Assembly (NCBI GenBank): GCA_964415355.1 | Contig: CAYPYS010000001.1 | Location: 1,361 to 65,360, forward strand | From: an uncultured Planctomycetia bacterium | GTDB lineage: Bacteria > Omnitrophota > Gorgyraeia > Gorgyraeales > Gorgyraeaceae | Direction of reading: 5' to 3' | DNA length: 64,000 nucleotides | In this document: positions 1 through 64,000 of the stretch, in pieces | How positions within the stretch are numbered: the stretch's first letter is position 1 | Layout of the letters: every line of letters starts with the position of its first letter | Notes under the pieces: generated by a model | What the model was told of the DNA's origin: nothing | Seen by the model: the letters and a program-made list of their open reading frames with translations, nothing else | The model's database searches: none | Translations under genes and position numbers: made by a program

Positions 1-1
1 G

Positions 2-358
2 GCAAAGATACGAGAGATAGACGAGCAACTATCGCGTCTATTGGATTTGTTTGTGGAGGGTGCGATTTCGGCTGATGAGTATAAAGAAAAAAAGGCCTCG
101 CTTATCAATAAAAAAACACGCCATATAGAAAATCCCGTCAATGCTACCACTGACGGAAAATGGTTAGAACAGATGCGGGATTTTCTAACTCTTGCTCACC
201 AAGCCAGTTACGCCGCGTCGGCGGGGACGGCTGAAGAATTGGCCGATTTTTTTAAAAAAATATGTTCGAACTGCAAGGTCGCCAACGCAACTCTTTATGT
301 TTCTTACAGTTCTGCTTTCAAAATCCTCGCCGAAACCGAAAAAGAACAATTGGGGTAG
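2..358 (+). CDS. recombinase family protein, C-terminal fragment (large serine recombinase-like coiled-coil region); 5' end lies outside the window
   Basis: The reading frame is open from position 2 (AKIREIDEQLSRLLDLFVEGAISADEYKEKK...). The L-x-x-L-Y/F-x-x-G-x-I-S-x-x-E-Y motif is typical of the resolvase/large serine recombinase C-terminus. It is the only plus-strand gene and it abuts tRNA-His. Confidence 0.4.
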   Translation, partial: AKIREIDEQLSRLLDLFVEGAISADEYKEKKASLINKKTRHIENPVNATTDGKWLEQMRDFLTLAHQASYAASAGTAEELADFFKKICSNCKVANATLYVSYSSAFKILAETEKEQLG

Positions 359-428
359 ATGACGGGATTCGAACCCGCGACCCCTAGAACCACAATCTAG
401 TGCTCTATCCAACTGAGCTACATCTACC
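350..428 (-). tRNA. tRNA-His (anticodon GTG) with encoded G-1 and CCA
   Basis: The reverse complement folds as a cloverleaf with acceptor GTAGATG/CATCTAC, anticodon stem CTAGA/TCTAG and loop TTGTGGT. A TTCGAAT T-loop and a 3' CCA are present. Confidence 0.8.
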
Positions 429-436
429 ACAAAATC

Positions 437-1366
437 TCATGACTCGCTAAAAATAAGTTTAAAAAAATTACTCTGGAGATCTTTGATCTTTACCAATTTG
501 TTGCTAAAATTTGCCAATAAAACAAAACTTAGTTTAAGCGGCGCTTCTGAACCCTGACTCCCCTCTTTTCCTGAAAAAATATCCTCTCCTTCCAAAGAAC
601 ACTTTGCTACTAGATTTTTTCCAGATACCTGCATATCGCTCTTGATATCGACTCTGCCACCTTCTATTAGCTTGCTAAGATATTTAGTGTAAACAGGGCC
701 GAGGTTTTCCGGCTTTACATCACTTGCCAGAAGCCTGGCCTTTACCACGTTATCAGTCCCGACAAGACCTTCTATCTTCACGGGAGACAGAAAATCCGAT
801 TCTTTGTTTTTAAGAAAACCTGCTACGGCAAATTGACAGATATTATTATCTGCGAAAAAAATTCCAGGGTTTTTTACGCTTCCTTTAATATTAACTATCT
901 CTAGCCCATCTTTCTCTCCGTCATATATCAAGGTGCCATTCTTTATATCTATGCTCGAAACGCGGAAATTTATGCCGGGTTCATTATAGGAACTCTCGTT
1001 CTTATCTAAAAAATCAGCAACAAGAAAATCTTTCTTTTTTTCTTTGCCAAGTTTAACAACGGGCTCCACGATCTTAACCGATGAAACAAGGGTTTTATTT
1101 TTAAAAAAAAGCGTGGCTAGATTAGGGTAGACCTGGGCCTTTTTGATGTCCACGTAATCATTTATCCTTACATCTTTTAATTCTACGCAGAGCGGAAATC
1201 CGATCCTGACATGCCCCACAGATATTTTCCCGCCAATGCGTTCTCCTAAAAATCTTGTGACGAACATGGGCATATTTTTTGTCGCGTAAGTGTATCCAAA
1301 AAAGAATAATACAACTATTGAAAACGCGACAAGCGCCAAAATAATTTTTCTAAAAATATCCCACAT
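437..1366 (-). CDS. membrane-anchored hypothetical protein (single N-terminal TM; possibly AsmA-like)
   Basis: 309-aa ORF with a hydrophobic N-terminus (ILALVAFSIVVLFFFGY). I recognise no confident family. Confidence 0.45.
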   Translation of the reverse strand: MWDIFRKIILALVAFSIVVLFFFGYTYATKNMPMFVTRFLGERIGGKISVGHVRIGFPLCVELKDVRINDYVDIKKAQVYPNLATLFFKNKTLVSSVKIVEPVVKLGKEKKKDFLVADFLDKNESSYNEPGINFRVSSIDIKNGTLIYDGEKDGLEIVNIKGSVKNPGIFFADNNICQFAVAGFLKNKESDFLSPVKIEGLVGTDNVVKARLLASDVKPENLGPVYTKYLSKLIEGGRVDIKSDMQVSGKNLVAKCSLEGEDIFSGKEGSQGSEAPLKLSFVLLANFSNKLVKIKDLQSNFFKLIFSES

Positions 1367-1377
1367 AAATATAAAAA

Positions 1378-1454
1378 TGGCGTCCCTGGCCTGATTCGAA
1401 CAGGCGACCCCCTGCTTAGAAGGCAGATGCTCTATCCAGCTGAGCTACAGGGAC
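1378..1454 (-). tRNA. tRNA-Arg (anticodon TCT)
   Basis: The reverse complement GTCCCTGTAGCTCAGCTGGATAGAGCATCTGCCTTCTAAGCAGGGGGTCGCCTGTTCGAATCAGGCCAGGGACGCCA folds as a cloverleaf. The anticodon loop is CTTCTAA. Confidence 0.8.
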
Positions 1455-1469
1455 ACCTCTTTCTCGAAT

Positions 1470-1547
1470 TGGTCGGGGCGGCTGGACTCGAACCAGCGAC
1501 CCCCTGCTCCCAAAGCAGGTGCTCTAGCCAAACTGAGCCACGCCCCG
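1470..1547 (-). tRNA. tRNA-Pro (anticodon TGG)
   Basis: The reverse complement CGGGGCGTGGCTCAGTTTGGCTAGAGCACCTGCTTTGGGAGCAGGGGGTCGCTGGTTCGAGTCCAGCCGCCCCGACCA folds as a cloverleaf. The anticodon loop is TTTGGGA. Confidence 0.8.
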
Positions 1548-1596
1548 TACCATTTAATCTTATAATTTTACCTTAAGTTAATGCTTTTGACAATCC

Positions 1597-1635
1597 CTAA
1601 CTTTACACTTTAACGTTGTTGAAATGTAAAGTTAG
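1597..1635. repeat. 39-bp intergenic palindromic repeat, copy 1 (orientation B: ...CTTTAACGTTGTTGAAATG...)
   Basis: CTAACTTTACACTTTAACGTTGTTGAAATGTAAAGTTAG. It supplies the rdgB stop codon. Confidence 0.9.
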
Positions 1636-2223
1636 GTAGCTCTTTATGATATCTTTTGACTTTATTAAGGCCTTGCTTCTGTGGCTAATTTTATTTTTCT
1701 TTCTTAGGCCCATCTGGGCAAATGTTTTTTTATTTCCGTTGGGGATAAAAACTGGGTCATAGCCAAATCCTGTCTTTCCAGCTGGCTTAAAACCTATCCT
1801 GCCATCGCATTTCCCTTCTGCAAGACCTATTATTTTGCCTCTGTCCGCAACAGCTATCACGCATCTGAATCTGGCCTTTCTCTTTGCAGAAGGAACGCCT
1901 TCGAGCAACCTTAATAATTTACTATTATTACTTTTATAAGTGGCACCTTTACCTGAAAAGCGCGCTGAATAAACGCCAGGCTTGTTTCCTATAGCAGCGA
2001 CCTCTAGCCCGGAATCATCCGCAATTACAAGTCTTTTCAAAAATCGCGAGACCTGAAGCGCTTTTTTCTTTGCGTTGCCCTCAAGAGTATTCCTGTCTTC
2101 CTTTACTTCCGGCACATCTTTAAAGCCGTCTAAAGACAGGACTTTTACAGGAAGACCTTTCAAAAGAGTTTTTATTTCTTTGAGTTTGTCTTTGTTCCTT
2201 GTGGCTATAATGAGTTCTGTCAT
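1603..2223 (-). CDS. rdgB: dITP/XTP pyrophosphatase (RdgB/HAM1 family)
   Basis: The N-terminus [17 protein letters not shown] and the motifs IADDSGLEV and FGYDPVF match RdgB. The last residues and the stop codon are supplied by repeat copy 1. Confidence 0.85.
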   Translation of the reverse strand: MTELIIATRNKDKLKEIKTLLKGLPVKVLSLDGFKDVPEVKEDRNTLEGNAKKKALQVSRFLKRLVIADDSGLEVAAIGNKPGVYSARFSGKGATYKSNNSKLLRLLEGVPSAKRKARFRCVIAVADRGKIIGLAEGKCDGRIGFKPAGKTGFGYDPVFIPNGNKKTFAQMGLRKKNKISHRSKALIKSKDIIKSYLTLHFNNVKV

Positions 2224-2945
2224 TATAAAGCTAATTTTATGATCTTTTTCTGAGCAGCAACCAGACTATCAATGCCTTTTTTTGCAAGCGATACCAGCTT
2301 ATCTAGATTTTTTCTGGGAAAAGGTGTCTTTTCTGCAGTACCCTGCACCTCAACCAATCTCCCATCGTCAGTCATAATGACGTTCATGTCAACATCTGCC
2401 TTTGAGTCCTCTTCATAATCCAGATCCAGGCATAATTTGCCGTCGATGATCCCAAGGCTCACTGCAGCAACATAATTCTTTATCGGGATTTCGGCTATCG
2501 CGCCGCTTTTCTTCAACGCAAGAAGCGCGCCTGAAAGCGCGATAAAGCTGCCTGTTATGCTCGCGGTGCGCGTCCCGCCGTCAGCCTGTATTACGTCACA
2601 ATCTATCCAGACAGTCCTCTCGCCTAATCTCTCAAGATCCACTACCGAGCGAAGGCTTCTCCCTATTAGACGCTGTATTTCCTGCGTGCGGCCGCTCTGT
2701 TTTCCGCGCGAGGCCTCTCTGGGCGTCCTTGTCTTGCACGAGCGCGGCAGCATTCCGTATTCCGCGGTTATCCAGCCCGATCCCGTATTTCTCAAAAAAG
2801 GCGGAACCTTTTCCTCTACTGAAGCGCTGCAGATGACCCTCGTATTGCCGACCTCTATCATGCAGGAACCTTCTGCAAATTCCATTACGTCTCTTTTGAT
2901 CTTAACCTTTCTCATCTCATCGAGTCTTCGTCCATCGCTCCTCAT
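2223..2945 (-). CDS. rph: ribonuclease PH
   Basis: MRSDGRR...[15 protein letters not shown]...[18 protein letters not shown] aligns with Rph. The track start ([11 protein letters not shown]...) is a repeat-derived artefact, so the start is moved to MRSDGRR. Confidence 0.9.
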
Positions 2946-2958
2946 ATTCCCCCTCACC

Positions 2959-2996
2959 TTAAGTTTACTTTTAACATTGTTGAAAGTTAACTTAAG
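2959..2996. repeat. 39-bp repeat, copy 2 (degenerate right arm, B)
   Basis: TTAAGTTTACTTTTAACATTGTTGAAAGTTAACTTAAG lies between rph and the fumarase beta gene. Confidence 0.7.
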
Positions 2997-3489
2997 CAAT
3001 AGATACTATGGCCGGGAAATCTTCTATCTCTAGCCTATGCATTGCCTCAGTGCCAAGATCCCCGTAAGCCACCACTTTATTCGCTTTAACCTTTTCCTGT
3101 AAATACGCACCCGCGCCGCCGATGGTCACAAAATATACTGCGCCGAATCTTTTTATTGCAGAAACTATTTCCTTGGACCTCCTGCCCTTGCCTATCATGC
3201 CGATAAGGCCCTGCTTCAATAAAGACAATGTAAATGGGTCCATCCTGGAGCTGGTTGTCGGCCCGCATGAACCAATAACTTCCCCTGCCCTCTTCGGCGT
3301 AGGTCCTGTATAATATATAGTCTCGCCTTTTATAGAAACCGGTAATTTTTTGTGGGCAAGAATAGCCTCGACCAATCTTTTATGAGCGGCATCGCGCGCT
3401 GTCAATAGAGAACCGCTTAGCAAAACCTCCTCGCGCGGCTTTAAACTCTTTACAATATTTTTCGTTAAAGGTAAATATATCTTTCGCAC
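2992..3489 (-). CDS. class I fumarate hydratase, beta subunit (Fe-S hydro-lyase, tartrate/fumarate family C-terminal domain)
   Basis: [14 protein letters not shown]...YYTGPTP...[11 protein letters not shown] resembles FumB-C/TtdB. Confidence 0.8.
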
Positions 3490-4328
3490 TATATCACCTT
3501 ACGTGCCCCTCTTGTAGCATGACAGCTAATATTTACCGCAACAGGCAAACCCGCTATATGAGTAGGATACGTCAATATGCTTACTGAAAAAGCAGTCGTT
3601 TTTCCGCCCATGCCCATTGGCCCTATCTTTGTTTTGTTGATTTTTTCTAATACGCGCTTTTCCATTTTTGCGAAATGAGCCTTTTTACTGCGCTCGCCTG
3701 CATTCCTGAAAATAGCTTCCTTGGAAAGCGATGTCGCTTTATCAAGCGTCCCGCCTATGCCGATCCCTACATAAAGCGGCGGACATGCATTTGCGCCATG
3801 TTCCTTGACTGAATCTACGATAAATTTTTCAATAAGAGCTGCTGAATCAGTAGGCCTGAACATCTTTGTCCTCGAGATATTCTCGCAGCCGAATCCTTTT
3901 ATGGCAACCTCTATATGTATCTTATTGCCTGGCACGATTCGATAGTATATCAGCGACGGTAGATTTGTGCCGGTATTCTTTCTAATTAAAGGATCTTTTA
4001 CGACAGACTTTCTAAAACACCCGGCTTTGTAAGCATCGCGTACGCCTTTTTCTATTGCCTTTTCAATGTCGCCTCTTACGCTTACAGACTGGCCTACTTT
4101 AATATAAACCGCGACCATGCCTGTATCCTGGCATATAGGAAGTCTTTTCTTCTTTGCCAATAGCGCATTTTTAAGGATGATATCGAGTATACGCCTTGAC
4201 ATCCCGGACTCTTTGTTTCTAGCCCGCTTCAATGCGTCCAGGACATCTCTCCTCAGCTCGACATTTGCTTTTACGCATAACCCTCTGACCGCATCTGTAA
4301 TAACCTTGCTATTTACGATTCTCATCAT
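3489..4328 (-). CDS. class I fumarate hydratase, alpha subunit (Fe-S hydro-lyase, tartrate/fumarate family N-terminal domain)
   Basis: The LPICQDTGMVAVY motif matches the alpha subunit. The gene is adjacent to and overlaps the beta subunit gene. Confidence 0.8.
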   Translation of the reverse strand: MMRIVNSKVITDAVRGLCVKANVELRRDVLDALKRARNKESGMSRRILDIILKNALLAKKKRLPICQDTGMVAVYIKVGQSVSVRGDIEKAIEKGVRDAYKAGCFRKSVVKDPLIRKNTGTNLPSLIYYRIVPGNKIHIEVAIKGFGCENISRTKMFRPTDSAALIEKFIVDSVKEHGANACPPLYVGIGIGGTLDKATSLSKEAIFRNAGERSKKAHFAKMEKRVLEKINKTKIGPMGMGGKTTAFSVSILTYPTHIAGLPVAVNISCHATRGARKVI

Positions 4329-4996
4329 CTCACCCCCAGGATCTTGTGGACCTGCGGTATAATAGTGACTCTGCCCAGCTCTTTCTTTGCGTTTCTAAAA
4401 AAATCCGGTAGCGAAGCAATATTCTCGACCTTTCCATTATAACTTACCGGCTGCAGAATAAAAAGAATATCTTTATCTATGCCCCTGACAATAGAAACAG
4501 CCTTTTCAATATCTTCTAAAGACGTTTCAGGAGTGACGACTATTTTTATAAATACTTCTTTTTTTATTGCTTCTTTTAAAAAATCTAAATGTTCCTGCCA
4601 GTAAACCCCGAGCCCGGTAGAGCTGGGGAGCTTCATATCCATGCTTATTATATCAATGTAATCCAATACATCCAAAAGTCTGTCTTTCATCGTGCCGTTC
4701 GTCTCAAGATAGACCTGCGCGCCTTTCTCTTTTAAAACCGGCAGGATCTCTTTTAAAAAATCAGCCTGCAATAAAGGCTCTCCTCCGGTCAGGGAAACAG
4801 TGTTTTTTTCTTCTCTTGCAATGTTTTCGATAACTGCATCAGCGTCATATTCAAAAAAACCTGTCTTTTCTTTTTCGTCGCAGAATCCACATCCAAGGTT
4901 ACACCCCGAAAACCTTACAAAGACATGCTCATGACCCACGTAAGGCCCTTCACCCTGAATAGAGCTATATATCTCTGTGATCCTCGCCCGTCTCAT
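4325..4996 (-). CDS. queE: 7-carboxy-7-deazaguanine synthase (radical SAM)
   Basis: MRRARITEIYSSIQGEGPYVGHEHVFVRFSGCNLGCGFCD matches QueE. The start is moved downstream of the repeat-derived MLKCKVKDGWI extension. AGGA lies 8 nt upstream of that ATG. Confidence 0.85.
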   Translation of the reverse strand: MRRARITEIYSSIQGEGPYVGHEHVFVRFSGCNLGCGFCDEKEKTGFFEYDADAVIENIAREEKNTVSLTGGEPLLQADFLKEILPVLKEKGAQVYLETNGTMKDRLLDVLDYIDIISMDMKLPSSTGLGVYWQEHLDFLKEAIKKEVFIKIVVTPETSLEDIEKAVSIVRGIDKDILFILQPVSYNGKVENIASLPDFFRNAKKELGRVTIIPQVHKILGVR

Positions 4997-5010
4997 AATC
5001 CATCCATCCT

Positions 5011-5048
5011 TAACTTTACATTTCAACAACGTTAAAATGTAAAGTTAG
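5011..5048. repeat. 39-bp repeat, copy 3 (orientation A: ...CATTTCAACAACGTTAAAG...)
   Basis: It lies between queC (stop inside the repeat) and queE. Confidence 0.9.
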
Positions 5049-5665
5049 CAAAACGCGGCCATGCGCAGCCTGCAGGCGTCACATTTACCGCAAGGCTTGC
5101 TCCCGCCTTTATAGCAAGACCATGTAAGCTTAAAAGGCACCTTTAGTTTCCTGCCGATATTCACAATGTCTTTTTTTGTCTTATACAAAAGCGGGGTTTC
5201 TATCTTTATGCCTTTTAATTTTGTCGCCTTCTTTAATAATTCGTTAAATCTCTTATAGTATGCAGGTCTACAATCAGGATATCCTGAAAAATCCCTGGCA
5301 TTCGCTCCGATAAAGATCGTTTTTGCGCCTATTGCCTCAGCAAAAGAAAGCGCAAAGCTTAAGAATATAGTATTCCTCGCCGCTACATATGTCGAAGGTA
5401 TCTTCTTGGATGAAAGTTTTCTGCGCTCAGGAACAGAGATATTCCTGTCTAAAAGAGCGCTTCTCTTCCACGGAAGGTCTATTTTAAGAAGACAGTATTC
5501 AAATCCCTGCCTTCGCGCCAATCTTTTCGCAGAAATTATCTCTTTTTTATGGCGTTGGCCATAATCAAAGACAAGACAATACGCCTTATAGCCTCTCTGT
5601 TTGGCCATATAAAGCGTGACAGCCGAATCCATGCCGCCTGAAAGTAACACCACTGCCTTTTTCAT
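5045..5665 (-). CDS. queC: 7-cyano-7-deazaguanine synthase
   Basis: MKKAVVLLSGGMDS...CGKCDACRLR matches QueC. The stop codon is supplied by a repeat copy. Confidence 0.9.
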   Translation of the reverse strand: MKKAVVLLSGGMDSAVTLYMAKQRGYKAYCLVFDYGQRHKKEIISAKRLARRQGFEYCLLKIDLPWKRSALLDRNISVPERRKLSSKKIPSTYVAARNTIFLSFALSFAEAIGAKTIFIGANARDFSGYPDCRPAYYKRFNELLKKATKLKGIKIETPLLYKTKKDIVNIGRKLKVPFKLTWSCYKGGSKPCGKCDACRLRMAAFC

Positions 5666-5673
5666 AATATCCC

Positions 5674-5712
5674 CTAACTTTACATTTCAACAACGTTAAA
5701 GTGTAAACTTAG
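5674..5712. repeat. 39-bp repeat, copy 4 (A)
   Basis: It lies between xerC/D and queC. Confidence 0.9.
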
Positions 5713-6584
5713 GCCCTGGGATGCGCTTTGTCGTAAATAGCCTTTAAACGTTCTGTCGTAACGTGAGTATATATCTGGGTCGTGGATAGATTAGCATGCC
5801 CCAGAAGTTCCTGGACTGACCTCAGATCCGCGCCTCTGTCTAAAAGGTGAGTCGCAAAAGAATGCCTTAGAGAATGCGGCGACACCTTTTCGTCCAAGCT
5901 AGTCTTCCGTATATATTTATCTACGATCCTGCGCACTGCCCTGTCACTAATACGCCTGCCGCTTTTATTCAGAAAAATAGCCTTTTTCTCTTTTAGTTTA
6001 GATGGATTGAGCTTTTCAAGATACTTGCGCATAGCCCTCACTGCCTTATCCCCTATAGGCGCAAGTCTTTCCTTTTTTCCTTTGCCGTAAACCTTAAGAA
6101 TCCCTCCGATAAAATCCACGTTTTCCTTATTAAGCCCAACAAGTTCGCTCACCCTCAAACCACTTGAATAAAGCGTCTCGAGTATCGCCCTGTCTCTGAG
6201 ACCGTAGACATCAGTCGCATCAGGCGATTCGATCAGCTTTACGACCTGGTCTGCGTCTAAAAAAATAGGCAGGCGCTTGTCAATCTTTGGAGTCTGTAGC
6301 CCGCTGGCGGGATTGGCCTTTACATAGCCTTCTCTGCAAAGAAACCTAAAAAAACTCCTCAAGCACGCCATCTTTCTCGCTACCGTCCTCTTTGAAAATT
6401 TTTTCTCCTTCATGCGCGCCAGGAACAATCTGATATCAGTGTGAGAAATATTTTCAAGCGGCTTCTCTTTGAGAGAATTATCAAATTCCTTCAAGTCTAT
6501 CTGGTAATTTGTAACAGTGTACTGCGAGGCGTTTTTTTCAACCTTAAGATAATTTATAAATTTCTGAATATAGCGCTCTAACAT
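5709..6584 (-). CDS. tyrosine site-specific recombinase, XerC/XerD family
   Basis: The C-terminal catalytic region HSLRHSFATHLLDRGADLRSVQELLGHANLSTTQIYTHV matches the family. Confidence 0.85.
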   Translation of the reverse strand: MLERYIQKFINYLKVEKNASQYTVTNYQIDLKEFDNSLKEKPLENISHTDIRLFLARMKEKKFSKRTVARKMACLRSFFRFLCREGYVKANPASGLQTPKIDKRLPIFLDADQVVKLIESPDATDVYGLRDRAILETLYSSGLRVSELVGLNKENVDFIGGILKVYGKGKKERLAPIGDKAVRAMRKYLEKLNPSKLKEKKAIFLNKSGRRISDRAVRRIVDKYIRKTSLDEKVSPHSLRHSFATHLLDRGADLRSVQELLGHANLSTTQIYTHVTTERLKAIYDKAHPRA

Positions 6585-6607
6585 ATTTTGTTCTTTACGA
6601 ACAATGC

Positions 6608-6682
6608 CTAACTTTACACTTTAACATTGTTGAAAACTTGTGCCGCCATACATTAAGAATGACATGCGGTATGTAAAGTTAT
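6608..6682. repeat. 39-bp repeat, copy 5, split by a ~34-bp insertion (left part 6608-6635, right arm ATGTAAAGTTAT 6671-6682)
   Basis: CTAACTTTACACTTTAACATTGTTGAAAA, then a 34-nt insert, then ATGTAAAGTTAT. The topA stop codon lies at the right edge. Confidence 0.6.
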
Positions 6683-8649
6683 CATTCTTTAGGGGGCAAT
6701 TTTCGCGAGATATGTGTGCATTTGGGATAATTAGAGCAGCCGTAGAAATGGCGTCCTCTTTTGGAGCGTTTTTCAATAAGCATGCCGCCGCAACCTGGTT
6801 CAGGACACCTGACGCCGCTCGGCAATGACTTTGCGAATCTGCAGTTTGGAAAATCAGAGCAACTCAAAAACCTGCCGAGTCTGCCCCATTTTATAACCAT
6901 GTGTTTCCCGCATTTCTCGCAGACCTCAGAGGTCTTAACCGCCTCCCCCTTGACCTTCCTCATGTTTTCCTTGGCATGCGTAAGGTCTTTCTCGAAAGGA
7001 TGATAAAACCTCTTTAATACACTAACCCTCTTCTCTTCGCCTTCTTCTATCTTGTCCAGCTCTTCTTCCATCTCGGCCGTGAATTTTAAATCCAGTATAT
7101 CCGCAAAGCTCTTCATCAAAAGGTCTGTCACCACCATACCTAATTCTGACGGATGAAAATAGCCTTCCCTTCTCTTTACATAGTTGCGCGCGGCAATAGT
7201 ATATATAATAGGTGCGTATGTGCTGGGCCTGCCAATGCCGTATTCCTCTAGCGCCTTTACCAGCGATGCGTCTGAAAACCTACCGGGAGGCTTTGTAAAG
7301 TGTTGACTCGGGTCCAGCTTTATGACTTCTGGTTTATCCCCGACCTCTAATGAAGGGAGGATCTTTTTATCCTCTTTCGCCTTTTTCTCTTCATATTCTT
7401 CATAAACAACGCTAAAGCCGGCAAAAACCTTCTGTGACCCCTGCGCCTTAAAGAGAAACCTTCCTGCCTTTATCGCTACCACGACCACCGAAAACACTGC
7501 CGGTGACATCTGGCTCGATATAAACCGATTCCATATAAGAGTGTAAAGTTTTAACTGGTCCTCGGTCAAATACTTCTTTATAGCTTTCGGTTCTCTCAAC
7601 GGCAGAGAAGGCCTTATTGCTTCATGCGCTTCCTGCGCGCTCTTTTTCGACTTAAACTTATTCGGCACATGAGGCAGATGTTCTTTGCTATATTTATTAT
7701 GGATATATTTTCTCGCGGCCTCCATCGAATCCTTAGACAACCTGACCGCATCAGTTCGCATGTAAGTAATAAGACCTACATTGCCTTCTTCTCCTATCTC
7801 CAGGCCCTCATATAACTGCTGGGCAGTACGCATGGTCTTTGATGCCGAGAATCTAAGCTTATTAAAGGCATCTTGCTGAAGTTTGCTCGTAGTAAAAGGC
7901 GGCTGGGCATATTTTTTCTTTTCTTTTTTCTGCACATCGCTGACTATAAATTCTTCTTTTTTCAATTCAGAAACAATGTCCGAAGCGCGCTCCTTGCCAG
8001 AGATTTCTATTTTTTTGCCTTCGATCTTGTCAAGCTTAGCAATAAAAACTGTATGTTTTTTTAGATGCGCTTCTATGTCCCAATATTCTTTAGGCACAAA
8101 CGCCTTTATCTCGTTCTCTCTTTCTACGATGATCCTGACCGCGACCGACTGCACCCTCCCGGCTGAAAGTCCTCTTCCTACTTTTCTCCACAATAAAGGA
8201 CTTATGCTGTAGCCGACGAGCCTGTCTAGGATCCTGCGCGCCTGCTGTGCGTCGACCTTGTTGACATCTATGTCTCCTGGGCGTTTAAACGCCTCTTCTA
8301 TCGCGCTCTTTGTGATCTCATGAAACACGACCCTCTTTATATTTTTCTTCTTTCCTAAAAGATTATAAAGATGCCAGCTTATTGCCTCTCCTTCTCTATC
8401 AGGATCAGTCGCGAGAAAGATCTTGTCCTTGCCCTTGGCCTCTTTCTTGAGATCTGTTATTGTCTTTTTCTTCTTCGGTATAGCTATATAGTTTGGCTCA
8501 AAATCTTTTTCAATATCTATGCCCATCTTGGAACCAGGCAAGTCCATGACATGGCCCATCGAAGAAGTCACGACAAAATCCTTGCCAAGGATCTTATTTA
8601 TCGTATTTGCCTTTGCTGGAGATTCGACTATCACAAGCGACTTTGGCAT
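6682..8649 (-). CDS. topA: DNA topoisomerase I
   Basis: MPKSLVIVESPAKANTI is the TOPRIM N-terminus. The protein is 655 aa with C-terminal zinc ribbons (CEKCGKHMV..., CPEPGCGG...). The stop is TGA. Confidence 0.9.
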   Translation of the reverse strand: MPKSLVIVESPAKANTINKILGKDFVVTSSMGHVMDLPGSKMGIDIEKDFEPNYIAIPKKKKTITDLKKEAKGKDKIFLATDPDREGEAISWHLYNLLGKKKNIKRVVFHEITKSAIEEAFKRPGDIDVNKVDAQQARRILDRLVGYSISPLLWRKVGRGLSAGRVQSVAVRIIVERENEIKAFVPKEYWDIEAHLKKHTVFIAKLDKIEGKKIEISGKERASDIVSELKKEEFIVSDVQKKEKKKYAQPPFTTSKLQQDAFNKLRFSASKTMRTAQQLYEGLEIGEEGNVGLITYMRTDAVRLSKDSMEAARKYIHNKYSKEHLPHVPNKFKSKKSAQEAHEAIRPSLPLREPKAIKKYLTEDQLKLYTLIWNRFISSQMSPAVFSVVVVAIKAGRFLFKAQGSQKVFAGFSVVYEEYEEKKAKEDKKILPSLEVGDKPEVIKLDPSQHFTKPPGRFSDASLVKALEEYGIGRPSTYAPIIYTIAARNYVKRREGYFHPSELGMVVTDLLMKSFADILDLKFTAEMEEELDKIEEGEEKRVSVLKRFYHPFEKDLTHAKENMRKVKGEAVKTSEVCEKCGKHMVIKWGRLGRFLSCSDFPNCRFAKSLPSGVRCPEPGCGGMLIEKRSKRGRHFYGCSNYPKCTHISRKLPPKE

Positions 8650-8688
8650 AAAACATCCTCCGTTGAGCCTTCTTGCTTTTAGCAGGCT

Positions 8689-8727
8689 CTAACTTTACAT
8701 TTCAACAACGTTAAAGTGTAAAGTTAG
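8689..8727. repeat. 39-bp repeat, copy 6 (A)
   Basis: It lies between dprA and topA. Confidence 0.9.
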
Positions 8728-8736
8728 CCGCCTCTA

Positions 8737-9825
8737 TTACAATTTTACAAAATTTTTGCCTGGCAGTTGCCGCGTCAATCTGCGCATTTCCAGATTCAGC
8801 AAAATACCGGAAATACGAGTGACACCCAGGCGCGCAGCCTCTGAAAGCTCATCTATATGCTGAGGCTCGCTGGATAATAAATTATATACTAAACTTTCCT
8901 CTTTGTCCAATGCGCAAGACAAAGAATCCTTTTTCGCCTTCAGGCCAGCGGTTATCTGTAAATGCAGTTCTTCTAATATATCGTCGCAGCATTCAGCAAG
9001 TTTTGCGCCCTGTTTTATCAGCCTGTTGGTGCCTTTTGAGGTCATCGAATCTATTTTTCCTGGCACCGCGAAAACTTCTCTGCCCTGCTCCATGGCAATG
9101 TCGCTCGTGATAAGGGCTCCGCTTTTCTCTGCCGCTTCCACGACAACCACGCCCAGAGACAAGCCGCTTATTATCCTGTTCCTCTTCGGAAAATTCCCCC
9201 TATCAGGAATCGTGGCCATTGGAAATTCCGAGACCACAGCGCCCTGCTTAGAAATCTCGTCTGCTAATATAAAATGTTCTTCGGGATACATATTCAATAT
9301 GCCCGAGCCGAGGATCGCCAATGTTCTTCCTTTTGCCTTAAGCGCTCCCTTGTGCGCGCTCGAATCTATACCTCTCGCAAGCCCTGAGACAACAGTAATC
9401 CCTCGGGACGCCAATTCAAAACCAAGTCTCTCTGCGCTCTGCATACCGTAGAAAGACGCGTTACGAGAACCCACTATAGCAATAGCCAGGGCATCCTGCT
9501 CTAATATCTCGCCTTTTACATACAAAACCATAGGCGGATCATAAACATTCTTTAGTCGTTCAGGGTAATCCTCGTCTAAAAAAGTTATAACCCTCACGCC
9601 GCGTTTCTCTGCCAGCTCTAATTCTTTTTTTGCGTCGATACTTTTTATGGAATGTACTATATTCTCCGCTATCTTCGAACCTATGCCATTTACCCTTTTG
9701 AACTCTTTTTCTGTGGCTTCAAAAATATACTTTAGTGAGCCAAAATGTTCCAAAAGGCTCCGGGTCCTTACGCTACCAAGGTCTTCTATCATATTAAGCG
9801 CGACCATTCTTTCTAAATCATTCAT
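8737..9825 (-). CDS. dprA: DNA processing protein DprA (Smf)
   Basis: The Rossmann-like core IVGSRNASFYG...VSGLARGIDSSAHKGAL matches DprA. Confidence 0.85.
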   Translation of the reverse strand: MNDLERMVALNMIEDLGSVRTRSLLEHFGSLKYIFEATEKEFKRVNGIGSKIAENIVHSIKSIDAKKELELAEKRGVRVITFLDEDYPERLKNVYDPPMVLYVKGEILEQDALAIAIVGSRNASFYGMQSAERLGFELASRGITVVSGLARGIDSSAHKGALKAKGRTLAILGSGILNMYPEEHFILADEISKQGAVVSEFPMATIPDRGNFPKRNRIISGLSLGVVVVEAAEKSGALITSDIAMEQGREVFAVPGKIDSMTSKGTNRLIKQGAKLAECCDDILEELHLQITAGLKAKKDSLSCALDKEESLVYNLLSSEPQHIDELSEAARLGVTRISGILLNLEMRRLTRQLPGKNFVKL

Positions 9826-9836
9826 CGCTCACCCTG

Positions 9837-9876
9837 CTAACTTTACACTTTAACGTTGTTGAAATGTAAAGTTAAG
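9837..9876. repeat. 39-bp repeat, copy 7 (B)
   Basis: It lies between aroK and dprA. Confidence 0.9.
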
Positions 9877-10375
9877 CTTTTGTCAGGTTTATTATCTTCT
9901 CTACTACCTGCTCTATTGTCAGCTCATCTGTGTTTATACAGTGATCTGACTTCTTATAGTAAGGAAGGCGGACCTTCAGTAGCTCCTCTATCTTCTTCTT
10001 TGGATCCGCGACATTCAAGAGAGGCCGAGTCGTAAGGCTCCTGGTCCTCTGGAGTATAACACCAGGTGAAGCCTCAAGGCAAATAATAACACCGCCACTC
10101 TTCAGATTTTTAAAATTTTCTTCATCAACGACTGCTCCGCCACCAGCTGATATAATAACGCCTTTTTTTTGAGAAGCCTCTTTCACTATCTCTTTCTCGA
10201 GTTTCCTGAAATACGGTTCCCCTTTTTTCTCGAATATATCCTTAATCGAAGTCCCTGCTTTTTTCTCTATGACCTCATCGAGTTCTAAAAAATCCAGACC
10301 AAGCCTCTTCGAAAGCCTCTTCCCTGCGCAAGACTTGCCTGTACCCATAAACCCGACCAAGACTATATTACGCAT
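9872..10375 (-). CDS. aroK: shikimate kinase
   Basis: MRNIVLVGFMGTGKSCAGKRLSKRLGLDFLELD has the P-loop and SK motifs. Confidence 0.85.
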   Translation of the reverse strand: MRNIVLVGFMGTGKSCAGKRLSKRLGLDFLELDEVIEKKAGTSIKDIFEKKGEPYFRKLEKEIVKEASQKKGVIISAGGGAVVDEENFKNLKSGGVIICLEASPGVILQRTRSLTTRPLLNVADPKKKIEELLKVRLPYYKKSDHCINTDELTIEQVVEKIINLTKA

Positions 10376-10480
10376 AACCTCCTCCGCTTCTTATTCTTAA
10401 GAATATAGCAGATACCTACCTAATAGTCAAATCTTTCACTATTCTCTGTCATCCCCACAAAAGCGAACATGACACGCTTG

Positions 10481-10521
10481 CTTAACTTTACACTTTAACA
10501 TTGTTGAAATGTATACTTAAG
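10481..10521. repeat. 39-bp repeat, copy 8 (B, variant right arm GTATACTTAAG)
   Basis: It contains the hycI stop. Confidence 0.85.
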
Positions 10522-10944
10522 CTTGTCCAGGGCAGCTCTGACCTCTGGGCTCAGGTCCTGGCCAAACTTATTCGACCCAGGCCTTATGCCTAGCACGTAG
10601 ATCTTTGCGTCAGTGGAGGATTTTAAATATTGTATCAAAAGCTTGGGAGACATATCATGAGTAGATATCTTGCCTACCCTTAGGTCATCTCCTGAAAAAA
10701 GCCTTATATCTCCTGGCTTGCCGTCAAAATATACAGCATCGACTATGACAATGGTGTCCGGATCAAGCCTCTTTATGACCCCTGTGTAATTTTCAGGCGC
10801 AACTCCGGCGTCTATTACCTTGAAATTGACCTTGTCCTTTATCTCGCTGGCTAAACGCGGGCCTACCCCATCGTCTCCGCGGTCCCTATTACCAAGACAA
10901 AGCAAGACGCTTTTTTCTTTCAAGATATCTTTTAAATTTACCAT
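10495..10944 (-). CDS. hycI: hydrogenase maturation endopeptidase (HycI/HyaD family)
   Basis: LLCLGNRDRGDDGVGPRLA...IVIVDAV is the conserved protease pattern. The gene lies at the 3' end of the hydrogenase operon. Confidence 0.8.
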   Translation of the reverse strand: MVNLKDILKEKSVLLCLGNRDRGDDGVGPRLASEIKDKVNFKVIDAGVAPENYTGVIKRLDPDTIVIVDAVYFDGKPGDIRLFSGDDLRVGKISTHDMSPKLLIQYLKSSTDAKIYVLGIRPGSNKFGQDLSPEVRAALDKLKYTFQQC

Positions 10945-10951
10945 AAATCTT

Positions 10952-11554
10952 CTATGTATTTAGGGTGATTTCTCTTCGACACTTTGGACAGAGGATGTTT
11001 ATGCGGTCCTGGCGAGTCAAGCCTTCCGGCTTTACGATCTTAAGGTATGCTAATTTGAGCTCTTTTAACGCAGATAGGTATGAAGTGGGGCTAGAATACG
11101 CGAGAGGGCCTAGTTTTTTCGTAACCCATATCAAATGCTCTTTTGCTCCTACCATGCATCCGCAAGCCTCGCATAATACTAGTTCTTTCTCGACTGAATT
11201 TATCGCCTCGTGCCTGTCAAAGACAGACAGGTCATCTAATTTATTGGTCTGCTTTACGCCTTCTTTGGTAATGCATGCGGCCTGACATTGCCCGCAGAAT
11301 ATGCAGCTATCATAATGTATCTCAAGTCTCCGCTTAGGTGCATCTGAATCAATGTCATCTGTCTGCTTTATGCAGCCTGTGGTACAGACCTCGTAACATG
11401 CGCCGCAACCCACGCATTCTTTATCATTGTAAACAGGCTGGCCCCTGTACCTCTTTTCAGGCACGTGCGGCTTAAAAGGAAACTTCGACGTATAAGGTCC
11501 TGCTATCAACGCCTTTATCGCCTCGACCAATTCTCGTAATTTTGGATAACGCAT
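10952..11554 (-). CDS. group 4 hydrogenase 2x[4Fe-4S] subunit (NuoI/HycF/MbhN-like)
   Basis: Two CxxCxxCxxxC motifs are present (CVGCGACYEVC and CIFCGQCQAAC). Position in the operon supports the assignment. Confidence 0.7.
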   Translation of the reverse strand: MRYPKLRELVEAIKALIAGPYTSKFPFKPHVPEKRYRGQPVYNDKECVGCGACYEVCTTGCIKQTDDIDSDAPKRRLEIHYDSCIFCGQCQAACITKEGVKQTNKLDDLSVFDRHEAINSVEKELVLCEACGCMVGAKEHLIWVTKKLGPLAYSSPTSYLSALKELKLAYLKIVKPEGLTRQDRINILCPKCRREITLNT

Positions 11555-11565
11555 ATTTTCCCCAC

Positions 11566-11604
11566 CTAACTTTACATTTCAACAACGTTAAAGTGTAAAC
11601 TTAG
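11566..11604. repeat. 39-bp repeat, copy 9 (A)
   Basis: It lies inside the hydrogenase operon, between the MrpG-like and NuoI-like genes. Confidence 0.9.
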
Positions 11605-11921
11605 GAATTCTTGTACTCGTCTATTACGCTCTTCTCCCAGAGCTTCACGCCTGACTTGTACGCGGCTCGAGCCAGCGCGTGCGCAGATACAGGAGAAGTC
11701 AATATCAAAAATCCCGCGCACAGAAGCGCCTTCATGCCTGTTGCCGTAAATCCGCTTATAAGAAACGCCCCGAACAAGATGCTGCACGTCCCAAGCGTTA
11801 TACACTTGGTAGCTGCCTGTAAACGATTATAAACATCCGGCAGCCTCACCAGGCCCAGGCACCCCACAAAATCAAAGAAAAGACCAACTGATATAAATAT
11901 TAAGCCTATTATATCAATCAT
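11601..11921 (-). CDS. Mrp antiporter subunit G-like (MnhG/MbhC-like)
   Basis: RLPDVYNRLQAATKCITLG matches the MrpG signature. Confidence 0.7.
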   Translation of the reverse strand: MIDIIGLIFISVGLFFDFVGCLGLVRLPDVYNRLQAATKCITLGTCSILFGAFLISGFTATGMKALLCAGFLILTSPVSAHALARAAYKSGVKLWEKSVIDEYKNS

Positions 11922-12291
11922 CCAATGACTTCCCTTCTAAAAATTTAGCCAGAGCGAGCGTTGCTATAAAGCTCTGCAGCGCCCACGCAATCGCAATATC
12001 TATATACCAGCTCCTGCCAGTAGAAATACCCATTATGACGCAAAAACCTACTATCAAAACTCCCAGCATATCCAGCGTCACTGCCCTGTCAGCTGAAGTC
12101 GGCCCTCTCAATATCCGATACAGACAAAGAAGACATGCGAATAAAAGAATATAAAACCCTCTGCTCAAAAATCCCGCAAAAGGCAGGCCTTTGTAAAAAA
12201 GAATGGGCAAGGGCCTTGAGAGGATCGCTGCCATTACAACCACGATTAAAATAACGCCAAAAATATAACCAGTATTGCCCTTTTTCATCAT
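11914..12291 (-). CDS. Mrp antiporter subunit F-like (MnhF/MbhB-like)
   Basis: Small polytopic membrane protein with the RILRGPTSADRAVTLD motif. Confidence 0.65.
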   Translation of the reverse strand: MMKKGNTGYIFGVILIVVVMAAILSRPLPILFYKGLPFAGFLSRGFYILLFACLLCLYRILRGPTSADRAVTLDMLGVLIVGFCVIMGISTGRSWYIDIAIAWALQSFIATLALAKFLEGKSLDD

Positions 12292-12782
12292 TCGAATATC
12301 TTTTTCAAGATCCTTTCAAATCTCTCCACGATAACTTTTGTCGCCTTTTCAACATCCCTCTCTTTTACCTCGATCCAATGCACGTACAGGAACCCATTTT
12401 CCTTGTCAACGTCTACGGTAAGCGTGCCAGGAGTCAGAGTGATAGAATTGGCTAGAAAAGTAAGCGCAGTGTCTGACTTAAGACCCGTCTTGACCTTAAC
12501 TATGCCGGGATGAATAGGCAGCTTTGGATGAAGCACTCTGCATGCCACGTCTATGTTGGCTTTAATGCATTCCCACGCGAAAATAGGCACATAATAGAAA
12601 AACCACATATACCTTCCTGCGTGCGTAAGAAGATGCGCGCGCCTTATAAAGAAATCACCTGTCAGGAAAACAACAAATGCTGACACAAAAACGCCTATGA
12701 CCATATGCTGCCAGTCAGGCACCCAGTTTAGCAATGCCCACGCCAGAAAACCAAGTATGAATAAGATGATCCTGTTTTTCAT
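12288..12782 (-). CDS. Mrp antiporter subunit E-like (MnhE/MbhA-like)
   Basis: MnhE-like; the core region matches the family. Confidence 0.65.
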   Translation of the reverse strand: MKNRIILFILGFLAWALLNWVPDWQHMVIGVFVSAFVVFLTGDFFIRRAHLLTHAGRYMWFFYYVPIFAWECIKANIDVACRVLHPKLPIHPGIVKVKTGLKSDTALTFLANSITLTPGTLTVDVDKENGFLYVHWIEVKERDVEKATKVIVERFERILKKIFE

Positions 12783-14281
12783 TGCCTCAATGCCCCAAAA
12801 ACCACAGTTACATAATCTTTGCCTGTCAGCACTGCGTCTTCAGCGACTTTTAGAAAATCACTATAAACCATTGGCAATAGCATAACTCCGCCTACTATGC
12901 AGATAATCGCCAGCACCACCATTGAAAACTTCATGAAAAACGGCACTTCCTTTACCTTGCTCAGCTTTTCTTTTAATTCTCCGAGAAAACCATATCTCTG
13001 GACTTTCATGAAGGAAGCTAGCGTCAATATGCTCGCCAGTACGGCCCATGCCGCATAACCAAAATGATTGGCCTGAACGCACGCGACAATGATAATAAGC
13101 TTGCTCCAGAATCCATTAAAAGGCGGAATGCCCGCGATAGACATAGACGCGATCATGCTCGTACCTGCCGTGACAGGCATGCGCTCTTTAAGCCCGCCCA
13201 TCTTTTGCAGGTCCCTTGTCCCCGTGGAATATTCGACTGCTCCTGAATTTAAAAACAAAAGAGACTTAAACACTGAATGATTAAATAAATGAAACAAACC
13301 TCCTAAAATCCCGAGCGGCGTGCCCAGGCTAATGCCAAGCACGACATATCCTATCTGGCTCACAGAATGATACGCAAGAAGCCTCTTAAAGTCCCACTGC
13401 CCCAGCGCAAGACACACGCCAATGATCATAGACAGCGCGCCAAGCATCATAAACACACTCAACACCTCGCCGGTCACCCCTATGACGCTGAAAAATATCC
13501 TAATGAGCGCGTATACGCCTAGGGATTTAATAAGAATGCCTGACAGCATCGCGGATATAGGGGCTGGCGCAGAAGGGTGCGCATCAGGAAGCCATGCATG
13601 AAAAGGAACCAGGGCTGCCTTCAGTCCAAAACCCATTAAAAAGAAAACACTGGCCAGGAGCACAATAGAGGAGCTCCCTTTATCGATAAGTTCCATTGAC
13701 ATATCAGCCATATTCAACGTAGAGGTATAACTATACATAAATACAATGCCCAATAATATAAAGGAAGAAGCAACCGTGCCCATAACCGCATACTTAAATG
13801 ACGCCTCGAGCTCTTCCTGCTCAGTTCCAAATGCGACAAGCGCGTAACTCGCGATAGCAGCGATCTCAAGAAAAACATACATGTTAAACATGTCGCCGCT
13901 TATCACCACGCCGTTCATGCCAGCGACCACCAATAAGAAAAGACAATAAAAAACCCACTTTTCAGTGAATTTCTCCATATAGTTAATGGAGTATACGCTG
14001 ATTAAAAACGCGATCAGGTTCACAGTGACCAGCATAAGCACTGTGAGCCCATCCATGACCATTGATATCCCGATAGGCGGCAGCCAGCCACCGACTTTAT
14101 ATACAATCACGCCGCTCTCTTTAAATAAAAATATAGAATATATCGATATAACAGCGAGCGCAAAAGTCGCCACGCCAGACAATATATCCGAAAGCCCTTT
14201 TATCTTCTTCCCAATAAGGGAATTCAGAAACGCGGCGCCGAGCGGTATTATAATGAATAATGGCAATAAATGCTGGGTCAT
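12779..14281 (-). CDS. proton-translocating antiporter-like subunit (MrpD/NuoN/MbhH-like)
   Basis: 500-aa protein with ~14 TM segments. FHAWLPDAHPSAPAPISAML is the conserved complex-I antiporter motif. Confidence 0.8.
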   Translation of the reverse strand: MTQHLLPLFIIIPLGAAFLNSLIGKKIKGLSDILSGVATFALAVISIYSIFLFKESGVIVYKVGGWLPPIGISMVMDGLTVLMLVTVNLIAFLISVYSINYMEKFTEKWVFYCLFLLVVAGMNGVVISGDMFNMYVFLEIAAIASYALVAFGTEQEELEASFKYAVMGTVASSFILLGIVFMYSYTSTLNMADMSMELIDKGSSSIVLLASVFFLMGFGLKAALVPFHAWLPDAHPSAPAPISAMLSGILIKSLGVYALIRIFFSVIGVTGEVLSVFMMLGALSMIIGVCLALGQWDFKRLLAYHSVSQIGYVVLGISLGTPLGILGGLFHLFNHSVFKSLLFLNSGAVEYSTGTRDLQKMGGLKERMPVTAGTSMIASMSIAGIPPFNGFWSKLIIIVACVQANHFGYAAWAVLASILTLASFMKVQRYGFLGELKEKLSKVKEVPFFMKFSMVVLAIICIVGGVMLLPMVYSDFLKVAEDAVLTGKDYVTVVFGALRQ

Positions 14282-14285
14282 ACGA

Positions 14286-14624
14286 TTAACCTTTTAGCTT
14301 TCGTATCTTCGTAATGTCGAACGTGCCGTATTTCTCATACACCCTCATCGCAATCGCCGCTATAAGAGCAGTAACTGCAAGCCCTATGACTATAGCGGTC
14401 AGGACCAATGCCTGCGGAAGAGGGTCTACCATGTCAATTACTGTCTGGTCAGGAGAATGGATCGGCGCGCGGCCATTCATCTTGTAGCCCACAAGAATAA
14501 AAAACAGGTTCACAGCGTATTCCACTATGGCTATGCCTATAATGATCTTTATAAGATTCCTCTTTCTGAGGATACAATAAAGACCTACGCAAAAAAGTAT
14601 TAGACAAAGAAAATAAACGCTCAT
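14286..14624 (-). CDS. Mrp subunit C / NuoK-like membrane subunit
   Basis: 112-aa protein with 3 TM segments, NuoK/MnhC-like. Confidence 0.65.
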   Translation of the reverse strand: MSVYFLCLILFCVGLYCILRKRNLIKIIIGIAIVEYAVNLFFILVGYKMNGRAPIHSPDQTVIDMVDPLPQALVLTAIVIGLAVTALIAAIAMRVYEKYGTFDITKIRKLKG

Positions 14625-15106
14625 TTCTCTTCAGACCCTCTATCGATTCTCAAAAGCACAAGAGTAACCACTATAATAAACAGTCCCGAGCCTACTTTAA
14701 AGGCGATCGCAATATTGGATAAAGGTATCAGGCCAGAGCTAAAAAGCCTGAAAAGTTCTCCCTTGGCTGCAAAATTCAAAAAGAAATATCCGCCGGTTGC
14801 CAGCCCAAGGATACCAATGGTAATAAACATTATCGCGCCCAAGCTCTCGAAAAATGAAGCTACCTTCTGGTCCACTTTTTTAAAAGCTGCTTCTTTTCCG
14901 AACGCCAGCATGATGTGTATAAAAGAGAGCGCTATGATCACGCCACCTGCGAATCCGCCGCCAGGGCTTATGTGGCCGTGCGCGACGATGTACACGCCGA
15001 AAAGCAGTATCAGTCCCACTGTCAACCGCGTGATCGTCTTTACTATTAGTGTCATTCCCTTTTCTTGCTCTCTCATAAAACTGCCCCTAACTTTACTTTT
15101 CAACAA
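14621..15106 (-). CDS. Mrp subunit B-like (MnhB domain)
   Basis: MnhB-like (HGHISPGGGFAGGVIIA). Confidence 0.65.
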   Translation of the reverse strand: MLKSKVRGSFMREQEKGMTLIVKTITRLTVGLILLFGVYIVAHGHISPGGGFAGGVIIALSFIHIMLAFGKEAAFKKVDQKVASFFESLGAIMFITIGILGLATGGYFFLNFAAKGELFRLFSSGLIPLSNIAIAFKVGSGLFIIVVTLVLLRIDRGSEEK

Positions 15107-15125
15107 TGTTAAAATGTAAAGTTAC
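15087..15125. repeat. 39-bp repeat, copy 10 (A-like variant)
   Basis: CTAACTTTACTTTTCAACAATGTTAAAATGTAAAGTTAC lies between Mrp genes inside the operon. Confidence 0.85.
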
Positions 15126-15640
15126 TTCTTTCTGCCTACCCGCCGCATTACGGCGAGAACTCCGATCACGGCCGTAAAGAGGATCGTGGCCTCTCCCAAA
15201 GTATCATATGCCCGGTAATCCAGGACAACCGAGCTCACCAGGTTGGTCGCGCCTGTCTCTCTCATGCCGTGCGTTAAATAATTATGCGCTACTTTCATTA
15301 TTGGCTTGCCAAACTCCGGCAGGCCCTTTAAGCAATAATATCCAAAGGCCAAAAACGCGCCTATAAATATAAAAGCTATGATCGTATTAAAGAACCAGCG
15401 TCCGCTCGTAGAAAAAGGTAAATCTCTTTTGATGGTCGCCCTTATCAATATAATCACGCACAATATCTCGACCACGAGCTGAGCCATAGCCAGGTCCGGC
15501 GCCTTCAATATCAGAAACGCGAGTGACAGCCCAAGCCCTACCACGCCAACCGCAATAACAGAGGACAAAAGATCCTTGGCGTGCACAGCGATCAACGCGC
15601 CGACTATCATGAATATTAAAAGTATGTTTAACTCAAGCAT
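15122..15640 (-). CDS. MrpA C-terminal / MnhB-related membrane subunit (MbhD/E-like)
   Basis: The polytopic protein ends in ...GATNLVSSVVLDYRAYDTLGE, which is MnhB-domain-like. Confidence 0.55.
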   Translation of the reverse strand: MLELNILLIFMIVGALIAVHAKDLLSSVIAVGVVGLGLSLAFLILKAPDLAMAQLVVEILCVIILIRATIKRDLPFSTSGRWFFNTIIAFIFIGAFLAFGYYCLKGLPEFGKPIMKVAHNYLTHGMRETGATNLVSSVVLDYRAYDTLGEATILFTAVIGVLAVMRRVGRKK

Positions 15641-15651
15641 GTCTCATAACC

Positions 15652-17439
15652 TCACATCACGATAACGAAAAAGAACACCAGCATCCCCAGGATACACCAG
15701 GCCAGATACGTGGGCAATACGCCATTATGCAAATACCTGAATATACCTATAAAGAAAAACACGAGTCTTTTGCCCTGGTCGTAAATATCAAAAACCTTTC
15801 TCTCTGCCTTGGCATAAATGCTTCTAAGGAACGGCAGCTCCTTTATTGTACCATAAAATTCTGTGCCGGAAAGTCTCATATCTTTTCCGGTCTCTTCCCC
15901 GCCTATATAGCAATCCGTCTCTCTAACGCCTTTAAAATTACCCAATAAATAAATCAAAATACCAGCGCCAAGGCCTACAACTAAATAAAATGTGGCGCGC
16001 AGGGACGGCCAGCTTCCGACAAAACCAAACCTCTCGGTCAGCGCAGGCAATACAAGATATTTCAAAGGAATTACATAGGCGAACACGCCAAAGACGATAC
16101 AAAGAACCGCCAGGATCACCGGAGGAAGCCACATGGTCCAATGGACTTCATCGCGCTGGCCTGTCTGTCCATCTTTAGATTTACCTAAAAATATCGCGTG
16201 TATGAATTTTATGAATGACGCGAGGGTCAGGCCGCTCCCGAACATCGCTGCTATTATGCAGAATATCCACAGCGCCCCTCCGGACTTCCCGCTCTCTACC
16301 AAACCTTGATAAACCATCCATTTTGAAAAAAATCCGTTAAAAGGCGGCACGCCGGATATCGCGAACGAGGAAACCAGCGTCGTAAAAAATGTCACTGGCA
16401 TAATTTTTGCGAGACCACCTAGAGAATCGAGATCCGATGTCTTTGCCTTATGTTCTACATTGCCGCCTGATAAAAATAAGCAACTTTTGTATATCGCGTG
16501 ATTGATCATATGAAAAAGCCCGCCTGCTATGCCTATAGGATTCCCGGTGCCAATGCCGAGCACCATGTAACCTACCTGGCTCACCGCGTGATAACCCAGG
16601 AGTTTTTTGAAATCGTGCTGCACGAGCGCCATCATAACAGCCGCTATTATAGTGACAGCACCCACCACCATCAGAATAGCGTGGCAAAGCGCGTTCAATA
16701 TAAATATGTGGAGAACCAATCTTGCCAATAAGTAAATGCCTAGAAGTTTATCAAGGCTGGCTGGTAAAAATGCTGTCACCGGCATAGGCGCGTCTTTTGC
16801 TGTATCTGGTATCCAGGAATGAAAAGGCATGGCCCCTGCCTTTGCAAGCGCTCCTATTGTTATCAATAAAAATGCCCAGAAGGCCTGAGGATTATCTACG
16901 GCGATCTTTATATTACTCAGGCTCATATTGCTTGTAATAAGCCACATGAGCGCAAAGCCCAGGACCATGAGGCTGTCTGAGCCGCCTATTATAATAAAGG
17001 TCTTTTTGCTCGTGGCTGCTGCCTTTGGCCCAGATATGTTGATCAACATATAAAGCGTAAAACCCAAAAGGCCCCACGCCACAATAAGCAGCGCCATGTT
17101 ATTGGAAATCGCGGCTAGTATCGAAAGGCCTATGGTCCATATTGTATACGCGTAATACGAGCGCAGCTCTCTGTACGCTGACATAAAACGTAGCGAATAC
17201 ACTGTCACAAGCGCGCCAAAGAATCCCACGCCAATCACGATAAACCTGGAAAGGCCGTCTAAGTATAAAAATTCCCCCTGATACTGCGCCAGAAGAAATA
17301 TCCTAACGCAAGCCGCTGACAGATATATAGAGGTAACAACGCTAAAGCCCTCTATCACCCTCTTCAGCTTTTTAGGGATCAAGAAAATCACGCATCCCGC
17401 GAGTATCGATATTATTATCGGCTGCAATAAAACCTTCAT
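15652..17439 (-). CDS. NuoL/MrpA/HyfB-like antiporter subunit
   Basis: 595 aa. FHSWIPDTAKDAPMPVTAFL is the NuoL-type motif. Confidence 0.8.
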   Translation of the reverse strand: MKVLLQPIIISILAGCVIFLIPKKLKRVIEGFSVVTSIYLSAACVRIFLLAQYQGEFLYLDGLSRFIVIGVGFFGALVTVYSLRFMSAYRELRSYYAYTIWTIGLSILAAISNNMALLIVAWGLLGFTLYMLINISGPKAAATSKKTFIIIGGSDSLMVLGFALMWLITSNMSLSNIKIAVDNPQAFWAFLLITIGALAKAGAMPFHSWIPDTAKDAPMPVTAFLPASLDKLLGIYLLARLVLHIFILNALCHAILMVVGAVTIIAAVMMALVQHDFKKLLGYHAVSQVGYMVLGIGTGNPIGIAGGLFHMINHAIYKSCLFLSGGNVEHKAKTSDLDSLGGLAKIMPVTFFTTLVSSFAISGVPPFNGFFSKWMVYQGLVESGKSGGALWIFCIIAAMFGSGLTLASFIKFIHAIFLGKSKDGQTGQRDEVHWTMWLPPVILAVLCIVFGVFAYVIPLKYLVLPALTERFGFVGSWPSLRATFYLVVGLGAGILIYLLGNFKGVRETDCYIGGEETGKDMRLSGTEFYGTIKELPFLRSIYAKAERKVFDIYDQGKRLVFFFIGIFRYLHNGVLPTYLAWCILGMLVFFFVIVM

Positions 17440-18632
17440 CTATTCTTCCTTAACTTACGTGAGCGTCTCAAACGCTCTGTCTTTTCCTGGGAAAGCCGGA
17501 GAAGATCCTGGCCATCCATGATCTTCTTGCCTGTCTTGTGATCTACAACAGCGGTTCGCTCTGTGCAGCAATAACACGGGTCCACTGCCGCGAGTATTAT
17601 AGTTGCGTCGGAAATCGTATGTCCCACCACTGCCTTTTTGTTCGAGGCTACATTCATATAGCTCGGTGCCCTGACTTTATGACGAGCAGGGCTGTTACCG
17701 CCGTCTGACATAATGTAGTGAAATACCTCGCCGCGCGGCGCCTCGTGCCTGCCAATGCCCTCTCCTACAGGCATGTCCTTTATATTAAGGTCTATTTCGC
17801 CTTTCGGCATCTTATCTAGACATTGCAAAATAATATTGATCGACTCATAAAGCTCCAATATTCTCACGACTGCCTTTGCGAATACGCCGCCGCCTTCCTG
17901 CGTGATCACCTTCCAGTCTACCTTATCATACGCCGCATACGGATCATCTCTTCTCACATCAATGCTCACGCCTGACGCCCTCGCAGTAGGCCCGACTACA
18001 GAATAATCATGTACATCCTGCCTTGTCAATGCGCCAATGCCCTCTGTCCTCGCTCTTATCACAGGGTCATCGATAACCGCTCCTTTAAACATGTCGACTT
18101 TCGGGATCAGACCCTTAAGCATCTTTCTGATCCACGGAAAATCTGCTTCATCCATATCCCTTCTTACGCCGCCTGGCTTGAACATTGCGTAGTGCTGCCT
18201 GTTGCCTGTGACCCTTTCAAAGATATCCAGCACCGGCTCTCTATATTTCCACGCCCACATCCACACAGTATTGTAACCCAAAAAGTGCCCTGCGAGTCCA
18301 ACCCACAAAAGATGACTATGCACCCTCTCAAGTTCACCTATAATAGTGCGGATATAAAGCGCTCTCTCAGGGACCTGGACCCCCAAAAGATCATCGATCG
18401 CGTTAGTATACGCAAAAGGATGCGAGGTAGAACAGATCCCGCAGATCCTCTCCACTAAAAACGTGACCTGGTCATAACTCTTGGACTCCGCTATCTTCTC
18501 GATAGTCCTATGGTTATATCCGATCTCTATATCCATATCCACTACTGTCTCACCGTCCACGTGCAATTTAAAAAATTCCGGCTCTTCCTGCAGCGGGTGA
18601 TATGGGCCTATTGGTATGATCTTATGCGACAT
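17436..18632 (-). CDS. [NiFe] hydrogenase large (catalytic) subunit, group 4 (NuoD-like; MbhL/EchE/HycE-like)
   Basis: The N-terminal Ni-Fe ligand motif RICGICSTSH and the C-terminal DPCYCCTERTAVVDH are both present. A ~34-aa C-terminal extension follows, consistent with HycI processing. Confidence 0.9.
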   Translation of the reverse strand: MSHKIIPIGPYHPLQEEPEFFKLHVDGETVVDMDIEIGYNHRTIEKIAESKSYDQVTFLVERICGICSTSHPFAYTNAIDDLLGVQVPERALYIRTIIGELERVHSHLLWVGLAGHFLGYNTVWMWAWKYREPVLDIFERVTGNRQHYAMFKPGGVRRDMDEADFPWIRKMLKGLIPKVDMFKGAVIDDPVIRARTEGIGALTRQDVHDYSVVGPTARASGVSIDVRRDDPYAAYDKVDWKVITQEGGGVFAKAVVRILELYESINIILQCLDKMPKGEIDLNIKDMPVGEGIGRHEAPRGEVFHYIMSDGGNSPARHKVRAPSYMNVASNKKAVVGHTISDATIILAAVDPCYCCTERTAVVDHKTGKKIMDGQDLLRLSQEKTERLRRSRKLRKNR

Positions 18633-19067
18633 CTACTGGTCTCTCCTTAGGGGATAATTTTCCTTTGGCCAATCGTCTTTCAACAAAAGGTGTGTCAGGT
18701 TCGGATGCCCCTTGAAATTCACGCCTAACAATTCGTGTATCTCTCTTTCTATCCACTCAGCGCACTTTATTATAGAGGTAAGGCTTTCCGCTTCAAGATT
18801 GGGCTTATCCAATATTATTCTCAACGAAACAATAAGCCCTATTTCATCGATTGAAAAATGATAAAGTATCTCTATCGCCTTTCTTGTGTCAACGCCAGAG
18901 GCTGTCGAAAACCTGGCCTTGACGTCGCTAAAAAGATACTTTGCTATCTTGGGTAATATCTCTTTTTTGATAGTTACATAGACGCGTTTTTCTGACCTGT
19001 CATTCAAATCCAAGAGGTCTTTCCCAGCGCGCACCTTTATATTCTCTATTATCTCGAGTCTTTTCAT
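18633..19067 (-). CDS. NuoC-like (30-kDa) hydrogenase subunit (MbhK-like)
   Basis: Complex I 30-kDa domain (EREIHELLGVNFKGHP). Confidence 0.75.
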   Translation of the reverse strand: MKRLEIIENIKVRAGKDLLDLNDRSEKRVYVTIKKEILPKIAKYLFSDVKARFSTASGVDTRKAIEILYHFSIDEIGLIVSLRIILDKPNLEAESLTSIIKCAEWIEREIHELLGVNFKGHPNLTHLLLKDDWPKENYPLRRDQ

Positions 19068-19489
19068 TTCTTTCCTGTAAGCTTTCCTATTAATTTAACA
19101 ATACCTGCTATCATCGCCTCTGGCTTAGGCGGACATCCTGGAATATAGATATCTACCGGAAGCACTGAATCAACGGGATATGGCGTATTTGGCCCGTTCG
19201 CAAAAATCCCCTGACCGCAAGAGCATGCGCCGATTGCGATCACCACGCATGGCTTTGGGGCCTGCTCATAAACAGCCTTTACTCTCGGTATTGTCTTCAG
19301 ATTCAGGGCACCTGTCACAAGTATGGCGTCAGCATGCTTCACGCTCCCCACAAGCATTATGCCGAATCTTTCGACGTCGAAGCGCGGAGTCAAAAGATCC
19401 AGTATCTCTATGTCGCAATTATTGCAGCTGCCTGTCGAAAGGTGATACACCCAGATCGATTTTGTTAATGCCTTTAGCTTTAAACTCAT
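19064..19489 (-). CDS. [NiFe] hydrogenase small subunit, NuoB-like (MbhJ/EchC-like)
   Basis: CNNCDIE...GACSCGQGIF...GCPP gives the proximal 4Fe-4S ligands. Confidence 0.85.
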   Translation of the reverse strand: MSLKLKALTKSIWVYHLSTGSCNNCDIEILDLLTPRFDVERFGIMLVGSVKHADAILVTGALNLKTIPRVKAVYEQAPKPCVVIAIGACSCGQGIFANGPNTPYPVDSVLPVDIYIPGCPPKPEAMIAGIVKLIGKLTGKK

Positions 19490-19512
19490 GCTCTTCTTTA
19501 GTTCAACTGCTC

Positions 19513-19550
19513 CTAAGTTTACACTTTAACGTTGTTGAAATGTAAAGTTA
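19513..19550. repeat. 39-bp repeat, copy 11 (B)
   Basis: It lies between the NuoH-like and NuoB-like genes. Confidence 0.9.
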
Positions 19551-20453
19551 CATCCCCATCGTAGCCAGTATAACTGCGATTATAGCTATAGCTGTCATCT
19601 TTCTCCAGAAAAATCTCACTGCCTGATCTATCCTCACGCGAGGATTCGTGTTCCTGATTAAAGTTATCAGCACCAGTAACACAACGTACTTCCATATGCT
19701 AAAACCACCCCACAGTATCGTGATCAAAAATACTGGCAACGCGACCAGCATCATTGTCTTTGTAAGTTTTAATATTGCAAGCAATATCCCCGAGTATTCT
19801 ATCTGTATTCCTCCCATTATCTCTGTCTCTGCTTCTGCCATATCAAAAGGCACAAGGCCTAGTTTTGCCTGCATGCAGAATATCGCTACCAATAGCGCCA
19901 GGATCCCGGAAAAACTTGCGACAAAAGACCCGTTTGCTGCCTGATAGGCGATAAGTTGCTCAAACCTCAGAAATCCGCCACTCTTAATGATCGGGATAGT
20001 AAATATTATAATAAACGGCAATTCATAAGCCAGGAGAAGCTTGATCTCTCTCGATATGCCCACGGATGCAAGCGGATTGCCGCTGGAAGACGCGCCTATT
20101 ATCAGGGCGATCGCCGGCAAGGTCAATAGATATAAGACGACTATCATGTCACCCGTAAAACCATTGCTCCCTATATTTAGATTGGGCAGCCATATAAAGG
20201 TAGAGGCCAATATGACCGCGCTGAGTCCGACTAAAGGCGAAAGCATAAATGTAAGCTTTGAGGCACCGCGCGGCACAGTGATCTCTTTTATACTCAGTTT
20301 CACCAGGTCAATAAACGGCTGATACCATGGCGGGCCCACTCTCCACTGGACGCGCGCTGTGACCTTGCGGTCGATCCAGCTCGCCACCAGGCCAATGGCC
20401 GCCGTAAAAATAAAACCTGGGAATATCAGGAAATTAAATAAATTTTTTACCAT
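19548..20453 (-). CDS. NuoH-like membrane subunit (MbhM/HycD/EchB-like)
   Basis: WIDRKVTARVQWRVGPP is the NuoH signature. Confidence 0.8.
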   Translation of the reverse strand: MVKNLFNFLIFPGFIFTAAIGLVASWIDRKVTARVQWRVGPPWYQPFIDLVKLSIKEITVPRGASKLTFMLSPLVGLSAVILASTFIWLPNLNIGSNGFTGDMIVVLYLLTLPAIALIIGASSSGNPLASVGISREIKLLLAYELPFIIIFTIPIIKSGGFLRFEQLIAYQAANGSFVASFSGILALLVAIFCMQAKLGLVPFDMAEAETEIMGGIQIEYSGILLAILKLTKTMMLVALPVFLITILWGGFSIWKYVVLLVLITLIRNTNPRVRIDQAVRFFWRKMTAIAIIAVILATMGM

Positions 20454-20459
20454 AATCCT

Positions 20460-20942
20460 CTACGGGTGGTACTTTTTCCACTGTTTCGCGTGAACCGCGA
20501 TCCTGTCACTTACCAGATGTATGTCGTCTTTTTCCGATTCCTTTACCTCTATATACTTTGCCGCGCCTTCAATGGAGCAGGTCCTTGTGCAGAGCGGTGC
20601 TTCTTTGTCAGCCCTGTCTATGCATGCGTCGCATTGCGAAATAATATAAGGCACTGTCTCGATAGGGATCACTCCAAACGGACACGCGTGACTGCAAGAC
20701 TTACAGGATATACAGCGCATAGTGTAGCGCTTTACCACGCCGTCCTCTTGTTTCTCGAGTGCATCTTTCGGGCAAGCGTTAACGCACGGCGCATCCTCGC
20801 ACCTCCTGCATATATGCAAAAATTGCGCGATCTCTCTCAGGCGAGTCACGCCGTCATTTTCAGGGTGGTAGTAGTAGCTGCACTCGGCCGTAGGCCGCTC
20901 GCAACTATACAATTTCTCAACATCTATCAGCAATTTCTTCAT
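20460..20942 (-). CDS. 4Fe-4S dicluster ferredoxin-type electron-transfer subunit (HycB/CooF-like)
   Basis: Several Cys clusters are present (CRRCEDAPCVNACP, CISCKSCSHACP). The start is moved past the repeat-derived MLKCKVRRGE extension. Confidence 0.65.
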   Translation of the reverse strand: MKKLLIDVEKLYSCERPTAECSYYYHPENDGVTRLREIAQFLHICRRCEDAPCVNACPKDALEKQEDGVVKRYTMRCISCKSCSHACPFGVIPIETVPYIISQCDACIDRADKEAPLCTRTCSIEGAAKYIEVKESEKDDIHLVSDRIAVHAKQWKKYHP

Positions 20943-20952
20943 CTCACCCCTC

Positions 20953-20991
20953 CTAACTTTACATTTCAACAACGTTAAAATGTAAAGTTAA
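20953..20991. repeat. 39-bp repeat, copy 12 (A)
   Basis: It lies between the AsrB-like gene and the ferredoxin gene. Confidence 0.9.
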
Positions 20992-21000
20992 GCTCCTGCA

Positions 21001-21825
21001 CTAATCCCAAATCTCATGGATATTGCTTATCTTGTCATAACTAAACACGGGCCCGTCTTTGCACACATAATAATCCCCAAGCCTGCAATGCCCACATTTA
21101 CCAAACCCGCAGCTCATGTTTTTTTCCATTGACAGATATATCTGTTTCTCTTTATAGCCTATATCGATCAACTTGAATGTCGCAAACTTCATCATTATAG
21201 GCGGACCGCACACCACTGCGACGCTATTCTTCAGATTGATTTTCAATTTATCCAAAGTAGTCGTTACAAGTCCTACCTTACCCTTCCACGCATCATCCTT
21301 CTTATCGACTGTGACCCTGAAATCAACCCTCTTGTCTATTTTCTGCCATTTATCTAATACATTATCTTTGTAGATCATATCAGACGGCGTCCTGGCTCCG
21401 CAGCAAAAGGTTATACCTTTATATTTATTCAGGTCGTGGACCAACGCCAGGAATAAGGCTCGAAGCGGTGCCAACCCCACGCCTCCTCCTACAAGCAGGA
21501 TCTCCTTGCCCTCAAATTCATTAAGAGGATACTCAACTCCATACGGACCTCTCAGCCCCACTGTATCGCCTTTTTTCAAATCATGTATCTTAGAAGTCAC
21601 TCTCCCGACATTCATGACAGTAACTTCCAGTTTGCTCTTTTGATGAGGCGATGATGAAGGAGTAAACGGCGCTTCGCCCAAGCCGGGGATAGTCATCTCG
21701 ATAAACTGGCCTGCCTTAAAGTGTAAAGGTTTCTCGGTCTTGAACGATAAAGTCTTGATAGTAGGGCTTTCCTTTACAACGTCCACTACTTCGCTCTTTA
21801 TAGGTATATAAGGGTTTTCTATCAT
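21001..21825 (-). CDS. FAD/NAD(P)-binding oxidoreductase subunit with C-terminal [2Fe-2S] (AsrB / sulfhydrogenase gamma / PyrK-like)
   Basis: A ferredoxin-reductase fold is followed by CGFGKCGHCRLG. Confidence 0.7.
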   Translation of the reverse strand: MIENPYIPIKSEVVDVVKESPTIKTLSFKTEKPLHFKAGQFIEMTIPGLGEAPFTPSSSPHQKSKLEVTVMNVGRVTSKIHDLKKGDTVGLRGPYGVEYPLNEFEGKEILLVGGGVGLAPLRALFLALVHDLNKYKGITFCCGARTPSDMIYKDNVLDKWQKIDKRVDFRVTVDKKDDAWKGKVGLVTTTLDKLKINLKNSVAVVCGPPIMMKFATFKLIDIGYKEKQIYLSMEKNMSCGFGKCGHCRLGDYYVCKDGPVFSYDKISNIHEIWD

Positions 21826-22841
21826 AGCTTACTCAGAACTTCTTGAATTTTTATTTTACCAGGACACGCATCCGAACACCTGCCGCAACCAGTGCAGCCA
21901 AATCTTCCGATAAAGTTAGGAAAAAAATTAAATTTCTTATCAAATCGGTTCCTAAGGCGCTGCGCTAACAATTTTCTTGGATTTGCGTTCCCCGCGACCC
22001 TTGCAAAGGACATCAGGAGACAGGAGTCCCATAATCTCAGCCTCTCAAAGGCCTCTTCCGTCGGCTGGTCTTTTAAAATAAAACAATGGCATGCCGGACA
22101 GATCACGTTGCAGGCACCACACTCAACGCAGGTCTTGGAAGTCTCTTCCCAGAGGTTCGAATCAAAGCTTTTCTTAAAACGATTCTGGATAGACTCTTTG
22201 GCCGGTATCTTTTTTTTGTGCACATGTTCTATCAATGCCTCTTTCAGCTTCCTTCTCGCCTCTTCTTTTCTTTCTATATAAAGATCCGCTGTCTGGAACA
22301 GCTTGGCGTAATCTCTTATTATTTTTTCCCCTTTTTCAGAACCCACCTCTGCCACATAGCCGCTTCCCATCTCTGACAGGTTCATGTCAAAATCTTCGGT
22401 GGGATACGGCATTATGCCCAGGCCAACACAAAAACAACTGTCGCCGAAAGACCCGCAGTCACTGGAAATCACAAGGCCTTCTTCTCTCTGAGCGATATAA
22501 AACGGGTCCTTAAAAGATTCCTGCTTAAACACATAGTCCATCACTTTCAACGAAGCCAGGTCACATGACTTCGCGCCGATTATAGCTACAGGCCTGGATC
22601 TTTTCCCAGATATTTTTTCAGTAAAGTAATCGCCTACTTTTGCTCGGGCAGGAAAATAAAAACTTTTTATGCTCTGGACAGAACGAAATTCGCCGATGAT
22701 AGCATCCCCAAGCCCTTCGTCGCCCATCTTTTTATAATGTCTATGCTCGCCTGATTTTACAGGTAAGTAGACTCTATATGCCTTGGAAAGGGATCTGACT
22801 AATCTATCGAGGTTGGGTCTGTTTATGAAATACTTGTCCAA
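21822..22841 (-). CDS. 4Fe-4S subunit (AsrA / sulfhydrogenase beta-like)
   Basis: CVECGACNVICPACHC and CTGCGRCSDACP motifs are present. The gene overlaps the AsrB-like gene. The start is TTG with AAGG 9 nt upstream. Confidence 0.65.
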   Translation of the reverse strand: MDKYFINRPNLDRLVRSLSKAYRVYLPVKSGEHRHYKKMGDEGLGDAIIGEFRSVQSIKSFYFPARAKVGDYFTEKISGKRSRPVAIIGAKSCDLASLKVMDYVFKQESFKDPFYIAQREEGLVISSDCGSFGDSCFCVGLGIMPYPTEDFDMNLSEMGSGYVAEVGSEKGEKIIRDYAKLFQTADLYIERKEEARRKLKEALIEHVHKKKIPAKESIQNRFKKSFDSNLWEETSKTCVECGACNVICPACHCFILKDQPTEEAFERLRLWDSCLLMSFARVAGNANPRKLLAQRLRNRFDKKFNFFPNFIGRFGCTGCGRCSDACPGKIKIQEVLSKL

Positions 22842-22865
22842 GAAAAACCTTTTAGCAGTGTGAAT

Positions 22866-22883
22866 TTGTGAAAATTATCACAA
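22866..22883. promoter_or_regulatory. perfect CRP/FNR-family type palindrome TTGTGA-N6-TCACAA, 25-42 nt upstream of the first gene of the hydrogenase operon
   Basis: TTGTGAaaattaTCACAA is read directly from the sequence. It matches the CRP consensus half-sites TGTGA/TCACA with a 6-bp spacer. Confidence 0.5.
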
Positions 22884-22961
22884 GATTTTGAAAATAAAAA
22901 AAACGAATTAGCCTAAATTATAAAGTCAAAGCTTCTGACTGTCAAGAAAAAAATAACTTTA

Positions 22962-23026
22962 TGTCATTCCCGCGAAAGCGGGAATCCATAATTTCTCTAG
23001 ATTCCCGTTTGCACGGGAATGACAAT
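22962..23026 (-). terminator. two GC hairpins (GTCATTCCCGCGAAAGCGGGAAT and its inverted variant) followed on the minus strand by a U-rich tract; putative terminator after the ferredoxin gene
   Basis: The stems ATTCCCGC/GCGGGAAT and ATTCCCG/CGGGAAT are read directly. GTTATTTTTTTC follows on the transcribed strand about 9 nt after the second stem. Confidence 0.4.
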
Positions 23027-23033
23027 AAATGCT

Positions 23034-23441
23034 TTAAAAATGCAGCTCCATTGCGCGAGGCGGACATGCCTTTATACATAATTCACAGGCTATGCATTCG
23101 GCATTATAAAAATTGACCTTGCGCGTCACTGGATCGATTACAAGCGCGTTCGTCGGACATATCGGAACGCATGCGCCGCAATGCGTGCATTTTTCCTCAT
23201 TCCTCTTTATATCCTTGGAAAGCGGCTGCACTGTCACGCCCAGAGATTTTACAAAATTTATGGCCTTGTCAAAATTTTTCTCTGCGCCAGTCACCTCGAG
23301 GACAAGAAGCCCCTCTTCTTTTGGCGTAACATGTGCCTTTAATATATTAAACTGCAGATCATGATCCTTTACCATCCGGTAAATAATAGGCTGATCCACA
23401 AGTCTATGCGGAAACTTAAATACGATCCTCTTTGAAACCAT
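23034..23441 (-). CDS. 2x[4Fe-4S] ferredoxin with N-terminal NIL-like domain
   Basis: CTHCGACVPICP and CIACELCIKACP motifs are present. Confidence 0.6.
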   Translation of the reverse strand: MVSKRIVFKFPHRLVDQPIIYRMVKDHDLQFNILKAHVTPKEEGLLVLEVTGAEKNFDKAINFVKSLGVTVQPLSKDIKRNEEKCTHCGACVPICPTNALVIDPVTRKVNFYNAECIACELCIKACPPRAMELHF

Positions 23442-23455
23442 GCTCCCCTCCCTCT

Positions 23456-23494
23456 CTAACTTTACATTTCAACAACGTTAAAGTGTAAAGTTAG
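23456..23494. repeat. 39-bp repeat, copy 13 (A)
   Basis: It lies between the UPF0280-like gene and the ferredoxin-NIL gene. Confidence 0.9.
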
Positions 23495-24222
23495 GCGAGC
23501 TCGATATCTCCCAATACGCCAAGATCCTTACCGTAGATTATCAATGCGCCCCGTACACCTTTAATAGAAATAGCGAACGCGAGCGCATCTCGAATATCTT
23601 GTTTTTTCTTTACTTTATTGCAAGCAGCGGTCGCTACCGCGTCTGCTAAAGATGTTGATTTAGCTATTATAACACAGGCATCTGCTTTTCCAAAGCTCAA
23701 AGAATGCCCGACCGTGCCGGACGAAGTGCATATACCTAGAGGCGTTTGTTTCGCTTTTATCTTTATAAAAACCTTGTTTGAGAGCGGCGAATCGCCCGCA
23801 AATACTGAAACAGTACGCATTGCGTCTGACTTTATAAATATATCGCCGCCATTCTCTACTATAATCTGTTTTGAGCTAGATAAAAGTTGTTTCCCTGCGT
23901 ATTCCGCAATAGCCCCGGCCACGCTTGCCATCGGACCTACTCCTGCCAAATCAGAAGACCGCATCATCTCCTTTATAATATCTGGCGCAGATGGATCCAG
24001 CTCTAACGGCTTAAGGCTCGTTTCGAATTCAGGATGTCTTTTTATGTAAGACTCTATCTCGTTTCTGTATTTTTTTACTATTTCCTGGGCGATTTCCCGT
24101 ATTTCATTTTCCGCGTATACAAGAATATCGGTCTCGCCTACCGTGATCTCCTGCGCAATGAGATCCTTGCCCTTGCTCCATCTCCTATAAAATCTCTCCT
24201 GATATCCCCTTTTTTTTGCCAT
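23491..24222 (-). CDS. UPF0280-like hypothetical protein
   Basis: I recognise no confident family. It lies between the ferredoxin and the hyp genes. Confidence 0.4.
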   Translation of the reverse strand: MAKKRGYQERFYRRWSKGKDLIAQEITVGETDILVYAENEIREIAQEIVKKYRNEIESYIKRHPEFETSLKPLELDPSAPDIIKEMMRSSDLAGVGPMASVAGAIAEYAGKQLLSSSKQIIVENGGDIFIKSDAMRTVSVFAGDSPLSNKVFIKIKAKQTPLGICTSSGTVGHSLSFGKADACVIIAKSTSLADAVATAACNKVKKKQDIRDALAFAISIKGVRGALIIYGKDLGVLGDIELA

Positions 24223-24233
24223 CTCAAATAACC

Positions 24234-24272
24234 CTAACTTTACATTTCAACAACGTTAAAGTGTAAAGTTAG
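24234..24272. repeat. 39-bp repeat, copy 14 (A)
   Basis: It lies between hypA and the UPF0280-like gene. Confidence 0.9.
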
Positions 24273-24610
24273 GCGATCTCGATTGAGTCAACGTAAATAC
24301 CTGAGCCAGAAATAATATCTGCGATCTTGCTATTGCAAACAGGGCACTCTAAGTCGCCCACGCAAAAGAACTCAGCCTGGCAGTTTTTACATTTAAACTT
24401 TGCCTTTATTTTTTTGAAATCCAATTCTACGGCGGCAAGAGGCGTGTCTTTTGTCCTCTCCCTGAAATGAAACTCAAAGTGACCCGGGCTAACATGCTCC
24501 AGCTCGCCTATTGCTATATTGATTTTTTTAAGCCTCGAGCCTGCTTTTGCTTCTTTTAATTTGGCATTGATCGTACAAATTATATCATCTACTAATCCTA
24601 TCTCGTGCAT
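24269..24610 (-). CDS. hypA: hydrogenase nickel-insertion protein HypA
   Basis: The MHE N-terminus and the CKNC...CPVC zinc site match HypA. Confidence 0.85.
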   Translation of the reverse strand: MHEIGLVDDIICTINAKLKEAKAGSRLKKINIAIGELEHVSPGHFEFHFRERTKDTPLAAVELDFKKIKAKFKCKNCQAEFFCVGDLECPVCNSKIADIISGSGIYVDSIEIA

Positions 24611-24623
24611 AACCGCTACCTCG

Positions 24624-25622
24624 CTAGCATATACGGGGGAACTGTTCGCCTCTTAACATGTCCAATATCCGTGTCCCGCCTATCTTGGTCTTTAAATAAA
24701 CTTTTTTGTCTTTTTGCTTCGTAACCTCTCCTATGACCTTGCTATTGCTCCCAAGCGCATGCCTCTTCAGCTTTGACAATATCTTCGAAGCAGATCTATC
24801 GGAAACAACAAGTACTACCTTGCCTTCGTTCGCCATATATAAAGGATCGAGCCCTAAAATCTCGCACAGCTCCCTTACTGACTCTTTTACAGGAAGCTGC
24901 GACTCCTCTATATATATATTGCGGCTGGACTCTATAGCCACCTCGTTTAGGGTAGTGGCGAGCCCTCCTCTTGTCGGGTCTCTCATAAATCTAACATCTG
25001 GACACAGAACAGAAGACACCAGGTCATTGACTGGCGCACAATCGCTAAAGATCCTTGATTCGAATTTCAGCTCTTCTCTCGCAAGAAGCACTGCTGCGCC
25101 ATGGTCGCCTATTGTACCGCTTACAATAATTTTATCGCCAGGCCTGATGCGATCGAGCGACAATCTAGATTCTTTAAGTATCTCGCCAAACCCGGATGTA
25201 TTTATGAAAATTTTATCCACTGCACCTTTTTCAACGACCTTAAAATCACCCGTAACTATATTCACGCCCACCTTCTTGCACGTGTTTTTCATAGACAATG
25301 TTATTTTCTCCAGGTCTTTATAATCAAACCCTTCTTCGACGATCATGCCACAGGATAGATACCTTGGCCTGGCACCGCATACAGACAAGTCATTCACAGT
25401 GCCGCACACAGCTAATTTTCCTATGTCGCCGCCTGGAAAAAATATCGGGTCAATGACAAAGGAATCAGTAGTATATGCGACTTTTCGGTTTCCGGTGTCT
25501 ATAAGCGCAGAATCTCCTAATTTATTTAAGTAAGAATTGTTCAGATTCTTCACGAATAAATCCTTTATCAGATCTTGCATCAGGCTTCCGCCGCTTCCAT
25601 GGGATAAAGTTATTTTTTTCAT
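24624..25622 (-). CDS. hypE: hydrogenase maturation protein HypE
   Basis: AIR-synthase-like fold with the C-terminal PRIC motif. Confidence 0.9.
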   Translation of the reverse strand: MKKITLSHGSGGSLMQDLIKDLFVKNLNNSYLNKLGDSALIDTGNRKVAYTTDSFVIDPIFFPGGDIGKLAVCGTVNDLSVCGARPRYLSCGMIVEEGFDYKDLEKITLSMKNTCKKVGVNIVTGDFKVVEKGAVDKIFINTSGFGEILKESRLSLDRIRPGDKIIVSGTIGDHGAAVLLAREELKFESRIFSDCAPVNDLVSSVLCPDVRFMRDPTRGGLATTLNEVAIESSRNIYIEESQLPVKESVRELCEILGLDPLYMANEGKVVLVVSDRSASKILSKLKRHALGSNSKVIGEVTKQKDKKVYLKTKIGGTRILDMLRGEQFPRIC

Positions 25623-26707
25623 CGTCTGTATTTAAAATACGCGGCGCACGTTCCTTCGCTAGAGACCATGCACGCGCCTACTGGTTGCTCAGGAGTGCAT
25701 TTTTTGCCAAATAACTTGCAATCAAATGGGACCTTTGCACCTTTAAGCACGCTGCCGCATATACAACCTACATCGGGCTTTGTTTTTATTCTTGCTAATG
25801 AAAATTCTTTTTCAGGGTCGAACATGGAATAATCTTTATTCAACTTCAGCCCGCTTTTTCCAATCTCGCCTATGCCGCGCCATTCTGTATCCTGAACAGA
25901 AAAAACCCTATCCATCAAGCGAAGCGCTTTTTCATTGCCTTTTCTCCTGACCACTCTTTTATACTGGTTCTCTACCTTTGCTCTCTTCGATTCGATCTGC
26001 TTTACAAGCATTAAAATACCCTGTAAAACATCAAGAGGTTCAAAACCAGCTATGACGCAAGGTATATTATATTTTTTGGCGATTGCTTCGTAAGGCGACA
26101 TACCTATAATAGTGCTTACATGCGCAGGACACAAGAATCCCTGTATGTTCACCTCGCGATCCTCCACCAAGGCCTTCATTGCGGGAGGTATTATTTTATG
26201 TCCGGCAAAGACAAAAAAGTTTTTGAGCTTTTTCTTTTTTGCATAGACCAATGTCACTGCCACAGTTGGAGTCGTGGTTTCAAAGCCTACCCCTAAAAAT
26301 ATTATTTTTTTATCAGTGTTTTTTTCGGCAATGTCGACAGCATCCAGCGGAGAATATACGACTTTGACAGATGCGCCTCTTGCCTTTTCCTCTATAAGAC
26401 TGGAATACGAACCGGGCACTCTCATCATATCCCCAAAAGTCGAGATTATTGTCTGCGGGAGCCCGGAAAATGCTATTGCCTTGTCTATGTAACTCTTCGG
26501 AGATACGCAGACAGGACAACCAGGTCCTGAAATAAGATTTATATTCTCGGGAAGCAGTTTACGAATACCAAACTTACAGATAGACATGGTATGCGTACCA
26601 CATACCTCCATCAGGTTTACAGCCTTTAGACCTTTGGCAGTGGCAAAAATAGCCTTTGATATCTTTTTGGCAATCCTATTATCACGAAACTCATCTATAT
26701 ATTTCAT
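25619..26707 (-). CDS. hypD: hydrogenase maturation protein HypD
   Basis: The CGTH and GPGCPVC motifs are present. Confidence 0.9.
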   Translation of the reverse strand: MKYIDEFRDNRIAKKISKAIFATAKGLKAVNLMEVCGTHTMSICKFGIRKLLPENINLISGPGCPVCVSPKSYIDKAIAFSGLPQTIISTFGDMMRVPGSYSSLIEEKARGASVKVVYSPLDAVDIAEKNTDKKIIFLGVGFETTTPTVAVTLVYAKKKKLKNFFVFAGHKIIPPAMKALVEDREVNIQGFLCPAHVSTIIGMSPYEAIAKKYNIPCVIAGFEPLDVLQGILMLVKQIESKRAKVENQYKRVVRRKGNEKALRLMDRVFSVQDTEWRGIGEIGKSGLKLNKDYSMFDPEKEFSLARIKTKPDVGCICGSVLKGAKVPFDCKLFGKKCTPEQPVGACMVSSEGTCAAYFKYRR

Positions 26708-26710
26708 ACG

Positions 26711-26917
26711 CTATAATTCCGAAAGCATGCGAAGAGTTTCTTCTGCTTTCTCTGGGTTAAGCTTTTCTATTGCAAAGCCAGCGTGCACCATTACATAATC
26801 CCCTATCTTTGGACTGGCCAAAAAATTTATCGCGACTCTGCGCTGCACGCTCCCAGCAGAAACAAGTGCCCTGTCCCCTTCTATTTTTAATATTTTCATC
26901 GGTATTGCCAGGCACAT
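26711..26917 (-). CDS. hypC: hydrogenase maturation protein HypC
   Basis: The protein starts MCLAIP. The track's upstream extension MTKEIY is discarded. Confidence 0.85.
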   Translation of the reverse strand: MCLAIPMKILKIEGDRALVSAGSVQRRVAINFLASPKIGDYVMVHAGFAIEKLNPEKAEETLRMLSEL

Positions 26918-26930
26918 ATATATTTCCTTT

Positions 26931-26953
26931 GTCATTCCCGCGGAAGCGGGAAT
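26931..26953. repeat. GC-hairpin repeat GTCATTCCCGCGGAAGCGGGAAT (copy 3 of 4)
   Basis: The stem TTCCCGC/GCGGGAA has a GRAA loop. It lies 13 nt upstream of the hypC start. Confidence 0.8.
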
Positions 26954-26964
26954 CTATATCTCGT

Positions 26965-27002
26965 TTAACTTTACATTTTAACGTTGTTGAAATGTAAAGT
27001 TA
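26965..27002. repeat. 39-bp repeat, copy 15 (B)
   Basis: It lies between hypF-C and hypC, next to GC hairpin copy 3. Confidence 0.9.
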
Positions 27003-28107
27003 AAACTGCCTGGCCAAGCGCGATGCCGCCGTCGTGCGTTGGAACCCTGTCGTGCAAATACAGCTCGAACCCTGCTGTTTCCAAAATAGGTTTAATGTGG
27101 CTTACCAGGAACTTATTCTGAAACACCCCTCCGCTCAAACAAACTTTATTTATTTTATATTTTTTTCTAAGCAATTCACAAACATCCTTTATCATATGAC
27201 AAACTGCATTATGAAATTTCAATGAGATTTCTGTCTTGCTTTTTTTGTTCTGCAGATCTTTAACAATACCTTTGATAAGAAGTTCCCAGTCTATAATAAT
27301 CTTATCTTTGTCTATATACTTAAATTTATAGAACTCATTGCCGAGGCCTCCTTTTATCGACCTCTCTAATTCTATCGCTGCCTGGCCTTCATACCCTGCA
27401 ACGCTGCAAACTCCTATAATCGAGGAAACTGCATCAAAAAGCCTGCCAATACTTGAAGTCAAAGGCGAATTTATTCTTTTTTCTATGGCTTGGATCAAAA
27501 GATTGACTCTTCTTTTGTCCTGCTTCTTCAAAAAATCTATCTTCAAAGTCTTGAAGCCTGGACCAAATACACTATAAAGATAACTCAAGCCCATTCGCCA
27601 AGGCTCTCTGATCGATGCCTCCCCTCCTGGCATAGGCAGATATTTTAAATGAGCTGTCCTCTTGAATCCTTTTATATTACCTATAAAAAACTCTCCTCCC
27701 CACGCCTCTCCGTCAAGACCAAAACCTGTCCCGTCAAAAGATACGCCTATAACGTCTCCCTTGACGTTGTTATCGACTATGCAGCTGGCTATATGGGCCT
27801 CGTGATGCTGGATCTGTTTTATCCCGCATCCTCCGCGTCTCATAATGTCTTTTGCTAACTTAGAGGAAATATATTCAGGATGCAGATCGCATGCGACGAT
27901 ACCTGGTTTAATCTTCAATTTTCTCTGCAAAGATTTTATGTTCTTCTCAAAAACATTCAAATCTTCCAGACTACTTAGATCTCCTCCGGAACGCGACAGA
28001 TACATAGCCCTGCCCCTGGCAAAGCAAAAGCTACTTTTTGATTGAGCGCCTAATGCGAGAATATTAGAGCTTATTTTACGCAATAAATTAATTTTGATAT
28101 AATTCAT
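26971..28107 (-). CDS. hypF: HypF-like carbamoyltransferase, Kae1-like C-terminal domain only (no acylphosphatase, Zn-finger or YrdC domains)
   Basis: ILALGAQSKSSFCFARG...DLHPEY...QIQHHEAHIAS...GVSFDGTGFGLDGEAWGGEF matches the HypF C-terminal domain. The start is moved to MNYIKI past the repeat-derived MLKCKLRCSLQ. Confidence 0.7.
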   Translation of the reverse strand: MNYIKINLLRKISSNILALGAQSKSSFCFARGRAMYLSRSGGDLSSLEDLNVFEKNIKSLQRKLKIKPGIVACDLHPEYISSKLAKDIMRRGGCGIKQIQHHEAHIASCIVDNNVKGDVIGVSFDGTGFGLDGEAWGGEFFIGNIKGFKRTAHLKYLPMPGGEASIREPWRMGLSYLYSVFGPGFKTLKIDFLKKQDKRRVNLLIQAIEKRINSPLTSSIGRLFDAVSSIIGVCSVAGYEGQAAIELERSIKGGLGNEFYKFKYIDKDKIIIDWELLIKGIVKDLQNKKSKTEISLKFHNAVCHMIKDVCELLRKKYKINKVCLSGGVFQNKFLVSHIKPILETAGFELYLHDRVPTHDGGIALGQAVLTLHFNNVKM

Positions 28108-28120
28108 TTGCAGCGAGCAC

Positions 28121-28159
28121 CTAAGTTTACACTTTAACATTGTTGAAATGTAAAGTTAG
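28121..28159. repeat. 39-bp repeat, copy 16 (B)
   Basis: It lies between the MetE-like gene and hypF-C. Confidence 0.9.
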
Positions 28160-29190
28160 GATAAATTATCTTTTGCCAGCCTGGAGACAATAGAGAGTTT
28201 TTTGATTATAACCTCTGTAAGATCCTGAGAAAGAGTTCCCATCCCACAACTAGGCGTGATTAAAGAGCGGGATATCAATAAATCCCGCGGAATGCCTTTT
28301 CCTTCCAATTTTCCTATTTCTGACGACAGTTTCTGAAAAAGAGAATCCTCTGAGTCCTTTAAAGCTGCTTCGGAAGTGGGAATCTGGCCCCACGCAAGAT
28401 AACCGCCTCTTTTTAAAAATTTCGTTATCTCTCCCGGATACAGCGAAAGCCCTTCGGCATAAGAATAGGCGTCAAAATTTATAATATCCACGTTCGTCTC
28501 TGCGAGAAGCGACCAGTCTGTATTGCCGCAGCAGTGAATACCGCTCAAGGCCCCTTTCGAATGAACCTTATCTATGAGGGCATTCAGCATCAATACGATA
28601 TCCTTCCTCTCAATGTTTACAAAGCTAGAGCCAAAACTAGTAAGGTACGGCTCGTCTATAAATATAATAATATTTTTAAAAACACTGCTCAACTTGTCTA
28701 TTTGCCAGGAAGTCTTTATCTCCAGAAGCTTGACCAGGGCATCTCTAAGCGTCTCGTTATATATGATAGACCTCCCTTTTTCGTCAACAACGCTAAGGCC
28801 AAAACTAACAGGGCCTGTAACATGGCCTTTTACATAACCGGGATTAAATTCTCTGGCAATATCCATAAACGCATAGAGCCCTTCTGCGATATCCTTTGAA
28901 AGACCAAGTGGGTCGTAATTATTGGACATATAGACTTCATACAGCTTGCCCAGGTCCTCGCTTAGATCTTTAGTGCTGTCAACATATATCCTTCTATTCT
29001 CTGCATCTATAACCAGCGACGGCAAACCATTGGCAAACTGGACATACATGTTCTCTTTAAAACCTCTCTTTGGAAGTTGAGGCCAAAATGGTATGTCGAA
29101 TTTAGCGCACGTAATCCTAGCGCTTTCCGAGGCATCGGTATACGGTAAGCTTCCTATTCCAGTTGTGAGAAATTTTCCTTTTATCTTCAT
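28156..29190 (-). CDS. cobalamin-independent methionine synthase (MetE) catalytic-domain-like / UroD-superfamily protein
   Basis: TTGIGSLP is the MetE C-domain start motif. IFIDEPYL and HCCGN motifs follow. The protein is 344 aa. Confidence 0.5.
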   Translation of the reverse strand: MKIKGKFLTTGIGSLPYTDASESARITCAKFDIPFWPQLPKRGFKENMYVQFANGLPSLVIDAENRRIYVDSTKDLSEDLGKLYEVYMSNNYDPLGLSKDIAEGLYAFMDIAREFNPGYVKGHVTGPVSFGLSVVDEKGRSIIYNETLRDALVKLLEIKTSWQIDKLSSVFKNIIIFIDEPYLTSFGSSFVNIERKDIVLMLNALIDKVHSKGALSGIHCCGNTDWSLLAETNVDIINFDAYSYAEGLSLYPGEITKFLKRGGYLAWGQIPTSEAALKDSEDSLFQKLSSEIGKLEGKGIPRDLLISRSLITPSCGMGTLSQDLTEVIIKKLSIVSRLAKDNLS

Positions 29191-29228
29191 GACTATCTAT
29201 TTTAGCACCGCCTCCTCAAGCGGGTCAA

Positions 29229-29268
29229 CTTAACTTTACACTTTAACGTTGTTGAAATGTAAAGTTAG
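29229..29268. repeat. 39-bp repeat, copy 17 (B), first of an inverted tandem pair
   Basis: CTTAACTTTACACTTTAACGTTGTTGAAATGTAAAGTTAG. Confidence 0.9.
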
Positions 29269-29302
29269 CTAAGTTTACTTTTAACAATGTTAAAGTGTAA
29301 AG

Positions 29303-29306
<4 letters not shown>
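29269..29306. repeat. 39-bp repeat, copy 18 (A-like), second of the inverted tandem pair
   Basis: CTAAGTTTACTTTTAACAATGTTAAAGTGTAAAGTTAT. Confidence 0.85.
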
Positions 29307-31357
<2,051 letters not shown>

Positions 31358-31367
31358 ATTGGCAGGC

Positions 31368-31406
31368 CTAACTTTACACTTCAACAATGTTAAAGTGTAA
31401 AGTTAG
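31368..31406. repeat. 39-bp repeat, copy 19 (A), first of an inverted tandem pair
   Basis: It lies between the BioU-candidate gene and bioF. Confidence 0.9.
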
Positions 31407-31444
31407 CTAAGTTTACTTTTAACAATGTTGAAATGTAAAGTTAG
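31407..31444. repeat. 39-bp repeat, copy 20 (B), second of the inverted tandem pair
   Basis: CTAAGTTTACTTTTAACAATGTTGAAATGTAAAGTTAG. Confidence 0.9.
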
Positions 31445-32397
31445 CGCAGGATCATTGGCATGAAGTCAGTGGAACCGAACATGCCGTATATTTTATGTTG
31501 CTTAAGCCATAGCGCGCGCTTCATATACCCGAGGGCAGGACCCACGACATTGGCTGCCATGGATGTCTCGTCGCCAAGTATAAACCTATGGCTAGATTTT
31601 TTACCTTCGAATGTCCTGCCTGTCAGGGTCATCGTCGTAGAAACAGGTTTTTTTGCACACCTCGTATCCATCACGCCGCCCACCGAAACCTTCTTCAGTG
31701 AATCCACGACCCCTGTATTCTTTAGCAATATATCGTCGGCGTGCTCCATTTCGCGAAGCACAAGCTTCCCCTTAGTTCTATCGAGCAGCTTATCGACTTC
31801 TGTGTCTGACATGCGCTTTGCCTTTTCAACCGTGTAACCCGGAAGATGCGCTATATCCTCCCTGATAGTGGCCCTGTACGCGTCCCAATTCGAAATACCA
31901 ACGCCCCACCATATATTCACATCATCGACCTCTGCAAATGACTGGGCTGCGAGAACCGCAGCGGCAGACAAAAGACCAGGCGTCGCGCCACAGCCGGCGA
32001 TATATACGCTATTGTTCTTTTTTAGATCATTGTCCAGCTTCATCATTAATTTAATTGCCGCGGTGCGTTTCAAAGCACACGTATATACGCCGCCATACCC
32101 AGCCTTAATAAACCGCTTCACCACGCCGGGAATGAACTCATTCGGGAGATTCGGAAGCGCCACAAAGACTCCATCGAACTTGTTCTTTAATTTTATAATC
32201 TCTCCTATGGAATCATTTGAGGGTTTGAGATTTTTTAAATCTTTTACGGTAATACCTTTTTGTGAATACAGGAACCCGCCGGAATCACAGATCGCAACCA
32301 CCTTTGCCTCTTTCTTTTTCTCTACGACATCCAGACAGGCCTTGCCTAACCCACCAGCCCCCAAAACCGCAATTTTCATCTCCTTAATCTTCTCCAT
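31441..32397 (-). CDS. NAD(P)-binding Rossmann-fold protein embedded in the bio operon; candidate BioU-type replacement for the missing bioA (inference)
   Basis: A GxGxxG fold is present (KIAVLGAGGLGKA). The gene lies between bioB and bioF on the same strand. The start is moved to MEKIKEM. Confidence 0.5.
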   Translation of the reverse strand: MEKIKEMKIAVLGAGGLGKACLDVVEKKKEAKVVAICDSGGFLYSQKGITVKDLKNLKPSNDSIGEIIKLKNKFDGVFVALPNLPNEFIPGVVKRFIKAGYGGVYTCALKRTAAIKLMMKLDNDLKKNNSVYIAGCGATPGLLSAAAVLAAQSFAEVDDVNIWWGVGISNWDAYRATIREDIAHLPGYTVEKAKRMSDTEVDKLLDRTKGKLVLREMEHADDILLKNTGVVDSLKKVSVGGVMDTRCAKKPVSTTMTLTGRTFEGKKSSHRFILGDETSMAANVVGPALGYMKRALWLKQHKIYGMFGSTDFMPMILR

Positions 32398-32413
32398 GTC
32401 TCCTCCTTTTATC

Positions 32414-32452
32414 CTAACTTTACATTTCAACAATGTTAAAGTGTAAAGTTAG
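32414..32452. repeat. 39-bp repeat, copy 21 (A)
   Basis: It lies between bioB and the BioU-candidate gene. Confidence 0.9.
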
Positions 32453-33426
32453 ATATCAAATCCCAGATCTCTCGCCATCTGTAAATCTTCTTCCACAGAC
32501 CTTCCTCTCGTAGTGAGATACCCTCCTATGATCATACCATTTGCTCCTGCCATGAATGCCATCGCCTGCAAGTCTCGCAGCGCGTGTTCTCTGCCGCCCG
32601 CCACCTTTATAGTCGCCCTGGGCAGCACCAGTCTAAAAACAGCTATTGTCTTCAATATATCAAAAGGCGAAAGCGGCTCAATGCCTTCGAGCGGTGTGCC
32701 CTTGCGCGGATTGAGGATATTCAAGGGAACGCATGTAATACCGAGATTTTTTAAAGCAAAAACAAGAGATATCCTATCATCTTCGCTTTCTCCTAAACCG
32801 ATTACCCCGCCGCAACAAGGATTCAGCCCAACGCCCTTCAGTGTCTCCACCATGCTCAACCTATTCTTATAAAGGTGCGTTGTGCAAATATTTTTATAAA
32901 AATTTTCTGACGTCTCCAGGTTATGATTATATCTATCAATGCCTAATTCTTTTAGCTCTTTCACCATGTCACGCCCAAGACTTCCGAGCGAGCAATCTAC
33001 CTTTATACCAACCTCTCCGCTGATTCTCTTTATGGCCTTTTTAATACTGTCAAATTCTTTTCTCGTCGGCCCCTCTCCGCTGATCACAATGCAAAAATTA
33101 GTCGCGCCAGCCTTCTTGGCCGCCTTAGCCTCTCTGACCATCTCATCTGTGCTAACAAGAGGATAAACCTCGCAACCCGTCTTATATACTGAAGACTGCG
33201 CGCAGAATTTACAATCTTCTGAACAAAGTCCGCTTTTTGCATTTATCAAAGAACAGAAATCCATCTTATTGCCGCAAAATCTGCGCCTCACAGCGTCAGC
33301 CGCATGCATTAAAAAATGCAATTCCTCCCGTCCTGTATCTAGAAGATCCCTTGCCTCTTCAATGCTCAGCTCTTCCCCGGACAATACACTATTTAAAAGA
33401 GAGTTTATTCTACTCATGCACCTCAT
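32449..33426 (-). CDS. bioB: biotin synthase (radical SAM)
   Basis: The CSEDCKFCAQ radical SAM motif and the surrounding BioB core are present. Confidence 0.9.
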   Translation of the reverse strand: MRCMSRINSLLNSVLSGEELSIEEARDLLDTGREELHFLMHAADAVRRRFCGNKMDFCSLINAKSGLCSEDCKFCAQSSVYKTGCEVYPLVSTDEMVREAKAAKKAGATNFCIVISGEGPTRKEFDSIKKAIKRISGEVGIKVDCSLGSLGRDMVKELKELGIDRYNHNLETSENFYKNICTTHLYKNRLSMVETLKGVGLNPCCGGVIGLGESEDDRISLVFALKNLGITCVPLNILNPRKGTPLEGIEPLSPFDILKTIAVFRLVLPRATIKVAGGREHALRDLQAMAFMAGANGMIIGGYLTTRGRSVEEDLQMARDLGFDI

Positions 33427-33435
33427 CGCCTCTGC

Positions 33436-33474
33436 CTAACTTTACATTTTAACGTTGTTGAAATGTAAAGTTAG
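33436..33474. repeat. 39-bp repeat, copy 22 (B)
   Basis: It lies immediately upstream of bioB. Confidence 0.9.
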
Positions 33475-33504
33475 GATCATATAATATTTTATCTCTTATT
33501 GGGT

Positions 33505-33540
33505 AATTGTCAACTTAAGTATAAGATCAAGTTAACAATT
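33505..33540. promoter_or_regulatory. inverted repeat AATTGTCAACTTAAG-N8-CAAGTTAACAATT overlapping the LacI-family gene stop, upstream of the bio operon; operator-like
   Basis: The arms are near-perfect reverse complements. The AATTGT...ACAATT ends resemble LacI/GalR-family operator ends. Confidence 0.35.
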
Positions 33541-34530
33541 CGATTGGCAGGAACTACGCTCTATGAGCTCTGCTGGTAATGCTATTTTTTTGTGACCCTT
33601 GATCCTTTTGGTCATAATCTGCTGCAATGTCTCTGTCGCGATCATAGCCATTTTATGCAAGGGCTGCCTCATGGTAGTGACAGGGACAGGGGAAAAGCTT
33701 AAAGCAAAAGGATTGTCATCGAATCCTATCACTGATATATCGCCAGGTACGCTAATGCCGTTTTCAAGGCAAACCTGTATCGCGCCGACTGCCATCTCGT
33801 CGCTCGCCGCAAATATAGCGGTCGGGGGCTGTTTTAATTTTATAAGCTCTTTGGTAGCTTTTATCGCGGAGTCCCTTCCGAAATCTCCATGCTTTATATA
33901 GTTATCCTTCTTTGTTATCTTATTTTTCTCGAGAGCCCTGATATAGCCATTGAGCCTGTCAATAGCTACCTGAGATTTCAACTCTCCTGTAATAGTCGCT
34001 ATCCTGGAATGTTTTAGTTTAGTCAAGTAATTAACCGCCTCGATGGAAGCATTATAATTATCTATAGCTACACAAGAAACAGGCAGGTCCTTTGTGTAGT
34101 AATTCATAATTACGCACGGCAGGTCCTTCCCAAGCACATCGTCCACCTGATCTTCGTTACCGATAATATCGGAAAAAATCACACCCTCCACAGCCGACGC
34201 GTTCAAAAAACTGTCTCCGTTTGTAATATGCAATAAAAGATCCAGCTTCAGCCTCTCGACTGCAACGCCGACGCCCTGAAGGATCTGCAGGGCATAGAAT
34301 GAATGGAATATATCAGAATATCTCGGAATTATAAGGCCTATAGCGTTATTCTTTTTTGCTGCAAGTCTCTGCGCGCTTACATTTGGCCTGAATTTCAATT
34401 TTTTAATCGCTGCCTCGACTGCCAGTTTATTGGCCTTTTTAACAGACGATAATTTATTTACAACCCGGGAGACCGTTGCTATCGAAACATGCGCTTCCTT
34501 TGCGACGTCTTTTATATTGATATGTCTCAT
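33532..34530 (-). CDS. LacI-family transcriptional regulator
   Basis: N-terminal HTH IKDVAKEAHVSIATVSRVVN with a periplasmic-binding-fold C-domain. Confidence 0.85.
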   Translation of the reverse strand: MRHINIKDVAKEAHVSIATVSRVVNKLSSVKKANKLAVEAAIKKLKFRPNVSAQRLAAKKNNAIGLIIPRYSDIFHSFYALQILQGVGVAVERLKLDLLLHITNGDSFLNASAVEGVIFSDIIGNEDQVDDVLGKDLPCVIMNYYTKDLPVSCVAIDNYNASIEAVNYLTKLKHSRIATITGELKSQVAIDRLNGYIRALEKNKITKKDNYIKHGDFGRDSAIKATKELIKLKQPPTAIFAASDEMAVGAIQVCLENGISVPGDISVIGFDDNPFALSFSPVPVTTMRQPLHKMAMIATETLQQIMTKRIKGHKKIALPAELIERSSCQSNC

Positions 34531-36026
34531 TCTAATCTCTCCCCTTTCTGACCCAATATGCTGGCAGTGACAAATATCAGCAGATTCTTTCTCTCCACGC
34601 TATCCGAGTCTTTTCTGAATAAAGCTCCCAATAATGGCATGTCGCCTAAAACAGGCGTCTTGGTGATCGTATTGGTTCTCGTCTCTTTTATCAGCCCGCC
34701 AAGGACTATTGTGTCCCCGTTCTTCACCACTATATTAGTGGTTAAATTTCTTGTGGTAAATTTAGGAAGTTTGACTTCTCCGCTGAACTCAAACGCATTT
34801 GCAGTCGCCTCGCTTACTTCGGGTCTCAGCGTCATCGTTATTATTTCTTTATCCGAACCCACGCTTGGCGTCACCTTAAGCAAGATCCCCACATCCCTTG
34901 TCTCAAATCCTTGAGGCACATTGATAAACCTCGTTTCCCTCACGCCATCCACGACATCTAAAAAATCACCGTCGTTATTCAGGTCGTTCTTTGTTAATGT
35001 CGGTTCGTATCTGGTCGGATAGACAAACTCATCCACTATCTCTATCGTAGCGGTCTGATTGTTTAAAGTCGTGATCTTTGGCGCGGACAAGGTTTTCAGG
35101 TTTGTCTTCTTTTCAAGCGCGTGCAGGACCGCTGAAAACTGCGGCTTTGTAAGCATGCCTTGATAAGTAAGGTTTAATCCTTCATTAGGCGCTCCTGTAA
35201 ACGCTGAAAAACTCGAACCAGTCCCACCGGCTATCTCAGTCACAGACGTGCCTGCATCTTTATAGATAGGAAAAGAAGTATCCATGGTTAAATTTAATCC
35301 AAACTCGCTTAGATCAGTGACATTTATCTCGACAAACCTTGTTTCTATCAAGACCTGGGTAGCGTCTATATCTAAATTATACAGGATCTCCTCTACGATT
35401 TTTAAATTTGAGGGCGTGTTTGTAATAATCAAAGCGCCTGTCCGATCGTCCAGATTGATCTTTGAATCGCTGGGCCACGAAACAGCATTATCCAGGACAT
35501 CCTTGATGGTATTGACCTTTGAAATACCGGCAGCACCTCCAAATCCACCGCTCAAACCAGCCGTAGGCCCTGAAAACTCAGTAAACATGGCAAGGCCCTG
35601 GTCTAAATAATAAATCCTCGTCTCAGACGCCTCTTCTTGCATCGCATCATAGGTATCGACCCACACTGCATTGTTTTCTATCCTGTATGCCAGGCCTTGA
35701 TGTCTGAATATGTATTTCAAGAGGCTTTCCAAAGACATGTCCTTGACCCTTATGGTGACCTTCTTCTCTTCCGGATCGACGTCTGATCCGAGAATTATAT
35801 TTACCCCTGTTGCCTCAGATAAAAAATCAAGCACATAATCAAGGCTTACGTCTCTAAAATCTACTGTTATGGGGATATCAAGCTTCCCTCTGATCTCAGG
35901 CACCTCTACGATAGAATTCTTCGACTGCGCATCGGTATCCTTTATAAACTTTACCTCATAGGCAGACGCTTCCCGCGCACAACAAATAAAAATAAAGATT
36001 AAAACTACACAACCAATCCTTCTCAT
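34527..36026 (-). CDS. secretin (PilQ/GspD family), short form
   Basis: The C-terminal secretin motif PVLGDMPLLGALFRKDSDSVERKNLLIFVTASIL is present. N-terminal secretin-N/STN-like domains precede it. Confidence 0.8.
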   Translation of the reverse strand: MRRIGCVVLIFIFICCAREASAYEVKFIKDTDAQSKNSIVEVPEIRGKLDIPITVDFRDVSLDYVLDFLSEATGVNIILGSDVDPEEKKVTIRVKDMSLESLLKYIFRHQGLAYRIENNAVWVDTYDAMQEEASETRIYYLDQGLAMFTEFSGPTAGLSGGFGGAAGISKVNTIKDVLDNAVSWPSDSKINLDDRTGALIITNTPSNLKIVEEILYNLDIDATQVLIETRFVEINVTDLSEFGLNLTMDTSFPIYKDAGTSVTEIAGGTGSSFSAFTGAPNEGLNLTYQGMLTKPQFSAVLHALEKKTNLKTLSAPKITTLNNQTATIEIVDEFVYPTRYEPTLTKNDLNNDGDFLDVVDGVRETRFINVPQGFETRDVGILLKVTPSVGSDKEIITMTLRPEVSEATANAFEFSGEVKLPKFTTRNLTTNIVVKNGDTIVLGGLIKETRTNTITKTPVLGDMPLLGALFRKDSDSVERKNLLIFVTASILGQKGERLE

Positions 36027-36034
36027 ATCCCACC

Positions 36035-36072
36035 CTAACTTTACATTTCAACAATGTTAAAGTGTAAAGTTA
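36035..36072. repeat. 39-bp repeat, copy 23 (A)
   Basis: It lies between the two secretin genes. Confidence 0.9.
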
Positions 36073-38796
36073 CTGTTCGCGTATTATCTTTTCGTCTATG
36101 GGCACGCTGGCAACCATGTTCTCTTCTTCGCCCAGGACACTAGCAGTCACGAATATCAATAAATTTCTGCGCTCTACATTATCCGTCTTTTTTCTGAATA
36201 ACCCGCCTACAAATGGAAGGTCGCCCAACACAGGAACCTTTGTCTTTATATTGGTATTTGTCTCCTTTATGAGTCCTCCCATTACAATCGTCTCTCCGCT
36301 ATCGATTATAACACTGGTACTTAAATTCCTTGTCTTAAACTGAGGTATAGAAACCTCTCCCGAATAAGAGAATGTACCAGAATCCTCGCTGACCTCCGGA
36401 GTCAACGCCAATGTTACAGTCTTCTTGTCTGCCCCCACGCTAGGCTTCACATGTAAAAGTATTCCAACGTCCCTGGTAACAAAATCCTGAGGGATATTCG
36501 CCCACTCTGTCTCGCCTGCGTCATCAAAATCTCCATCACCGTTTATGTCAAACTGCACCAGGCTGACCTCATACCTGGTAGGATAGATAAACTCATCTAT
36601 TACTTCTATCGTGGCTGTTTGATTATTTAATGTAGTTATCCTCGGAGCGGATAAAGTCTTTACATTTTGTTTTTCTTTTAAGGCATGCATTACAAACTGA
36701 AACTGCGGATGACTCAGTATCCCTTGATACGTCAGATTAAAACCTTCGGTTGCACGGGTGAAGCTCGAAAAATCCACGCCACTCCCCGAAGCAAACCCAT
36801 GTAAGTTCTGCTTTGAGTTATTTTGCTTAGCGCCCCAGTCGCTGTTTAATTTCCAATCGATGCCCAGCTCATCCACGTCCGTGACCTGCACCTCTAAAAA
36901 TCTCGCTTCAATCAATACCTGTACAGGCGTTACGTCAAGATTATAAAGCAGGTTTTCTACGATCTCTAAATTCGAGGGTATATTGCTTATGATAAGCGCG
37001 CCTGTCCTGTCATCGAGCGTCAACTTTGAATCCTTCGGCCAATCTACCGCGTTTTCAAGTATGTCCTTTACGGTACTGACCTCTGAAGACGAGTCGCCCT
37101 CTTCGCCGGAACTCCCTGAAAGTTCAGCAAATCTACCAATGCCTTGATTCATAAAATAAACCCTGGTCTCTACTTCTTCATTGTCCAGTTCTTCCTTAGT
37201 AGCTACCCATACAGCATCCTCTTCTATTCTGTAAACAAGGTCCTGGGATTTCAGTACATACCTCAGCGCCTCCTCAAGAGGCATGTCTTTTATCTTTATT
37301 GTAACCTTTTTCTCGGCCATATCGATATCGCTCGAAGGTATTATATTGACCCCTGTCGCCTCGGATAGAAAATTCAACACATAATCAAGTTCCACATCTT
37401 TAAAATCTACGCTTAACGGTATTTTTAATCTCTTCCTGATCTCCGGGACCTTTACCAGAGACACTATTTTTTTCTCTTTCTCTAAAATGCCGATCTTTTC
37501 ATCAGGTATAATATGCTTCTTGGCTATTTCCAAAAGCATCTTTGCTTCTACTATCTCGCGAGCCTTTTTAAAGGCCTCTTCCTCTTTTTTTATCTTCTGC
37601 TTATCTACATAATCCTTAACATCCTTAAACCTTCTGTTTTCCGGAAATTCGGCCATCGCTGTCCCGAGCATCTCTTCGGCATCCTCAAACTGCTCCTCCG
37701 CAACATGCACCCTTATGGCCTTCAGCAGCTCTTCTATTCTTGTAATCCTCTCTCTTAATTGCTGCTCCCTGAGCCTCTTTTCAAAAACTACCTTAAGCCT
37801 CTCCTTTTCCCTCTCTTTTTTAGCGCGCTCGGCCTCTTTTATCCTGTCTTCCCGCTCTTTCTCTATCTTTGCGCGCCGCGCCGCCTCCATCTTTGCCATG
37901 ACCGCCCGCTCTTCTTCCCTCTTTATCTCTTTTTGGGCGGATTCAATATAATATTCCGACCTGGAAACCAGGTCATTATCAGGGTCTAATTCCTTTACCT
38001 TTCTGAATTCTGCTATGGCCGTTGGATAATCTCTCATCTTATAATAACTCAGGGCCCTCTCGTATGCACTTTTTGTCTCCCGGGCCAATCTATGTTCTTG
38101 TTTCTTTCTTTCCTGCTCTATCGCCTTAAGGATCATCTCTTCTTCCTGCAATGCCCTCTTGCGAGCTTCTTCCCTCTTTATCTCTATATTCGCTTTTTGT
38201 ATATAAGATTCGGCCTCGGTTACAAAACGACTTTCTGGATCCAGATTTTTTATTTTTTTAAAATTCATTACCGCAAGAGCATATTTTTCATCAATATAAT
38301 ACTCGAGGGCCTTTTCATATGTATTTTCTATTTCCCGCGCGAGCTTTCTTTGTCCCTGCTCTATCGCCTTTAGCCTGTTTTCTTCCTCGACCAAAGCCCT
38401 CTCTTGCGCCTGTTGCTTTGCCAGCTCTTCTTCTTTAGCTATGCGCTCCGCCTCGCTTATTACGTCCTCCTCCATCCTCTGCCATCTCCTGTCCTCTAAT
38501 ACGCTCATCTCTTTTATTCTGGACCTGGACTTATCGATATATATCTCTGCGAAAGGCGTAAAATAAGACTCTCCCTGCGTCTTTTCCATCTCTATGATAT
38601 TCTCAAAAACAGAAATCGCCTCTTTATATCTTCCTGTCTCAAACAAGGACATCGCCTTTTCAAAATACTTCTTCAAATCCACTTTTGAAACCGAGATATT
38701 TTTGTTACTATATAGAGCGGTTTTGGCCAAGGCAAACGCCTGCCCGTTCGATAACAAAAGTGACAATATTAATATTATGCTTAAAATCTTTTTCAT
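36070..38796 (-). CDS. secretin (PilQ/GspD family) with ~600-aa N-terminal coiled-coil/TPR-like repeat extension
   Basis: The C-terminal 450 aa are paralogous to the adjacent secretin (PVLGDLPFVGGLFRKKTDNVERRNLLIFVTASVL). The N-terminal region has an internally repeated module (YEKALEYY...IKREEARKRALQEEE). Confidence 0.8.
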   Translation of the reverse strand: MKKILSIILILSLLLSNGQAFALAKTALYSNKNISVSKVDLKKYFEKAMSLFETGRYKEAISVFENIIEMEKTQGESYFTPFAEIYIDKSRSRIKEMSVLEDRRWQRMEEDVISEAERIAKEEELAKQQAQERALVEEENRLKAIEQGQRKLAREIENTYEKALEYYIDEKYALAVMNFKKIKNLDPESRFVTEAESYIQKANIEIKREEARKRALQEEEMILKAIEQERKKQEHRLARETKSAYERALSYYKMRDYPTAIAEFRKVKELDPDNDLVSRSEYYIESAQKEIKREEERAVMAKMEAARRAKIEKEREDRIKEAERAKKEREKERLKVVFEKRLREQQLRERITRIEELLKAIRVHVAEEQFEDAEEMLGTAMAEFPENRRFKDVKDYVDKQKIKKEEEAFKKAREIVEAKMLLEIAKKHIIPDEKIGILEKEKKIVSLVKVPEIRKRLKIPLSVDFKDVELDYVLNFLSEATGVNIIPSSDIDMAEKKVTIKIKDMPLEEALRYVLKSQDLVYRIEEDAVWVATKEELDNEEVETRVYFMNQGIGRFAELSGSSGEEGDSSSEVSTVKDILENAVDWPKDSKLTLDDRTGALIISNIPSNLEIVENLLYNLDVTPVQVLIEARFLEVQVTDVDELGIDWKLNSDWGAKQNNSKQNLHGFASGSGVDFSSFTRATEGFNLTYQGILSHPQFQFVMHALKEKQNVKTLSAPRITTLNNQTATIEVIDEFIYPTRYEVSLVQFDINGDGDFDDAGETEWANIPQDFVTRDVGILLHVKPSVGADKKTVTLALTPEVSEDSGTFSYSGEVSIPQFKTRNLSTSVIIDSGETIVMGGLIKETNTNIKTKVPVLGDLPFVGGLFRKKTDNVERRNLLIFVTASVLGEEENMVASVPIDEKIIREQ

Positions 38797-39323
38797 TCTC
38801 GTGCTCCGGGTTTTTCCTTCTTGGCTTTGAGGATTATTTCCTCTCCGCCTTTTTTCTGAAGCGCGACCTCTTTCTCGCTGATGCGTAAAACCTCGAAATC
38901 TCCAACCTTGCCGCCAGCCTCCGCAAAATAGCTTTTCCCCGTGCCCTGGTCTTCTATCACAACCATTATCTTCTCGCCCATCACTACCCTGCCTTTATAC
39001 TTCAGCACTGGTTCTTTCTTTTCTTCTTTCACAGCAATAGGCTCGACCACTACAATAGACTCACCCCTGACTCTAAAAAACGGGCTCCTCTTCAAAAGGG
39101 CTTTATAGCCGTCTGCTGCATCCTGCTCCTTAATAATACCGAAATCCCACTTATCTTTAAGCTGGGCCTTTTTCTTGGCCCTGCTCTTTTTCGTCGCAAG
39201 CTCTATCTCCTGCAGCAACTCCTGGGTTGCCTCCTTCTTTTTACCCTGCGAGAAAAACCCAAAAAGCAGCACCCCTATAAATACAGCGACAAGCGGCCAG
39301 AAAATAATCTTTTCTTTTATCAT
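38793..39323 (-). CDS. PilP-like pilus assembly lipoprotein (tentative)
   Basis: An N-terminal TM is followed by a C-terminal beta domain (YKGRVVMGEKIMVVIEDQGTGKSYFAEAGGKVGDFEVLRISEKEVAL). Confidence 0.4.
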   Translation of the reverse strand: MIKEKIIFWPLVAVFIGVLLFGFFSQGKKKEATQELLQEIELATKKSRAKKKAQLKDKWDFGIIKEQDAADGYKALLKRSPFFRVRGESIVVVEPIAVKEEKKEPVLKYKGRVVMGEKIMVVIEDQGTGKSYFAEAGGKVGDFEVLRISEKEVALQKKGGEEIILKAKKEKPGARE

Positions 39324-40084
39324 CCCTTTTCCGTCCTAGTCACCATGAATGTGCTCAAAACCAGGCTTACCTCTATATCGCTCTCTATTCCTTCAGAGCT
39401 TTTTAAATGTAGCTCTTTGACCGAGATCACAGGTGTTCTATTCTTAAGCTCCAGCAAAAGATTTACAAGCGATTCCGTATCCGTCTTCACTGAAAACTGC
39501 ACCGGCAATTCAGTGTAAAGCACCTCTTTGCTCAATGGCTCTATATAATCTATTGACCTCAACGGCTTTATCGCAGAAAATTCTATGTTCTCGCTCTCCA
39601 GTAATATGCCGACCGCGAGCTCCACTGTCTCCAGTTGCCTAAGAAGCGCCTCGACCATGCTATTTTTAGGGAGTCCGTCCCCAAAGCCTAGATTCTCAGG
39701 AAGCCCGACCTCTTTTGACGAAGCCTTTTCTGAAAATTTCTTCATCGACGCGTGCAGCCTCTCTATAAAATAAAGGCCTGCCTCGCTGCTCGAATCAGAA
39801 ATCCTGACCTTCGCAGGATCTACAAAATCTACGAGTTCCTGAAATTTATTATCCAGCTCCAATTTTTTTTCTTCGATCTTTTCAAAGCTATCCTTTGACG
39901 GCAGAGAACCTGTTCGCGCTATATATTTCTTTATCTCTACGGTTTTACGCTCAAGTTCGTCATCCAATATAGAGCTGCCTTCATTCATAAGCGGTCCTAA
40001 TACGAAAAGATACAGGGCCAATAATATGCCTATCACTATCGAGCCTTGTTTTAAAATAGCTTTTTCTTTCGCTGTTTTAAACAT
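39320..40084 (-). CDS. PilO-like pilus assembly protein (tentative)
   Basis: An N-terminal TM is followed by a coiled coil and a ferredoxin-like region. Position next to the PilM-N fusion supports the call. Confidence 0.4.
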   Translation of the reverse strand: MFKTAKEKAILKQGSIVIGILLALYLFVLGPLMNEGSSILDDELERKTVEIKKYIARTGSLPSKDSFEKIEEKKLELDNKFQELVDFVDPAKVRISDSSSEAGLYFIERLHASMKKFSEKASSKEVGLPENLGFGDGLPKNSMVEALLRQLETVELAVGILLESENIEFSAIKPLRSIDYIEPLSKEVLYTELPVQFSVKTDTESLVNLLLELKNRTPVISVKELHLKSSEGIESDIEVSLVLSTFMVTRTEKG

Positions 40085-40086
40085 CC

Positions 40087-41610
40087 CTAGCTCTCCGTCA
40101 CCACGTCCATGGTAATATTAAACTTTACTGTTTCCTCACCTGTCTTCTCGTCCACTTCCAGAGACGAGGATATCGGCTTTACATCTTCAAAGCTGGGAGA
40201 GGATTTCAGAGAAGATACAAATGAATTAACCGCCTGGTACGAAAGCGCCTTGCCTCCCAGGTCCAATCTGGCAAGTCCCCCTTTTTCCATGGAAACTATG
40301 CCCGATGCATCCGTAATCCAGACCTCTTCGGACAGTATCTCTGAAATAATACCAAGCACATCCAGCCAGATCGCCCTGGAGGAAGCCTGGTGATACAAGA
40401 TATCTATCTTTTCCATTAACACGTCTTCCTTGTCCTGCATCTTTTTTATCTTTGGTTCATAGGTCCTGTATACCTCAAGCATCTCGTCTACTTTATTCAT
40501 CTTGAGTCTCTTTACAGAATAATCCTGCCTCATAAATATAGAAAAACATATAAGCGTCAATGCCGCTACGGCAATAGAAAAACGGGAATATAATACCTTC
40601 TGACTATATGCATGTCTTTCGGAGATCATCTCTTTTAAAAAATTCACCTCTATCTTTAGATCTGTCATGCCCCTAAGCGCAAGCCCGATCGCAACGCCCA
40701 ACTGATTCTTAACCGTCTTCTTTGTCTCTAGATCCGAGAAGATTTCCTTTGAGATCCTTATCTTTCTAAACGGGTCCAGTATTTTAGCCTGGGTCTTGAA
40801 CTTGGACATAAGCTTTTGTTCCAATTCCTCGATCGCGCTGCCTCCGCCTGTCAAAAGCAACTCATCCAGTTTTTTTCCGCCTTGAGCATCCTCTCCGCTC
40901 TGCATAAAATAATATTCTATGGAACGTTCCACCTCTCCGATTATCTCTTCTATGCCCTGATCCTTTGACTCAGCAATCCTGTTCCCGGCTACAGGAAAAC
41001 TCCTGACCCATATATTATTCTTTTGAAAAATAACCAGGTTGGTAGTATTAGCGCCTATGTCCAATATAGCGCCCAGTTTTTCCCTGCTATAATCTTCATT
41101 GAATACCATGCAGTTATATAAACTTATAGGTTCGACATCTATTAAATCAGTAGAAAGCCTTATCGAATCCAACCTCGAGATTATATCCTCTATGATGTTT
41201 TTCTTGATGGCTACCACTACTGCCTTTTTTGTGCCTTTTTCTTCCCTGTCAAGCAATGACCAGTCCCAGGCCACTTCTGTCAGCGGAAAAGGTATCTGAT
41301 TCTGAGCTTCAAACTTCATAGTCTGCTTCAATTTATCTTCCTTGACCTGCAGGAGTTTTACGAATCTTATAAAGACAGATTGGCCCCCGACAGAGACATT
41401 TACGTGCTTCTCTTTGACATTGTTTTCGGATAACAGCTGAGATATTAGCTGAGTAATCGCCTTCTCCTTGTCAGCCTTTAAATTACTTGGTATCTCTTTG
41501 ACCCCGAATCTATTCAAGGTGATAGCATCTCCTGACCGGGCGAGTTCTGCAAATTTTATATAATGAGACCCTATATCCAATCCTATAGAGGTCTTCTTAA
41601 GCTTAGGCAT
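40087..41610 (-). CDS. PilM-PilN fusion protein (actin-like ATPase plus TM/coiled-coil PilN part)
   Basis: IGLDIGSHYIKFA is the PilM N-terminus. A C-terminal TM segment VAALTLICFSIF follows. Confidence 0.6.
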   Translation of the reverse strand: MPKLKKTSIGLDIGSHYIKFAELARSGDAITLNRFGVKEIPSNLKADKEKAITQLISQLLSENNVKEKHVNVSVGGQSVFIRFVKLLQVKEDKLKQTMKFEAQNQIPFPLTEVAWDWSLLDREEKGTKKAVVVAIKKNIIEDIISRLDSIRLSTDLIDVEPISLYNCMVFNEDYSREKLGAILDIGANTTNLVIFQKNNIWVRSFPVAGNRIAESKDQGIEEIIGEVERSIEYYFMQSGEDAQGGKKLDELLLTGGGSAIEELEQKLMSKFKTQAKILDPFRKIRISKEIFSDLETKKTVKNQLGVAIGLALRGMTDLKIEVNFLKEMISERHAYSQKVLYSRFSIAVAALTLICFSIFMRQDYSVKRLKMNKVDEMLEVYRTYEPKIKKMQDKEDVLMEKIDILYHQASSRAIWLDVLGIISEILSEEVWITDASGIVSMEKGGLARLDLGGKALSYQAVNSFVSSLKSSPSFEDVKPISSSLEVDEKTGEETVKFNITMDVVTES

Positions 41611-41828
41611 TATCTGTTCCTTCCGATTATATCTTTTAGCTTCCGTATTTCACTGGTAGTGTATTCCCGCCAGCCATTTACAGCATTGCGCTTGGGCTTC
41701 GGGAATACCTTTTTGTTCTCGTAGCGTATCAATGTCTGCTTGGATATCCCCAGAAACTCTGCGGCCTCTGTAGCGGAATAGAATTTTTCTCTCTTCATAA
41801 GCATCACCTCGCTCATTTGCATCTCCAT
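41610..41828 (-). CDS. small MerR/excisionase-type HTH DNA-binding protein
   Basis: YSATEAAEFLGISKQTLIRYENK is HTH-like. The gene overlaps the pilMN start by 1 nt. Confidence 0.55.
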   Translation of the reverse strand: MEMQMSEVMLMKREKFYSATEAAEFLGISKQTLIRYENKKVFPKPKRNAVNGWREYTTSEIRKLKDIIGRNR

Positions 41829-41912
41829 ACAATATTAGATATAATAACTTGATATACCCTGATAGCGCGTGATACAACTATATACTATCAAGTAGAATTT
41901 GTCAAGAGAGGG

Positions 41913-41951
41913 ACTAACTTTACATTTCAACAATGTTAAAGTGTAAACTTA
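41913..41951. repeat. 39-bp repeat, copy 24 (A)
   Basis: It lies between the 607-aa secreted protein gene and the HTH gene. Confidence 0.9.
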
Positions 41952-41961
41952 CGCGGGTGGG

Positions 41962-43785
41962 TTATTCTTCTTTCCAGAATCTGAAGGGCTTTTTCTTTAA
42001 TTTCTCTGGAATAATAAAGCTCTTTTTGCCTATGGTCCAGGTCCTCTCTGCCGGCACAGGGTCTATTTCGTCTTCGTCGATCTCTTCGTTGTTATTAACG
42101 TCCTTGGCAGCCTGTACCTTGAAATAATGATTGCCCTGGGCCAGATCTTCTTTGCGAATAGAGTCTTCTGCCGACCATTCTGACCATTCTTCATTGTCAA
42201 ACTTATACCTGAATATGCAATCAGACGCTGTAGCCTTAAAAGTAAATAACGCGCTTGTGGCCTTTGTGACCGCGCTCGGCCCGCTGGTAATTATAGTATC
42301 AGGGGCAGTTATAATAAGCTCTATAGTATCACTGAATATCTCTGATTCGTTGCCAGCAGTATCCTTGAATTTCACATAGACCTTGCGCGTGCCGCTTATG
42401 GCAGGCAATGCCCAATTATCCTTGTTCGCGGCAAAGGTTTCCCATGCCTCTGTATCAAAAACGCCATCATTGGAAATAGACATGCTCTGGACTTCTGTTA
42501 TGGAATCGCTGGCACTCAAAATAAGATCCACGTAGATTGAATTTGTCAATGCGTCCTGATTATTAATAATAATAGTGCCTGTGGGCGGCCTTGTATCAAC
42601 CGTAAAACTCCAGACCAGAGGCGAAGTGGCGTTTCCAACAAAGTCGCTGACTTCCAGGGATACTACATTGTCTCCTTCGCTCAAAGGAATGGACGGTATA
42701 TATACAACGCTCTGAGCCCCTTCGTCATAAGTTGCTGCTGCAGAAGATTTGTTTACTGTCATATCTATGGCATCCGGGTTAATGCCGCTATACTCATCTG
42801 AAGCATCGATCGAAATAGTAGGAGTATCCGTAGATATAATAATGCCATTTGTAGGCGTATACGAACCTACTGAAGGCGCAGTCCTATCTACCCAAATCTC
42901 AAAGGAAGCTACCTCTGTCCAATTTTTGGCCGTATTCTGACCCTTTAGGTTAAACACCCTTATGCCATCTGATAAAAGATCGCCCGGCGTCTGGTACGAG
43001 AAGCCCGTAGTATCGATCTCATCATCTGGTATGCTGCCCCAAGAAAAACTATAGCCAACCAAGTCTGCCCCGGTCACTGGATATTCCCAATACATATAAG
43101 GATTCCCGCAATCCTGCCATAACTTCGCGGGCACATCGTCGCCCACGGCAGAGACCCTTGCCCAGATTATAGGTGTTTCTATATCTGCAGCGGTAAGCCT
43201 GAATCCAGACGTAGCTACCTGCCAACCAGAATAATCAAAACCATCGCTGGTCCTGACGCGCCACCTGTAGCTCACCCCGGCCTCATCAGTAGGAAGTATA
43301 GGCGTTGTGTAACTGGTGTCGCTCGAAGAGATCAACCCGGAGTCAATCACAGTCGTAACAAAATTATCCTTTGAGACCTGGACCTGATAATAGCGCTGGG
43401 TGTCATCGTCTTTATCGCTGTAATTCCATTCGAGGCTGGGCGTGTCATCTACGGTCAACTCGCCATCATTAAAAGAAGCGATCGCGACTTCGGGAATAGT
43501 ATTATAGGTAGGCAGGCCTCCGCCGTATATCTTGTAATTTGTCCCTGTAGCAACAGCTGTCGCCACAGGAGAACCCATGCTGTTCTCGGAATTATAACTG
43601 GTGGAAGCAGTGCTAGTGCCTCCGCCGTCTGCTATTGTCGTCTGGAGTTTATAATTATCACTGCTCGAAACCGCTGCCAAGGATACGCTGCAGCAAATAA
43701 AAAAGACCGCTATAAAAAATACAGCGGCCTTAAATACAGAGATATCACTCCTGCATCTCATCATAATATATATTATAATACTCAA
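41962..43785 (-). CDS. secreted hypothetical protein (signal peptide; Ser/Thr-rich N-region)
   Basis: 607 aa with an N-terminal hydrophobic leader. I recognise no family. Confidence 0.4.
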   Translation of the reverse strand: MSIIIYIMMRCRSDISVFKAAVFFIAVFFICCSVSLAAVSSSDNYKLQTTIADGGGTSTASTSYNSENSMGSPVATAVATGTNYKIYGGGLPTYNTIPEVAIASFNDGELTVDDTPSLEWNYSDKDDDTQRYYQVQVSKDNFVTTVIDSGLISSSDTSYTTPILPTDEAGVSYRWRVRTSDGFDYSGWQVATSGFRLTAADIETPIIWARVSAVGDDVPAKLWQDCGNPYMYWEYPVTGADLVGYSFSWGSIPDDEIDTTGFSYQTPGDLLSDGIRVFNLKGQNTAKNWTEVASFEIWVDRTAPSVGSYTPTNGIIISTDTPTISIDASDEYSGINPDAIDMTVNKSSAAATYDEGAQSVVYIPSIPLSEGDNVVSLEVSDFVGNATSPLVWSFTVDTRPPTGTIIINNQDALTNSIYVDLILSASDSITEVQSMSISNDGVFDTEAWETFAANKDNWALPAISGTRKVYVKFKDTAGNESEIFSDTIELIITAPDTIITSGPSAVTKATSALFTFKATASDCIFRYKFDNEEWSEWSAEDSIRKEDLAQGNHYFKVQAAKDVNNNEEIDEDEIDPVPAERTWTIGKKSFIIPEKLKKKPFRFWKEE

Positions 43786-43802
43786 ACCCAGGAAATCAAG
43801 CG

Positions 43803-43841
43803 CTAACTTTACATTTTAACGTTGTTGAAATGTAAAGTTAG
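43803..43841. repeat. 39-bp repeat, copy 25 (B)
   Basis: It lies between the giant GspK-like gene and the 607-aa protein gene. Confidence 0.9.
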
Positions 43842-46800
43842 CGCTCGAAAACAACCCAGATCTTCTTTTCAGAAAGCACCCTGTCTTCGTCCAGTGTCTG
43901 GGCAGTTACAATTATCCTATATACATCTGAATGAACAGTGACCAGGTTTGAGATCTGTCTGAATCTATCTCTCTTATCCTCGTCTTCTCTACCCAAGGCG
44001 TCTGTAGAAATCAGGTCGCCTATACCAAGACGAAGACCATTATTGTCGCCAAATATTCTATTTGCAACTATGTCATCTGCGATGCCCTCGTCTATCCCCG
44101 GGAGCGCACTGAGCACTTTTTTAGAAGCTGTGTTGATGTTTATCTTGCCGTCGATAGTATTTACCGGGTCAAGCCTTATAAAATCAAAATGCGCTCCTCC
44201 TGTCTTTGAAACATTTTTTATCTTCAGCTCAAGCTCATTGCTCGGCGTGGAGACTTCGCTATCTGTTCCTATCTCTATATTCCCAAAAAGCACGCTTCCG
44301 CCTGGCCCAGGACTAAGCGGAGGCGTAAACGCAGTCCACGTATCGTCAGCAAGATGTAACGACACTGCGATCTCTTCTTCCTCTTCTCCAAATATCCTTA
44401 ATGTATAATACCCGTTTCTAATTCCGTCTTTTTCTTCCCATCGCCATACGCCAACCGAATCTCCTTCTCCTTCCTCCTCCTCATCGTCTTCTTCGCTTTC
44501 GGCAGCCTCACCATTCTCAAAATGATCAGTCAAAGGTGATGCCCTCTGAACCATTTTCCATGCACCTTCAGAACCAGGCACGATATGGTCCTCTGCCTCA
44601 AGTCTTATGCCAAAAACCGTCAATCTATCGGCTATCTTGGATACATCCTCTAAAGGCACGGCATCCCACTCTTTAAGGCCGGATGAAACAAAACCTATCT
44701 CGCCAACTGATGAAAAATTCTTATTCTTTACAACTACCTCTGTGATGTCGTGCTCTATTATCTCTTTTTCAATCTGGCCTTCCACCTCTATCTCTTCTAT
44801 CATCCCTTCATTATCATTTGGCAAACCAGGAGTTGCGCCATCTTCTGCGTCTGATGTATACCAACCTTCGGGGATACCATTTAGATTTGAATCAACTACA
44901 TAGCTGGGATCTGACCGCTCCAGACTTTTATTCGCAGGGATCCCACCGCTAAAATATTCCGCTGCGTCAACAATGTGGCCCATTGGATCTTTTAGAGTTA
45001 TGATATTTCCGTCAGGGTGCGGCTCGTTAGAGAGTAAATCAGAGCCCGGCACAACTGCTTTTACAAAATGAAGCTCGGCTGATTTTTCCTGTCCCCATAT
45101 AGACACAAACGATATATCGTTTCCCTGGATGCCGTCCTGCGAATCATCTCTATCAACGCAGAGCACAAGGTGCTCGTCCGGGCCAATGACCGTGCCGAGC
45201 GGAATAGACGCTGGCCAGCCCTGCTTGCTCGGGCCCTCGACGCTCCAGCCGCCAAGATTCACCTCGTTGGATGTGAGATTTACGAGCTCGATGTATTCAG
45301 CGTCTGGCTCCTGTGTCAATTCTATTGACTGAAAATAAGCGGACCCTGAATTCAGATTATTTTGCACTCTCACCGTGATCTTTTCATTAGAGACAGTAAT
45401 AGTCTTGCCGCCTCCGAACAATTCTCCGTCCAACATGTCTCTTGAGCGAGCGCCTCCTATCTCTACATCCCCCACCTCTTGACCCTGCATGCCAAACACC
45501 TTTACATAATATTGGCCGTTCGGCACACCCTGCCAGGTCCAATCCCCTTCGCCGGTCTTGCCGCCATTAGGTTCATCATTCTGAAAATAACTGCCCTGCC
45601 AGGTCCAATCCCCTCCGGGATCCTGTCCGTTAAAACTAGCCAATGAAGTGCTGGGCCTTGCCATTATTTCATTGATCCTTATACCCTCCACGCCCCGGAC
45701 CTCGACAGCACTAAAGCCTTCCTGTCCTAACCTGGGATATAATTCCAGATAGGAAAAATAACAGACTTCGTCTTCCTCTTTATTTTCCACTGTCAATTCG
45801 AGCATGTCCCTCTCTTCAAAAGAAACAGTGCCTATCCTTAATATCTCGCCGTGCCTCACTGAACCCTGACTCACACCATTAATGGCAACATCCCCTACGT
45901 ATTCACCCGCGACGCCGAACACGCCGATATAAAATTCCCCCTCGGGTAAATTCAACCACGTGATTACCAAAGGCTCGCTATCTTCGACATCGCTTTCATA
46001 GTGTCCGCCCCTCCAAACCCAATCACCTATGGGGCCTCTGTTCACAGCGCTCAGCCTATTGTATAGCTTCGACACCACGCTCTGACTGAAATCTTCGTCG
46101 CATGCATCTATTATGTTCACTGCTTTTTGAAACGGGTCACTTGCGCCTGCGTCTTCGAGGAGAACTAAAAGCGTAGCAGCGTCCATAAAATTTATGTTTT
46201 CCCTGAGCCTTCCTTCTACGTCTAAATTTTTATCCGGAGAGTACGAGGTAATATAAGGGTATATCTTTGTAAAATCACTTTCTTTTATGGATTGGATTTT
46301 GGCTAGTTCAAAAGGTGTTTCGAACGCATTGTCATCCGCGTACGGAGAAGATGGGACAAATTCCATTGGCTCGTCAATGCCTTCGCCCGCCTCGTCTATT
46401 ATGCCGTCCGCATTGTTGTCTATGCCGTCCGCGGCCAGGATCCTTTGGTTATCATTGTCATCCACCCCCATCTCTCCAGGCTCGCCGTCCAGGCCCAACC
46501 TGTGATCCAATATATCTTCGTATGTTTTCTGGGAATCACTCAACTCAAAAGAGGCGAGGAACGATTGGAGATCGAGTTCGTGCGGTGTCCAGCCTTCTGT
46601 AACCTTCAGTGGAGAGATATTTTGTTTGTCAGCGATGTTTATGTTTAGAAAACCTGACTCGTCCCTGACTAAAACAGCGTAACGACCGATAGGCTCATTC
46701 AGATCATCGTAAACATATATCCATTTTGAATCAAGCTCGCCGTCGCCGTCATTGTCGACATCAAAGCCCTCGAAAAGCGTAGCCCATGCGTCTTGGAAGC

Positions 46801-47023
46801 TATCGATATCCGGTTCGTCTTCCTTTATCACAGCCTGGGCATAGGTAACGCCGGACTCTGCAAGATACGAGGCTCGTGTCGCTTCTAAAAAGTTGGAGGC
46901 GGATTTCAACTCAAGCCTCATGGTAAAAGCAAAAGACACGGCCATTATGCCAGCGACCGCAAGTATGCTCACGACCAGTATAAGAGCGATACCTTTATTA
47001 TTACTATTACCCATGTCCCTCAT
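43838..47023 (-). CDS. giant GspK/PilX-like minor pseudopilin (1061 aa) with C-terminal helix-hairpin-helix
   Basis: The N-terminus GIALILVVSILAVAGIMAVSF is a pseudopilin-like TM. The C-terminus ININTASKKVLSALPGIDEGIADDIVANR is an HhH as in GspK/ComEA. Confidence 0.5.
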   Translation of the reverse strand: MRDMGNSNNKGIALILVVSILAVAGIMAVSFAFTMRLELKSASNFLEATRASYLAESGVTYAQAVIKEDEPDIDSFQDAWATLFEGFDVDNDGDGELDSKWIYVYDDLNEPIGRYAVLVRDESGFLNINIADKQNISPLKVTEGWTPHELDLQSFLASFELSDSQKTYEDILDHRLGLDGEPGEMGVDDNDNQRILAADGIDNNADGIIDEAGEGIDEPMEFVPSSPYADDNAFETPFELAKIQSIKESDFTKIYPYITSYSPDKNLDVEGRLRENINFMDAATLLVLLEDAGASDPFQKAVNIIDACDEDFSQSVVSKLYNRLSAVNRGPIGDWVWRGGHYESDVEDSEPLVITWLNLPEGEFYIGVFGVAGEYVGDVAINGVSQGSVRHGEILRIGTVSFEERDMLELTVENKEEDEVCYFSYLELYPRLGQEGFSAVEVRGVEGIRINEIMARPSTSLASFNGQDPGGDWTWQGSYFQNDEPNGGKTGEGDWTWQGVPNGQYYVKVFGMQGQEVGDVEIGGARSRDMLDGELFGGGKTITVSNEKITVRVQNNLNSGSAYFQSIELTQEPDAEYIELVNLTSNEVNLGGWSVEGPSKQGWPASIPLGTVIGPDEHLVLCVDRDDSQDGIQGNDISFVSIWGQEKSAELHFVKAVVPGSDLLSNEPHPDGNIITLKDPMGHIVDAAEYFSGGIPANKSLERSDPSYVVDSNLNGIPEGWYTSDAEDGATPGLPNDNEGMIEEIEVEGQIEKEIIEHDITEVVVKNKNFSSVGEIGFVSSGLKEWDAVPLEDVSKIADRLTVFGIRLEAEDHIVPGSEGAWKMVQRASPLTDHFENGEAAESEEDDEEEEGEGDSVGVWRWEEKDGIRNGYYTLRIFGEEEEEIAVSLHLADDTWTAFTPPLSPGPGGSVLFGNIEIGTDSEVSTPSNELELKIKNVSKTGGAHFDFIRLDPVNTIDGKININTASKKVLSALPGIDEGIADDIVANRIFGDNNGLRLGIGDLISTDALGREDEDKRDRFRQISNLVTVHSDVYRIIVTAQTLDEDRVLSEKKIWVVFER

Positions 47024-47053
47024 TTTACCCTAACTCGTCCAAACTGACAATCC

Positions 47054-47092
47054 CTAACTTTACATTTCAACAACGTTAAAGTGTAAAGTTAG
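47054..47092. repeat. 39-bp repeat, copy 26 (A)
   Basis: It lies upstream of the GspK-like gene, next to the terminator. Confidence 0.9.
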
Positions 47093-47093
47093 C

Positions 47094-47133
47094 GCAAAAA
47101 AATCCCTGCGCCTCCTAAAAGGAAGCGCAGGGT
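47094..47133 (-). terminator. rho-independent terminator after the MscS-like gene
   Basis: On the minus strand CCCTGCGC-N13-GCGCAGGG is followed by TTTTTTT. Confidence 0.6.
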
Positions 47134-47176
47134 CAAAACTTAAAACAAAATCACGTTGTAAAAATATCAATGCCCG

Positions 47177-47851
47177 CTATTTGCCCTTAACCTTATTCAC
47201 TAAATCCTGTATCATTTTCCCAGCAATATCCTTTGAGCCAAGACCGACAGCTATTGCCAGCGCCAGACCAAAAGAGGCAAGGATAATATTGATGGCAAAA
47301 TTCAGGACAGACGACGCGATATTCAGCTGTTCTAATGTTATTATAGATGCGAATATCATGATAAGCGTCTGCGTTAACTGGCCTAAAAACTTTGCCTGCG
47401 TGATCCCTGCGTTACTGGAGGCAGTGCGAACTATGGTGCCGATCATGCTGGAGAAGAATATACCCAGGGCCAGTATAAACACAGCCGCAATTACATTAGG
47501 TATATACAGAATGACCTTGTCGAGCAATGAAGCCGCCACTGTCATCCCAAGGGCATTTAAGGCAGTCATAAACACCATTAACATTATCAGCCAATAAATA
47601 AGTACGCCTATCAACTCAGAAAGAGTCTGCCTTATGCCGCCGCGCCTCAACACATCGCCAAGACCTGCCTTCTCACTCGCAGTGTCCAGCTGGATCAGCT
47701 TCAACACCTTTACCACTAGACTTTTAAGCATCCCCGCTATGATCCATCCTACTATAAGTATTATAAGGACGCCTAGAAGCGTAGGTAAAAATCCAGCTAT
47801 CCTCCCCAGCATCTCTGCTACTGGAGTCATAACCACAGCATTCCAATCCAT
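47177..47851 (-). CDS. MscS-related 'conserved TM helix' repeat membrane protein
   Basis: A four-TM protein with repeated TM-helix modules, resembling the N-terminal module of small mechanosensitive channels. Confidence 0.45.
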   Translation of the reverse strand: MDWNAVVMTPVAEMLGRIAGFLPTLLGVLIILIVGWIIAGMLKSLVVKVLKLIQLDTASEKAGLGDVLRRGGIRQTLSELIGVLIYWLIMLMVFMTALNALGMTVAASLLDKVILYIPNVIAAVFILALGIFFSSMIGTIVRTASSNAGITQAKFLGQLTQTLIMIFASIITLEQLNIASSVLNFAINIILASFGLALAIAVGLGSKDIAGKMIQDLVNKVKGK

Positions 47852-47921
47852 ACGTCACCTCCCTTTCTCTAAAGAGTGAAGTATACCTTATCAACTCCCA
47901 ATCGTCAAGGGTAGCGAGCCT

Positions 47922-47945
47922 ATGTCATTCCCGCGAAAGCGGGAA
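47922..47945. repeat. GC-hairpin repeat ATGTCATTCCCGCGAAAGCGGGAATCCATAA (copy 4 of 4; 31 nt identical to the copy at 22961-22991)
   Basis: Read directly from the sequence. It lies between the MscS-like gene start and the GT9 gene end. Confidence 0.8.
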
Positions 47946-47948
47946 TCC

Positions 47949-47985
47949 ATAAAATGCCTAAGCTTACTTTCAACAATGTTAAATG
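47949..47985. repeat. 39-bp repeat, copy 27 (degenerate, A-like)
   Basis: CTAAGCTTACTTTCAACAATGTTAAATGTAAACTTAG lies next to GC hairpin copy 4. Confidence 0.75.
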
Positions 47986-47990
47986 TAAAC

Positions 47991-49196
47991 TTAGGTGGAG
48001 AGGAAGGATTTGACTTTTTTAAAGATGTCTTCGGGCTTGATATTTTTTAAGCAAATGCCTTCTTTGCACGGCGATTTTCTGTGATTATAGACATTCAGGC
48101 AGGGACTGCAGACCAAATCTGAATCTATAGATATTTTGTCGCTATCTCCTTCTCCGTATAAACGAGACGTCTCTGGTCCGAAAAGTATTATGACTTTTAT
48201 GGGAACCAGGGTCGAAAAATGAGCCGGTCCGCTGTCGCTCGTCACCAATAAATCTGCGACACAGTACAAAGTCAAAAGTTCTCTCAGCGAAGTCTCTCCG
48301 GCGAGAGAAATCGCGTCCCCCATCCTATATGCCAGCATCTTGCCCTTTTCTTTTTCTCCGGCAACGCCTGTAATGATAATGGTCGCGCGGGGAAATTCTT
48401 GCAAAATCATCCTCGCCAGTTTCACATAGTTTTCTTCAGGCCAACGCCTCACCTGCAACAGATCATCCATGTCAGGATTCAAAAGTACTATTGGGCTGGT
48501 CAGGTTTGACTTTTTCACGCCCTCGATTTTTTTTACCAGCGCACTTTTCTCGCTTTCACTGGGGGAAAAAACAGGAAGTCCTTCGGTCACATCCGGGGTC
48601 TTAAAGCACATGGGTTTATTATCAGGCGACGGGCAATGATTAAGGGCCTCTACCAATGTTGCGAACAAGACCCTTGTGTGCAGGTATGGATTATATACAA
48701 GCCTGTGAGTAAAAAGATCTCCTCTATAAGGGCCTTCGCAGGTGAACAAGTGAAACCCGACTCTCTTATCAGCCCCGGAAAGATACGAAAGGATAGCAGA
48801 GCCCCTGGAGAAAAATTCCATATCTATGGCAGCGTCTATTTTTTCTTTCCTGATTCTCGCAAGTGCCTTTATCAAGGACAAAATCATGCCGCCAGGAGAG
48901 CTCGGATCTATCTCTATTATATTTTGCGACGGCAGTATATCGAATATATCCAATATATGGCGGTTTTCTTTAAAGACTAAAAAATAAAGATTATCTTTCC
49001 CCACCATACCAGCTGCCTTTTTTAACGCCTGATAGGCGAGCATCGTGGAACCCTGCTCTATTAATTTTATGAAGAGGATTTTGGAGGGATGGCCTGTGTC
49101 TTCGTTATCTTTTTTAAGATTTCTACACACCGTGAGCAAAAAACAAAACACGCTGCCGACGTTCCTGTCTAACCACCGAATAACTCCCTGATTCAT
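47991..49196 (-). CDS. glycosyltransferase family 9 (heptosyltransferase-like)
   Basis: The GT9 fold is present (ILFIKLIEQGS...GPETSRLYGEGD). The start is moved to MNQGVIRW past the repeat artefact. Confidence 0.65.
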   Translation of the reverse strand: MNQGVIRWLDRNVGSVFCFLLTVCRNLKKDNEDTGHPSKILFIKLIEQGSTMLAYQALKKAAGMVGKDNLYFLVFKENRHILDIFDILPSQNIIEIDPSSPGGMILSLIKALARIRKEKIDAAIDMEFFSRGSAILSYLSGADKRVGFHLFTCEGPYRGDLFTHRLVYNPYLHTRVLFATLVEALNHCPSPDNKPMCFKTPDVTEGLPVFSPSESEKSALVKKIEGVKKSNLTSPIVLLNPDMDDLLQVRRWPEENYVKLARMILQEFPRATIIITGVAGEKEKGKMLAYRMGDAISLAGETSLRELLTLYCVADLLVTSDSGPAHFSTLVPIKVIILFGPETSRLYGEGDSDKISIDSDLVCSPCLNVYNHRKSPCKEGICLKNIKPEDIFKKVKSFLST

Positions 49197-49233
49197 GTCA
49201 CTATTGTAACCTGCGCTAATAGGGATTTCAACC

Positions 49234-49272
49234 TTAACTTTACACTTTAACATTGTTGAAGTGTATACTTAG
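49234..49272. repeat. 39-bp repeat, copy 28 (B variant), first of an inverted tandem pair
   Basis: TTAACTTTACACTTTAACATTGTTGAAGTGTATACTTAG. Confidence 0.85.
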
Positions 49273-49311
49273 GTAACTTTACATTTCAACAATGTTAAAG
49301 TGTAAAGTTAG
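49273..49311. repeat. 39-bp repeat, copy 29 (A), second of the inverted tandem pair
   Basis: GTAACTTTACATTTCAACAATGTTAAAGTGTAAAGTTAG. Confidence 0.9.
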
Positions 49312-49751
49312 TATTGGGGGAGGGTGAGGGTGTGGTTTTGTTCGCCGTCGGTGAGAACCACTTTGTCTTTTTTTATCTCCGCTACAGCATACCCGCCGAT
49401 CTTATCTCCTACCCCCACTAGATTATCGTTTATCATGGCAAGAGGCGCACTGTCATCCCAGAGTATGCCTGTCAAGACCATGTCAGAAAGAGTTGCCGGC
49501 TCAGAGGTCGATGGACCAGAGGAAAATGGGTCACGGCCCCAGTCAGAAAAATCAGTCCTTCTCGGCCGTTTTGTATTAGAGGTAATATTTATTTCTGCAG
49601 TAACTGCTCTTTGCTTTTTAATGTCCGCAGGCTTATTGGAAAGCTCACGTCTTACTTTTGAAGGAGTAAGTATGCCATAAATCAAACTGCAAACAGCTGC
49701 GATCCCTAAAACAATCAATAAGATCAATTTTTTATTCTGCATTTTAGTCAC
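49308..49751 (-). CDS. PilP-like protein (tentative)
   Basis: An N-terminal TM is followed by the C-domain LTGILWDDSAPLAMINDNLVGVGDKIGGYAVAEIKKDKVVL, which is PilP/GspC-like. Confidence 0.45.
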   Translation of the reverse strand: MTKMQNKKLILLIVLGIAAVCSLIYGILTPSKVRRELSNKPADIKKQRAVTAEINITSNTKRPRRTDFSDWGRDPFSSGPSTSEPATLSDMVLTGILWDDSAPLAMINDNLVGVGDKIGGYAVAEIKKDKVVLTDGEQNHTLTLPQY

Positions 49752-50265
49752 CCGAAAGGCACATATTTACCGTCAAGACAGCATTTATCCTTCCTGCCTT
49801 GTCTGTGTCAGAACTTAGATTAAGTTCTTTTACTGTAACCAGGCTTTTTTCCAGCTTTTCCAGTGAGCCTAAAAATATAAAAAATTCTTTATATGTCGAG
49901 TTTAGCTTTATATCTATAGGCAGGATCTTATACTTGGAATCCTTTGAGTCCTTTATTTTCCCAGGAGCAATAGAGATAAAATTAATACCCTTTGATCTGC
50001 CTTGTTTGGTAAATTCATCTATTGCTATAGATATATCTTTTTCGGATATCAGCACCCTCTTCGTTCCGGACTGCCTTAAAGCATCTATTGCCTCGCGCGC
50101 CCGCAATGCCTCTGCCTCGATATTTCTACATTCACCTCTTGCCAGGCTGCATTTATTGATAAGCGGCCTGTACAGAAAAAGGTATAACCCGAGAACAAAA
50201 ATCACCCCCGCGCTTACTATTATCATCGGCCTTTCTCGAATCTTAACCCATAAGACGTGACCCAT
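49744..50265 (-). CDS. PilO-like protein (tentative)
   Basis: An N-terminal TM is followed by a coiled coil. The gene lies downstream of the PilM-N fusion. Confidence 0.45.
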   Translation of the reverse strand: MGHVLWVKIRERPMIIVSAGVIFVLGLYLFLYRPLINKCSLARGECRNIEAEALRAREAIDALRQSGTKRVLISEKDISIAIDEFTKQGRSKGINFISIAPGKIKDSKDSKYKILPIDIKLNSTYKEFFIFLGSLEKLEKSLVTVKELNLSSDTDKAGRINAVLTVNMCLSGD

Positions 50266-50280
50266 AACTTATAATTCCTT

Positions 50281-51873
50281 CTAATCTACCCAACACTCCA
50301 GCTCAAACTCATTACCAACCTTACCCCTGATCTCTTTCGTGCTGATCAATCTTACATCTTTAAATATACCTTTTTCCAGGTCAAGTATAAAGCCTGATAG
50401 TAATCCTTCAGGCTCACTGGAAGCTACTACGCCTCGAATCCTAATGGCCTTATCTTTCACTATAACTCCCGTAAGGTAAATATTATCGGAAATTATGTTG
50501 CTTAATTCTTTAAATACATCTTCCCAGTATGGCTCATTCAGCAGGATCTCTTCCGCCAGATACTTGGCCTCCACTTCGGCCATCTGCGGCCCTAGGCTTA
50601 ACATCTCTGTTTTACTTGCAGCGATTCTTTTTTGAAAAACTGACAGCTGGATTCTCAGCCCTGTATAGACAAGGGCTAGCATAATGACAATGCCTGCGGC
50701 TATGCCCTGCACAGTAGCGCGCTTAAAAGTCCTCTTTGTCTTCTCTTTAATTTCCGGCGGGAGTAGATTTATGCCCTTTGCCTCGCTCAAGGCTGCTCCT
50801 ATAGCTATACCCAGGCGGTGCGTGTCAGCAGATAGCGACGCATCTATCGCACCTGACCTGACCTTGAGGCCCTTTAGGAAATTCTCGGCTTTTACCTCTA
50901 TCCCTAATTCGTCCGAAAGAAAATCCTTTAGGCCTTTAAGAGATGACCCGCCGCCCAGTAAAGCCAATGACTCGATCTTACCGCCATCTGTCTCCTCTCT
51001 GTAATAATCAAGGCACCTGTCTATCTCGCTTACCAGCTGCTCCAGTGGCGGCCTGATCATAGAAAGAATTTGAATAGTAGAGATCTTATCCTCTACCATT
51101 TCAGATTTTCCTTCACCAGGTATGCCGATCTCTCGTTTTATCCTCTCTGCATCCTCCAATGAAAGCTCTGTCTTGCCTCTATCAGAAACCAGGACCCCTG
51201 TCATCTCTTTAGTGATATTATCTCCTGCCACAGGTATCTTGCGGGAAAATATAAGATCCTTTCCTTTAAATATAACCAATTCTGTATGCCGCATTCCTAT
51301 GTCGAGAAAACACCTGGCTTCATTTTCATTAGAATGCAAGGCCTGGACAAATCTCTGCATTGCATACGGAATAGTGATAAACGAGTCTGGTTTTATACCA
51401 ACTCCTGCCAATAAAGATAAATATTTATCAATGGTCTTCTTAGGCGAAGCAGCTACCAGGATCTGATATTTCTTGATCCCTTTATCAACAACATCACCCA
51501 GGATCTGAAAATCTATTAACGAGTCATCCACTGGAAACGGAAAATAATTTTTTGCAGCCAGCCTTATGGCATCGCGAAGCTCTGATTTCGGCATATAAGG
51601 CGCTGTTACCTTTTTTATCGCGGTCCTGGGGCAATCGACAGTAACAATAAAGTGAGAATTTTTAATATCGATCTTTCTGATGATCTTCTTAAGAAGCTCT
51701 TTTATCTCTTTTTCGCGCCTTGCCTCATCATCCGTATAGTCGATCTCTTTCAAATCCGCCTTTACCAGTTTCAGTCCTTCTGGTGTTTTTAGAAACTGGG
51801 CAAATTTTATAGATGATGACCCGATGTCCAGACCCACTATGTAATCTTTTTTCAATATATTCATCATTTTCAT
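50281..51873 (-). CDS. PilM-PilN fusion protein (second copy)
   Basis: VGLDIGSSSIKFA is an actin-like fold. A C-terminal TM IAAGIVIMLALVYTG follows. Confidence 0.65.
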   Translation of the reverse strand: MKMMNILKKDYIVGLDIGSSSIKFAQFLKTPEGLKLVKADLKEIDYTDDEARREKEIKELLKKIIRKIDIKNSHFIVTVDCPRTAIKKVTAPYMPKSELRDAIRLAAKNYFPFPVDDSLIDFQILGDVVDKGIKKYQILVAASPKKTIDKYLSLLAGVGIKPDSFITIPYAMQRFVQALHSNENEARCFLDIGMRHTELVIFKGKDLIFSRKIPVAGDNITKEMTGVLVSDRGKTELSLEDAERIKREIGIPGEGKSEMVEDKISTIQILSMIRPPLEQLVSEIDRCLDYYREETDGGKIESLALLGGGSSLKGLKDFLSDELGIEVKAENFLKGLKVRSGAIDASLSADTHRLGIAIGAALSEAKGINLLPPEIKEKTKRTFKRATVQGIAAGIVIMLALVYTGLRIQLSVFQKRIAASKTEMLSLGPQMAEVEAKYLAEEILLNEPYWEDVFKELSNIISDNIYLTGVIVKDKAIRIRGVVASSEPEGLLSGFILDLEKGIFKDVRLISTKEIRGKVGNEFELECWVD

Positions 51874-51908
51874 ATATTATTCACGAGTCACGAACTATTA
51901 GGTAACTA

Positions 51909-53105
51909 TCAAACCACAGGAACGACTTCGTCCCAATCGCTCTGCGGCGTAACCGTAATAGCTCCTTCGGGTATCCCTTGAGGCAAGGAGCCGGGCAAAG
52001 ATGACTGATCATACGTTACGCTTACATCGTCTTTTATTTTATCTCCGTCATACTCATTAGCTACGACACTACCGCTGATAACCGCGTCACCTCGCAACTT
52101 CGCTGTGTCAGCATAGATGATCCCTGTGAAGGTCGTACTATCTTTCACTATCACGCTCTTGTTATTTTCAGGAGCAAGTACGCTACCTGTCACATTCGCG
52201 CTATCTCTAAGAGTAATGTCTTTTCTGGCATAGAGAACAGCGCCGCTTTGAATAACTGCATTATTTTTAATCTTCATGTTTTTTTTTGTGACAATTGTCA
52301 CGTTAGAAGAAATATTGGCACTGTCCTGTATCGTTACATCATTTTTAGCTACAATAATGCCAGATCCTGTAATTGTAGCATTATCCTTGATCTTTACTTT
52401 CTTATAGTACACGGTGCCGCCATTGAGATCGTAAGTATCGTTATTCTTTAATGTCCAATCACTGGACGCCTGACTTTCTGCGGTGGAGATTTGATTATCA
52501 TACCAGGTCGTGTCAAATGCCGGATAGGTCGGGACAGGATCCGGTGGTCCGGGCGCCTCGGTATACGTGCCGCTACCTGTCACGCTATCTGCATACACAA
52601 GCCCATTAGTAACGCTGGTGTTCTGTTCAACTTCGACATCTCCGTCATAATAGACGTCGCCCGAAATAGCGACATCGTCTTTGATCTTTAATTCGTCAGA
52701 GTTGATATTGCCGAATAATACATAATCAAAGGCAGCAGGAAAAGCTATTGAGACATCTGCGCTCTGCATGACTTTCCGGTTCAATACATCCACTGTCCCT
52801 GTTGAACTAAGATCATAAGTAGAGCCGTTCTTACTCACGCTCACAGAATAACTACCGTCTCCCAAATTCGCATTTATCGCTGTAGGGCTATTTCTATAAC
52901 CAGAGTCGTTTTTAAGCTGATAGATGGCCTGCTGGATCCCTGCCTCGGCTATCCATAATGCCTTTGAGCTGGCTACATCATTTCCCGAACCCTTGAGCTG
53001 AGCAGATGTCATAAATAAAAATCCTGCGGTAATGGCAGAGAGAGTCGCCATGATTATAAAGGTCATTATCAGCGCGGCGCCGCCTTTAGCTGATAAATCA
53101 ATCAT
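51909..53105 (-). CDS. PilX-like minor pseudopilin with C-terminal beta-helix-like repeat domain
   Basis: A TM N-terminus and ALWIAEAGIQQAIYQL match the PilX N-domain. Repeated V/I-x-x-x-x-x-I/V units follow (ITGSGIIVAKNDVTIQDSANISSNVTIV...). Confidence 0.45.
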   Translation of the reverse strand: MIDLSAKGGAALIMTFIIMATLSAITAGFLFMTSAQLKGSGNDVASSKALWIAEAGIQQAIYQLKNDSGYRNSPTAINANLGDGSYSVSVSKNGSTYDLSSTGTVDVLNRKVMQSADVSIAFPAAFDYVLFGNINSDELKIKDDVAISGDVYYDGDVEVEQNTSVTNGLVYADSVTGSGTYTEAPGPPDPVPTYPAFDTTWYDNQISTAESQASSDWTLKNNDTYDLNGGTVYYKKVKIKDNATITGSGIIVAKNDVTIQDSANISSNVTIVTKKNMKIKNNAVIQSGAVLYARKDITLRDSANVTGSVLAPENNKSVIVKDSTTFTGIIYADTAKLRGDAVISGSVVANEYDGDKIKDDVSVTYDQSSLPGSLPQGIPEGAITVTPQSDWDEVVPVV

Positions 53106-53620
53106 ATATTTCTCGGCCTCACTTCTGTCTTTGACCTTATTGTTTCATCGCCCCTTACAACACTTAAATCAATGGTAGCTATATTCCCGCTCAAAGACAA
53201 ATCAGATGTGGTCGGCGCAGCAACATCTGTCACAATAATCTGCCCTGAGCCATAGGTAAAGGTGCTATTGATGTCGCCTGTTAAAGCGGCCTTTCTAAGC
53301 TCATACTTAGTCTGCTCGAATGCCGGCGGAGGCACATAAGAGTCGCTCGCATTATAGAGATAATAGATATAATAATTGCTCCCGTCCTGTGAAAATCTTA
53401 TTTCGTCATAGCCGGCTGTGGACTGGATCTCTTTTGCCTCCCTTAAATCCCGCACCATTTCTTCTATACCTCTATCAAGGACGATATCAATGCCTGAACG
53501 CCCTTCTGTGCTTGACCAACTTAATAATACCGCGCGAAAAACAAAGACGCTCGTAACGGCCAGGACAGAAAACATTATAATGCTTATCAGGAGCTCTATG
53601 AGAGTCAGTCCTTTATGCAT
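53102..53620 (-). CDS. prepilin-type N-terminal cleavage/methylation domain protein (minor pilin)
   Basis: The N-terminus is MHKGLTLIELLISIIMFSVLA. Confidence 0.7.
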   Translation of the reverse strand: MHKGLTLIELLISIIMFSVLAVTSVFVFRAVLLSWSSTEGRSGIDIVLDRGIEEMVRDLREAKEIQSTAGYDEIRFSQDGSNYYIYYLYNASDSYVPPPAFEQTKYELRKAALTGDINSTFTYGSGQIIVTDVAAPTTSDLSLSGNIATIDLSVVRGDETIRSKTEVRPRNI

Positions 53621-53629
53621 ATCAGCTTA

Positions 53630-53977
53630 TCAATAATTCGCCACCAGCGTCGTCAAAGTAACGCTGGGCTGCCTGCCCTTGGCATTCCATGATACGGTCA
53701 CATCCACCTGCATAGGATTATCGCCTTCGGCAATATCTACAGTTGTGTTAAAATTTGAAAAATCTGCATCAGCAGCGGGTCCGCTGTCAGTCAGGCTGGC
53801 AAAATCTGTGTCTTTGATCTCTTCCATCTTTGCCTGGGCTATATTTAAAGCCAGGTCCACATTTTCGACATCAGTAAAGGCAAAAATCCCTGAGCTAAAA
53901 GCGCTGACCAGCGCGATCACGCCTACTGTGAGAATAATAATGGTAATAAGAATCTCGAGCAGGGTAAAGCCATTCAT
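53630..53977 (-). CDS. prepilin-type minor pilin
   Basis: The N-terminus is MNGFTLLEILITIIILTVGVIAL. Confidence 0.7.
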   Translation of the reverse strand: MNGFTLLEILITIIILTVGVIALVSAFSSGIFAFTDVENVDLALNIAQAKMEEIKDTDFASLTDSGPAADADFSNFNTTVDIAEGDNPMQVDVTVSWNAKGRQPSVTLTTLVANY

Positions 53978-53979
53978 AT

Positions 53980-54429
53980 CTACGGCTGCGTATCTGTCCC
54001 CATATTAGAAACATAAATACAGCTCGAGCCATTTGTCTCTACAACTGCATCGCTCGTTATCACGGCGCTGCCGTTGCCTCCGGGCCCTACAGAATAAATA
54101 ATATAGAATTTGCTGTTTGTGCCGCCCATCACGTACGAGTAATCAGCGCCGCTTCCGCTAAACGGATCTGTGGGTACAAAGGTTATAATACTGGGCACAG
54201 CACTGGCTAAAGCAGTCTGAAGCGCTGCAGCACCTGTGGCTGGGTAGGTATTATTATTATGTATATAATAGCTCTCTACGGCTGTCTGTAGTGTTCTTAA
54301 TTCAGCCTTTGCCGCAGCAATATTTCCTTCATCCTGCATGCCTTTAAAACGCGGAAGCGCAATCCCTATCAAAATAGAGATAACAGCTATTACTATTAAA
54401 AGCTCGATCAATGTAAAACCTTTTCTCAT
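53980..54429 (-). CDS. type IV major pilin / GspG-like pseudopilin
   Basis: MRKGFTLIELLIVIAVISILIGIALP is a class III signal. The protein is 149 aa. Confidence 0.8.
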   Translation of the reverse strand: MRKGFTLIELLIVIAVISILIGIALPRFKGMQDEGNIAAAKAELRTLQTAVESYYIHNNNTYPATGAAALQTALASAVPSIITFVPTDPFSGSGADYSYVMGGTNSKFYIIYSVGPGGNGSAVITSDAVVETNGSSCIYVSNMGTDTQP

Positions 54430-54454
54430 CCCCCTCCCCTTTCTTTTTTTATTA

Positions 54455-55669
54455 CTAATGCCTTAGTATCTTTATCATGTCAAACATGGGCAAAAGCATT
54501 GATGCCATAATAAAGCCAACCATGCTCCCCATGATAACTAAGAATAATGGTTCTATTATAGTCGTCAATTTTTTTATTGTATAGCCTAAAGACATATTAT
54601 AAAAATCCGATATCTTATTCAGCATACCGTCTAAATTTCCTGTCTCCTCGCCTACAGAAATCATCTGCACTGTATCTGGAGGGAATTCCTCGCTTACCTT
54701 CAGGCTCTCGGCAATACCTTCTCCTTTTTCGACAGAGGTGCGCGCATTTCCGACAACACGAGCCAGAACTTCATTCCCCATAACCTCCCTTGTTATATCC
54801 AGTGATACGAGTATGGGGACACCGCTTGATACAAGCGTTGCCAGGGTCCTGGCAAATCTTGATACTGCCACTTTGCGAAATAATAAACCCAGCACAGGCA
54901 ACCTCAATCTAAACCTGTCAAAGTTAAACCTGCCGCTGGCTGTCCTTATATAATATCTTACGCCTGTTGCGCCTATTATAGTAAAAAGCGCGAACAAATA
55001 CCAGTATCTTTTTATGCCTGTCCCCACCCTGTAAAGGATAAGTGTAGGCGCTGGCAATGCTATGCCTACCTTCATAAAGATCTCTGCGAACTGCGGTATA
55101 ATAGTCGTAACTATAAAGAGCGTGACTGCTATGCCGGCAAGCAAAAGTATCATCGGATAAAAAAGCGCGCTCTTGATCTTCTGCCTCAGGTCTTCCTGCT
55201 TTTCAGTAAATTCAGCGAACCTGGTTAAAACAGTATCTAGCTTGCCGCTGGCCTCGCCGATTTTTACCATACTTATAAACAATTTGGGAAACACTCGCGG
55301 ATGCTTTGCGAGCGCCTGGGAAAAACTATCGCCTGCTTCGAGATTTCTTTTGACACTACCGACCGTATCTCTCAGATTCTTATTCTCGATCTGCTTGTCC
55401 AATGTGTCCAGACAGAGCAAAATGGGTATGCCGGAATTTATCATATTGGCCAGCTGCACATTGAACATGATCATATCCTCGGCACTTATCCTTTTAAGCT
55501 TTTCGAATGATGACTCCAGTCTGATCCCGGGCACTGCCTCTGTAAACCGGATCACCATATACCCCATTCTGTGGAGTTTTTCTGTTATCTCGTCCTTCGT
55601 GGCCGCATCCATAGTGCCCTTCACTAACTTACCTGCAGCATCCCGGGCCTTATAAATATAAGTAGGCAC
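54455..55669 (-). CDS. pilC: type IV pilus/T2SS platform protein (PilC/GspF)
   Basis: Two GspF domains and 3 TM segments. Position next to the PilB gene supports the call. Confidence 0.85.
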   Translation of the reverse strand: MPTYIYKARDAAGKLVKGTMDAATKDEITEKLHRMGYMVIRFTEAVPGIRLESSFEKLKRISAEDMIMFNVQLANMINSGIPILLCLDTLDKQIENKNLRDTVGSVKRNLEAGDSFSQALAKHPRVFPKLFISMVKIGEASGKLDTVLTRFAEFTEKQEDLRQKIKSALFYPMILLLAGIAVTLFIVTTIIPQFAEIFMKVGIALPAPTLILYRVGTGIKRYWYLFALFTIIGATGVRYYIRTASGRFNFDRFRLRLPVLGLLFRKVAVSRFARTLATLVSSGVPILVSLDITREVMGNEVLARVVGNARTSVEKGEGIAESLKVSEEFPPDTVQMISVGEETGNLDGMLNKISDFYNMSLGYTIKKLTTIIEPLFLVIMGSMVGFIMASMLLPMFDMIKILRH

Positions 55670-57363
55670 TATTCCTCCTGGGTCGCGCGGAGCATCTCTT
55701 CCACTGTGGTCACGCCGCTCTTTACCTTTTGAATACCATCCTGTTTTAAAGTGACCATGCCGGAGGAGACAGCTTGTTTTTTGATCTCGTCGTGAGGCGC
55801 CTTGGCTATGGTCAGCTTACGTATTGCCTCATCCATGATCATTAATTCAAATATACCGATCCTTCCTTTATAACCGGTGTTCATGCATTTCGGACAACCT
55901 TTGCCTCGATAAAATTTTGTCCCTGATTCGTCTAGAAGTCCAATGTCTCGCAGTTCCTCTTTTGTCGGCGCGTATTCTTCTTTGCAACTTTTGCAGATGG
56001 TCCTTACAAGGCGCTGCGCCAGGACGCCTATGACAGAGGATGAGACTAAAAACGGCTCTACGCCCATATCGATCATTCTTGTCAACGCACCTGCTGCATC
56101 ATTTGTATGAAGAGTGGAAAAGACCAGGTGTCCGGTCAGGGCAGAATGGACAGCTATCTCTGATGTTTCAAAATCCCTGATCTCGCCCACCATTATCACG
56201 TCAGGGTCTTGTCTTAACATCGATCTCAGGCCATTGGCAAATGTCAAGTCTACCTTTGGGTTTACCTGCATCTGTCTTATGCCCGATAGCTTGTATTCGA
56301 CGGGATCTTCGATTGTTATTATATTCTTCTCAACGTTATTTATCTTGTCCAGGGAAACATAAAGCGTGGTGGTCTTTCCGCATCCTGTCGGGCCAGTGAC
56401 TAAAATCATGCCATGCGGGTGAAAGATGAGTTTTTGATATTTTTCTAAGACCTCTTTGGAAAACCCTGTATCTTTAAGGCTTAATAGGGCGCTTGAGACA
56501 TCCAAAAGCCGCATCACAATATTCTCCCCGTATATAGTAGGCATACAGGAGACGCGTATGTCAATCTCCTTGCCCTCCATCTTAAGCGTGAATCTGCCGT
56601 CCTGGGGCGCGCGCCTTTCAGCTATGTCCAGGCTTGCCATTATTTTGATCCTAGAGATTATAGCTGATTGAAGATGCTTGGGCGGAGAAGACACCTCATG
56701 CAGCACGCCGTCTACCCGGAACCTGGTCTTAAGCACGTCTTCTTCCGGCTCGATATGTATATCGCTCGCGCCTTCGCGGACAGCTTTCATGACGATCAGG
56801 TTCACCAGTTTTACGACTACAGGTTCTTCGGCTACGCCCTCCAGCTTCTTGAGATCGATCTCTCCTTCTTTTATATCAAGATTTTTCTCATCAATAGCTT
56901 TTATTACATCCTCCATCGTGCCTTTTGCGCCATAATGCTCATCTAGTGCCTTTTTTACCTCAGTCTCTGTCGCCACGGCAGGCTCGACGATCATACCTGT
57001 CTTCATCCTCACTTCATCCAGGGCGAACACATTCCATGGGTCGACCATTGCGCATGTAATGCGATTTCCTATCTTAAACAAGGGCACGAGCTCATGCTTC
57101 CTCGCTAAATTTTCAGGGATAAGTTCGATCGTCTTGGAATCTACCAGATAGCCGCTCAGCTCTATCCTTGGCAGACCTAGTTTATTACTCAAGAAGAATA
57201 CTAGATCTTCCTCGCTCATAAATCCTAATTTAACCAAGACCTTTCTCAATCTAAGCCCAGAGCGTTTTTCTTCTGCCTTTGCCTTTTTAAGCTGCTCTGG
57301 AGTCAAAATGCCCTCTTCGACTAAACTGTCTCCCAGCGACCTCTTTTGCTTCTTCGCCATCAT
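55669..57363 (-). CDS. pilB: type IV pilus assembly ATPase (PilB/GspE family)
   Basis: An N-terminal GSPII_E_N domain, the Walker A motif GPTGCGKTTT and a tetracysteine motif are present. Confidence 0.9.
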   Translation of the reverse strand: MMAKKQKRSLGDSLVEEGILTPEQLKKAKAEEKRSGLRLRKVLVKLGFMSEEDLVFFLSNKLGLPRIELSGYLVDSKTIELIPENLARKHELVPLFKIGNRITCAMVDPWNVFALDEVRMKTGMIVEPAVATETEVKKALDEHYGAKGTMEDVIKAIDEKNLDIKEGEIDLKKLEGVAEEPVVVKLVNLIVMKAVREGASDIHIEPEEDVLKTRFRVDGVLHEVSSPPKHLQSAIISRIKIMASLDIAERRAPQDGRFTLKMEGKEIDIRVSCMPTIYGENIVMRLLDVSSALLSLKDTGFSKEVLEKYQKLIFHPHGMILVTGPTGCGKTTTLYVSLDKINNVEKNIITIEDPVEYKLSGIRQMQVNPKVDLTFANGLRSMLRQDPDVIMVGEIRDFETSEIAVHSALTGHLVFSTLHTNDAAGALTRMIDMGVEPFLVSSSVIGVLAQRLVRTICKSCKEEYAPTKEELRDIGLLDESGTKFYRGKGCPKCMNTGYKGRIGIFELMIMDEAIRKLTIAKAPHDEIKKQAVSSGMVTLKQDGIQKVKSGVTTVEEMLRATQEE

Positions 57364-57372
57364 CTTCTCCCG

Positions 57373-57411
57373 CTAACTTTACATTTCAACAACGTTAAAG
57401 TGTAAAGTTAG
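57373..57411. repeat. 39-bp repeat, copy 30 (A)
   Basis: It lies between the GAF histidine kinase gene and pilB. Confidence 0.9.
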
Positions 57412-58604
57412 AGCGCGCGTATGTCTTTTGGCAGGGTAAATAAAAACCGCGATCCCTTGCCTGTTTCGCTATCCACCCATATCCTTCCTCTATGCAACTC
57501 TATTATCTCTTTTGCAATAGGAAGGCCCAGGCCTGTACTTTTTACCCCATCCGATTTTTCTTTAGCCACTGTATAAAATTTATCGAAGATCTTGTCCTGA
57601 TCTTCGCTGGCAATCCCCGCTCCATTATCTATCACGCTCACCTGTATAAATTTTCCCAGATTTTCCAGCCTTACATCTACCTTGCCATTTTCCTGCGTGT
57701 AGTTAATGGCATTGCTGATAAGATTGACAAGCACCCGCGTAATCAAATCGTGGTCAAACCACATATTGATTTTCTTGCGCGGTGTTGCCAATTTAAACTT
57801 TATGTCTTTCTTATCAGCGCTGAACTTCAAAGTATCATAAGAGTCCTTTAAAACAGGGCATATGTCCTGGTAGTTTCTTTTCATACGAAGCTTGCCGGAT
57901 TCAAGCTTTGATACATCCAAAAGGTCATTTACAAGATCAAGCACTCTATTGACATTATTTCTGACAATGTTTAAAAATTCTTCTTGCCCTTTATTGACTT
58001 TGCCAGCTGTGCCATCGAGCATCAGATTTGTTGCCTCTTTTACAGCGGCGAGTGGTGAACGCAATTCATGTGAAATAGTCGATACGAAATCAAGCTTTAT
58101 CTGGCTCAACCTCTTGAACTCTTCATATTTTAAAGATCTATTTACGGAGCGGGAGATATGATCAGAAAGTTCCTTTAATTTATTAAGGTCCTCTTCATCA
58201 AAAGCCTCTTTTGTGGCCTTATTGTTTACATTGACAACTCCTAAAAGCTCGTCTCTCGCCATAAGTGGCACACTTAGAAGAGAATCATTGTGATATTCTC
58301 CGCCTCTCCTTCGAAATCTTCTATCCTTTCCGATATCCTTTATAAGAAGCGGTTCTTTATTTTTTGCAACCCACCCCGAAACGCCCTCTCCCACCTTTGT
58401 CTTTGTGCTCTTTGCTATATCCTCAGCAATACCCTTTGCCACCTTAATGGAAAGCTCCTGGTTCTCTTTATCCAGGAGCATTAAAGACCCTCTTTCTACA
58501 CCAAGCATCTCGGTAATGCTGTCCATAGAGATCTTAAGGCAATCCTCCAGCTCAGCCTGCTCATGTATATCCCTTACTATGTTGTCCCAAGTCCTCGTAT
58601 CCAT
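57408..58604 (-). CDS. GAF-domain sensor histidine kinase (cytoplasmic)
   Basis: GAF region, H-box ISHELRSPL and HATPase G-boxes. Confidence 0.8.
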   Translation of the reverse strand: MDTRTWDNIVRDIHEQAELEDCLKISMDSITEMLGVERGSLMLLDKENQELSIKVAKGIAEDIAKSTKTKVGEGVSGWVAKNKEPLLIKDIGKDRRFRRRGGEYHNDSLLSVPLMARDELLGVVNVNNKATKEAFDEEDLNKLKELSDHISRSVNRSLKYEEFKRLSQIKLDFVSTISHELRSPLAAVKEATNLMLDGTAGKVNKGQEEFLNIVRNNVNRVLDLVNDLLDVSKLESGKLRMKRNYQDICPVLKDSYDTLKFSADKKDIKFKLATPRKKINMWFDHDLITRVLVNLISNAINYTQENGKVDVRLENLGKFIQVSVIDNGAGIASEDQDKIFDKFYTVAKEKSDGVKSTGLGLPIAKEIIELHRGRIWVDSETGKGSRFLFTLPKDIRAL

Positions 58605-58616
58605 ATATTCGTCATC

Positions 58617-58655
58617 CCTAACTTTACACTTTAACGTTGTTGAAATGTAAAGTTA
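58617..58655. repeat. 39-bp repeat, copy 31 (B)
   Basis: It lies between the first RR gene and the GAF kinase gene. Confidence 0.9.
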
Positions 58656-59027
58656 GGTCTTCTTTGTGTAAAATTTTATCTTGTCTATCAGTTCTTCCGC
58701 GTCAAAGGGCTTAGCTATAAAATCTGATGCTCCAACGTCTTTAGCTTCTTTTGGACAAGAATCTTGGCAAAGTCCTGCAGAAAATAATATTATAGGTATA
58801 TCCTTTGTTTCAGGAGTTACTTTTAATTTCTTGCACACCTCATAGCCGTGCATAACTGGCATAAATAAATCCAAAAGTACAATATCGGGTTTTGTCTCTT
58901 TTGCCTTATAAAGTGCACTTAGACCATCATACGCACAAGTAACTTCAAAACCATTGGACTCGAGCCTTGCCTTTGTAACCTCTATTATGTCCTTCTCGTC
59001 ATCCACTAATAACACTTTTGTCTTCAT
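58653..59027 (-). CDS. single-domain response regulator (REC only)
   Basis: KVLLVDDE...LLDLFMPVMHGYEV is a CheY-like receiver. Confidence 0.85.
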   Translation of the reverse strand: MKTKVLLVDDEKDIIEVTKARLESNGFEVTCAYDGLSALYKAKETKPDIVLLDLFMPVMHGYEVCKKLKVTPETKDIPIILFSAGLCQDSCPKEAKDVGASDFIAKPFDAEELIDKIKFYTKKT

Positions 59028-59398
59028 ATCTTCAATATCTCTCTCACCTTTTTGACTACATCATCCATCTCAAAAGGTTTTTCCATATAGCCTGAAATTT
59101 TCTGGAATGCAAACAAGTCGCGCACCTTTTCTTCCTCCTTGCCGCTAAGCATCAAAACAGGGATATTTTTTGTCTTAGGGAGACTTCTTAATTCTTTCAG
59201 GCAGGAGTAGCCGTCCATCTTGGGCATCATAATATCCAGTAAAATCATATCTGGCATCTCTTGTTCTGCTATCTTGACGCCTGCTTCACCATCGCCAACA
59301 GTTATAACCTGTAGATTCTCCTGCTCCAACCTGATCTTCAAAAGCTTCTGCATATCAGGCTCATCGTCTATTACTAGAACCTTCTTTTGTCCATCCAT
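59024..59398 (-). CDS. single-domain response regulator (REC only)
   Basis: KVLVIDDE...LLDIMMPKMDGY. Paralog of the neighbouring receivers. Confidence 0.85.
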   Translation of the reverse strand: MDGQKKVLVIDDEPDMQKLLKIRLEQENLQVITVGDGEAGVKIAEQEMPDMILLDIMMPKMDGYSCLKELRSLPKTKNIPVLMLSGKEEEKVRDLFAFQKISGYMEKPFEMDDVVKKVREILKI

Positions 59399-59418
59399 AA
59401 CACCCTCTCTTTATGCCG

Positions 59419-59457
59419 CTAACTTTACATTTCAACAACGTTAAAATGTAAAGTTAG
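59419..59457. repeat. 39-bp repeat, copy 32 (A)
   Basis: It lies between the RR2 and RR3 genes. Confidence 0.9.
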
Positions 59458-59461
59458 GCTA

Positions 59462-59833
59462 TTATTTTAGTAGTTCTTTTATCTTTCCTACCAACGCCTC
59501 TGGCTCGAAGGGTTTTGTAATATATGCGTCTGCACCCATTTCTTTGCCAATCATCTTATCCTTCTCCTGTGCCCTGGCAGTAAACATGATAATCGGCTTA
59601 TGCTTATGTTTTTCGTCAAACTTTAGCATTCTGCAAACCTTATAGCCGTCGATTTTAGGAAGCATTAAATCTAATATTACCAAATCCGGCCACGTAGACC
59701 TAGCCTTATCCAACCCCTCCTGGCCATCAGCTGCCTCTTTCACATCATATCCTACTGCCTCGAGGCGAAACTTCAGCATCTTCCGCAAATCTTCTTCATC
59801 ATCAACCAAAAGAATCTTTTTTTTCTCATTCAT
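59462..59833 (-). CDS. single-domain response regulator (REC only)
   Basis: KILLVDDE...ILDLMLPKIDGY. Confidence 0.85.
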   Translation of the reverse strand: MNEKKKILLVDDEEDLRKMLKFRLEAVGYDVKEAADGQEGLDKARSTWPDLVILDLMLPKIDGYKVCRMLKFDEKHKHKPIIMFTARAQEKDKMIGKEMGADAYITKPFEPEALVGKIKELLK

Positions 59834-60195
59834 AATACGCTCCTTATTTTTTCTATTAAATCCTTGGGATCATACGGCTTTTCAACAAAATACTTTATGT
59901 CCTCAAGCGCAAAAAGATCGCCCACCTTCTTTTTCTCCTTCGCTGATAGTATTATAACAGGAATATCCTTAAATTCATCTTCTTTCCTCATCTCTCTTAG
60001 GGCACTATAACCATCCATCTTAGGGAGCATTATATCTAACAATATCGCATCCGGCTTTTTGATCTTTAATAAATTAAGCATCTCTTCTCCGTCTCCGGCA
60101 CCCATAAACTCAAAACCTTCTGCCTCAAGTCTTGTCTTCATCATCTTTAACATATCCTGATCGTCATCAACAACTAGTATCCTTTTCTTTGCCAT
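59830..60195 (-). CDS. single-domain response regulator (REC only)
   Basis: RILVVDDD...LLDIMLPKMDGY. Confidence 0.85.
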   Translation of the reverse strand: MAKKRILVVDDDQDMLKMMKTRLEAEGFEFMGAGDGEEMLNLLKIKKPDAILLDIMLPKMDGYSALREMRKEDEFKDIPVIILSAKEKKKVGDLFALEDIKYFVEKPYDPKDLIEKIRSVL

Positions 60196-61363
60196 CTTCC
60201 ACCTCCTGCCTAAATGTTATTTTTTTGCCTTTCAAATCTTTCTCACTCTGTTTTATTAAACTCTCCTTATTCTCTGCCTCTCCAGGATAAACTGCAATAC
60301 CATAATTTAAAGGAACGTTAATTCTTTTCTTTAATCTTTCCAAAATGCTCTTTACGCCACATCTATTAGTACCTACCATCATAGCTAATAGCTTTCCGTC
60401 CTTGAATCTCGCGACCTTATCCTCAGGACCTCTGACCGTAGTCTTCATTGCCTCTTCTAAACTGGCTAGGTTTTCTTCGCTGTTATCCTTTTTCTTATTG
60501 ATACTAAAAACAATCAATGCTAATTCCAGCTCAGCATACCTCGCCCTCTCTATAGCTCCATCAAGCAAAAAATTAAACTCATTATCTCTCTTGTAAATAG
60601 GCAATGTAAAGATAAACTTACTCCCTTTACCCTCTTCAGACTCGACCCATATATCACCCGCGTGATAATCTACAATTCTCTTGCAAATAGAAAGTCCAAG
60701 GCCAAGGCCTGTATGTTTACGCGTCATACTGGTATCCAATGGATTATATTCTTTAAAAAGCTCTGGTATAAGTTCTCTTGAAATCCCAATGCCTGTATCT
60801 TCTACGCTGACTCTTATGACTTCTTTCCCGTCGATATTTCCATTGGAACTAACTATTGTTATCTTGCCTTTTTCTCTATTAAACTTTATTGCATTCGATA
60901 TAAGATGCTTTAATGCCTGGGCTATTCTCTTAGGGTCAAACCATGCCTGCTCAATGCCGTCGGAGAGTTCAATATTAAAATCTATTTTTTTCTTTTCTAT
61001 ATCCTCTTTAATCTCGACATACACATCATTTATGACTTTATTTATATCTGCCTTTTTTTTGTGCATTGTAATGCGTCCAGAATCCAGCTTGGAAAAATCC
61101 AGAACATCTACTACGAGTTTCGCCAGTCTATCTATATTTTTCTTTGCCATGCTTAAAAATTTCTTCTGATCATCGCCTATGGGCCCGGCAACTCCTTCCA
61201 GCACCAAAGAAATACTTTCTTTAATAGAAGTCAAAGGCGTACGCAATTCATGCGAGATTATTGAGACAAAATCCGACCTTATCTTTGAAAGCTTCTCAAT
61301 GTCCTCATTCGCCCTCAAAAGCGCCTGTTTTAATTCCATAATCTGAACTTCTTGCTTCTTCAT
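60167..61363 (-). CDS. cytoplasmic histidine kinase with ~140-aa uncharacterised C-terminal extension
   Basis: HisKA (ISHELRTPL) and HATPase motifs. No TM. A C-terminal extra domain is present. The gene overlaps the upstream RR gene by 29 nt. Confidence 0.8.
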   Translation of the reverse strand: MKKQEVQIMELKQALLRANEDIEKLSKIRSDFVSIISHELRTPLTSIKESISLVLEGVAGPIGDDQKKFLSMAKKNIDRLAKLVVDVLDFSKLDSGRITMHKKKADINKVINDVYVEIKEDIEKKKIDFNIELSDGIEQAWFDPKRIAQALKHLISNAIKFNREKGKITIVSSNGNIDGKEVIRVSVEDTGIGISRELIPELFKEYNPLDTSMTRKHTGLGLGLSICKRIVDYHAGDIWVESEEGKGSKFIFTLPIYKRDNEFNFLLDGAIERARYAELELALIVFSINKKKDNSEENLASLEEAMKTTVRGPEDKVARFKDGKLLAMMVGTNRCGVKSILERLKKRINVPLNYGIAVYPGEAENKESLIKQSEKDLKGKKITFRQEVEDGKEKDTSC

Positions 61364-61378
61364 GACTATCCCATCTAC

Positions 61379-61417
61379 CTAAGTTTACACTTTAACATTG
61401 TTGAAGTGTAAACTTAG
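61379..61417. repeat. 39-bp repeat, copy 33 (B variant)
   Basis: CTAAGTTTACACTTTAACATTGTTGAAGTGTAAACTTAG lies between the RR remnant and the histidine kinase gene. Confidence 0.85.
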
Positions 61418-61649
61418 GGATTATTTCAAGAGTCTCCTCTATCTTCCCCAAAAGCGCCTTTGGATCAAACGGTTTTGTAACATATGCGTCTGCGCCGACT
61501 TCTTCGCTTACCTTATGATCTTCGCCTATAGAATCTCGCAGCATAGTATATACAAACCAATACATCAGGATAATGACTATAAAGATAGTGGTAAAAATTG
61601 GCAAAAAAATAGAACGAAAAATCTTGCGTTTAATGCTGCTCTTGCCCAC
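61392..61649 (-). pseudogene. remnant of a response-regulator gene (C-terminal piece fused to an unrelated hydrophobic N-terminus)
   Basis: ...GADAYVTKPFDPKALLGKIEETLEI matches the C-terminus of the RR at 59462..59833 (GADAYITKPFEPEALVGKIKELLK). The end of the ORF runs into a repeat copy. Confidence 0.4.
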
Positions 61650-61698
61650 GATCCCCTCCAGCCTCGATACAATAAGCTATTTAGTGAGCTATATAACT

Positions 61699-61726
61699 AC
61701 TAGTATATATATAAATACATACTAGT
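61699..61726. promoter_or_regulatory. 28-bp palindrome ACTAGTAT-N12-ATACTAGT in an AT-rich untranslated region
   Basis: Read directly from the sequence. It lies between the double-REC regulator gene and the RR remnant. Confidence 0.35.
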
Positions 61727-61782
61727 CAAATTTAAATTTACATAGTGTTAATCCATGCAGTGAAACGTAATCAGGAAGGGAC

Positions 61783-61821
61783 TTAACTTTACATTTCAAC
61801 AACGTTAAAGTGTAAAGTTAA
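61783..61821. repeat. 39-bp repeat, copy 34 (A)
   Basis: It lies downstream of the double-REC regulator gene. Confidence 0.9.
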
Positions 61822-61835
61822 GCAGAGGTGGATTT

Positions 61836-62576
61836 TTATATATTGTCTTTTGTGATCTTTATTATTTCTTCTCTCGATATCGGTTTCATGCAGAACATGG
61901 TATTGCCGCCAATGCCATGCTCGCCCCGCTCCAGTAAATTACCCAGCTTGGAGAGGAACCCGGATATGACGCAGATCTTCGCATCTTTATCAAGCTCTCT
62001 TAACTCCGCCAACAATTCCTTTCCGTCCTTATCGGGTAATGCCAGGTCTAAGAAAGTCAGATGAAATTTTCTTGATTTGAATAATTCCATCCCTTCCTTT
62101 GCATTTTTTGCAAAGTCAAGCTCATAGTCAAGATTGCCTAAAACAGCCTTAAAAGCCTCTCTGATTAATTTGTCGTCATCTATTATCAAAATTCTCTTTC
62201 TGCCACCCTCGCCGCCCAGAAGTTCTTCTGTCATCTTTAAAAGCGAGTCTTTGAATATAGGCTTGTGGACGATCTTGCTCACCGCCCCTTCTTTTATAAG
62301 CAGCATATACTCTGCCATCTTATCCTCTGTCATTGCAGTAACAATACAGACCTTTGCGTTTCTCTTTGCCTTCTTTATCGCCCTGAAGGTATCGAGTCCG
62401 CTCATGCCAGGCATGTGTATACCAAGATAAATCAGGTCATAATTAGCGCTTTTAATTTTTTCCAGACCACTCTCCCCGCTCAAGGACGTATCCACCTCAT
62501 AACCTTCTTTTTCAAGGATACTTTTTACGCCGTTACATACTGTTTTGTCATCATCGATTATTAATATACGAGCCAT
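61836..62576 (-). CDS. tandem double-receiver response regulator (REC-REC, no output domain)
   Basis: Two receiver signatures are present (RILIIDDD at residues ~3 and ~128). Confidence 0.8.
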   Translation of the reverse strand: MARILIIDDDKTVCNGVKSILEKEGYEVDTSLSGESGLEKIKSANYDLIYLGIHMPGMSGLDTFRAIKKAKRNAKVCIVTAMTEDKMAEYMLLIKEGAVSKIVHKPIFKDSLLKMTEELLGGEGGRKRILIIDDDKLIREAFKAVLGNLDYELDFAKNAKEGMELFKSRKFHLTFLDLALPDKDGKELLAELRELDKDAKICVISGFLSKLGNLLERGEHGIGGNTMFCMKPISREEIIKITKDNI

Positions 62577-62586
62577 ATATGCCTCC

Positions 62587-64000
62587 TTATTTTGCGACAG
62601 GCAACGATATTATCACCTCTGTACCCTTATTCTCCTCTGAAACAATATCTATCTTTCCATTGTGCTGTTCTATGATATTTCTAACTATAGACATACCCAT
62701 ACCAAGGCCTTTACCAGCTGGTTTTGTTGTAAAGAATGGATCAAAGACTCTTTTCAGATTTTCCCTTTTAATGCCACAGCCTTCATCCTTTACCCTTATG
62801 TTTACCATGTCATTTTCTAGACAAGTAGAAATCTTAATTTTTTTTAATTTTGTTTTTAAAACTGCATCTTTTGCGTTCAATAAGATATTTACCAATACCT
62901 GCTGGATAGAATTTTTCGCAACCTCGACACACGGTAAATTTTCTCCAAGTTCTTTTACAAGCTCCACTTTTTTTAATTTATATTCATGCATGATTAGAGG
63001 GATAGTCGCATTTACTATCGGATTTATATTCTCTATTTTTAAAACAATCTTTTCTTTGCGCGAAAATACCAACAGCTTTGATATTACATTGGAAATCCTT
63101 TTGAGTCCGTCCACTATTTGCAATAAGGTTTTATACTCTTTTGTGCTTTTCTTTTTTTCCGAAAGAATTGTTTCTGTAAGTAGCATTGTACCCATTAGAG
63201 GATTATTCATCTCATGCGCCATACCTGCAGAAAGCGTGCCTAATGCTGCCATTTTTTCAGCCTGAATGAGTTGCTCCTCTGTCCTCTTTCGCTCTACGAT
63301 TTCTTTATTAAGTCTCTCTATAGAGGTCGTTGTGTTTTTCAGGTCTTCTGTCATCTTGTTAAAAGACGACGCTAAAGCGCCTATTTCATCTCTTGATTTG
63401 ATATCAACTTTTGTATCGATGTTACCCTTTCCTATCTTTACTGTTGCCTGTATCAATTTTCTTATTGGCTTTGAGATCGAATGCGAAATAAGAATGCCAA
63501 CTAAAATAGCGAACAGGGTAACGGCAAACGAAATAACCTTCAGGATATTCTTGAGCCTTTCGACAGGCGCGAATATCTCTTTTATCTCGTGCTCAACGAT
63601 CAAAATCCAGCCAAGCCCTTTAAAATCCTTAAAGCCCCCTGAACGAGCAAATGCAAATAATTCTTCTTCTTCGCCAGATTCAATATTAATAAAATAGCCT
63701 TCATCCTCTTTGATCTTCTCAGCATAGTCTTCATTAGAGACATCTCGCAAGAATTCGAAATCCCTCTTTTCTTTTGTAACATGGATCAACTTGCCGTCTT
63801 TATTTAGTAATTTAAAATACCTACTGTGATATTTTTCTGTTAACGCAACTGATGTTAATATATTGATAACTTCTTCTATATTTAAAACGATCTTCATGGC
63901 TCCGATAAAATTTCCATCCTTATCATCAATTCTAATCCCTATATCAGTCGAATAAACACCGGCGCTTTTGTCGTATTGAACATCACTAACATGCAAACCC
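62587..64000 (-). CDS. sensor histidine kinase with periplasmic sensor and HAMP; probably extends beyond the right window edge
   Basis: A TM segment and HAMP region (KPIRKLIQATVKIGKGN), the H-box HEMNNPL and the HATPase domain are present. Confidence 0.8.
   Translation of the reverse strand, partial: GLHVSDVQYDKSAGVYSTDIGIRIDDKDGNFIGAMKIVLNIEEVINILTSVALTEKYHSRYFKLLNKDGKLIHVTKEKRDFEFLRDVSNEDYAEKIKEDEGYFINIESGEEEELFAFARSGGFKDFKGLGWILIVEHEIKEIFAPVERLKNILKVISFAVTLFAILVGILISHSISKPIRKLIQATVKIGKGNIDTKVDIKSRDEIGALASSFNKMTEDLKNTTTSIERLNKEIVERKRTEEQLIQAEKMAALGTLSAGMAHEMNNPLMGTMLLTETILSEKKKSTKEYKTLLQIVDGLKRISNVISKLLVFSRKEKIVLKIENINPIVNATIPLIMHEYKLKKVELVKELGENLPCVEVAKNSIQQVLVNILLNAKDAVLKTKLKKIKISTCLENDMVNIRVKDEGCGIKRENLKRVFDPFFTTKPAGKGLGMGMSIVRNIIEQHNGKIDIVSEENKGTEVIISLPVAK

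Follow-up and report, generated by a model that had tools for sequence, protein, structure and literature searches.

The window analysed here, 64,000 nucleotides from an uncultured Candidatus Omnitrophota bacterium, carries a short palindromic repeat at nearly half of its co-directional gene junctions (30 of ~67), and its sequence features and distribution suggest that this is probably a lineage-specific, new family of REP-like (REP/MITE-like) propagating hairpins that is tolerated at the 3' ends of genes. On the best reading of the data, the repeat does not behave as a new kind of regulatory signal.

Abundance and distribution of the repeat

Within the window, 28 positions match the 39-mer consensus at ≤3 mismatches, compared with 0 in 100 shuffled sequences, and a 12-mismatch scan combined with arm scans gave a total of 33 copies, comprising 29 intact 39-mers, two 38-bp variants (29269-29306 and 31407-31444), one copy into which 36 nt have been inserted (6608-6682) and a decayed one of 37 bp (47958-47994). 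The dense intergenic repeat described in an earlier, sequence-only reading of this DNA is therefore real, since the shuffles predict no copies, and its abundance stands, although 33 copies were found and not 34. Density is ~0.5 per kb and fairly even, and no copies lie within genes. All genes of the window (every long ORF and the three tRNAs) are on the minus strand, so that the two orientations of the repeat occur here against a single gene direction. Both orientations had been noted, but the + strand tally is 13 A, 17 B and 3 ambiguous, not ~18 A to 16 B. The proposal that every gap longer than 40 bp holds a copy proved largely circular, because most such gaps pass 40 bp only by containing the 39-mer; two gaps that had been named as exceptions (22842-23033 and 51874-51908) do lack one.

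The repeat was also found in at least five other assemblies. GTDB contains it in at least three of its species representatives, and it turned up in ENA assemblies and in an additional metagenome; its presence in independent NCBI, ENA and JGI-derived assemblies shows that it is not an assembly artefact. None of the viral contigs searched contained it, and no Rfam family matches it.

Structure of the hairpin

The unit is 39-41 bp long and forms a near-perfect stem of 18-20 bp closed by a 3-nt loop, pairing at 17-18 of 18 positions and reaching as far as C(0)/G(40). Folding thus replaces the 10-bp arms and asymmetric 17-19 nt core that had been proposed, while the idea of a physically real, very stable RNA hairpin is upheld by predicted energies of -18 to -25 kcal/mol for RNA (about -11 for DNA; z about -6 to -7.5). 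Across the alignment, 94% of cells are paired and six pairs vary on both sides (53 cells), a result reached in 0 of 500 shuffles. Compensatory swaps include C-G/G-C at 5/35, T-A/C-G at 8/32 and 2/38, and T-A/A-T at 7/33, and the copies fall into arm subfamilies whose differences are compensatory, among them a CAYULJ01 subfamily with perfect 20-bp stems. About 30% of copies have AAG...CTT where others have AAC...GTT, and 17 columns are invariant across at least five genomes.

Position of copies relative to genes

The repeat contains stop codons in all three frames and both orientations and, as the sequence-only reading had it, typically holds the stop of the upstream gene: TAA at element positions 2-4 serves in 18 of the 33 window copies, and across genomes the upstream stop is at these positions in 31 of 68 copies versus 11 in the other two frames combined. 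The next start codon lies mostly 8-23 nt past the element (median about 13), with a purine-rich stretch before the start and the Shine-Dalgarno sequence just outside the repeat. The flanking genes are ordinary housekeeping genes.

Orientation B copies (- strand) with the stop at positions 2-4 include those in which TAA ends QueC (5010..5048) and XerC (5674..5712, a copy with a G5/G35 hybrid arm and the next ATG 8 nt downstream), and those at the MnhG/Fer4 junction within the Mbh operon (11566..11604), the MbhD/MnhB junction (15087..15125, a B variant), the AbpE/NIL-Fer4 (23456..23494) and HypA/AbpE (24234..24272) junctions, after BioB (32414..32452), between two secretin genes (36035..36073) and at the histidine kinase/T2SSE ATPase junction (57373..57411). 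The same arrangement in orientation A (+ strand) is seen at the shikimate kinase/DprA (9837..9875) and NuoH-like/Oxidored_q6 (19513..19551) junctions, between a MetE-like 344-aa gene and HypF (28121..28159), at the end of a 1061-aa GspK-like gene (43803..43841) and at the response regulator/histidine kinase junction (58618..58656).

Elsewhere the reading frame enters further into the element or ends before it. Two A copies (+) are read to a stop at positions 31-33: one by the Ham1/ITPase ORF (1603-2223; copy 1597..1635), which ends at TAA after running 10 codons into the repeat and so has the tail LTLHFNNVKV, and one by HypF (26971-28140; copy 26965..27003). At the HycI/shikimate kinase junction an A copy with a GTATAC arm on one side (10482..10520, +) holds the ORF stop at positions 24-26. 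Stops precede the B copies (-) at the DprA/TopA junction (8689..8727, 10 nt upstream), between response-regulator genes (59419..59457, 5 nt upstream), after ORF 41962-43785 (41914..41952, hybrid arm, 10 nt, with a promoter-like site next) and after response-regulator gene 61836-62576 (61783..61821, TTAA...TTAA ends, 15 nt, followed by a promoter-like region). Further B copies (-) lie at the DHODB-like/Fer4_11 junction (20953..20991) and 30 nt upstream of the 1061-aa gene start, where the copy follows a terminator-like hairpin (47054..47092). An A-like copy with compensated G5/C35 arms (61379..61417, +) is upstream of histidine kinase gene 60167-61363, and the bioB start is preceded by an A copy (33436..33474, +) that is itself downstream of a consensus promoter (33513-33486), which would place this copy in a 5' UTR.

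Three tandem pairs were observed. In two of these, unit 1 is a 38-bp variant of ambiguous orientation carrying an identical 1-nt deletion and the stop of an ORF (29269..29306 for ORF 29303-29551; 31407..31444 for ORF 31441-32433), and unit 2 is an A copy (29230..29268, +) or, in the bio cluster, a B-like copy (31368..31406, -). The third joins a B copy with the stop at positions 2-4 (unit 1, 49273..49311, -) to an A copy with a GTATAC arm (unit 2, 49234..49272, +). The split copy (6608..6682, +) occupies the TopA/XerC junction, and the decayed copy (47958..47994, orientation ambiguous) ends the GT9 gene (47991-49253) with its TAA.

Turnover among relatives

Turnover was compared in the syntenic hyp-Mbh-dprA-topA-xerC region of the window and of relatives' loci, including L018-L023. 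Five junctions have a copy in both the window and L018, four are filled in the window only, one is filled only in L019, L020, L022 and L023, and the outgroup locus L021 has no copy in 21.8 kb. The shikimate kinase/DprA site is empty in L018 and L019, where the genes overlap; the MbhD/MnhB site is empty in L018, L024 and L021; the NuoH-like/Oxidored_q6 site is empty in L018-L020, L023 and L021, with TAA abutting the start codon; and the DHODB-like/Fer4_11 site is empty in L018 and L020 and has other palindromes in L021 and L022. Occupancy therefore differs at orthologous junctions of one hydrogenase operon, even among relatives with about 90% amino-acid identity. Precise placement at junctions had been taken as a sign of selected function, a conclusion that is not supported, since the same junctions are empty in relatives and the outgroup, or occupied by unrelated palindromes (L018, L021 and L022).

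Among copies present in both, the split TopA/XerC copy has an intact ortholog at L018 20833, the HycI/shikimate kinase copy has one at L018 16967, the DprA/TopA copy and its ortholog (L018 18720) have compensatory differences at 1/39 and 5/35, and the HypA/AbpE ortholog (L018 3416) is identical at 39/39 positions while its flanks differ. Overall, orthologous copies match at 183 of 195 positions (94%), compared with 64% identity at 1822 four-fold sites. A new copy adjoins the remnant of an old one at L018 15858. The core was flipped in place at the same site between the window and L018 (AbpE/NIL-Fer4; 23456 versus L018 4194) and between the window and L027 (Ham1/ITPase, 1597). Separately, L019 and L023 (99.3% identity) carry a different palindrome whose 4-nt loop is inverted in one relative to the other.

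Filled and empty orthologous sites differ beyond the element by 4-23 extra nt, and comparing them yielded no reconstructable clean insertion event; no variable target-site duplication was seen around the copies.

A probable REP-like propagating hairpin

The REP/MITE-like element that had been among the functions first suggested is favoured by the variable occupancy of orthologous junctions, by the existence of subfamilies, by tandem and nested arrangements and by decayed remnants. There is a precedent for the placement: known REPs are found no more than 20 bp from the 3' end of the upstream ORF, and GTAG REPs often provide its TAG stop (PMC3733652). The Omnitrophota repeat is probably a functional equivalent of REPs or of self-complementary TIR repeats, although no unpaired GTAG/CGTC tag was found at it.

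Copies would be propagated by a trans-acting enzyme that recognizes a folded single strand, most plausibly an HUH/Y1 (RAYT/TIRYT-like) transposase, and gene conversion between copies may help to keep their sequences constant. No transposase of any kind is encoded in the window and none adjoins copies in the loci inspected; the suggested RAYT/IS200 partner likewise gave no match when 284 kb were searched by tblastn with IS608 TnpA and E. coli RAYT queries, a weak negative limited to those 284 kb. The junction pattern could arise because intergenic space is almost nil in this compact, strongly strand-biased genome, such that only insertions at the extreme 3' end of a gene would survive. An insertion framed so that TAA at element positions 2-4 takes over from the original stop would cost at most one residue and would therefore be retained.

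The lack of a transposase in the sequence covered, of a target-site duplication, of a GTAG/CGTC tag and of a clean insertion event speaks against a REP-like origin, as do two further observations. The 17 invariant columns would be equally expected if a host factor required the sequence, and unbiased orientation is unexpected for strand-specific single-strand transposition unless in-place flips randomize it.

Alternative explanations

It is also conceivable, if rather unlikely, that the hairpin is kept between cistrons because long polycistronic transcripts need it for processing (e.g., by RNase III), for protecting 3' ends or for giving their segments different stabilities, and that this benefit drives its spread. 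RNase III could act on stems as long as the perfect 20-bp ones of the CAYULJ01 subfamily, and this proposal would account for the stability of the predicted stem, the location of nearly all copies at transcribed junctions between co-directional genes, where the Shine-Dalgarno sequence immediately flanks the repeat, the compensatory changes that maintain pairing and the constancy of orthologous copies relative to neutral sites. RNase III is known to bind and cleave Correia elements (PMC2649163). Nevertheless, the same conserved-operon junctions are empty in close relatives and the outgroup, orientation flips freely, tandem, interrupted and decayed copies occur, and the sequence is conserved, not pairing alone. 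Non-Watson-Crick cells on the transcribed strand show no excess of G-U (54) over A-C (48), and uncompensated C-A is present in 12 copies, so the strand-specific sign of RNA-level selection that was looked for among the pairing cells was not found. Under the REP-like explanation, co-transcription of copies within operons would still place a stable RNA hairpin between cistrons, which as a side effect could block 3' exonucleases or serve as a substrate for RNase III, and could uncouple the cistrons on either side. Such effects, documented for REP and Correia elements and expected of the Omnitrophota hairpin, would be a consequence of the family, perhaps co-opted in places, and would not explain why it exists; a co-opted RNA role is possible.

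Compensatory change within one genome counts against the suggestion of a duplex-DNA site for a symmetric protein (a nucleoid-associated protein, global regulator or uptake/segregation signal), for which perfect dyad symmetry, high and even density and the invariant columns could be cited. Half-sites that change complementarily (5/35, 8/32 and 7/33) are a signature of base pairing and not of protein readout, arms of 18-20 bp around a 3-nt centre do not resemble dimer operators, junction occupancy is not conserved and, unlike uptake sequences, no copies lie inside genes, making this explanation very improbable.

An integron attC or Xer-type recombination site is harder still to credit. The attC inverse-core/core consensus is RYYYAAC/GTTRRRY, which the C-subfamily ends (GCYTAAC...GTTARGC) fit; the genes all point one way, like those of a cassette array, the hairpin has one mismatched position and a XerC gene lies within the window. 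The repeat is shorter than any attC known to us (57-141 bp), however, and this possibility is largely refuted by the AAG...CTT copies that lack the conserved AAC...GTT, by flanking genes that form conserved syntenic housekeeping operons instead of variable cassettes, and by a recombinase that is a 291-aa XerC equivalog in its usual topA-xerC context, far below integron-integrase cut-offs.

Finally, a compact promoter (TTTACA ... TGTAAAGT) giving internal transcription starts can be virtually discounted: TTTACA resembles a -35 hexamer, the two 38-bp variants reach 9/12 at a spacing of 18 nt in a sigma-70 scan and no obvious promoter separates copy 47054 from the next gene, but the TTTACA and TAAAGT hexamers are 20 nt apart in canonical copies, which the scan misses (a few weak 9/12 matches do overlap copies or fall inside them), and several clear promoters lie downstream or upstream of a copy and not inside, with clear TTGACA-N16-18-TATAAT sites in larger gaps at 22945-22917 (12/12) and 33513-33486 (11/12).

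Structure and copy number of the element

When the degenerate consensus proposed in the sequence-only reading was searched with up to three mismatches, 28 positions of the window were matched, as against none in 100 dinucleotide-preserving shuffles, and each of these positions matches on both strands because the 39-mer is nearly its own reverse complement. The 11-nt arm alone gave 60 matches where 1.5 were expected, and a looser scan combined with inspection of every junction brought the total to 33 copies (0 expected), so the dense repeat described in that reading stands but its exact count of 34 does not. Twenty-nine of the 33 are intact 39-mers; the others are two 38-bp variants with a common 1-nt deletion (29269-29306 and 31407-31444), a 39-mer split by a 36-nt insertion (6608-6682) and a decayed 37-bp copy (47958-47994). 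The 36-nt insertion, ACCGCATGTCATTCTTAATGTATGGCGGCACAAGT at 6620-6655, may be a degenerate member of the TGTCATTC... family, and the ortholog of this copy in the related locus L018 is intact.

The element had been described as 10-bp arms around an asymmetric core of 17-19 nt; instead, a 3-nt loop (GTT/ATT or AAC/AAT) is enclosed by 18 pairs of the form i/40-i, and the whole element is an inverted repeat in which 94% of the stem cells are paired. The window version has non-Watson-Crick pairs only at 12/28 and 15/25, namely one C-A and one T-G that change places when the opposite strand is read, and many copies of a related MAG are perfect palindromes. The dyad reaches one pair further, to C at position 0 and G at position 40 (C0 in 46 and G40 in 47 of 74 copies), and it runs still further outward in the genome UBA10183. 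Outside C0/G40 the flanks lack any conserved motif, and each end is paired symmetrically with the other. The RNA of the window versions is predicted to fold with -18 to -20 kcal/mol and that of the perfect version with -25 (z about -6.5 to -7.5); for DNA the predicted value is about -11.

Copies fall into arm subfamilies (CTTTACA, GTTTACA, GTTCACA and GTATACA) with outer ends CTAA, TTAA, ATAA or ACAA, and the two arms change together: six pairs show double changes, in 53 cells, a result attained by none of 500 shuffles. A few copies are left/right arm hybrids, for example with G5 opposite G35, and 17 of the 39 columns are invariant in all genomes sampled. Mismatches on the transcribed strand gave no signal of an RNA-level preference (54 G-U against 48 A-C), in a comparison of little power, since the two common asymmetric positions contribute one G-U and one A-C whichever way the copy faces. 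The element also contains a stop in every frame and in both orientations, through TAA at 2-4, at 15-17 or 24-26, and at 31-33.

Placement at gene junctions

All long open reading frames of the window (~68 protein genes) and its three tRNAs lie on the minus strand, and the GC skew of the plus strand is negative throughout (-0.13 to -0.30), a gene-strand bias that is extreme over at least 64 kb. Because all genes share this strand, every junction is co-directional. Every copy sits at a gene junction; 30 of the ~67 junctions are occupied, three of them by two tandem copies, and the remaining 37 are overlaps or gaps of at most 35 nt. It is true, as stated earlier, that a copy is present in every gap longer than 40 bp, but the argument is largely circular, since most such gaps exceed 40 bp only through the 39-mer.

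Of the 33 window copies, 18 supply the stop codon of the upstream gene through their TAA at 2-4; three window ORFs enter a copy in another frame, and the remaining copies either follow the stop by 1-16 nt or come second in a tandem pair. Some annotated proteins are lengthened in this way by 10-residue tails encoded by the 39-mer, as seen in Ham1 and HypF. The tails produced by frame-1 read-in are LTLHFNNVKV or LTLHFNVVEM, depending on orientation (window 1603-2223 and 26971-28140; also L027, the ortholog of the Ham1 region, and L029, a further locus with copies), and with these peptides the element could be traced through protein databases.

Across all genomes sampled, the TAA at 2-4 is used by 31 of 68 copies and the other two frames together by 11, and the upstream stop falls inside the copy or at most 12 nt upstream of it in 59 of 68. 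The next start codon is usually 8-23 nt past the 39-mer, and the purine-rich positions 40-46 are the Shine-Dalgarno region. About eight window copies stand at apparent operon ends, where good TTGACA-N16-18-TATAAT promoters follow or, once, precede them; the other ~22 are located within operons, among them the Mbh/Mrp hydrogenase, hyp, bio, secretin/pilus and two-component clusters.

Distribution among genomes

The hydrogenase antiporter subunit places the organism in Candidatus Omnitrophota, with a best database match that is only 87% identical. An exact 33-nt core of the element is present in at least three GTDB species representatives, UBA10183, DRR093005_bin.42 and SRP167671_co1_160 (CAYULJ01), the last of which has it on at least 15 contigs, with copies adjoining enolase, purB, purC, mnmA, coaX, folD and similar genes. 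The ENA assemblies of loci L018-L020 and L023 also carry the 39-mer, and a metagenome scan with the exact 39-mer returned nine contigs from one assembly (JACKQG01), on which there was no autonomous element. Because copies occur in several assemblies and beside many housekeeping genes, the 39-mer is genome-wide and lineage-wide and no artefact. It provides a convenient lineage marker. The IMG/VR viral contigs contained no match, and in a search of the window with Rfam 15 at gathering score three tRNAs matched and no copy did. A literature search found no description of palindromic repeats in Omnitrophota.

A run of N fills L018 at 9900-9999, exactly where sister contigs hold a 39-mer, and several of the JACKQG01 contigs (L025-L033, 1-3 kb) have a copy close to a contig end. 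The element probably contributes to the fragmentation of short-read MAG assemblies of these genomes.

Comparison of orthologous junctions

The region hypF-hypCDE-hypA-...-Mbh/Mrp-hycI-aroK-dprA-topA-xerC is syntenic in the related loci L018-L020, L023, L022 and L024 and in the outgroup L021. The window shares 90.6% amino-acid identity with L018-L020 and L023, and 64% identity at 1822 four-fold sites; the outgroup, Ca. Gorgyraea atricola (~75%), has no 39-mer in 21.8 kb. A copy is common to the window and L018 at five junctions (hypA/abpE, abpE/NIL-Fer4, hycI/aroK, dprA/topA and topA/xerC). At four others (nuoH/q6, DHODB/Fer4_11, mbhD/mnhB and aroK/dprA) only the window has one, and the genes abut or overlap in its relatives, while the NiFe-large/antiporter junction has a copy only in L019/L020/L023 and L022 and none in the window or L024. 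At mnhG/Fer4 in L018, a new copy with GTATAC arms lies beside the remnant (...AAAGTTAG) of an older one. Because the same junctions are filled, empty or otherwise occupied in relatives, the occupancy of a given junction is evolutionarily labile and is not needed by the operon. Relative to empty sites, filled sites hold 4-23 nt more than the 39-mer itself, part of which consists of remnants of old copies and part of former 3' coding sequence that keeps the downstream Shine-Dalgarno; no clean insertion event could be reconstructed from the comparison of filled with empty sites.

Copies also differ in orientation between relatives. At abpE/NIL-Fer4 the copies of the window and L018 occupy exactly the same nucleotides with the asymmetric core (seven positions) reversed, and the core of the Ham1 copy is likewise flipped between the window and L027, where the flanks share 88% nucleotide identity. 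Within a different, 60-bp palindrome (L019 5087-5161 and L023 6334-6408), the 4-nt loop is inverted, CAAA versus TTTG, on contigs that are 99.3% identical. This last case shows directly that palindrome centres invert rapidly in place in these genomes, which accounts for the roughly 50:50 orientation of the 39-mer.

Orthologous copies match at 183 of 195 positions (94%, flip allowed for) as against 64% at four-fold sites; together with the compensatory arm changes and the invariant columns, this indicates that pairing and sequence are both maintained. The cause of this maintenance could be a propagating enzyme specific for sequence and structure, gene conversion among copies, or use by the host.

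Interpretation

At gene 3' ends, members of this family have been gained, lost, flipped, nested and decayed, with pairing and sequence kept. This history at orthologous junctions favours the REP/MITE-like element that was one of the original suggestions, and we consider it probable that the 39-mer is a selfish REP-like hairpin repeat family. The sequence-only reading had taken the placement of the copies as a sign of a selected punctuation function. Use by the host is one way in which the sequence could be maintained, but the labile occupancy of junctions gives such a function no support, and it is improbable that the 39-mer exists primarily for an RNA function selected by the host.

We also regard as unlikely a co-evolved 'gene-boundary module' of this Omnitrophota clade, that is, a self-propagating, stop-supplying hairpin that is bound sequence-specifically by a dedicated putative factor and that the cell would use to cut or insulate very long polycistronic transcripts, all oriented on a single strand, into independently stable units. 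The factor would be of some kind other than a RAYT or DDE transposase, and such a module, if true, would explain why sequence, and not only pairing, is kept at 94% against the neutral 64%.

As a selfish REP-like family, the 39-mer would be propagated via a folded single-stranded intermediate by a trans-acting enzyme, most plausibly of the HUH/Y1 type by analogy with REP/RAYT and TIR/TIRYT. Junctions typically measure -4 to +15 nt, so that an insertion would be viable only where it hits the very 3' end of a gene. Given stops in all frames and orientations, an insertion read in the TAA 2-4 frame would alter at most the last residue of the upstream protein, which would account for the 31:11 frame bias. 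Copies transcribed inside operons are predicted to form a strong RNA hairpin just past the stop codon, and by analogy with REP and Correia elements this hairpin should stand in the way of 3' exonucleases or be a target for RNase III, and reduce translational coupling (PMC3733652; PMC2649163). We take these consequences to be a side effect, possibly co-opted at some sites, and the element probably shapes mRNA processing in this uncultured phylum.

Search for a mobilising gene and insertion marks

The RAYT or IS200-type partner that had been proposed was not found in the window, beside the copies inspected or in 284 kb of sequence. Comparison of the window genes, including all unannotated ORFs, with Pfam or NCBIfam gave no HUH/Y1 or other transposase; the genes flanked by copies in three further loci (L008, L010 and L011; Pfam, NCBIfam) are only housekeeping genes; and tblastn of the 284 kb with IS608 TnpA and E. 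coli RAYT sequences gave no match. These searches cover parts of genomes and are a weak negative. A 344-aa gene flanked by copies (28156-29190) was considered as a transposase and is a distant MetE-like protein. Solitary arms bounding a longer segment, as in a parent insertion sequence with the same ends, were not found, nor was a transposase in the 284 kb.

At no boundary offset of the copies are there variable direct repeats of the kind left by target-site duplication. The sole possible duplication is the invariant TA at 2-3/37-38, and the CA...TG variants at these positions (in UBA10183 and the locus L012) are complementary, not direct, which argues that positions 2-3/37-38 belong to the stem.

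Relation to known repeat families

REP elements are tagged by a conserved unpaired GTAG or CGTC motif at one end and, when near ORF 3' ends, often supply the stop codon (Di Nocera et al., 2013; PMC3733652). Like them, the 39-mer is a palindrome of 20-40 bp present in hundreds of copies between unidirectional ORFs, at most 20 bp from the 3' end of the upstream one, with a terminus that often gives the stop codon; it too is found alone or as close pairs, is transcribed together with its neighbours and can fold as RNA. Unlike a canonical REP, it lacks the GTAG/CGTC tag (its arms contain GTAA and TTAG only), its stem, at 18-20 bp with a 3-nt loop, is longer and all but perfect, most copies are inside operons just 8-23 nt before the next start, and no RAYT was found. 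At ~0.5 copies per kb, or ~2% of the DNA in the window, it is also denser than REPs in E. coli, Pseudomonas and Stenotrophomonas, which reach roughly 0.1-0.35 per kb.

As in REPIN-RAYT systems (Bertels and Rainey, 2011; PMC3116915) and in TIR-TIRYT systems, a non-autonomous hairpin unit persists and is inherited vertically in a lineage, is more frequent than chance and keeps its family consensus over long divergence. A REPIN consists of two inverted REPs, each palindromic, plus a spacer; the 39-mer, with just 39-41 bp in all, forms one stem of 18-20 bp closed by a loop of 3 nt, neither of its arms is itself a palindrome, and this identity was rejected. There are known families of self-complementary TIR repeats that lack the GTAG tag, next to TIRYT tyrosine transposases (PMC3733652). 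A single-copy transposase defines both the REPIN-RAYT and the TIRYT systems, and none was found for the 39-mer in the sequence available.

With the Correia elements of Neisseria and other bacterial MITEs (PMC2649163, PMC10969869, PMC2229807), the 39-mer shares terminal inverted repeats that start at TA, transcripts that fold and copies that are polymorphic between close genomes. Correia transcripts are bound or cleaved by RNase III (PMC2649163), and the expression of adjacent genes can be altered. Correia elements are 100-155 bp long and contain an internal core as well as an IHF site and outward promoters, and they have a TA target duplication; unlike them, the 39-mer is without an internal core or a demonstrable duplication or promoter. 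An IS630/Tc1-like MITE inserted at CTAG with TA duplication had the appeal that a TAG stop would turn into TAA and that positions 1/39 are C/G, but as the main model it was rejected because there is no variable duplication, the CA...TG variants are complementary and the palindrome runs on to 0/40 and, in UBA10183, beyond. The two observations on duplications also speak against a classical MITE.

The MIRUs of mycobacteria are short repeats inside operons, between cistrons, that overlap the flanking stop and start signals; unlike the 39-mer, they are 40-100 bp long, repeated directly in tandem, encode small ORFs and have no palindromic structure. Integron attC sites resemble it as imperfect hairpins just past co-oriented ORFs, and its C-subfamily has RYYYAAC/GTTRRRY-like ends, but not every subfamily retains AAC/GTT (G5-C35 turns it into AAG...CTT in 21 of 74 copies), the 39-mer is shorter than known attC sites, the flanked genes are conserved syntenic operons without variable cassettes, and there is no integron integrase, the only tyrosine recombinase of the window being a XerC equivalog (362 bits versus a cut-off of 335) that is far below integron-integrase cut-offs.

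The compact bidirectional promoter once suggested for the element does not hold as a sigma-70 promoter: TTTACA and TAAAGT are 20 nt apart in canonical copies, not 16-18, a promoter scan of the window leaves canonical copies unreported, its few hits that overlap or fall inside copies being weak (9/12, the score of the two 38-bp variants), and real consensus promoters stand elsewhere. An intrinsic terminator was rejected on an AT-rich stem with 3-4 G-C pairs of 18-20, the absence of a T-run, purine-rich downstream sequence, a terminator scan of the window that reported no copy, and the location of copies within essential operons. A dimeric operator, which would be read by a protein, was rejected because the arms of a single genome change in a compensatory way, the mark of base pairing. 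The arm ATGTAAACT resembles the XerD half-site of Bacillus dif, and a dif-like reading does not fit an arm spacing of 15 nt versus 6.

In Proteobacteria, cyanobacteria and a few further phyla, small palindromic repeats are familiar. The 39-mer is a new family in a phylum without an earlier report, and it is unusual in its brevity, perfection, density and location inside operons. Each single property has precedent, in stop-supplying REPs at 3' ends, self-complementary TIR repeats and intercistronic MIRUs, and no new class of mechanism is opened. It is an extreme case, among the shortest units and the highest densities, mostly inside operons and usually with the stop built in, and it would offer a natural experiment on selfish hairpin DNA in a genome with almost no intergenic space.

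Other palindromes at the same junctions

Unrelated palindromic elements are found at the very same junctions in L018 (the 60-bp palindrome), in L021 (terminator-like) and in L022 (a 'TTCTCGAC...' family and ATTCCCGC-N4-GCGGGAAT hairpins). All lie at Mbh/hyp junctions, and several begin right at the stop codon; those of L022 are at 156-219, 1667-1734 and 7205-7261, that of L018, at 11780-11854, corresponds to those of L019 and L023, and those of L021 are at 2023-2108, 6507-6580 and 15806-15942. Small palindromes settle at gene junctions as a general feature of this clade.

The ATTCCCGC-N4-GCGGGAAT hairpins also form a second family in the window, with 4 matches versus 0.14 expected (22966-22985, 23001-23020, 26934-26953 and 47927-47946; also L022 6254-6418), often set within TGTCATTCCCGC...GCGGGAATCC. 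A degenerate relative near 10400-10440, at hycI/aroK, is an insertion relative to L018. This family resembles the Neisseria dRS3 repeat, ATTCCC-N8-GGGAAT.

Neighbouring genes

HypF (window 26971-28140, 389 aa; also L018 1-518) consists of the Kae1-like C-terminal domains only, and the gene upstream of it, 28156-29190, was considered as the missing N-terminal half and rejected as the distant MetE-like protein. HypC (26711-26935) fills a 263-nt gap adjoining the copy at 26965. On the minus strand at 41610-41828, a 72-aa ORF with an apparent MerR/excisionase-type helix-turn-helix shares a 351-nt gap with the copy at 41914-41952. The gene at 43838-47023 belongs to a type IV pilus/T2SS-like cluster and encodes a protein of 1061 aa, whose N-terminus is that of a GspK-like minor pseudopilin and which also contains a lamin-tail domain and, close to the C-terminus, a ComEA-like helix-hairpin-helix; this protein may bind DNA in association with the pilus. 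At 58653-60195, histidine kinases enclose a run of four single-domain response-regulator genes, and the G+C content of positions 60001-64000 is 0.375 versus about 0.44.

Follow-up and report, generated by a model that had tools for sequence, protein, structure and literature searches.

The sequence at positions 5011-5048, TAACTTTACATTTCAACAACGTTAAAATGTAAAGTTAG, is an exact consensus copy of the 38-base palindromic repeat TAACTTTACATTTCAACAAYGTTAAARTGTAAAGTTAG, and this repeat is most probably a non-autonomous mobile element of the REP/MITE class that has multiplied within one clade of Candidatus Omnitrophota. All named protein matches of the window (the whole stretch of 64,000 nucleotides analysed here) are to Candidatus Omnitrophota. 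The repeat is present at some orthologous sites of related genomes and absent from others, which is the general hallmark of a mobile element, and at a majority of its loci in the window it provides the stop codon of the upstream gene. The kind of element is already known, and the repeat is a fairly ordinary sort of selfish repeat. Our literature search found no account of the repeat family, its Omnitrophota host, its density or its regular use of a terminal TAA, and the literature on Omnitrophota palindromic repeats yielded nothing relevant.

Copy number, sequence and fold of the repeat

We identified 25 copies of the repeat in the window at three mismatches or fewer, against 0.00 expected from shuffled sequence. 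A profile search built from these 25 copies added nine diverged or partial ones, which brings the total to 34 at 31 loci, a density of one copy per 1.9 kb (Table 1); the contig contains another nine in the 10 kb that follow the window. All copies are located at gene ends or in spacers, and about 46% of the gene junctions in the window are occupied. Three of the 31 loci are inverted doublets, each joined as TTAG-CTAA, and a fourth doublet occurs in the relative L027; all four are inverted and directly abutting. The single copies in the window are oriented forward in 12 cases and in reverse in 16, and the GC skew is uniform.

The repeat unit is a 34-nt core, ACTTTACAyTT-CAACAAyGTTA-AArTGTAAAGT, with TA always on each side; the full repeat measures 38-43 nt and the consensus palindrome is 72% A+T. 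The A-type reads (C)TAACTTTACAyTT - CAACAAyGTTA - AArTGTAAAGTTA(G) and the B-type CTTAAGTTTACACTT..AAGTGTAAACTTAAG, and two further subfamilies, B' and B'', have GTTCACAC/GTGTGAAC and GTATAC arms. Of 41 A-type copies, 40 have TA at both ends; the bases that flank these TAs on the outside are less constant, with C in 63% on one side and G in 61% on the other. The B-type termini (C-T-TA..TA-A-G) are kept at about 90%, and in one copy (L006 2054) a compensatory TC..GA replaces the terminal TA..TA. The termini of the family are (C)TAAC..GTTA(G) or CTTAAG..CTTAAG, with no GTAG/GTGG-type foot tetranucleotide. The relatives also carry a separate, GTAG-headed palindrome.

When folded as RNA, the unit forms a nearly continuous hairpin (-16.6 to -21.3 kcal/mol, z-scores -6 to -8) that is almost complete, has an apical loop of only 3 nt and is stable in either orientation. 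The arms are terminal inverted repeats 14-17 nt long, with 85% of cells paired. Among 71 copies, covariation between the arms is seen at pairs 10-40 (CG in 41, GC in 21), 12-38 (UA in 63, AU in 4) and 13-37 (UA in 66, CG in 5), counts that represent a few subfamily events and not many independent ones. Pair 17-33 is mostly a T.G wobble, and this conserved T.G / A.C asymmetry tells the two strands apart. An Rfam scan of the window detected three tRNAs only and no family at any copy of the repeat.

The stem-loops are located after genes, so they might be taken for rho-independent transcription terminators, a reading that we consider very improbable. An intrinsic terminator is recognized by a G+C-rich stem and a T-run, whereas the stem here is A+T-rich, no T-run follows, and the flank is usually GGGG or GGAGG and then the next start codon. 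In addition, a terminator scan picks up 0 copies within positions 1-20000, and copies are found inside obvious operons (hyp, bio, mbh/mrp).

Chance similarity or an error of assembly as the origin of the repeat is a negligible prospect, for which the metagenomic source of the assembly speaks and nothing beyond that. Shuffled sequence gave 0 matches. The window lies in JGI metagenome 3300009128, on contig Ga0118727_1000707 (85.6 kb); the same strain is present in five other samples at 99.85-100% identity, and the same 10-20 kb, repeats included, were assembled independently in all six. The family is also found in a separate MAG (GCA_964445715.1, labelled 'Planctomycetia'), which is syntenic with the window, and in 48 short contigs of another metagenome, JACKQG01. 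The viral contigs searched for the repeat gave no match.

Table 1. Copies of the repeat in the window. "Terminal TAA" followed by coordinates means that the named upstream gene stops on the terminal TAA of the copy.
Position	Strand	Type	Upstream gene or context	Downstream ORF and other observations
1597-1634	-	A-type	RdgB extends 10 codons into the copy (...LTLHFNNVKV*), stop 1603-1605	
2950-2996	-	Degenerate B-type (CTTAAGTTAAC..TAAACTTAAG)	FumC, terminal TAA 2992-2994	Rph ORF over-extended to TTG 2999; true ATG 2945
5011-5048	+	A-type, exact consensus	QueC, terminal TAA 5045-5047 (minus strand)	QueE ORF over-extended to TTG 5029; true ATG 4996
5675-5712	+	Hybrid, one arm with B-type base (AAGT/ACTT), other A-type	XerC, terminal TAA 5709-5711	
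6606-6681	-	A-type, split after TAACTTTACAT by 35-nt insert	Adjoins TopA TGA stop 6682-6684	Counterpart intact in L013
8690-8727	+	A-type	9 nt past DprA stop	Absent in L025, L026 and L016
9837-9874	-	A-type	AroK, terminal TAA 9872-9874	B'-type copy in L026; genes overlap in L025, no element
10482-10520	-	Old, diverged	Encodes last 8 residues of HycI (LKYTFQQC*), stop 10495-10497	Same orientation in L025 and L026
11567-11604	+	A-type	MnhG-like gene, terminal TAA 11601-11603	
15088-15125	+	A-type	MbhD/E-like gene, terminal TAA 15122-15124	ORF over-extended to TTG 15106 (LLKSKVRGSF-MREQ)
19513-19550	-	A-type	NADHdh-family gene, terminal TAA 19548-19550	
20954-20991	+	A-type	9 nt past TAG stop	Ferredoxin ORF over-extended, start 20972 (MLKCKVRRGE-MKKLLID)
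23457-23494	+	A-type	AbpE, terminal TAA 23491-23493	
24235-24272	+	A-type	HypA, terminal TAA 24269-24271	
26965-27002	-	A-type	HypF-C extends 10 codons into the copy (...LTLHFNNVKM*)	
28121-28158	-	A-type	MetE-like gene, terminal TAA 28156-28158	ORF over-extended, start 28140 (MLKCKLRCSLQ-MNYIK)
29230-29267	-	A-type, half of inverted doublet		
29268-29305	+	Diverged, partner half of 29230-29267	82-aa gene, terminal TAA 29303-29305	
31369-31406	+	A-type, half of inverted doublet		BioF ORF over-extended, start 31387
31408-31445	-	Diverged, partner half of 31369-31406	Upstream gene, terminal TAA 31441-31443	
32415-32452	+	A-type	BioB, terminal TAA 32449-32451	ORF over-extended, start 32433 (LLKCKVRIKGGD-MEKIK)
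33436-33473	-	A-type	bioB leader; 58 nt past LacI-family stop	Between conserved promoter-like TTGACA..TAAAAT and ribosome-binding site
36036-36073	+	A-type	908-aa secretin, terminal TAA 36070-36072	
41914-41952	+	A-type	9 nt past TAA stop	
43803-43840	-	A-type, exact	1061-aa gene, terminal TAA 43838-43840	
47055-47092	+	A-type	Just past terminator-like hairpin with T-run	
47957-47996	+	Diverged, indels	Glycosyltransferase, terminal TAA 47991-47993	
49234-49272	-	Diverged, half of inverted doublet		Glycosyltransferase ORF over-extended, start 49253 (MLKCKVKVEIP...)
49274-49311	+	A-type, partner half of 49234-49272	Upstream gene, terminal TAA 49308-49310	
57374-57411	+	A-type	GAF histidine kinase, terminal TAA 57408-57410	
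58618-58655	-	A-type	Response regulator, terminal TAA 58653-58655	
59420-59457	+	A-type, exact	4 nt past TAA stop	
61379-61417	-	B-type arm bases	16 nt upstream of histidine kinase start	Spurious + strand ORF (LLKCKLRDYF...) starts inside the copy
61784-61821	+	A-type	14 nt past TAA stop	

We also considered the 35-nt insert of the split copy at 6606-6681 as a second mobile family and discarded it; its junction motif occurs once in the window and once in L018.

Stop codons, protein tails and false starts

Nearly all genes of the window lie on the minus strand. At 19 of the 31 loci the stop codon of the upstream gene is the terminal TAA of the element, at three loci (RdgB, HycI and HypF-C) the reading frame is a different one and runs on for 8-10 codons within the element before it stops, and at the other nine the upstream stop is located 0-418 nt before it. 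In total, 22 of the 67 minus-strand ORFs of the window end inside an element; the original prediction that at least ten upstream genes (rdgB, queC, hycI and others) end on a TAA of the element was thus conservative. The frame of the terminal TAA is used by 19 of the 22 ORFs that reach an element, against one third expected for random frames (P = 4e-7). In a second set of 86 independent copies, taken from one further MAG and one further metagenome and counted with a cruder ORF filter that admits some shadow ORFs, 27 ends are terminal and 18 deeper (P = 2e-4). Where the terminal TAA is the stop codon (19 loci), the far-side TTA is followed by G at 15 loci and by A at the other 4, and element-free genes use the two stops equally (TAG 11, TAA 11).

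The three genes read in another frame have acquired new C-termini. Compared with L015, RdgB has lost its last 11 residues to the insertion and ends in a new tail just as long, the HypF-C tail comes from the element while the L017 orthologue ends ...AVLAGA*, and the HycI tail, LK(Y/F)T(F/L)QQC*, is element-encoded at the hycI-aroK junction of three genomes. A third of the genes in the region now depend on element-derived stops, and three proteins have element-encoded tails, one of them conserved in three genomes. Three C-termini had been quoted as reading into the element, and only one of them, ...LTLHFNNVKV (RdgB), belongs to a real gene. The others are the ends of antisense shadow ORFs: ...LTLHFNVVEM of the ORF 26770-26997 (+), antisense to hypC, and ...FTFQQR of the ORF 20466-20978 (+), antisense to the ferredoxin gene.

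The element had also been described as carrying stop codons in all six frames, as 29 of the 34 copies do when one flanking base on each side is counted; the five others are partial copies or have indels. Among shuffles of the consensus, 7.8% also have six-frame stops, as do 15.5% of random palindromes matched in arm and loop composition and 0.36% of random 39-mers from the window. The property is weak evidence alone because 8-16% of composition-matched sequences have it. It is not statistically remarkable for a palindrome of 72% A+T, and given these composition controls we rejected six-frame stops as a designed feature, in the sense of a main explanation.

The loop of the element contains a TTG (ATG in one variant) that is in frame with KCKV, so gene callers that take the longest ORF extend the downstream gene into the element. 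Under such a rule, or one that takes the first start after a stop, eight real genes receive false N-terminal extensions of the (M/L)LKCKV(R/K) type, with starts inside elements (Table 1). The start is TTG in the orientation reading GTTGTTGAAATG, and an ATG start requires the loop variant CAACAATG. Comparison with orthologues in related genomes confirms the shorter starts, and with them the original view that the MLKCKV/LLKCKV N-termini are artefacts. Of the four proteins named for this comparison, Rph has its shorter start (MRSDGRR) borne out by orthologues, and QueE (MRRARITE here, MKRARITE in the relative), BioF (MANLD and MKDLD) and HypC (MCLAIP and MCLGIP) agree likewise. The orthologues also confirm the short forms of the NIL-domain, Fer4_11, Oxidored_q6 (Q6) and AbpE proteins, and NCBIfam models match the trimmed proteins from their first residues on. 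True starts had been placed close to the element and behind AGGA/GGAGG; they are mostly found 9-23 nt past it, behind Shine-Dalgarno-like motifs (GGAGG/GGGG-like), and some are 31-106 nt away.

The gene calls of the source contig itself give RNase PH 258 aa instead of 240, and the MetE-like protein of a relative is annotated with 383 aa in place of 344. Omnitrophota genomes are almost only metagenomic and are automatically annotated, and the repeat puts such errors, together with antisense shadow ORFs, into public data. Masking the repeat ahead of gene calling would correct the annotation. Fragmented assemblies are probably another effect of the repeat, since the contigs of the relatives are 1-8 kb long.

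Occupied and empty sites in related genomes

The six samples of the same strain show no presence/absence polymorphism of the repeat and no indels. For this reason all empty sites come from relatives with 76-90% protein identity, compared at syntenic loci where the flanks have also changed, and filled sites have another base ahead of the TA than empty ones. The xerC-queC junction is empty in L012 and L016 (GCA TAG and then the spacer, AAAG) and has a TGA stop in L025; it is filled in the window (GCC TA[A..T]TAG GGG) and, by a B-type copy, in L026. The end of rdgB reads TAC TTAG AGATTG in L015, where it is empty, and TAC CTA[A...T]TAG GGATTG in the window, while L012 has the same element inverted and L026 a B'-type copy. 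Across four genomes, this site is thus occupied by the A-type, the inverted A-type, the B'-type or nothing. The fumC-rph junction, empty in L015 (GCTTAAGG), has B-type copies of opposite orientations in the window and L026, with CTTAAG on both sides. The dprA-topA junction is occupied only in the window, and hycI-aroK in the same orientation in three genomes.

The stops of abpE, NADHdh, metE and the 82-aa gene are element-free in L017 and L018, and the empty abpE site of L017 reads ATG TAA AGTGGAGGG. L017, which is syntenic over 21 kb, has zero copies; at the sites filled in the window its genes end on TAA or TAG. A related family, TGCTTTACATTTTAGTCAATGACAAAAGTGTAAAGCA, with neither TA termini nor six-frame stops is present in L017, as is a 165-nt element with the same arm core, and a split copy is found in L018. 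Palindrome families that compete for the same junctions in sister genomes constitute a natural system for the study of element turnover, and the repeat could be used as a marker for binning and strain typing.

The empty sites in related genomes hold a single TA, usually within a TAG or TAA stop. In the L027 doublet (798-875) the order is TA-el-TA-el-TA, with the middle TA common to both copies. CTAG is depleted in the window (65 observed, 109 expected under a Markov model), and the remaining occurrences are almost all inside genes; only about six unoccupied ones are found outside genes and tRNAs.

The most likely explanation of these observations is an element that would land on a TA dinucleotide, with CTAG and TTAA contexts preferred. 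Because the genes are packed, often 0-20 nt apart, a TA that tolerates an insertion would mostly be that of a stop codon or lie in the bases before the next ribosome-binding site, and insertions elsewhere would be removed by selection. With A as the first base of the core and T as its last, the junction on the gene side would read TA+A = TAA and the interrupted stop would be rebuilt; the original third base of the stop (G or A) would move to the far side, as ..TTAG or ..TTAA. TAA also happens to occur in the other frames of the A+T-rich arms and loop, and a gene in another frame would therefore gain only an 8-10 residue tail. Placement would be shaped by purifying selection plus target choice, in shares that our data cannot separate. 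The coincidence with stop codons is then not a mere reading-frame curiosity and follows from a mobile element landing on the TA of TAG or TAA. A selfish element may in this manner come to make up about 2% of a compact genome, inserting at the least harmful places and repairing the stop that it interrupts.

It has to be asked whether the element is instead kept as operon punctuation under selection, an intercistronic RNA structure that would protect mRNA 3' ends, direct RNase processing or uncouple translation, with the six-frame stops as a selected safeguard. This idea, which is compatible with mobility, appears rather unlikely to us. The hairpin is stable in either orientation, its arms stay paired through compensatory change, it is nearly always located between a stop codon and the next ribosome-binding site, and the hycI-aroK copy was kept in three genomes. 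There are also precedents in the effects of REP, ERIC and Correia elements on mRNA (PMC2229807). However, occupancy of the same junctions is highly variable among close relatives, more than half of the junctions have no element, orientation is random, and six-frame stops are expected in 8-16% of sequences at such composition and are missing from the related L017 family. A selected role in operon punctuation or mRNA protection is possible, and the sequence comparisons can be explained without it.

Mode of movement and comparison with known repeats

The mobile palindromic repeat that we favour would be moved by a trans-acting enzyme encoded elsewhere. No transposase or RAYT (Y1, PF01797) gene was detected in the window or the 10 kb beyond it. 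NCBIfam and Pfam scans of 20 window proteins returned housekeeping functions only, and the next 10 kb of the contig encode LPS and signalling genes and no transposase. In L051, L054 and L069 the DNA between inverted copies is occupied by housekeeping genes, which encode ABC transporters and an Etf-like protein.

Movement of the REP kind is a possibility that we rate as less likely than not. An HUH/Y1 (RAYT-type) or similar enzyme would move the single-stranded hairpin and insert it beside a short end-like target (..TAG, ..TTAG, CTTAAG), with no true target duplication. REPs are short (about 20-40 nt) imperfect palindromes, extragenic and in high copy, and the repeat, with 38-43 nt and 34 copies per 64 kb, is within their size range. 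The near-complete hairpin with its 3-nt apical loop, the compensatory changes at pairs 10-40, 12-38 and 13-37 and in one terminal TA pair, the strand-asymmetric T.G / A.C at pair 17-33 and the inversion of all four doublets, as in REPINs and BIMEs, all point in this direction. So does the stiffness of DNA, from which two ends 34 bp apart on a duplex should hardly be joinable in a DDE transpososome; the size of the element argues for an enzyme that acts on a single-stranded hairpin or cruciform. On the other hand, the termini are CTAAC/GTTAG with no GTAG/GTGG head, the doublets abut directly without a spacer, a PF01797 gene was not seen in the window and next 10 kb, and the 12 forward and 16 reverse copies and uniform GC skew reveal no orientation bias. 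IS608-type single-strand elements do show such a bias.

Alternatively, and only slightly less probably, the repeat could be a minimal MITE of an IS of the IS630/Tc1-mariner type, moved by cut-and-paste with duplication of a TA target and a preference for CTAG. IS630 inserts at CTAG and duplicates TA. The invariant TA at both ends with weaker C..G or T..A outside, the empty sites with a single TA, the doublet that shares one TA, and the longer relatives with the same termini (the 165-nt L017 element and the split copies at 6606-6681 and in L018) are as expected of such an element. It also fits the traits of bacterial MITEs, which typically are A+T-rich, have TA termini and make target duplications, and the link of RUP to IS630-Spn1 and TA targets (PMC2229807). 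MITEs are usually about 100-400 bp long with an IS-derived interior, however, and the repeat, at 38-43 bp with longer relatives rare, is far below this size and leaves only about 10 bp between its terminal repeats. Moreover, an IS with matching ends (of the ACTTTACA..TGTAAAGT type) was not detected in any of the DNA retrieved, target preference alone does not account for the conservation of the B-type flanks, one copy (L006 2054) has the compensatory TC..GA, and the related L017 family lacks TA ends.

The two modes differ in the origin of the TA. We infer that it would be duplicated, rather than one TA being carried by the element itself. The sequences agree equally well with duplication of the TA and with insertion, next to an existing TA, of an element that contributes a second one, and the two are indistinguishable because the ends are palindromic. 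The B-type flanks kept at about 90%, the TC..GA copy and the TTAG-CTAA doublets suggest that the TA may belong to the palindrome and not to a duplicated target.

Tentatively, the repeat may be described as a minimal transposon that homes on stop codons. Its 34-nt hairpin core would target the TA of (C)TAG/TAA stops and rebuild TAA, and its copies could then saturate about half of the gene junctions in a streamlined genome almost without cost. The element would so have been built into gene structure, with a third of the genes stopping on it and with HycI, RdgB and HypF-C ending in tails that it encodes, and may additionally serve as operon punctuation.

REP, BIME and REPIN elements of the proteobacteria, mobilised by RAYTs, resemble the repeat in being non-autonomous imperfect palindromes of 20-40 nt that form co-transcribed hairpins, are single or in inverted pairs, and have hundreds of extragenic copies, many directly after stop codons. 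Unlike them, the repeat is A+T-rich, has TA at both ends in place of a GTAG-type head, forms pairs without a spacer, has no RAYT gene that we could find, and reaches a far higher local density (one per 1.9 kb, about 46% of junctions).

RUP of Streptococcus pneumoniae shares with the repeat its TA-associated termini and targets, intergenic location, A+T-rich composition, six-frame stops and non-autonomy; it is 107 bp long, with 9-bp terminal repeats and an identified IS partner, whereas the repeat is 38 bp and almost all stem. The Correia/NEMIS elements of Neisseria have in common with it terminal inverted repeats, TA termini with target duplication and co-transcribed stem-loops, and the 155-bp Correia form in addition has stops in all frames and stays intergenic. 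They differ in their length of 105-155 bp, 24-bp terminal repeats and IHF site, and systematic placement at stop codons is not reported for them. Stops in all frames are described for RUP, CIR and the 155-bp Correia form (PMC2229807).

In Coxiella burnetii, some functional genes share their last 1-50 bp with QMITE1 or QMITE2 insertions, from which they take C-terminal residues or stop codons (PMC5896051). RdgB, HycI and HypF-C behave as QMITE-overlapped genes do, although QMITEs are much longer, affect a minority of genes and make no regular use of one terminal stop. The MIRUs of mycobacteria are short intra-operon repeats that overlap upstream stop and downstream start codons. Their ends overlap a neighbouring stop codon as those of the repeat do; unlike it, they are direct tandem units of 40-100 bp with small ORFs and not palindromic hairpins.

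Palindromes at shared junctions in related genomes

At the queC/queE junction, three relatives (L015, L025 and L026) carry a G+C-rich, GTAG-headed palindrome, whereas the window has an A-type copy of the main element, the 38-bp A+T-rich repeat. The GTAG-headed palindrome looks like a classical REP, and the QueC stop codon is the TAA within its loop. Its stem shows compensatory changes in L026 (GCC/GGC to CAC/GTG). A small palindrome occupies the xerC/queC and metE/hypF junctions in close relatives, where the window has the main element. A further repeat family in relatives consists of a hairpin between two flanking segments and runs out in the Shine-Dalgarno sequence of the following gene.

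The window also contains a second palindromic repeat, richer in G+C than the main element, with four copies observed against 0.06 expected. Its flanking frame is usually GTCATTCCCGC..GCGGGAATGAC, and two of the four copies lie directly downstream of a main-element copy. Sequences resembling this repeat are present in L026 and in L027, which carries a main-element doublet.

Features in the window and in related genomes
Feature	DNA	Position	Strand	Remark
Large serine recombinase gene	window	2-358	+	Resolvase/Recombinase/Zn_ribbon_recom in contig annotation
tRNA genes	window	354-427, 1381-1454, 1473-1547	-	
35-nt piece ACCGCATGTCATTCTTAATGTATGGCGGCACAAGT	window	6636-6670		inside main-element copy 6606-6681, after topA
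Second repeat, ATTCCCGC-N4-GCGGGAAT	window	22966-22985, 23001-23020, 26934-26953, 47927-47946		
Promoter-like TTGACA-N17-TAAAAT	window	33475-33530		upstream of bioB
Terminator-like hairpin and T-run, GCGCTTCCTTTTAGGAGGCGCAGGGATTTTTTT	window	about 47100-47135	-	
GTAG-headed palindrome TGTAGGGGAGCCTTAAGGCTCCCCTAC	L015; L025; L026	1556-1582; about 5283-5310; about 6022-6050		queC/queE spacer
Further family, AATTCGCAC - hairpin (AACTTACG..CGTAAGTT) - GTGCTCATTAAAGGAGG	L012; L017	3531-3640; about 6860-6935, 19930-19990		
Small palindrome TTCGAGGTTTAACCTCGAA	L015; L018	about 905-925; about 1722-1765		

Reduced and split copies of the main element

In L012, a relative with 90% protein identity, the main element at queC/queE is reduced to its right arm (1503-1530). 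QueC reads on through this surviving arm (...FRKCKVKDGL*) and overlaps the queE start. The frame of the KCKV peptide, an artefact where ORFs start falsely inside the element, here belongs to a real ORF.

The copy after topA is broken after TAACTTTACAT by a 35-nt piece. A copy at a different locus in the related L018 has the identical break point, and its piece (523-541) too begins with ACCGC. Either the element has taken up a nested insertion at a fixed target, or the split copies are what is left of a longer progenitor.

Putative transcription signals and features at tRNA genes

A conventional terminator-like hairpin lies directly upstream of the main-element copy at 47055-47092 and exemplifies the appearance of a genuine terminator in this genome. 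The main element near bioB lies in the 5' leader, because it is sited between the promoter-like sequence, which is also kept in L017 (a 21-kb syntenic relative lacking the main element), and the ribosome-binding site.

The serine recombinase gene adjoins tRNA genes at the window edge, and this region could mark one boundary of an integrated element. Downstream of rdgB in L026 (MAG GCA_964445715.1, about 9700-10200), the second tRNA gene is broken after ..CATCTGCCTTC by an insert encoding a PDDEXK_5 nuclease of 136 aa.

Follow-up and report, generated by a model that had tools for sequence, protein, structure and literature searches.

What donates electrons to a [NiFe] hydrogenase whose genes are headed by an NAD(P)H-type flavoprotein module? 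This question is raised by a 64 kb window (the whole of the 64,000 nucleotides that were analyzed), for which a preliminary description had proposed a 17-gene operon at positions 10495-22841. We found all 17 open reading frames at the coordinates that it gave, tightly packed on the minus strand. Hydrogenases of the Hun type have been known from metagenomes since the description of a 16-gene operon encoding HunA-P (Glass et al. 2021), and the Pfam domains of genes 1-16 correspond one for one to the published hunA-hunP list, with hycI as an extra gene. The shared gene order and domains, together with the HunG signature CGIC...CYCC, identify the region at the sequence level as the hun operon (hunABCDEFGHIJKLMNOP + hycI) of a Candidatus Omnitrophota bacterium. 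The top matches were metagenome-assembled genomes of Candidatus Omnitrophota (identity up to 95%), and this phylum is already among the Hun carriers (Glass et al. 2021). Isolates of Kosmotoga have hun as well (Glass et al. 2021). The Hun architecture is not new, and the locus adds a member to a type reported in 2021. What goes beyond the published description is the full-length likeness of HunA and HunB to soluble hydrogenase I (SHI) of Pyrococcus furiosus, the linkage of hunABC, and a promoter with a Rex-type operator. The predicted product is a membrane-bound, ion-translocating [NiFe] hydrogenase with an NAD(P)H-type flavoprotein module.

The large subunit is encoded by hunG (17436-18632; PF00346, Complex1_49kDa, 2.4e-70, and PF00374, NiFeSe_Hases) and carries the motifs RICGICSTSH and DPCYCCTER, followed by a C-terminal extension for cleavage by HycI. 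DPCYCCTER was found in 118 of 120 HunG homologues, with an extension of 29-49 aa after it, and the signature CGIC...CYCC was restricted to the Hun cluster among representatives at 50% identity. The best solved relatives are MbhL (6cfw_L, 293 bits) and HycE (7z0s_E, 286 bits), which places the subunit within group 4 together with its motifs; its HydDB class is group 4g, "putatively ferredoxin-coupled," as in Glass et al. (2021). The other core subunits are the NuoH/MbhM-like membrane protein HunD (19548-20453; PF00146, 5.6e-56), the NuoB-like small subunit HunE with one [4Fe-4S] cluster (19064-19489; PF01058, 1.8e-29), whose Cys22, 25, 89, and 119 are invariant across 78 orthologues, and the NuoC-like HunF (18633-19067; PF00329, 1.7e-25). 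The core is completed by HunP (10952-11554; Fer4_7), a HycF/NuoI-like subunit with two [4Fe-4S] clusters and four extra conserved C-terminal cysteines, 12 cysteines being 100% conserved among orthologues. The last gene, hycI (10495-10944), encodes the maturation endopeptidase of the large subunit (PF01750, 3e-20; TIGR00142 hycI, 112 bits; TIGR00072 above cut-off). Further [NiFe] maturation genes lie upstream on the same strand (24269-28140): hypF (26971-28140, C-terminal half only), hypC (26711-26935), hypD (25619-26707), hypE (24624-25622), and hypA (24269-24610).

The membrane arm comprises a complete Mrp set as judged by domain assignments, with HunH and HunI together equivalent to MrpA and HunJ-O equivalent to MrpB-G. 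HunH (15652-17439, 595 aa) is an antiporter-like subunit of the MrpA-N/NuoL/MbsH' kind (PF00361, Proton_antipo_M, 2.3e-56), with MrpA (7qru_A) as its best PDB match, MbhH as the next, and a full-length alignment to 6u8y_X. HunI (15122-15640) corresponds to MbhD plus MbhE, i.e., the C-terminal part of MrpA (PF13244, 4.3e-17; PF20501, 5.5e-10). The remaining subunits resemble MrpB/MnhB (HunJ, 14621-15076; PF04039, 4.2e-25), MrpC/NuoK (HunK, 14286-14624; PF00420, 1.2e-28), MrpD (HunL, 12779-14281, the second antiporter-like subunit, 500 aa; PF00361, 9.1e-71, and PF00662), MrpE (HunM, 12288-12782; PF01899, 9e-47), MrpF (HunN, 11914-12291; PF04066, 4.7e-17), and MrpG (HunO, 11601-11921; PF03334, 3.5e-26). 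These assignments and the HunG motifs bear out the original call of a group 4 [NiFe] hydrogenase operon with a Mrp module.

The operon had also been described as headed by an AsrA/AsrB-like FAD/NAD(P)/Fe-S pair and a polyferredoxin, with which the Pfam and NCBIfam domains agree. Sequence comparison shows homology over the full length between HunA and the beta subunit of SHI and between HunB and the gamma subunit (PDB 9NEZ). HunA (21822-22841, 339 aa, TTG start; Fer4_22, 4.6e-29) is an iron-sulfur protein that matched the sulfhydrogenase 1 beta subunit (9nez_B) at 2.6e-35 over residues 18-332, and its 15 cysteines are all 100% conserved in 60 orthologues. HunB (21001-21825, 274 aa), whose gene overlaps hunA by 4 nt, is a flavoprotein with predicted FAD, NAD(P), and [2Fe-2S] binding (NAD_binding_1, 1.5e-15; FAD_binding_6, 4e-9; DHODB_Fe-S_bind, 1.7e-10) that matched the gamma subunit (9nez_C) at 3.8e-58. 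Its NAD(P)-binding loop GGGVGlAPLR, the motifs PFTPSS and CGPPIMMKF, and four cluster cysteines are conserved in 64 orthologues. The beta/gamma module has been described as the NADPH-oxidizing part of SHI (PMC13582414). HunC (20460-20942; Fer4_11, 4e-12) is a HycB/CooF/HydN-type polyferredoxin with 14 cysteines conserved among orthologues; its NCBIfam matches are of the HydN/DmsB type, and its PDB matches include HycB (7z0s_B) and HycB3/4 of the hydrogen-dependent CO2 reductase structure 7qv7. The listed TTG starts of hunC (gene 3, 20972) and hunJ (gene 10, 15106) fall inside an inserted palindrome described below, and the likely starts are ATG 20942, giving a HunC of 160 aa, and ATG 15076, respectively.

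We then compared 80 related loci, judging gene order wherever the contig reached far enough. The hun order was kept in every such locus and also in an operon with just 58% identity in the large subunit, and this conservation is far above chance. hunA, hunB, and hunC precede the hydrogenase core in each of the 56 loci for which 4.4 kb or more of sequence was available ahead of the large-subunit gene, and the trio is retained both in variants without the Mrp module (L050) and in the 58%-identity operon. Since operon genes also overlap or abut in the relatives, these observations indicate that the input module is part of the hydrogenase.

A sigma-70 promoter, TTGACA-17-TATAAT (22917-22945, minus strand), matches the consensus at 12 of 12 positions about 75 nt upstream of the hunA start. 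It is the only such match within 9800-23600, and near-consensus promoters occupy the equivalent position in relatives. This single promoter would drive the whole operon: contrary to a separate transcription of the AsrAB-like genes, hunA and hunB share it and are packed or overlapping with the remaining genes. Between the -10 box and the hunA start lies a Rex-type operator, TTGTGATAATTTTCACAA (22866-22883), which is the sole TTGTGA-N6-TCACAA site in the window with at most one mismatch allowed. Of 57 related loci, 32 have the operator ahead of hunA, about 30-45 nt past the -10 box, and none was recognizable in the other 25; it is also present in the 58%-identity operon. Over all loci, 33 matches were observed versus 1.3 expected. 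In 10 loci, hunA is immediately preceded by a Rex-family gene (PF06971 + PF02629), named hunR in the published Hun table (Glass et al. 2021), and there is no rex gene within the window. Both the consensus recognized by Rex and its control over hydrogenase genes have been reported (PMC6391272). A Rex-type NADH/NAD+ sensor probably represses the hun operon at this predicted site, and repression would be relieved when reduced pyridine nucleotides accumulate. Because Rex also represses ferredoxin-dependent hydrogenase genes, as in Caldicellulosiruptor (PMC6391272), such control does not discriminate between donors.

Our results suggest, with a probability of about 0.6, that the hun complex is an NAD(P)H-linked, Mrp-coupled [NiFe] hydrogenase encoded by a Rex-type-regulated operon. 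It would consist of a hydrogenase core (HunD, HunE, HunF, HunG, and HunP), a complete Mrp-type cation/proton module (HunH-O), and a cytoplasmic electron input (HunB, HunA, and HunC). NAD(P)H would be oxidized at the FAD of HunB, and electrons would pass from its [2Fe-2S] cluster to the [4Fe-4S] clusters of HunA and on through HunC, HunP, and HunE to HunG; that HunA and HunC make contact is an assumption based on synteny alone. The NiFe site of HunG would reversibly convert protons to H2, and the Mrp arm would couple electron transfer to Na+/H+ movement. The homology to SHI beta and gamma and the conservation of the FAD motif, NAD(P) loop, and Fe-S cysteines in 60-64 orthologues make the NAD(P)H link suggested by the preliminary description a well-founded prediction. 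From standard potentials, H2 formation from NAD(P)H would be uphill by ~18 kJ/mol under standard conditions and downhill only below roughly 60 Pa H2. The ion gradient would therefore more probably be consumed in driving H2 evolution than generated by it, unless H2 is very low.

This energetic picture is also an argument against the NAD(P)H reading: NAD(P)H-driven H2 evolution would pump ions only at extremely low H2, which is odd beside a full Mrp arm. To our knowledge, characterized group 4 hydrogenases use ferredoxin, formate, or CO. Glass et al. (2021) proposed that reduced ferredoxin is the donor, that HunABC wire its electrons to the NiFe site, and that H+ or Na+ is pumped outward during H2 evolution, as by Mbh. 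The step from ferredoxin to H2 is exergonic and suits an ion-pumping Mrp arm, the many [4Fe-4S] clusters of HunA and HunC could dock ferredoxin, and the 4g class of HunG points the same way. However, a pure ferredoxin wire leaves the strictly conserved FAD/NAD(P)-binding HunB without a role. The closest solved homologue of HunB is the NADPH-oxidizing SHI gamma subunit, and the AsrAB domain content does not back the premise of Glass et al. (2021) that these proteins receive their electrons from ferredoxin. Mbh, where ferredoxin enters at MbhN, manages this uptake without a HunAB-like module. We consider the ferredoxin model unlikely, and the HunAB likeness, the hunABC linkage, and the Rex-type operator favor NAD(P)H over it. 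The energetic problem would disappear if NAD(P)H and reduced ferredoxin were oxidized together to make H2, or the reverse, and a three-branched network resembling bifurcation was put forward in a 2026 survey for those group 4b clusters that have SHI beta/gamma homologues and an inactive formate dehydrogenase. Pfam and NCBIfam searches of the 17 proteins revealed no second flavin site and no NuoF/HydB-type, HdrA, NfnB/GltD, or EtfAB module, and HunB is similar to NfnA, a small subunit that does not bifurcate, and to SHI gamma. The formate dehydrogenase-like subunit that would form the third branch is absent from the operon and from all 80 fetched loci; a variant of the Hun architecture with a subunit of this kind was reported from Saganbacteria in 2019. 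The earlier suggestion of a possibly bifurcating enzyme is therefore very improbable.

The direction of the reaction might also be reversed in vivo, with H2 oxidized, NAD(P)+ reduced, and the ~18 kJ/mol used to pump ions by an energy-conserving H2:NAD(P)+ oxidoreductase. SHI of P. furiosus is considered to turn H2 back into NADPH. From standard potentials, uptake would be downhill at high H2, and [NiFe] hydrogenases are described as reversible (PMC13582414). We regard this as quite improbable, since a Rex-type operator points to induction once NADH has already risen, whereas an enzyme that makes NAD(P)H would call for the reverse, and since carriers are described as fermenters requiring reductant disposal. 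Finally, hunAB could be an independent neighboring enzyme pair, e.g., part of a sulfite or sulfur reductase. AsrA and AsrB are near-best NCBIfam names, and in this genome a 33-nt inserted palindrome (20956-20988), forming an RNA hairpin of -20.9 kcal/mol with no U-tract after it, separates hunB from hunC. Nevertheless, the palindrome is genome-specific: none of the 80 related loci has it, and there hunB directly adjoins or overlaps hunC. Further copies separate hunD from hunE (19516-19548), hunI from hunJ (15090-15122), and hunO from hunP (11569-11601), so that the palindrome does not mark an operon boundary; a degenerate copy (10485-10517) overlaps the last codons and stop of hycI. With no asrC or siroheme gene nearby, the sole strong promoter upstream of hunA, and the co-occurrence with the hydrogenase in 56 of 56 loci, an independent pair is extremely improbable.

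The operon had been likened to the Mbh-type hydrogenases of Thermococcales. Its architecture is not simply that of Thermococcales Mbh: two antiporter-like subunits are present, amounting to the full Mrp set known from MBS and Mrp. HunP is closest to HycF (7z0s_F, 58.7 bits, versus 36.9 bits for MbhN, 6cfw_N; NCBIfam formate hydrogenlyase iron-sulfur subunit, 1.4e-21) and HunC is of the HycB type, both names being those of iron-sulfur subunits in the solved E. coli formate hydrogenlyase structure 7z0s. In formate hydrogenlyase, subunits of these types wire a soluble dehydrogenase to the hydrogenase, and the iron-sulfur connectors of Hun are nearer to this system than to Thermococcales Mbh.

Pfam and NCBIfam searches recovered all of the elements that the preliminary description had named at positions 10495-22841, where 17 consecutive ORFs lie on the minus strand. 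The first three genes in order of transcription encode an Fe-S protein resembling AsrA and the beta subunit of P. furiosus soluble hydrogenase I (SHI) (Fer4_22), a flavoprotein resembling AsrB and SHI gamma (FAD_binding_6, NAD_binding_1 and a DHODB-type [2Fe-2S] domain) and a polyferredoxin of the HycB/CooF type (Fer4_11). These are followed by NuoH-, NuoB- and NuoC-like subunits (genes 4-6) and by the [NiFe] large subunit, which carries the motifs RICGICSTSH and DPCYCCTER (gene 7). Genes 8-11 encode a 595-aa NuoL/MrpA-like subunit, MbhD+MbhE, MnhB and MnhC/NuoK, genes 12-15 a 500-aa MrpD-like subunit, MnhE, MrpF and MrpG, and genes 16 and 17 a 2x[4Fe-4S] HycF/NuoI-like protein and HycI. The coordinates hold for this operon, except for the starts of genes 3 and 10: because the TTG codons proposed as starts sit inside an inserted palindrome, the true starts are most likely the ATG codons at 20942 and 15076, respectively. 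The hallmarks of a group 4 hydrogenase are all present, namely a NuoD-related large subunit with N- and C-terminal CxxC NiFe ligands, a NuoB-like small subunit with one [4Fe-4S] cluster, and NuoC-, NuoH- and NuoI-like subunits. Across its homologues, the large subunit extends 29-49 aa beyond the last Ni ligand, which fits processing by HycI.

Judged from its sequence, this operon is the hun operon, which encodes the '[NiFe] hydrogenase-Na+/H+ antiporter supercomplex' (Glass et al. 2021, bioRxiv 10.1101/536078). The Hun complex was described from MAGs of Atribacteria and Firmicutes, and other carriers were reported among Omnitrophica, Elusimicrobia, Bacteroidetes and Kosmotoga isolates (Glass et al. 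2021, bioRxiv 10.1101/536078). Indeed, the Pfam domains of genes 1-16 correspond one-to-one and in the same order to those of the published hunA-hunP (16/16; Table S5, Glass et al. 2021), and the diagnostic signature of the large subunit HunG, CGIC...CYCC, is present. The motif DPCYCCTER was found in 118 of 120 close HunG homologues. Among representatives at 50% identity, CYCC was confined to the Hun cluster and was missing from the other group 4 representatives, the nearest large subunit without it being representative P0121, whose short contigs give no information on its gene context. The identity of the large subunit falls from 58-60% within the cluster to at most 48% outside of it, which agrees with HunG forming a separate clade. 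HunG was placed in HydDB class 4g, far from the other members of that class (Glass et al. 2021, bioRxiv 10.1101/536078), and the same class was reported for the Mrp-linked hydrogenases of Omnitrophota (Williams et al. 2021).

The AsrA/AsrB-like head of the operon, which had been considered unusual, is real but not new, since similar arrangements were reported for Hun (Glass et al. 2021), in Saganbacteria (2019) and for group 4b hydrogenases (2026). The operon adds to the known Hun type, a type without prior biochemical characterisation. It differs from the published version in that hycI lies directly 3' of hunP, hyp genes lie upstream and four to five genome-specific palindromes separate genes. 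It also differs in that we found no hunR or other rex homologue within the 64 kb window. The Rex-like gene hunR adjoins the hun operon in some genomes, and the published table enters it as 'N/A' where Omnitrophica are concerned (Glass et al. 2021, bioRxiv 10.1101/536078).

A search of 185,579 species-level genomes yielded large-subunit relatives in 579 stretches, and the best 80 of these were used to compare loci. The closest relatives are Candidatus Omnitrophota MAGs with at most 95% identity. Across the 80 loci, the order A-B-C-NuoH-NuoB-NuoC-large subunit-NuoL-MbhDE-MrpB-C-D-E-F-G-NuoI-HycI is retained wherever the contig extends far enough, and every locus with 4.4 kb or more of sequence 5' of the large subunit (56/56) possesses hunA, hunB and hunC. 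Neighbouring genes in these relatives either overlap or lie 0-10 nt apart. The same 17 genes, every one abutting or overlapping the next, make up an operon with a large subunit of just 58% identity.

Several loci present variations of this arrangement. An Elusimicrobia MAG (locus L050) and an Omnitrophica MAG (L063) lack the entire MbhDE and MrpB-G block, such that the NuoL-like gene is immediately followed by hunP and hycI. The full order in L050 is A-B-C-NuoH-NuoB-NuoC-large subunit-NuoL-NuoI-HycI, and the retention of hunABC in this Mrp-less locus suggests that the module is tied to the hydrogenase core. L063 begins at NuoH on the contig edge, and the region that would hold hunABC is outside the contig. 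A subset of Omnitrophota (L033, L034, L044, L046, L068, L071, L075 and L076) possesses an additional MrpD-like gene between the large subunit and hunH, and the truncated loci L043 and L070 seem to have it as well. Finally, a subclade labelled 'Clostridia' presents a second HunA paralogue (~30% identical) together with MobA-like, FdhD and Rex genes 5' of the hun operon (L024, 2284-5344; L027, 2430-5487; L030, 2639-5699), which hints at a molybdoenzyme link in this subclade. Of these three loci, L030 (WJOT01000115) probably stems from the study of Glass et al. 2021, given its Site-1244-style isolate name and a WJO accession resembling those of the MAGs in the supplement. We considered whether a selenocysteine codon or in-frame stop splits hunA in them; this was ruled out, as the second hunA match is the paralogue ~3 kb upstream, followed by the MobA- and FdhD-like genes.

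A 33-nt imperfect palindrome is present in 24 full copies across the window; its sequence is ACTTTACA(Y)TT(Y)AAC-NNN-GTT(R)AA(R)TGTAAAGT, also written ACTTTACAYTTYAAC-NNN-GTTRAARTGTAAAGT. Its half-sites are strongly overrepresented (58 in the window vs. 0.29 expected). Copies are found in both orientations (15 and 9) with TA on each flank and are always intergenic, typically just past a stop codon and at a median of 14 nt before the next ATG (e.g., 1600-1632, 5013-5045, 9840-9872, 23459-23491, 24237-24269, 36038-36070, 57376-57408 and 61786-61818). Four full copies lie inside the hun operon and one degenerate copy overlaps the end of hycI; none was found in the 80 related loci. The palindrome looks like a small mobile element of the MITE/REP type, and its copies represent lineage-specific insertions into an ancestrally compact operon rather than as operon boundaries. 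A role of the copy between hunB and hunC as a terminator was ruled out, since the same element splits three core gene pairs and lacks a U-tract, and since the two genes abut in the relatives, none of which carries it. The degenerate copy (10485-10517) supplies the last seven codons and the stop of hycI, so that the C-terminus of HycI seems to have been reshaped by it. Several Omnitrophota relatives present other palindromic repeats at other junctions of the hun operon (e.g., L001, 3856-3924 and 6255-6384; L005, 9392-9468 and 9904-10000; L007, 9946-10000; L009, 4391-4445 and 6768-6806; L020, 6804-6864 and 9504-9565). L001, with 95% identity in the large subunit, presents a variant of the 33-nt palindrome at different junctions along with two other repeat families. 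This suggests a fast turnover of palindrome insertions within these operons.

We identified a predicted sigma-70 promoter at 22945-22917, ~75 nt 5' of hunA, which is the sole 12/12 consensus match in the region 9800-23600. A Rex-type operator, TTGTGATAATTTTCACAA, lies between this promoter and the hunA start codon and is the sole TTGTGA-N6-TCACAA site in the 64 kb window. The operator expected of a Rex regulon, TTGTGAAnnnnTTCACAA, is thus present at the promoter as a predicted site, and the motif equals the consensus TTGTGAANNNNTTCACAA of Rex, which represses hydrogenase genes (PMC6391272). Across the related loci, TGTGA-N6-TCACA was observed 33 times vs. 1.3 expected, at positions matching the region upstream of hunA. 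The operator was found with at most two mismatches in 32 of the 57 loci having upstream DNA and is typically located 16-58 nt 5' of the start codon and ~30-45 nt after a near-consensus -10 box. The operon with 58% identity likewise possesses it. Moreover, a gene with Rex architecture (PF06971 + PF02629) is found immediately 5' of hunA in 10 related loci. The published table lists the same two domains for hunR, and Rex or NADH sensing goes unmentioned in the paper's text (Glass et al. 2021, bioRxiv 10.1101/536078). The 12/12 promoter, the recurrent operator and the adjoining Rex genes of relatives argue for a single transcription unit that begins with hunA and is controlled by a redox-sensing repressor, with co-transcription and Rex binding both predicted.

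Nearly all long ORFs of the window lie on the minus strand and the GC skew is negative throughout. Rfam detected only three tRNAs in the window (354-1547) and no RNA family in the operon. Between hypA and the hun promoter, a 2x[4Fe-4S] ferredoxin with a NIL domain and a hypothetical protein of the PRK04334 family are encoded at 23034-24222. This pair was kept at that place in 14 close relatives only, and we assume that it may concern sulfur or homocysteine metabolism rather than the hydrogenase. The annotated ORFs at 23034-33426 include no hypB. In the region 26971-29190, just the C-terminal, Kae1-like half of HypF is encoded, its 389 aa matching positions 382-739 of TIGR00143. The 344-aa ORF before it shows none of the N-terminal HypF domains and only a weak methionine-synthase-like match. 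This split is common to close relatives, and the distant Hun locus L084 encodes a full 747-aa HypF. We also considered whether another hydrogenase or a Nuo cluster lies at 49-58 kb; this was ruled out, as the genes at 49744-58604 form a type IV pilus cluster that includes a GAF histidine kinase.

Our results further bear on the electron donor of the complex. HunA and HunB match SHI beta (2.6e-35) and SHI gamma (3.8e-58) over their full length (9NEZ), HunA with an N-terminal Cys cluster in addition to Fer4_22 and HunB with its [2Fe-2S] domain at the C-terminus. The SHI beta/gamma pair is the module 'involved in NADPH oxidation' (PMC13582414). Across 60-64 orthologues, 15 Cys of HunA and the four [2Fe-2S] Cys of HunB are invariant, and three HunB motifs are conserved in at least 90% of the sequences: PFTPSS (FAD), GGGVGlAPLR (the glycine-rich NAD(P) loop) and CGPPIMMKF. 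The loop after strand beta-2 of HunB (GART) is similar to both NfnA and SHI gamma. The full-length homology and the conserved cofactor and NAD(P) motifs favour the NAD(P)H-linked interpretation of the preliminary description. Its further suggestion of a possibly bifurcating complex is without support, since the 17 proteins contain no second flavin and no HydB/NuoF-type FMN, HdrA, NfnB or EtfAB domain.

We tentatively propose, with a probability of roughly 45%, that Hun is a Rex-controlled NAD(P)H:proton oxidoreductase, i.e., a 'complex I ending in protons'. A group 4 hydrogenase would have gained an SHI beta/gamma-type module independently of NuoEFG, and the Mrp arm would let an ion gradient drive the uphill reaction from NAD(P)H to H2. 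This proposal contradicts the published model, in which ferredoxin is the donor and HunABC acts as a wire (Glass et al. 2021, bioRxiv 10.1101/536078). With cofactor and NAD(P) motifs so conserved, a HunB that merely passes on ferredoxin electrons appears hard to explain. The ferredoxin model nevertheless stays a serious rival, because Rex likewise controls ferredoxin-dependent hydrogenases (PMC6391272).

The direction of the reaction must also be considered. Under standard conditions, the transfer of electrons from NAD(P)H (-320 mV) to H2 (-414 mV) costs ~+18 kJ/mol and, based on the standard potentials, would be downhill solely under roughly 60 Pa of H2. Outward ion pumping by a Hun complex fed with NAD(P)H would thus be possible only if H2 were extremely low. 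It is more likely that the ion gradient would be spent to push H2 evolution once Rex signals an excess of NADH. Operation in the opposite direction, with H2 uptake coupled to ion pumping, is thermodynamically fine but would be a poor fit to Rex control.

Many uncultivated anaerobes from sediments and groundwater carry Hun-type operons, and the large subunit was matched in 579 species-level genomes. To our knowledge, NAD(P)H use has been shown for no group 4 hydrogenase. If Hun uses NAD(P)H, it would represent a second, independent coupling of pyridine-nucleotide oxidation to a complex-I-type membrane machine. An NAD(P)H:proton oxidoreductase would then constitute a valve for reduced pyridine nucleotides in subsurface fermenters such as Omnitrophota, Atribacteria and Kosmotoga, and models of H2 and redox balance in Hun carriers would change. 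The question of the donor is testable because cultivated Kosmotoga are reported as Hun carriers. For the window itself the gain is more modest: a known operon type is named correctly and is given a promoter and a likely regulator. What our analysis adds to the Hun type is an argument for NAD(P)H over ferredoxin as the donor, together with a conserved putative promoter and Rex-type operator.

Two described systems resemble the head of this operon. The 'enigmatic' Mrp-Mbh-type hydrogenase of Saganbacteria RX5A, whose nearest relatives were found in Omnitrophica and Zixibacteria, comprises FdhH-like, asrA-like, asrB-like and cooF-like genes (Matheus Carnevali et al. 2019, PMC6349859). Both systems present the AsrA/AsrB/CooF-like trio beside a group 4 hydrogenase with Mrp subunits, but the molybdopterin (FdhH-like) protein of RX5A has no counterpart here or in the 80 related loci. 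More generally, no catalytic gene for a formate dehydrogenase/molybdopterin enzyme or CODH was found in the operon, the window flanks or the related loci. A 2026 survey reported SHI beta/gamma homologues adjoining group 4b hydrogenases with a catalytically dead formate dehydrogenase, and bifurcation was proposed (PMC13582414). The operon shares with those clusters an SHI beta/gamma-type NAD(P)H module on a group 4 hydrogenase but belongs to a different subgroup and has no Fdh-like third branch. HunA and HunB match SHI beta/gamma (9NEZ) and Salmonella AsrA/AsrB over their full length in domain architecture and cofactor ligands, although they score far under the NCBIfam equivalog cut-offs. Their partner is a membrane-bound group 4 hydrogenase; the canonical partners, group 3b alpha/delta and siroheme AsrC, were both absent from the operon and its flanks.

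The 'Mbh-type architecture' of the preliminary description is correct in part. Homologues of MbhA-H and MbhJ-N of P. furiosus MBH (group 4d, PDB 6CFW) are all encoded around a group 4 core. In the Mbh layout, however, only one of the 14 subunits (MbhA-N) is antiporter-like, an extra dehydrogenase module is lacking and ferredoxin is taken at MbhN. Here, we found two antiporter-like subunits, three extra input subunits and a connector, HunP, that is HycF-like instead of MbhN-like (bit scores of 58.7 for HycF and 36.9 for MbhN) and presents the additional C-terminal Cys pairs of HycF with 100% conservation. The best match of HunH is MrpA (7QRU), and a full-length alignment was obtained with MbsH' (6U8Y_X), the second antiporter-like subunit of MBS. 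HunH, HunI (MbhD/E) and HunJ-O together form a complete Mrp set.

The large subunit is about equally close to MbhL (6CFW, 293 bits) and to HycE of E. coli formate hydrogenlyase (FHL; group 4a, PDB 7Z0S, 286 bits). Further similarities to FHL are the HycB- and HycF-like Fe-S connectors (HunC is a member of the HycB/CooF/DmsB family), the cleavable C-terminal extension of the large subunit and the HycI protease. Unlike FHL, the complex has an NAD(P)H-type flavoprotein pair as soluble dehydrogenase instead of formate dehydrogenase and a full Mrp module in place of HycC/HycD alone. With complex I and MBS it shares the modular plan of a soluble dehydrogenase, a NuoB/C/D/H/I core and antiporter-like subunits. 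Unlike in these, the NAD(P)H module is not NuoEFG, and the acceptor site retains its NiFe ligands, which suggests that protons are reduced and not quinone or polysulfide. By its subunits, the Hun complex is a putative hybrid with FHL-like wiring on an Mrp/MBS-like membrane arm.
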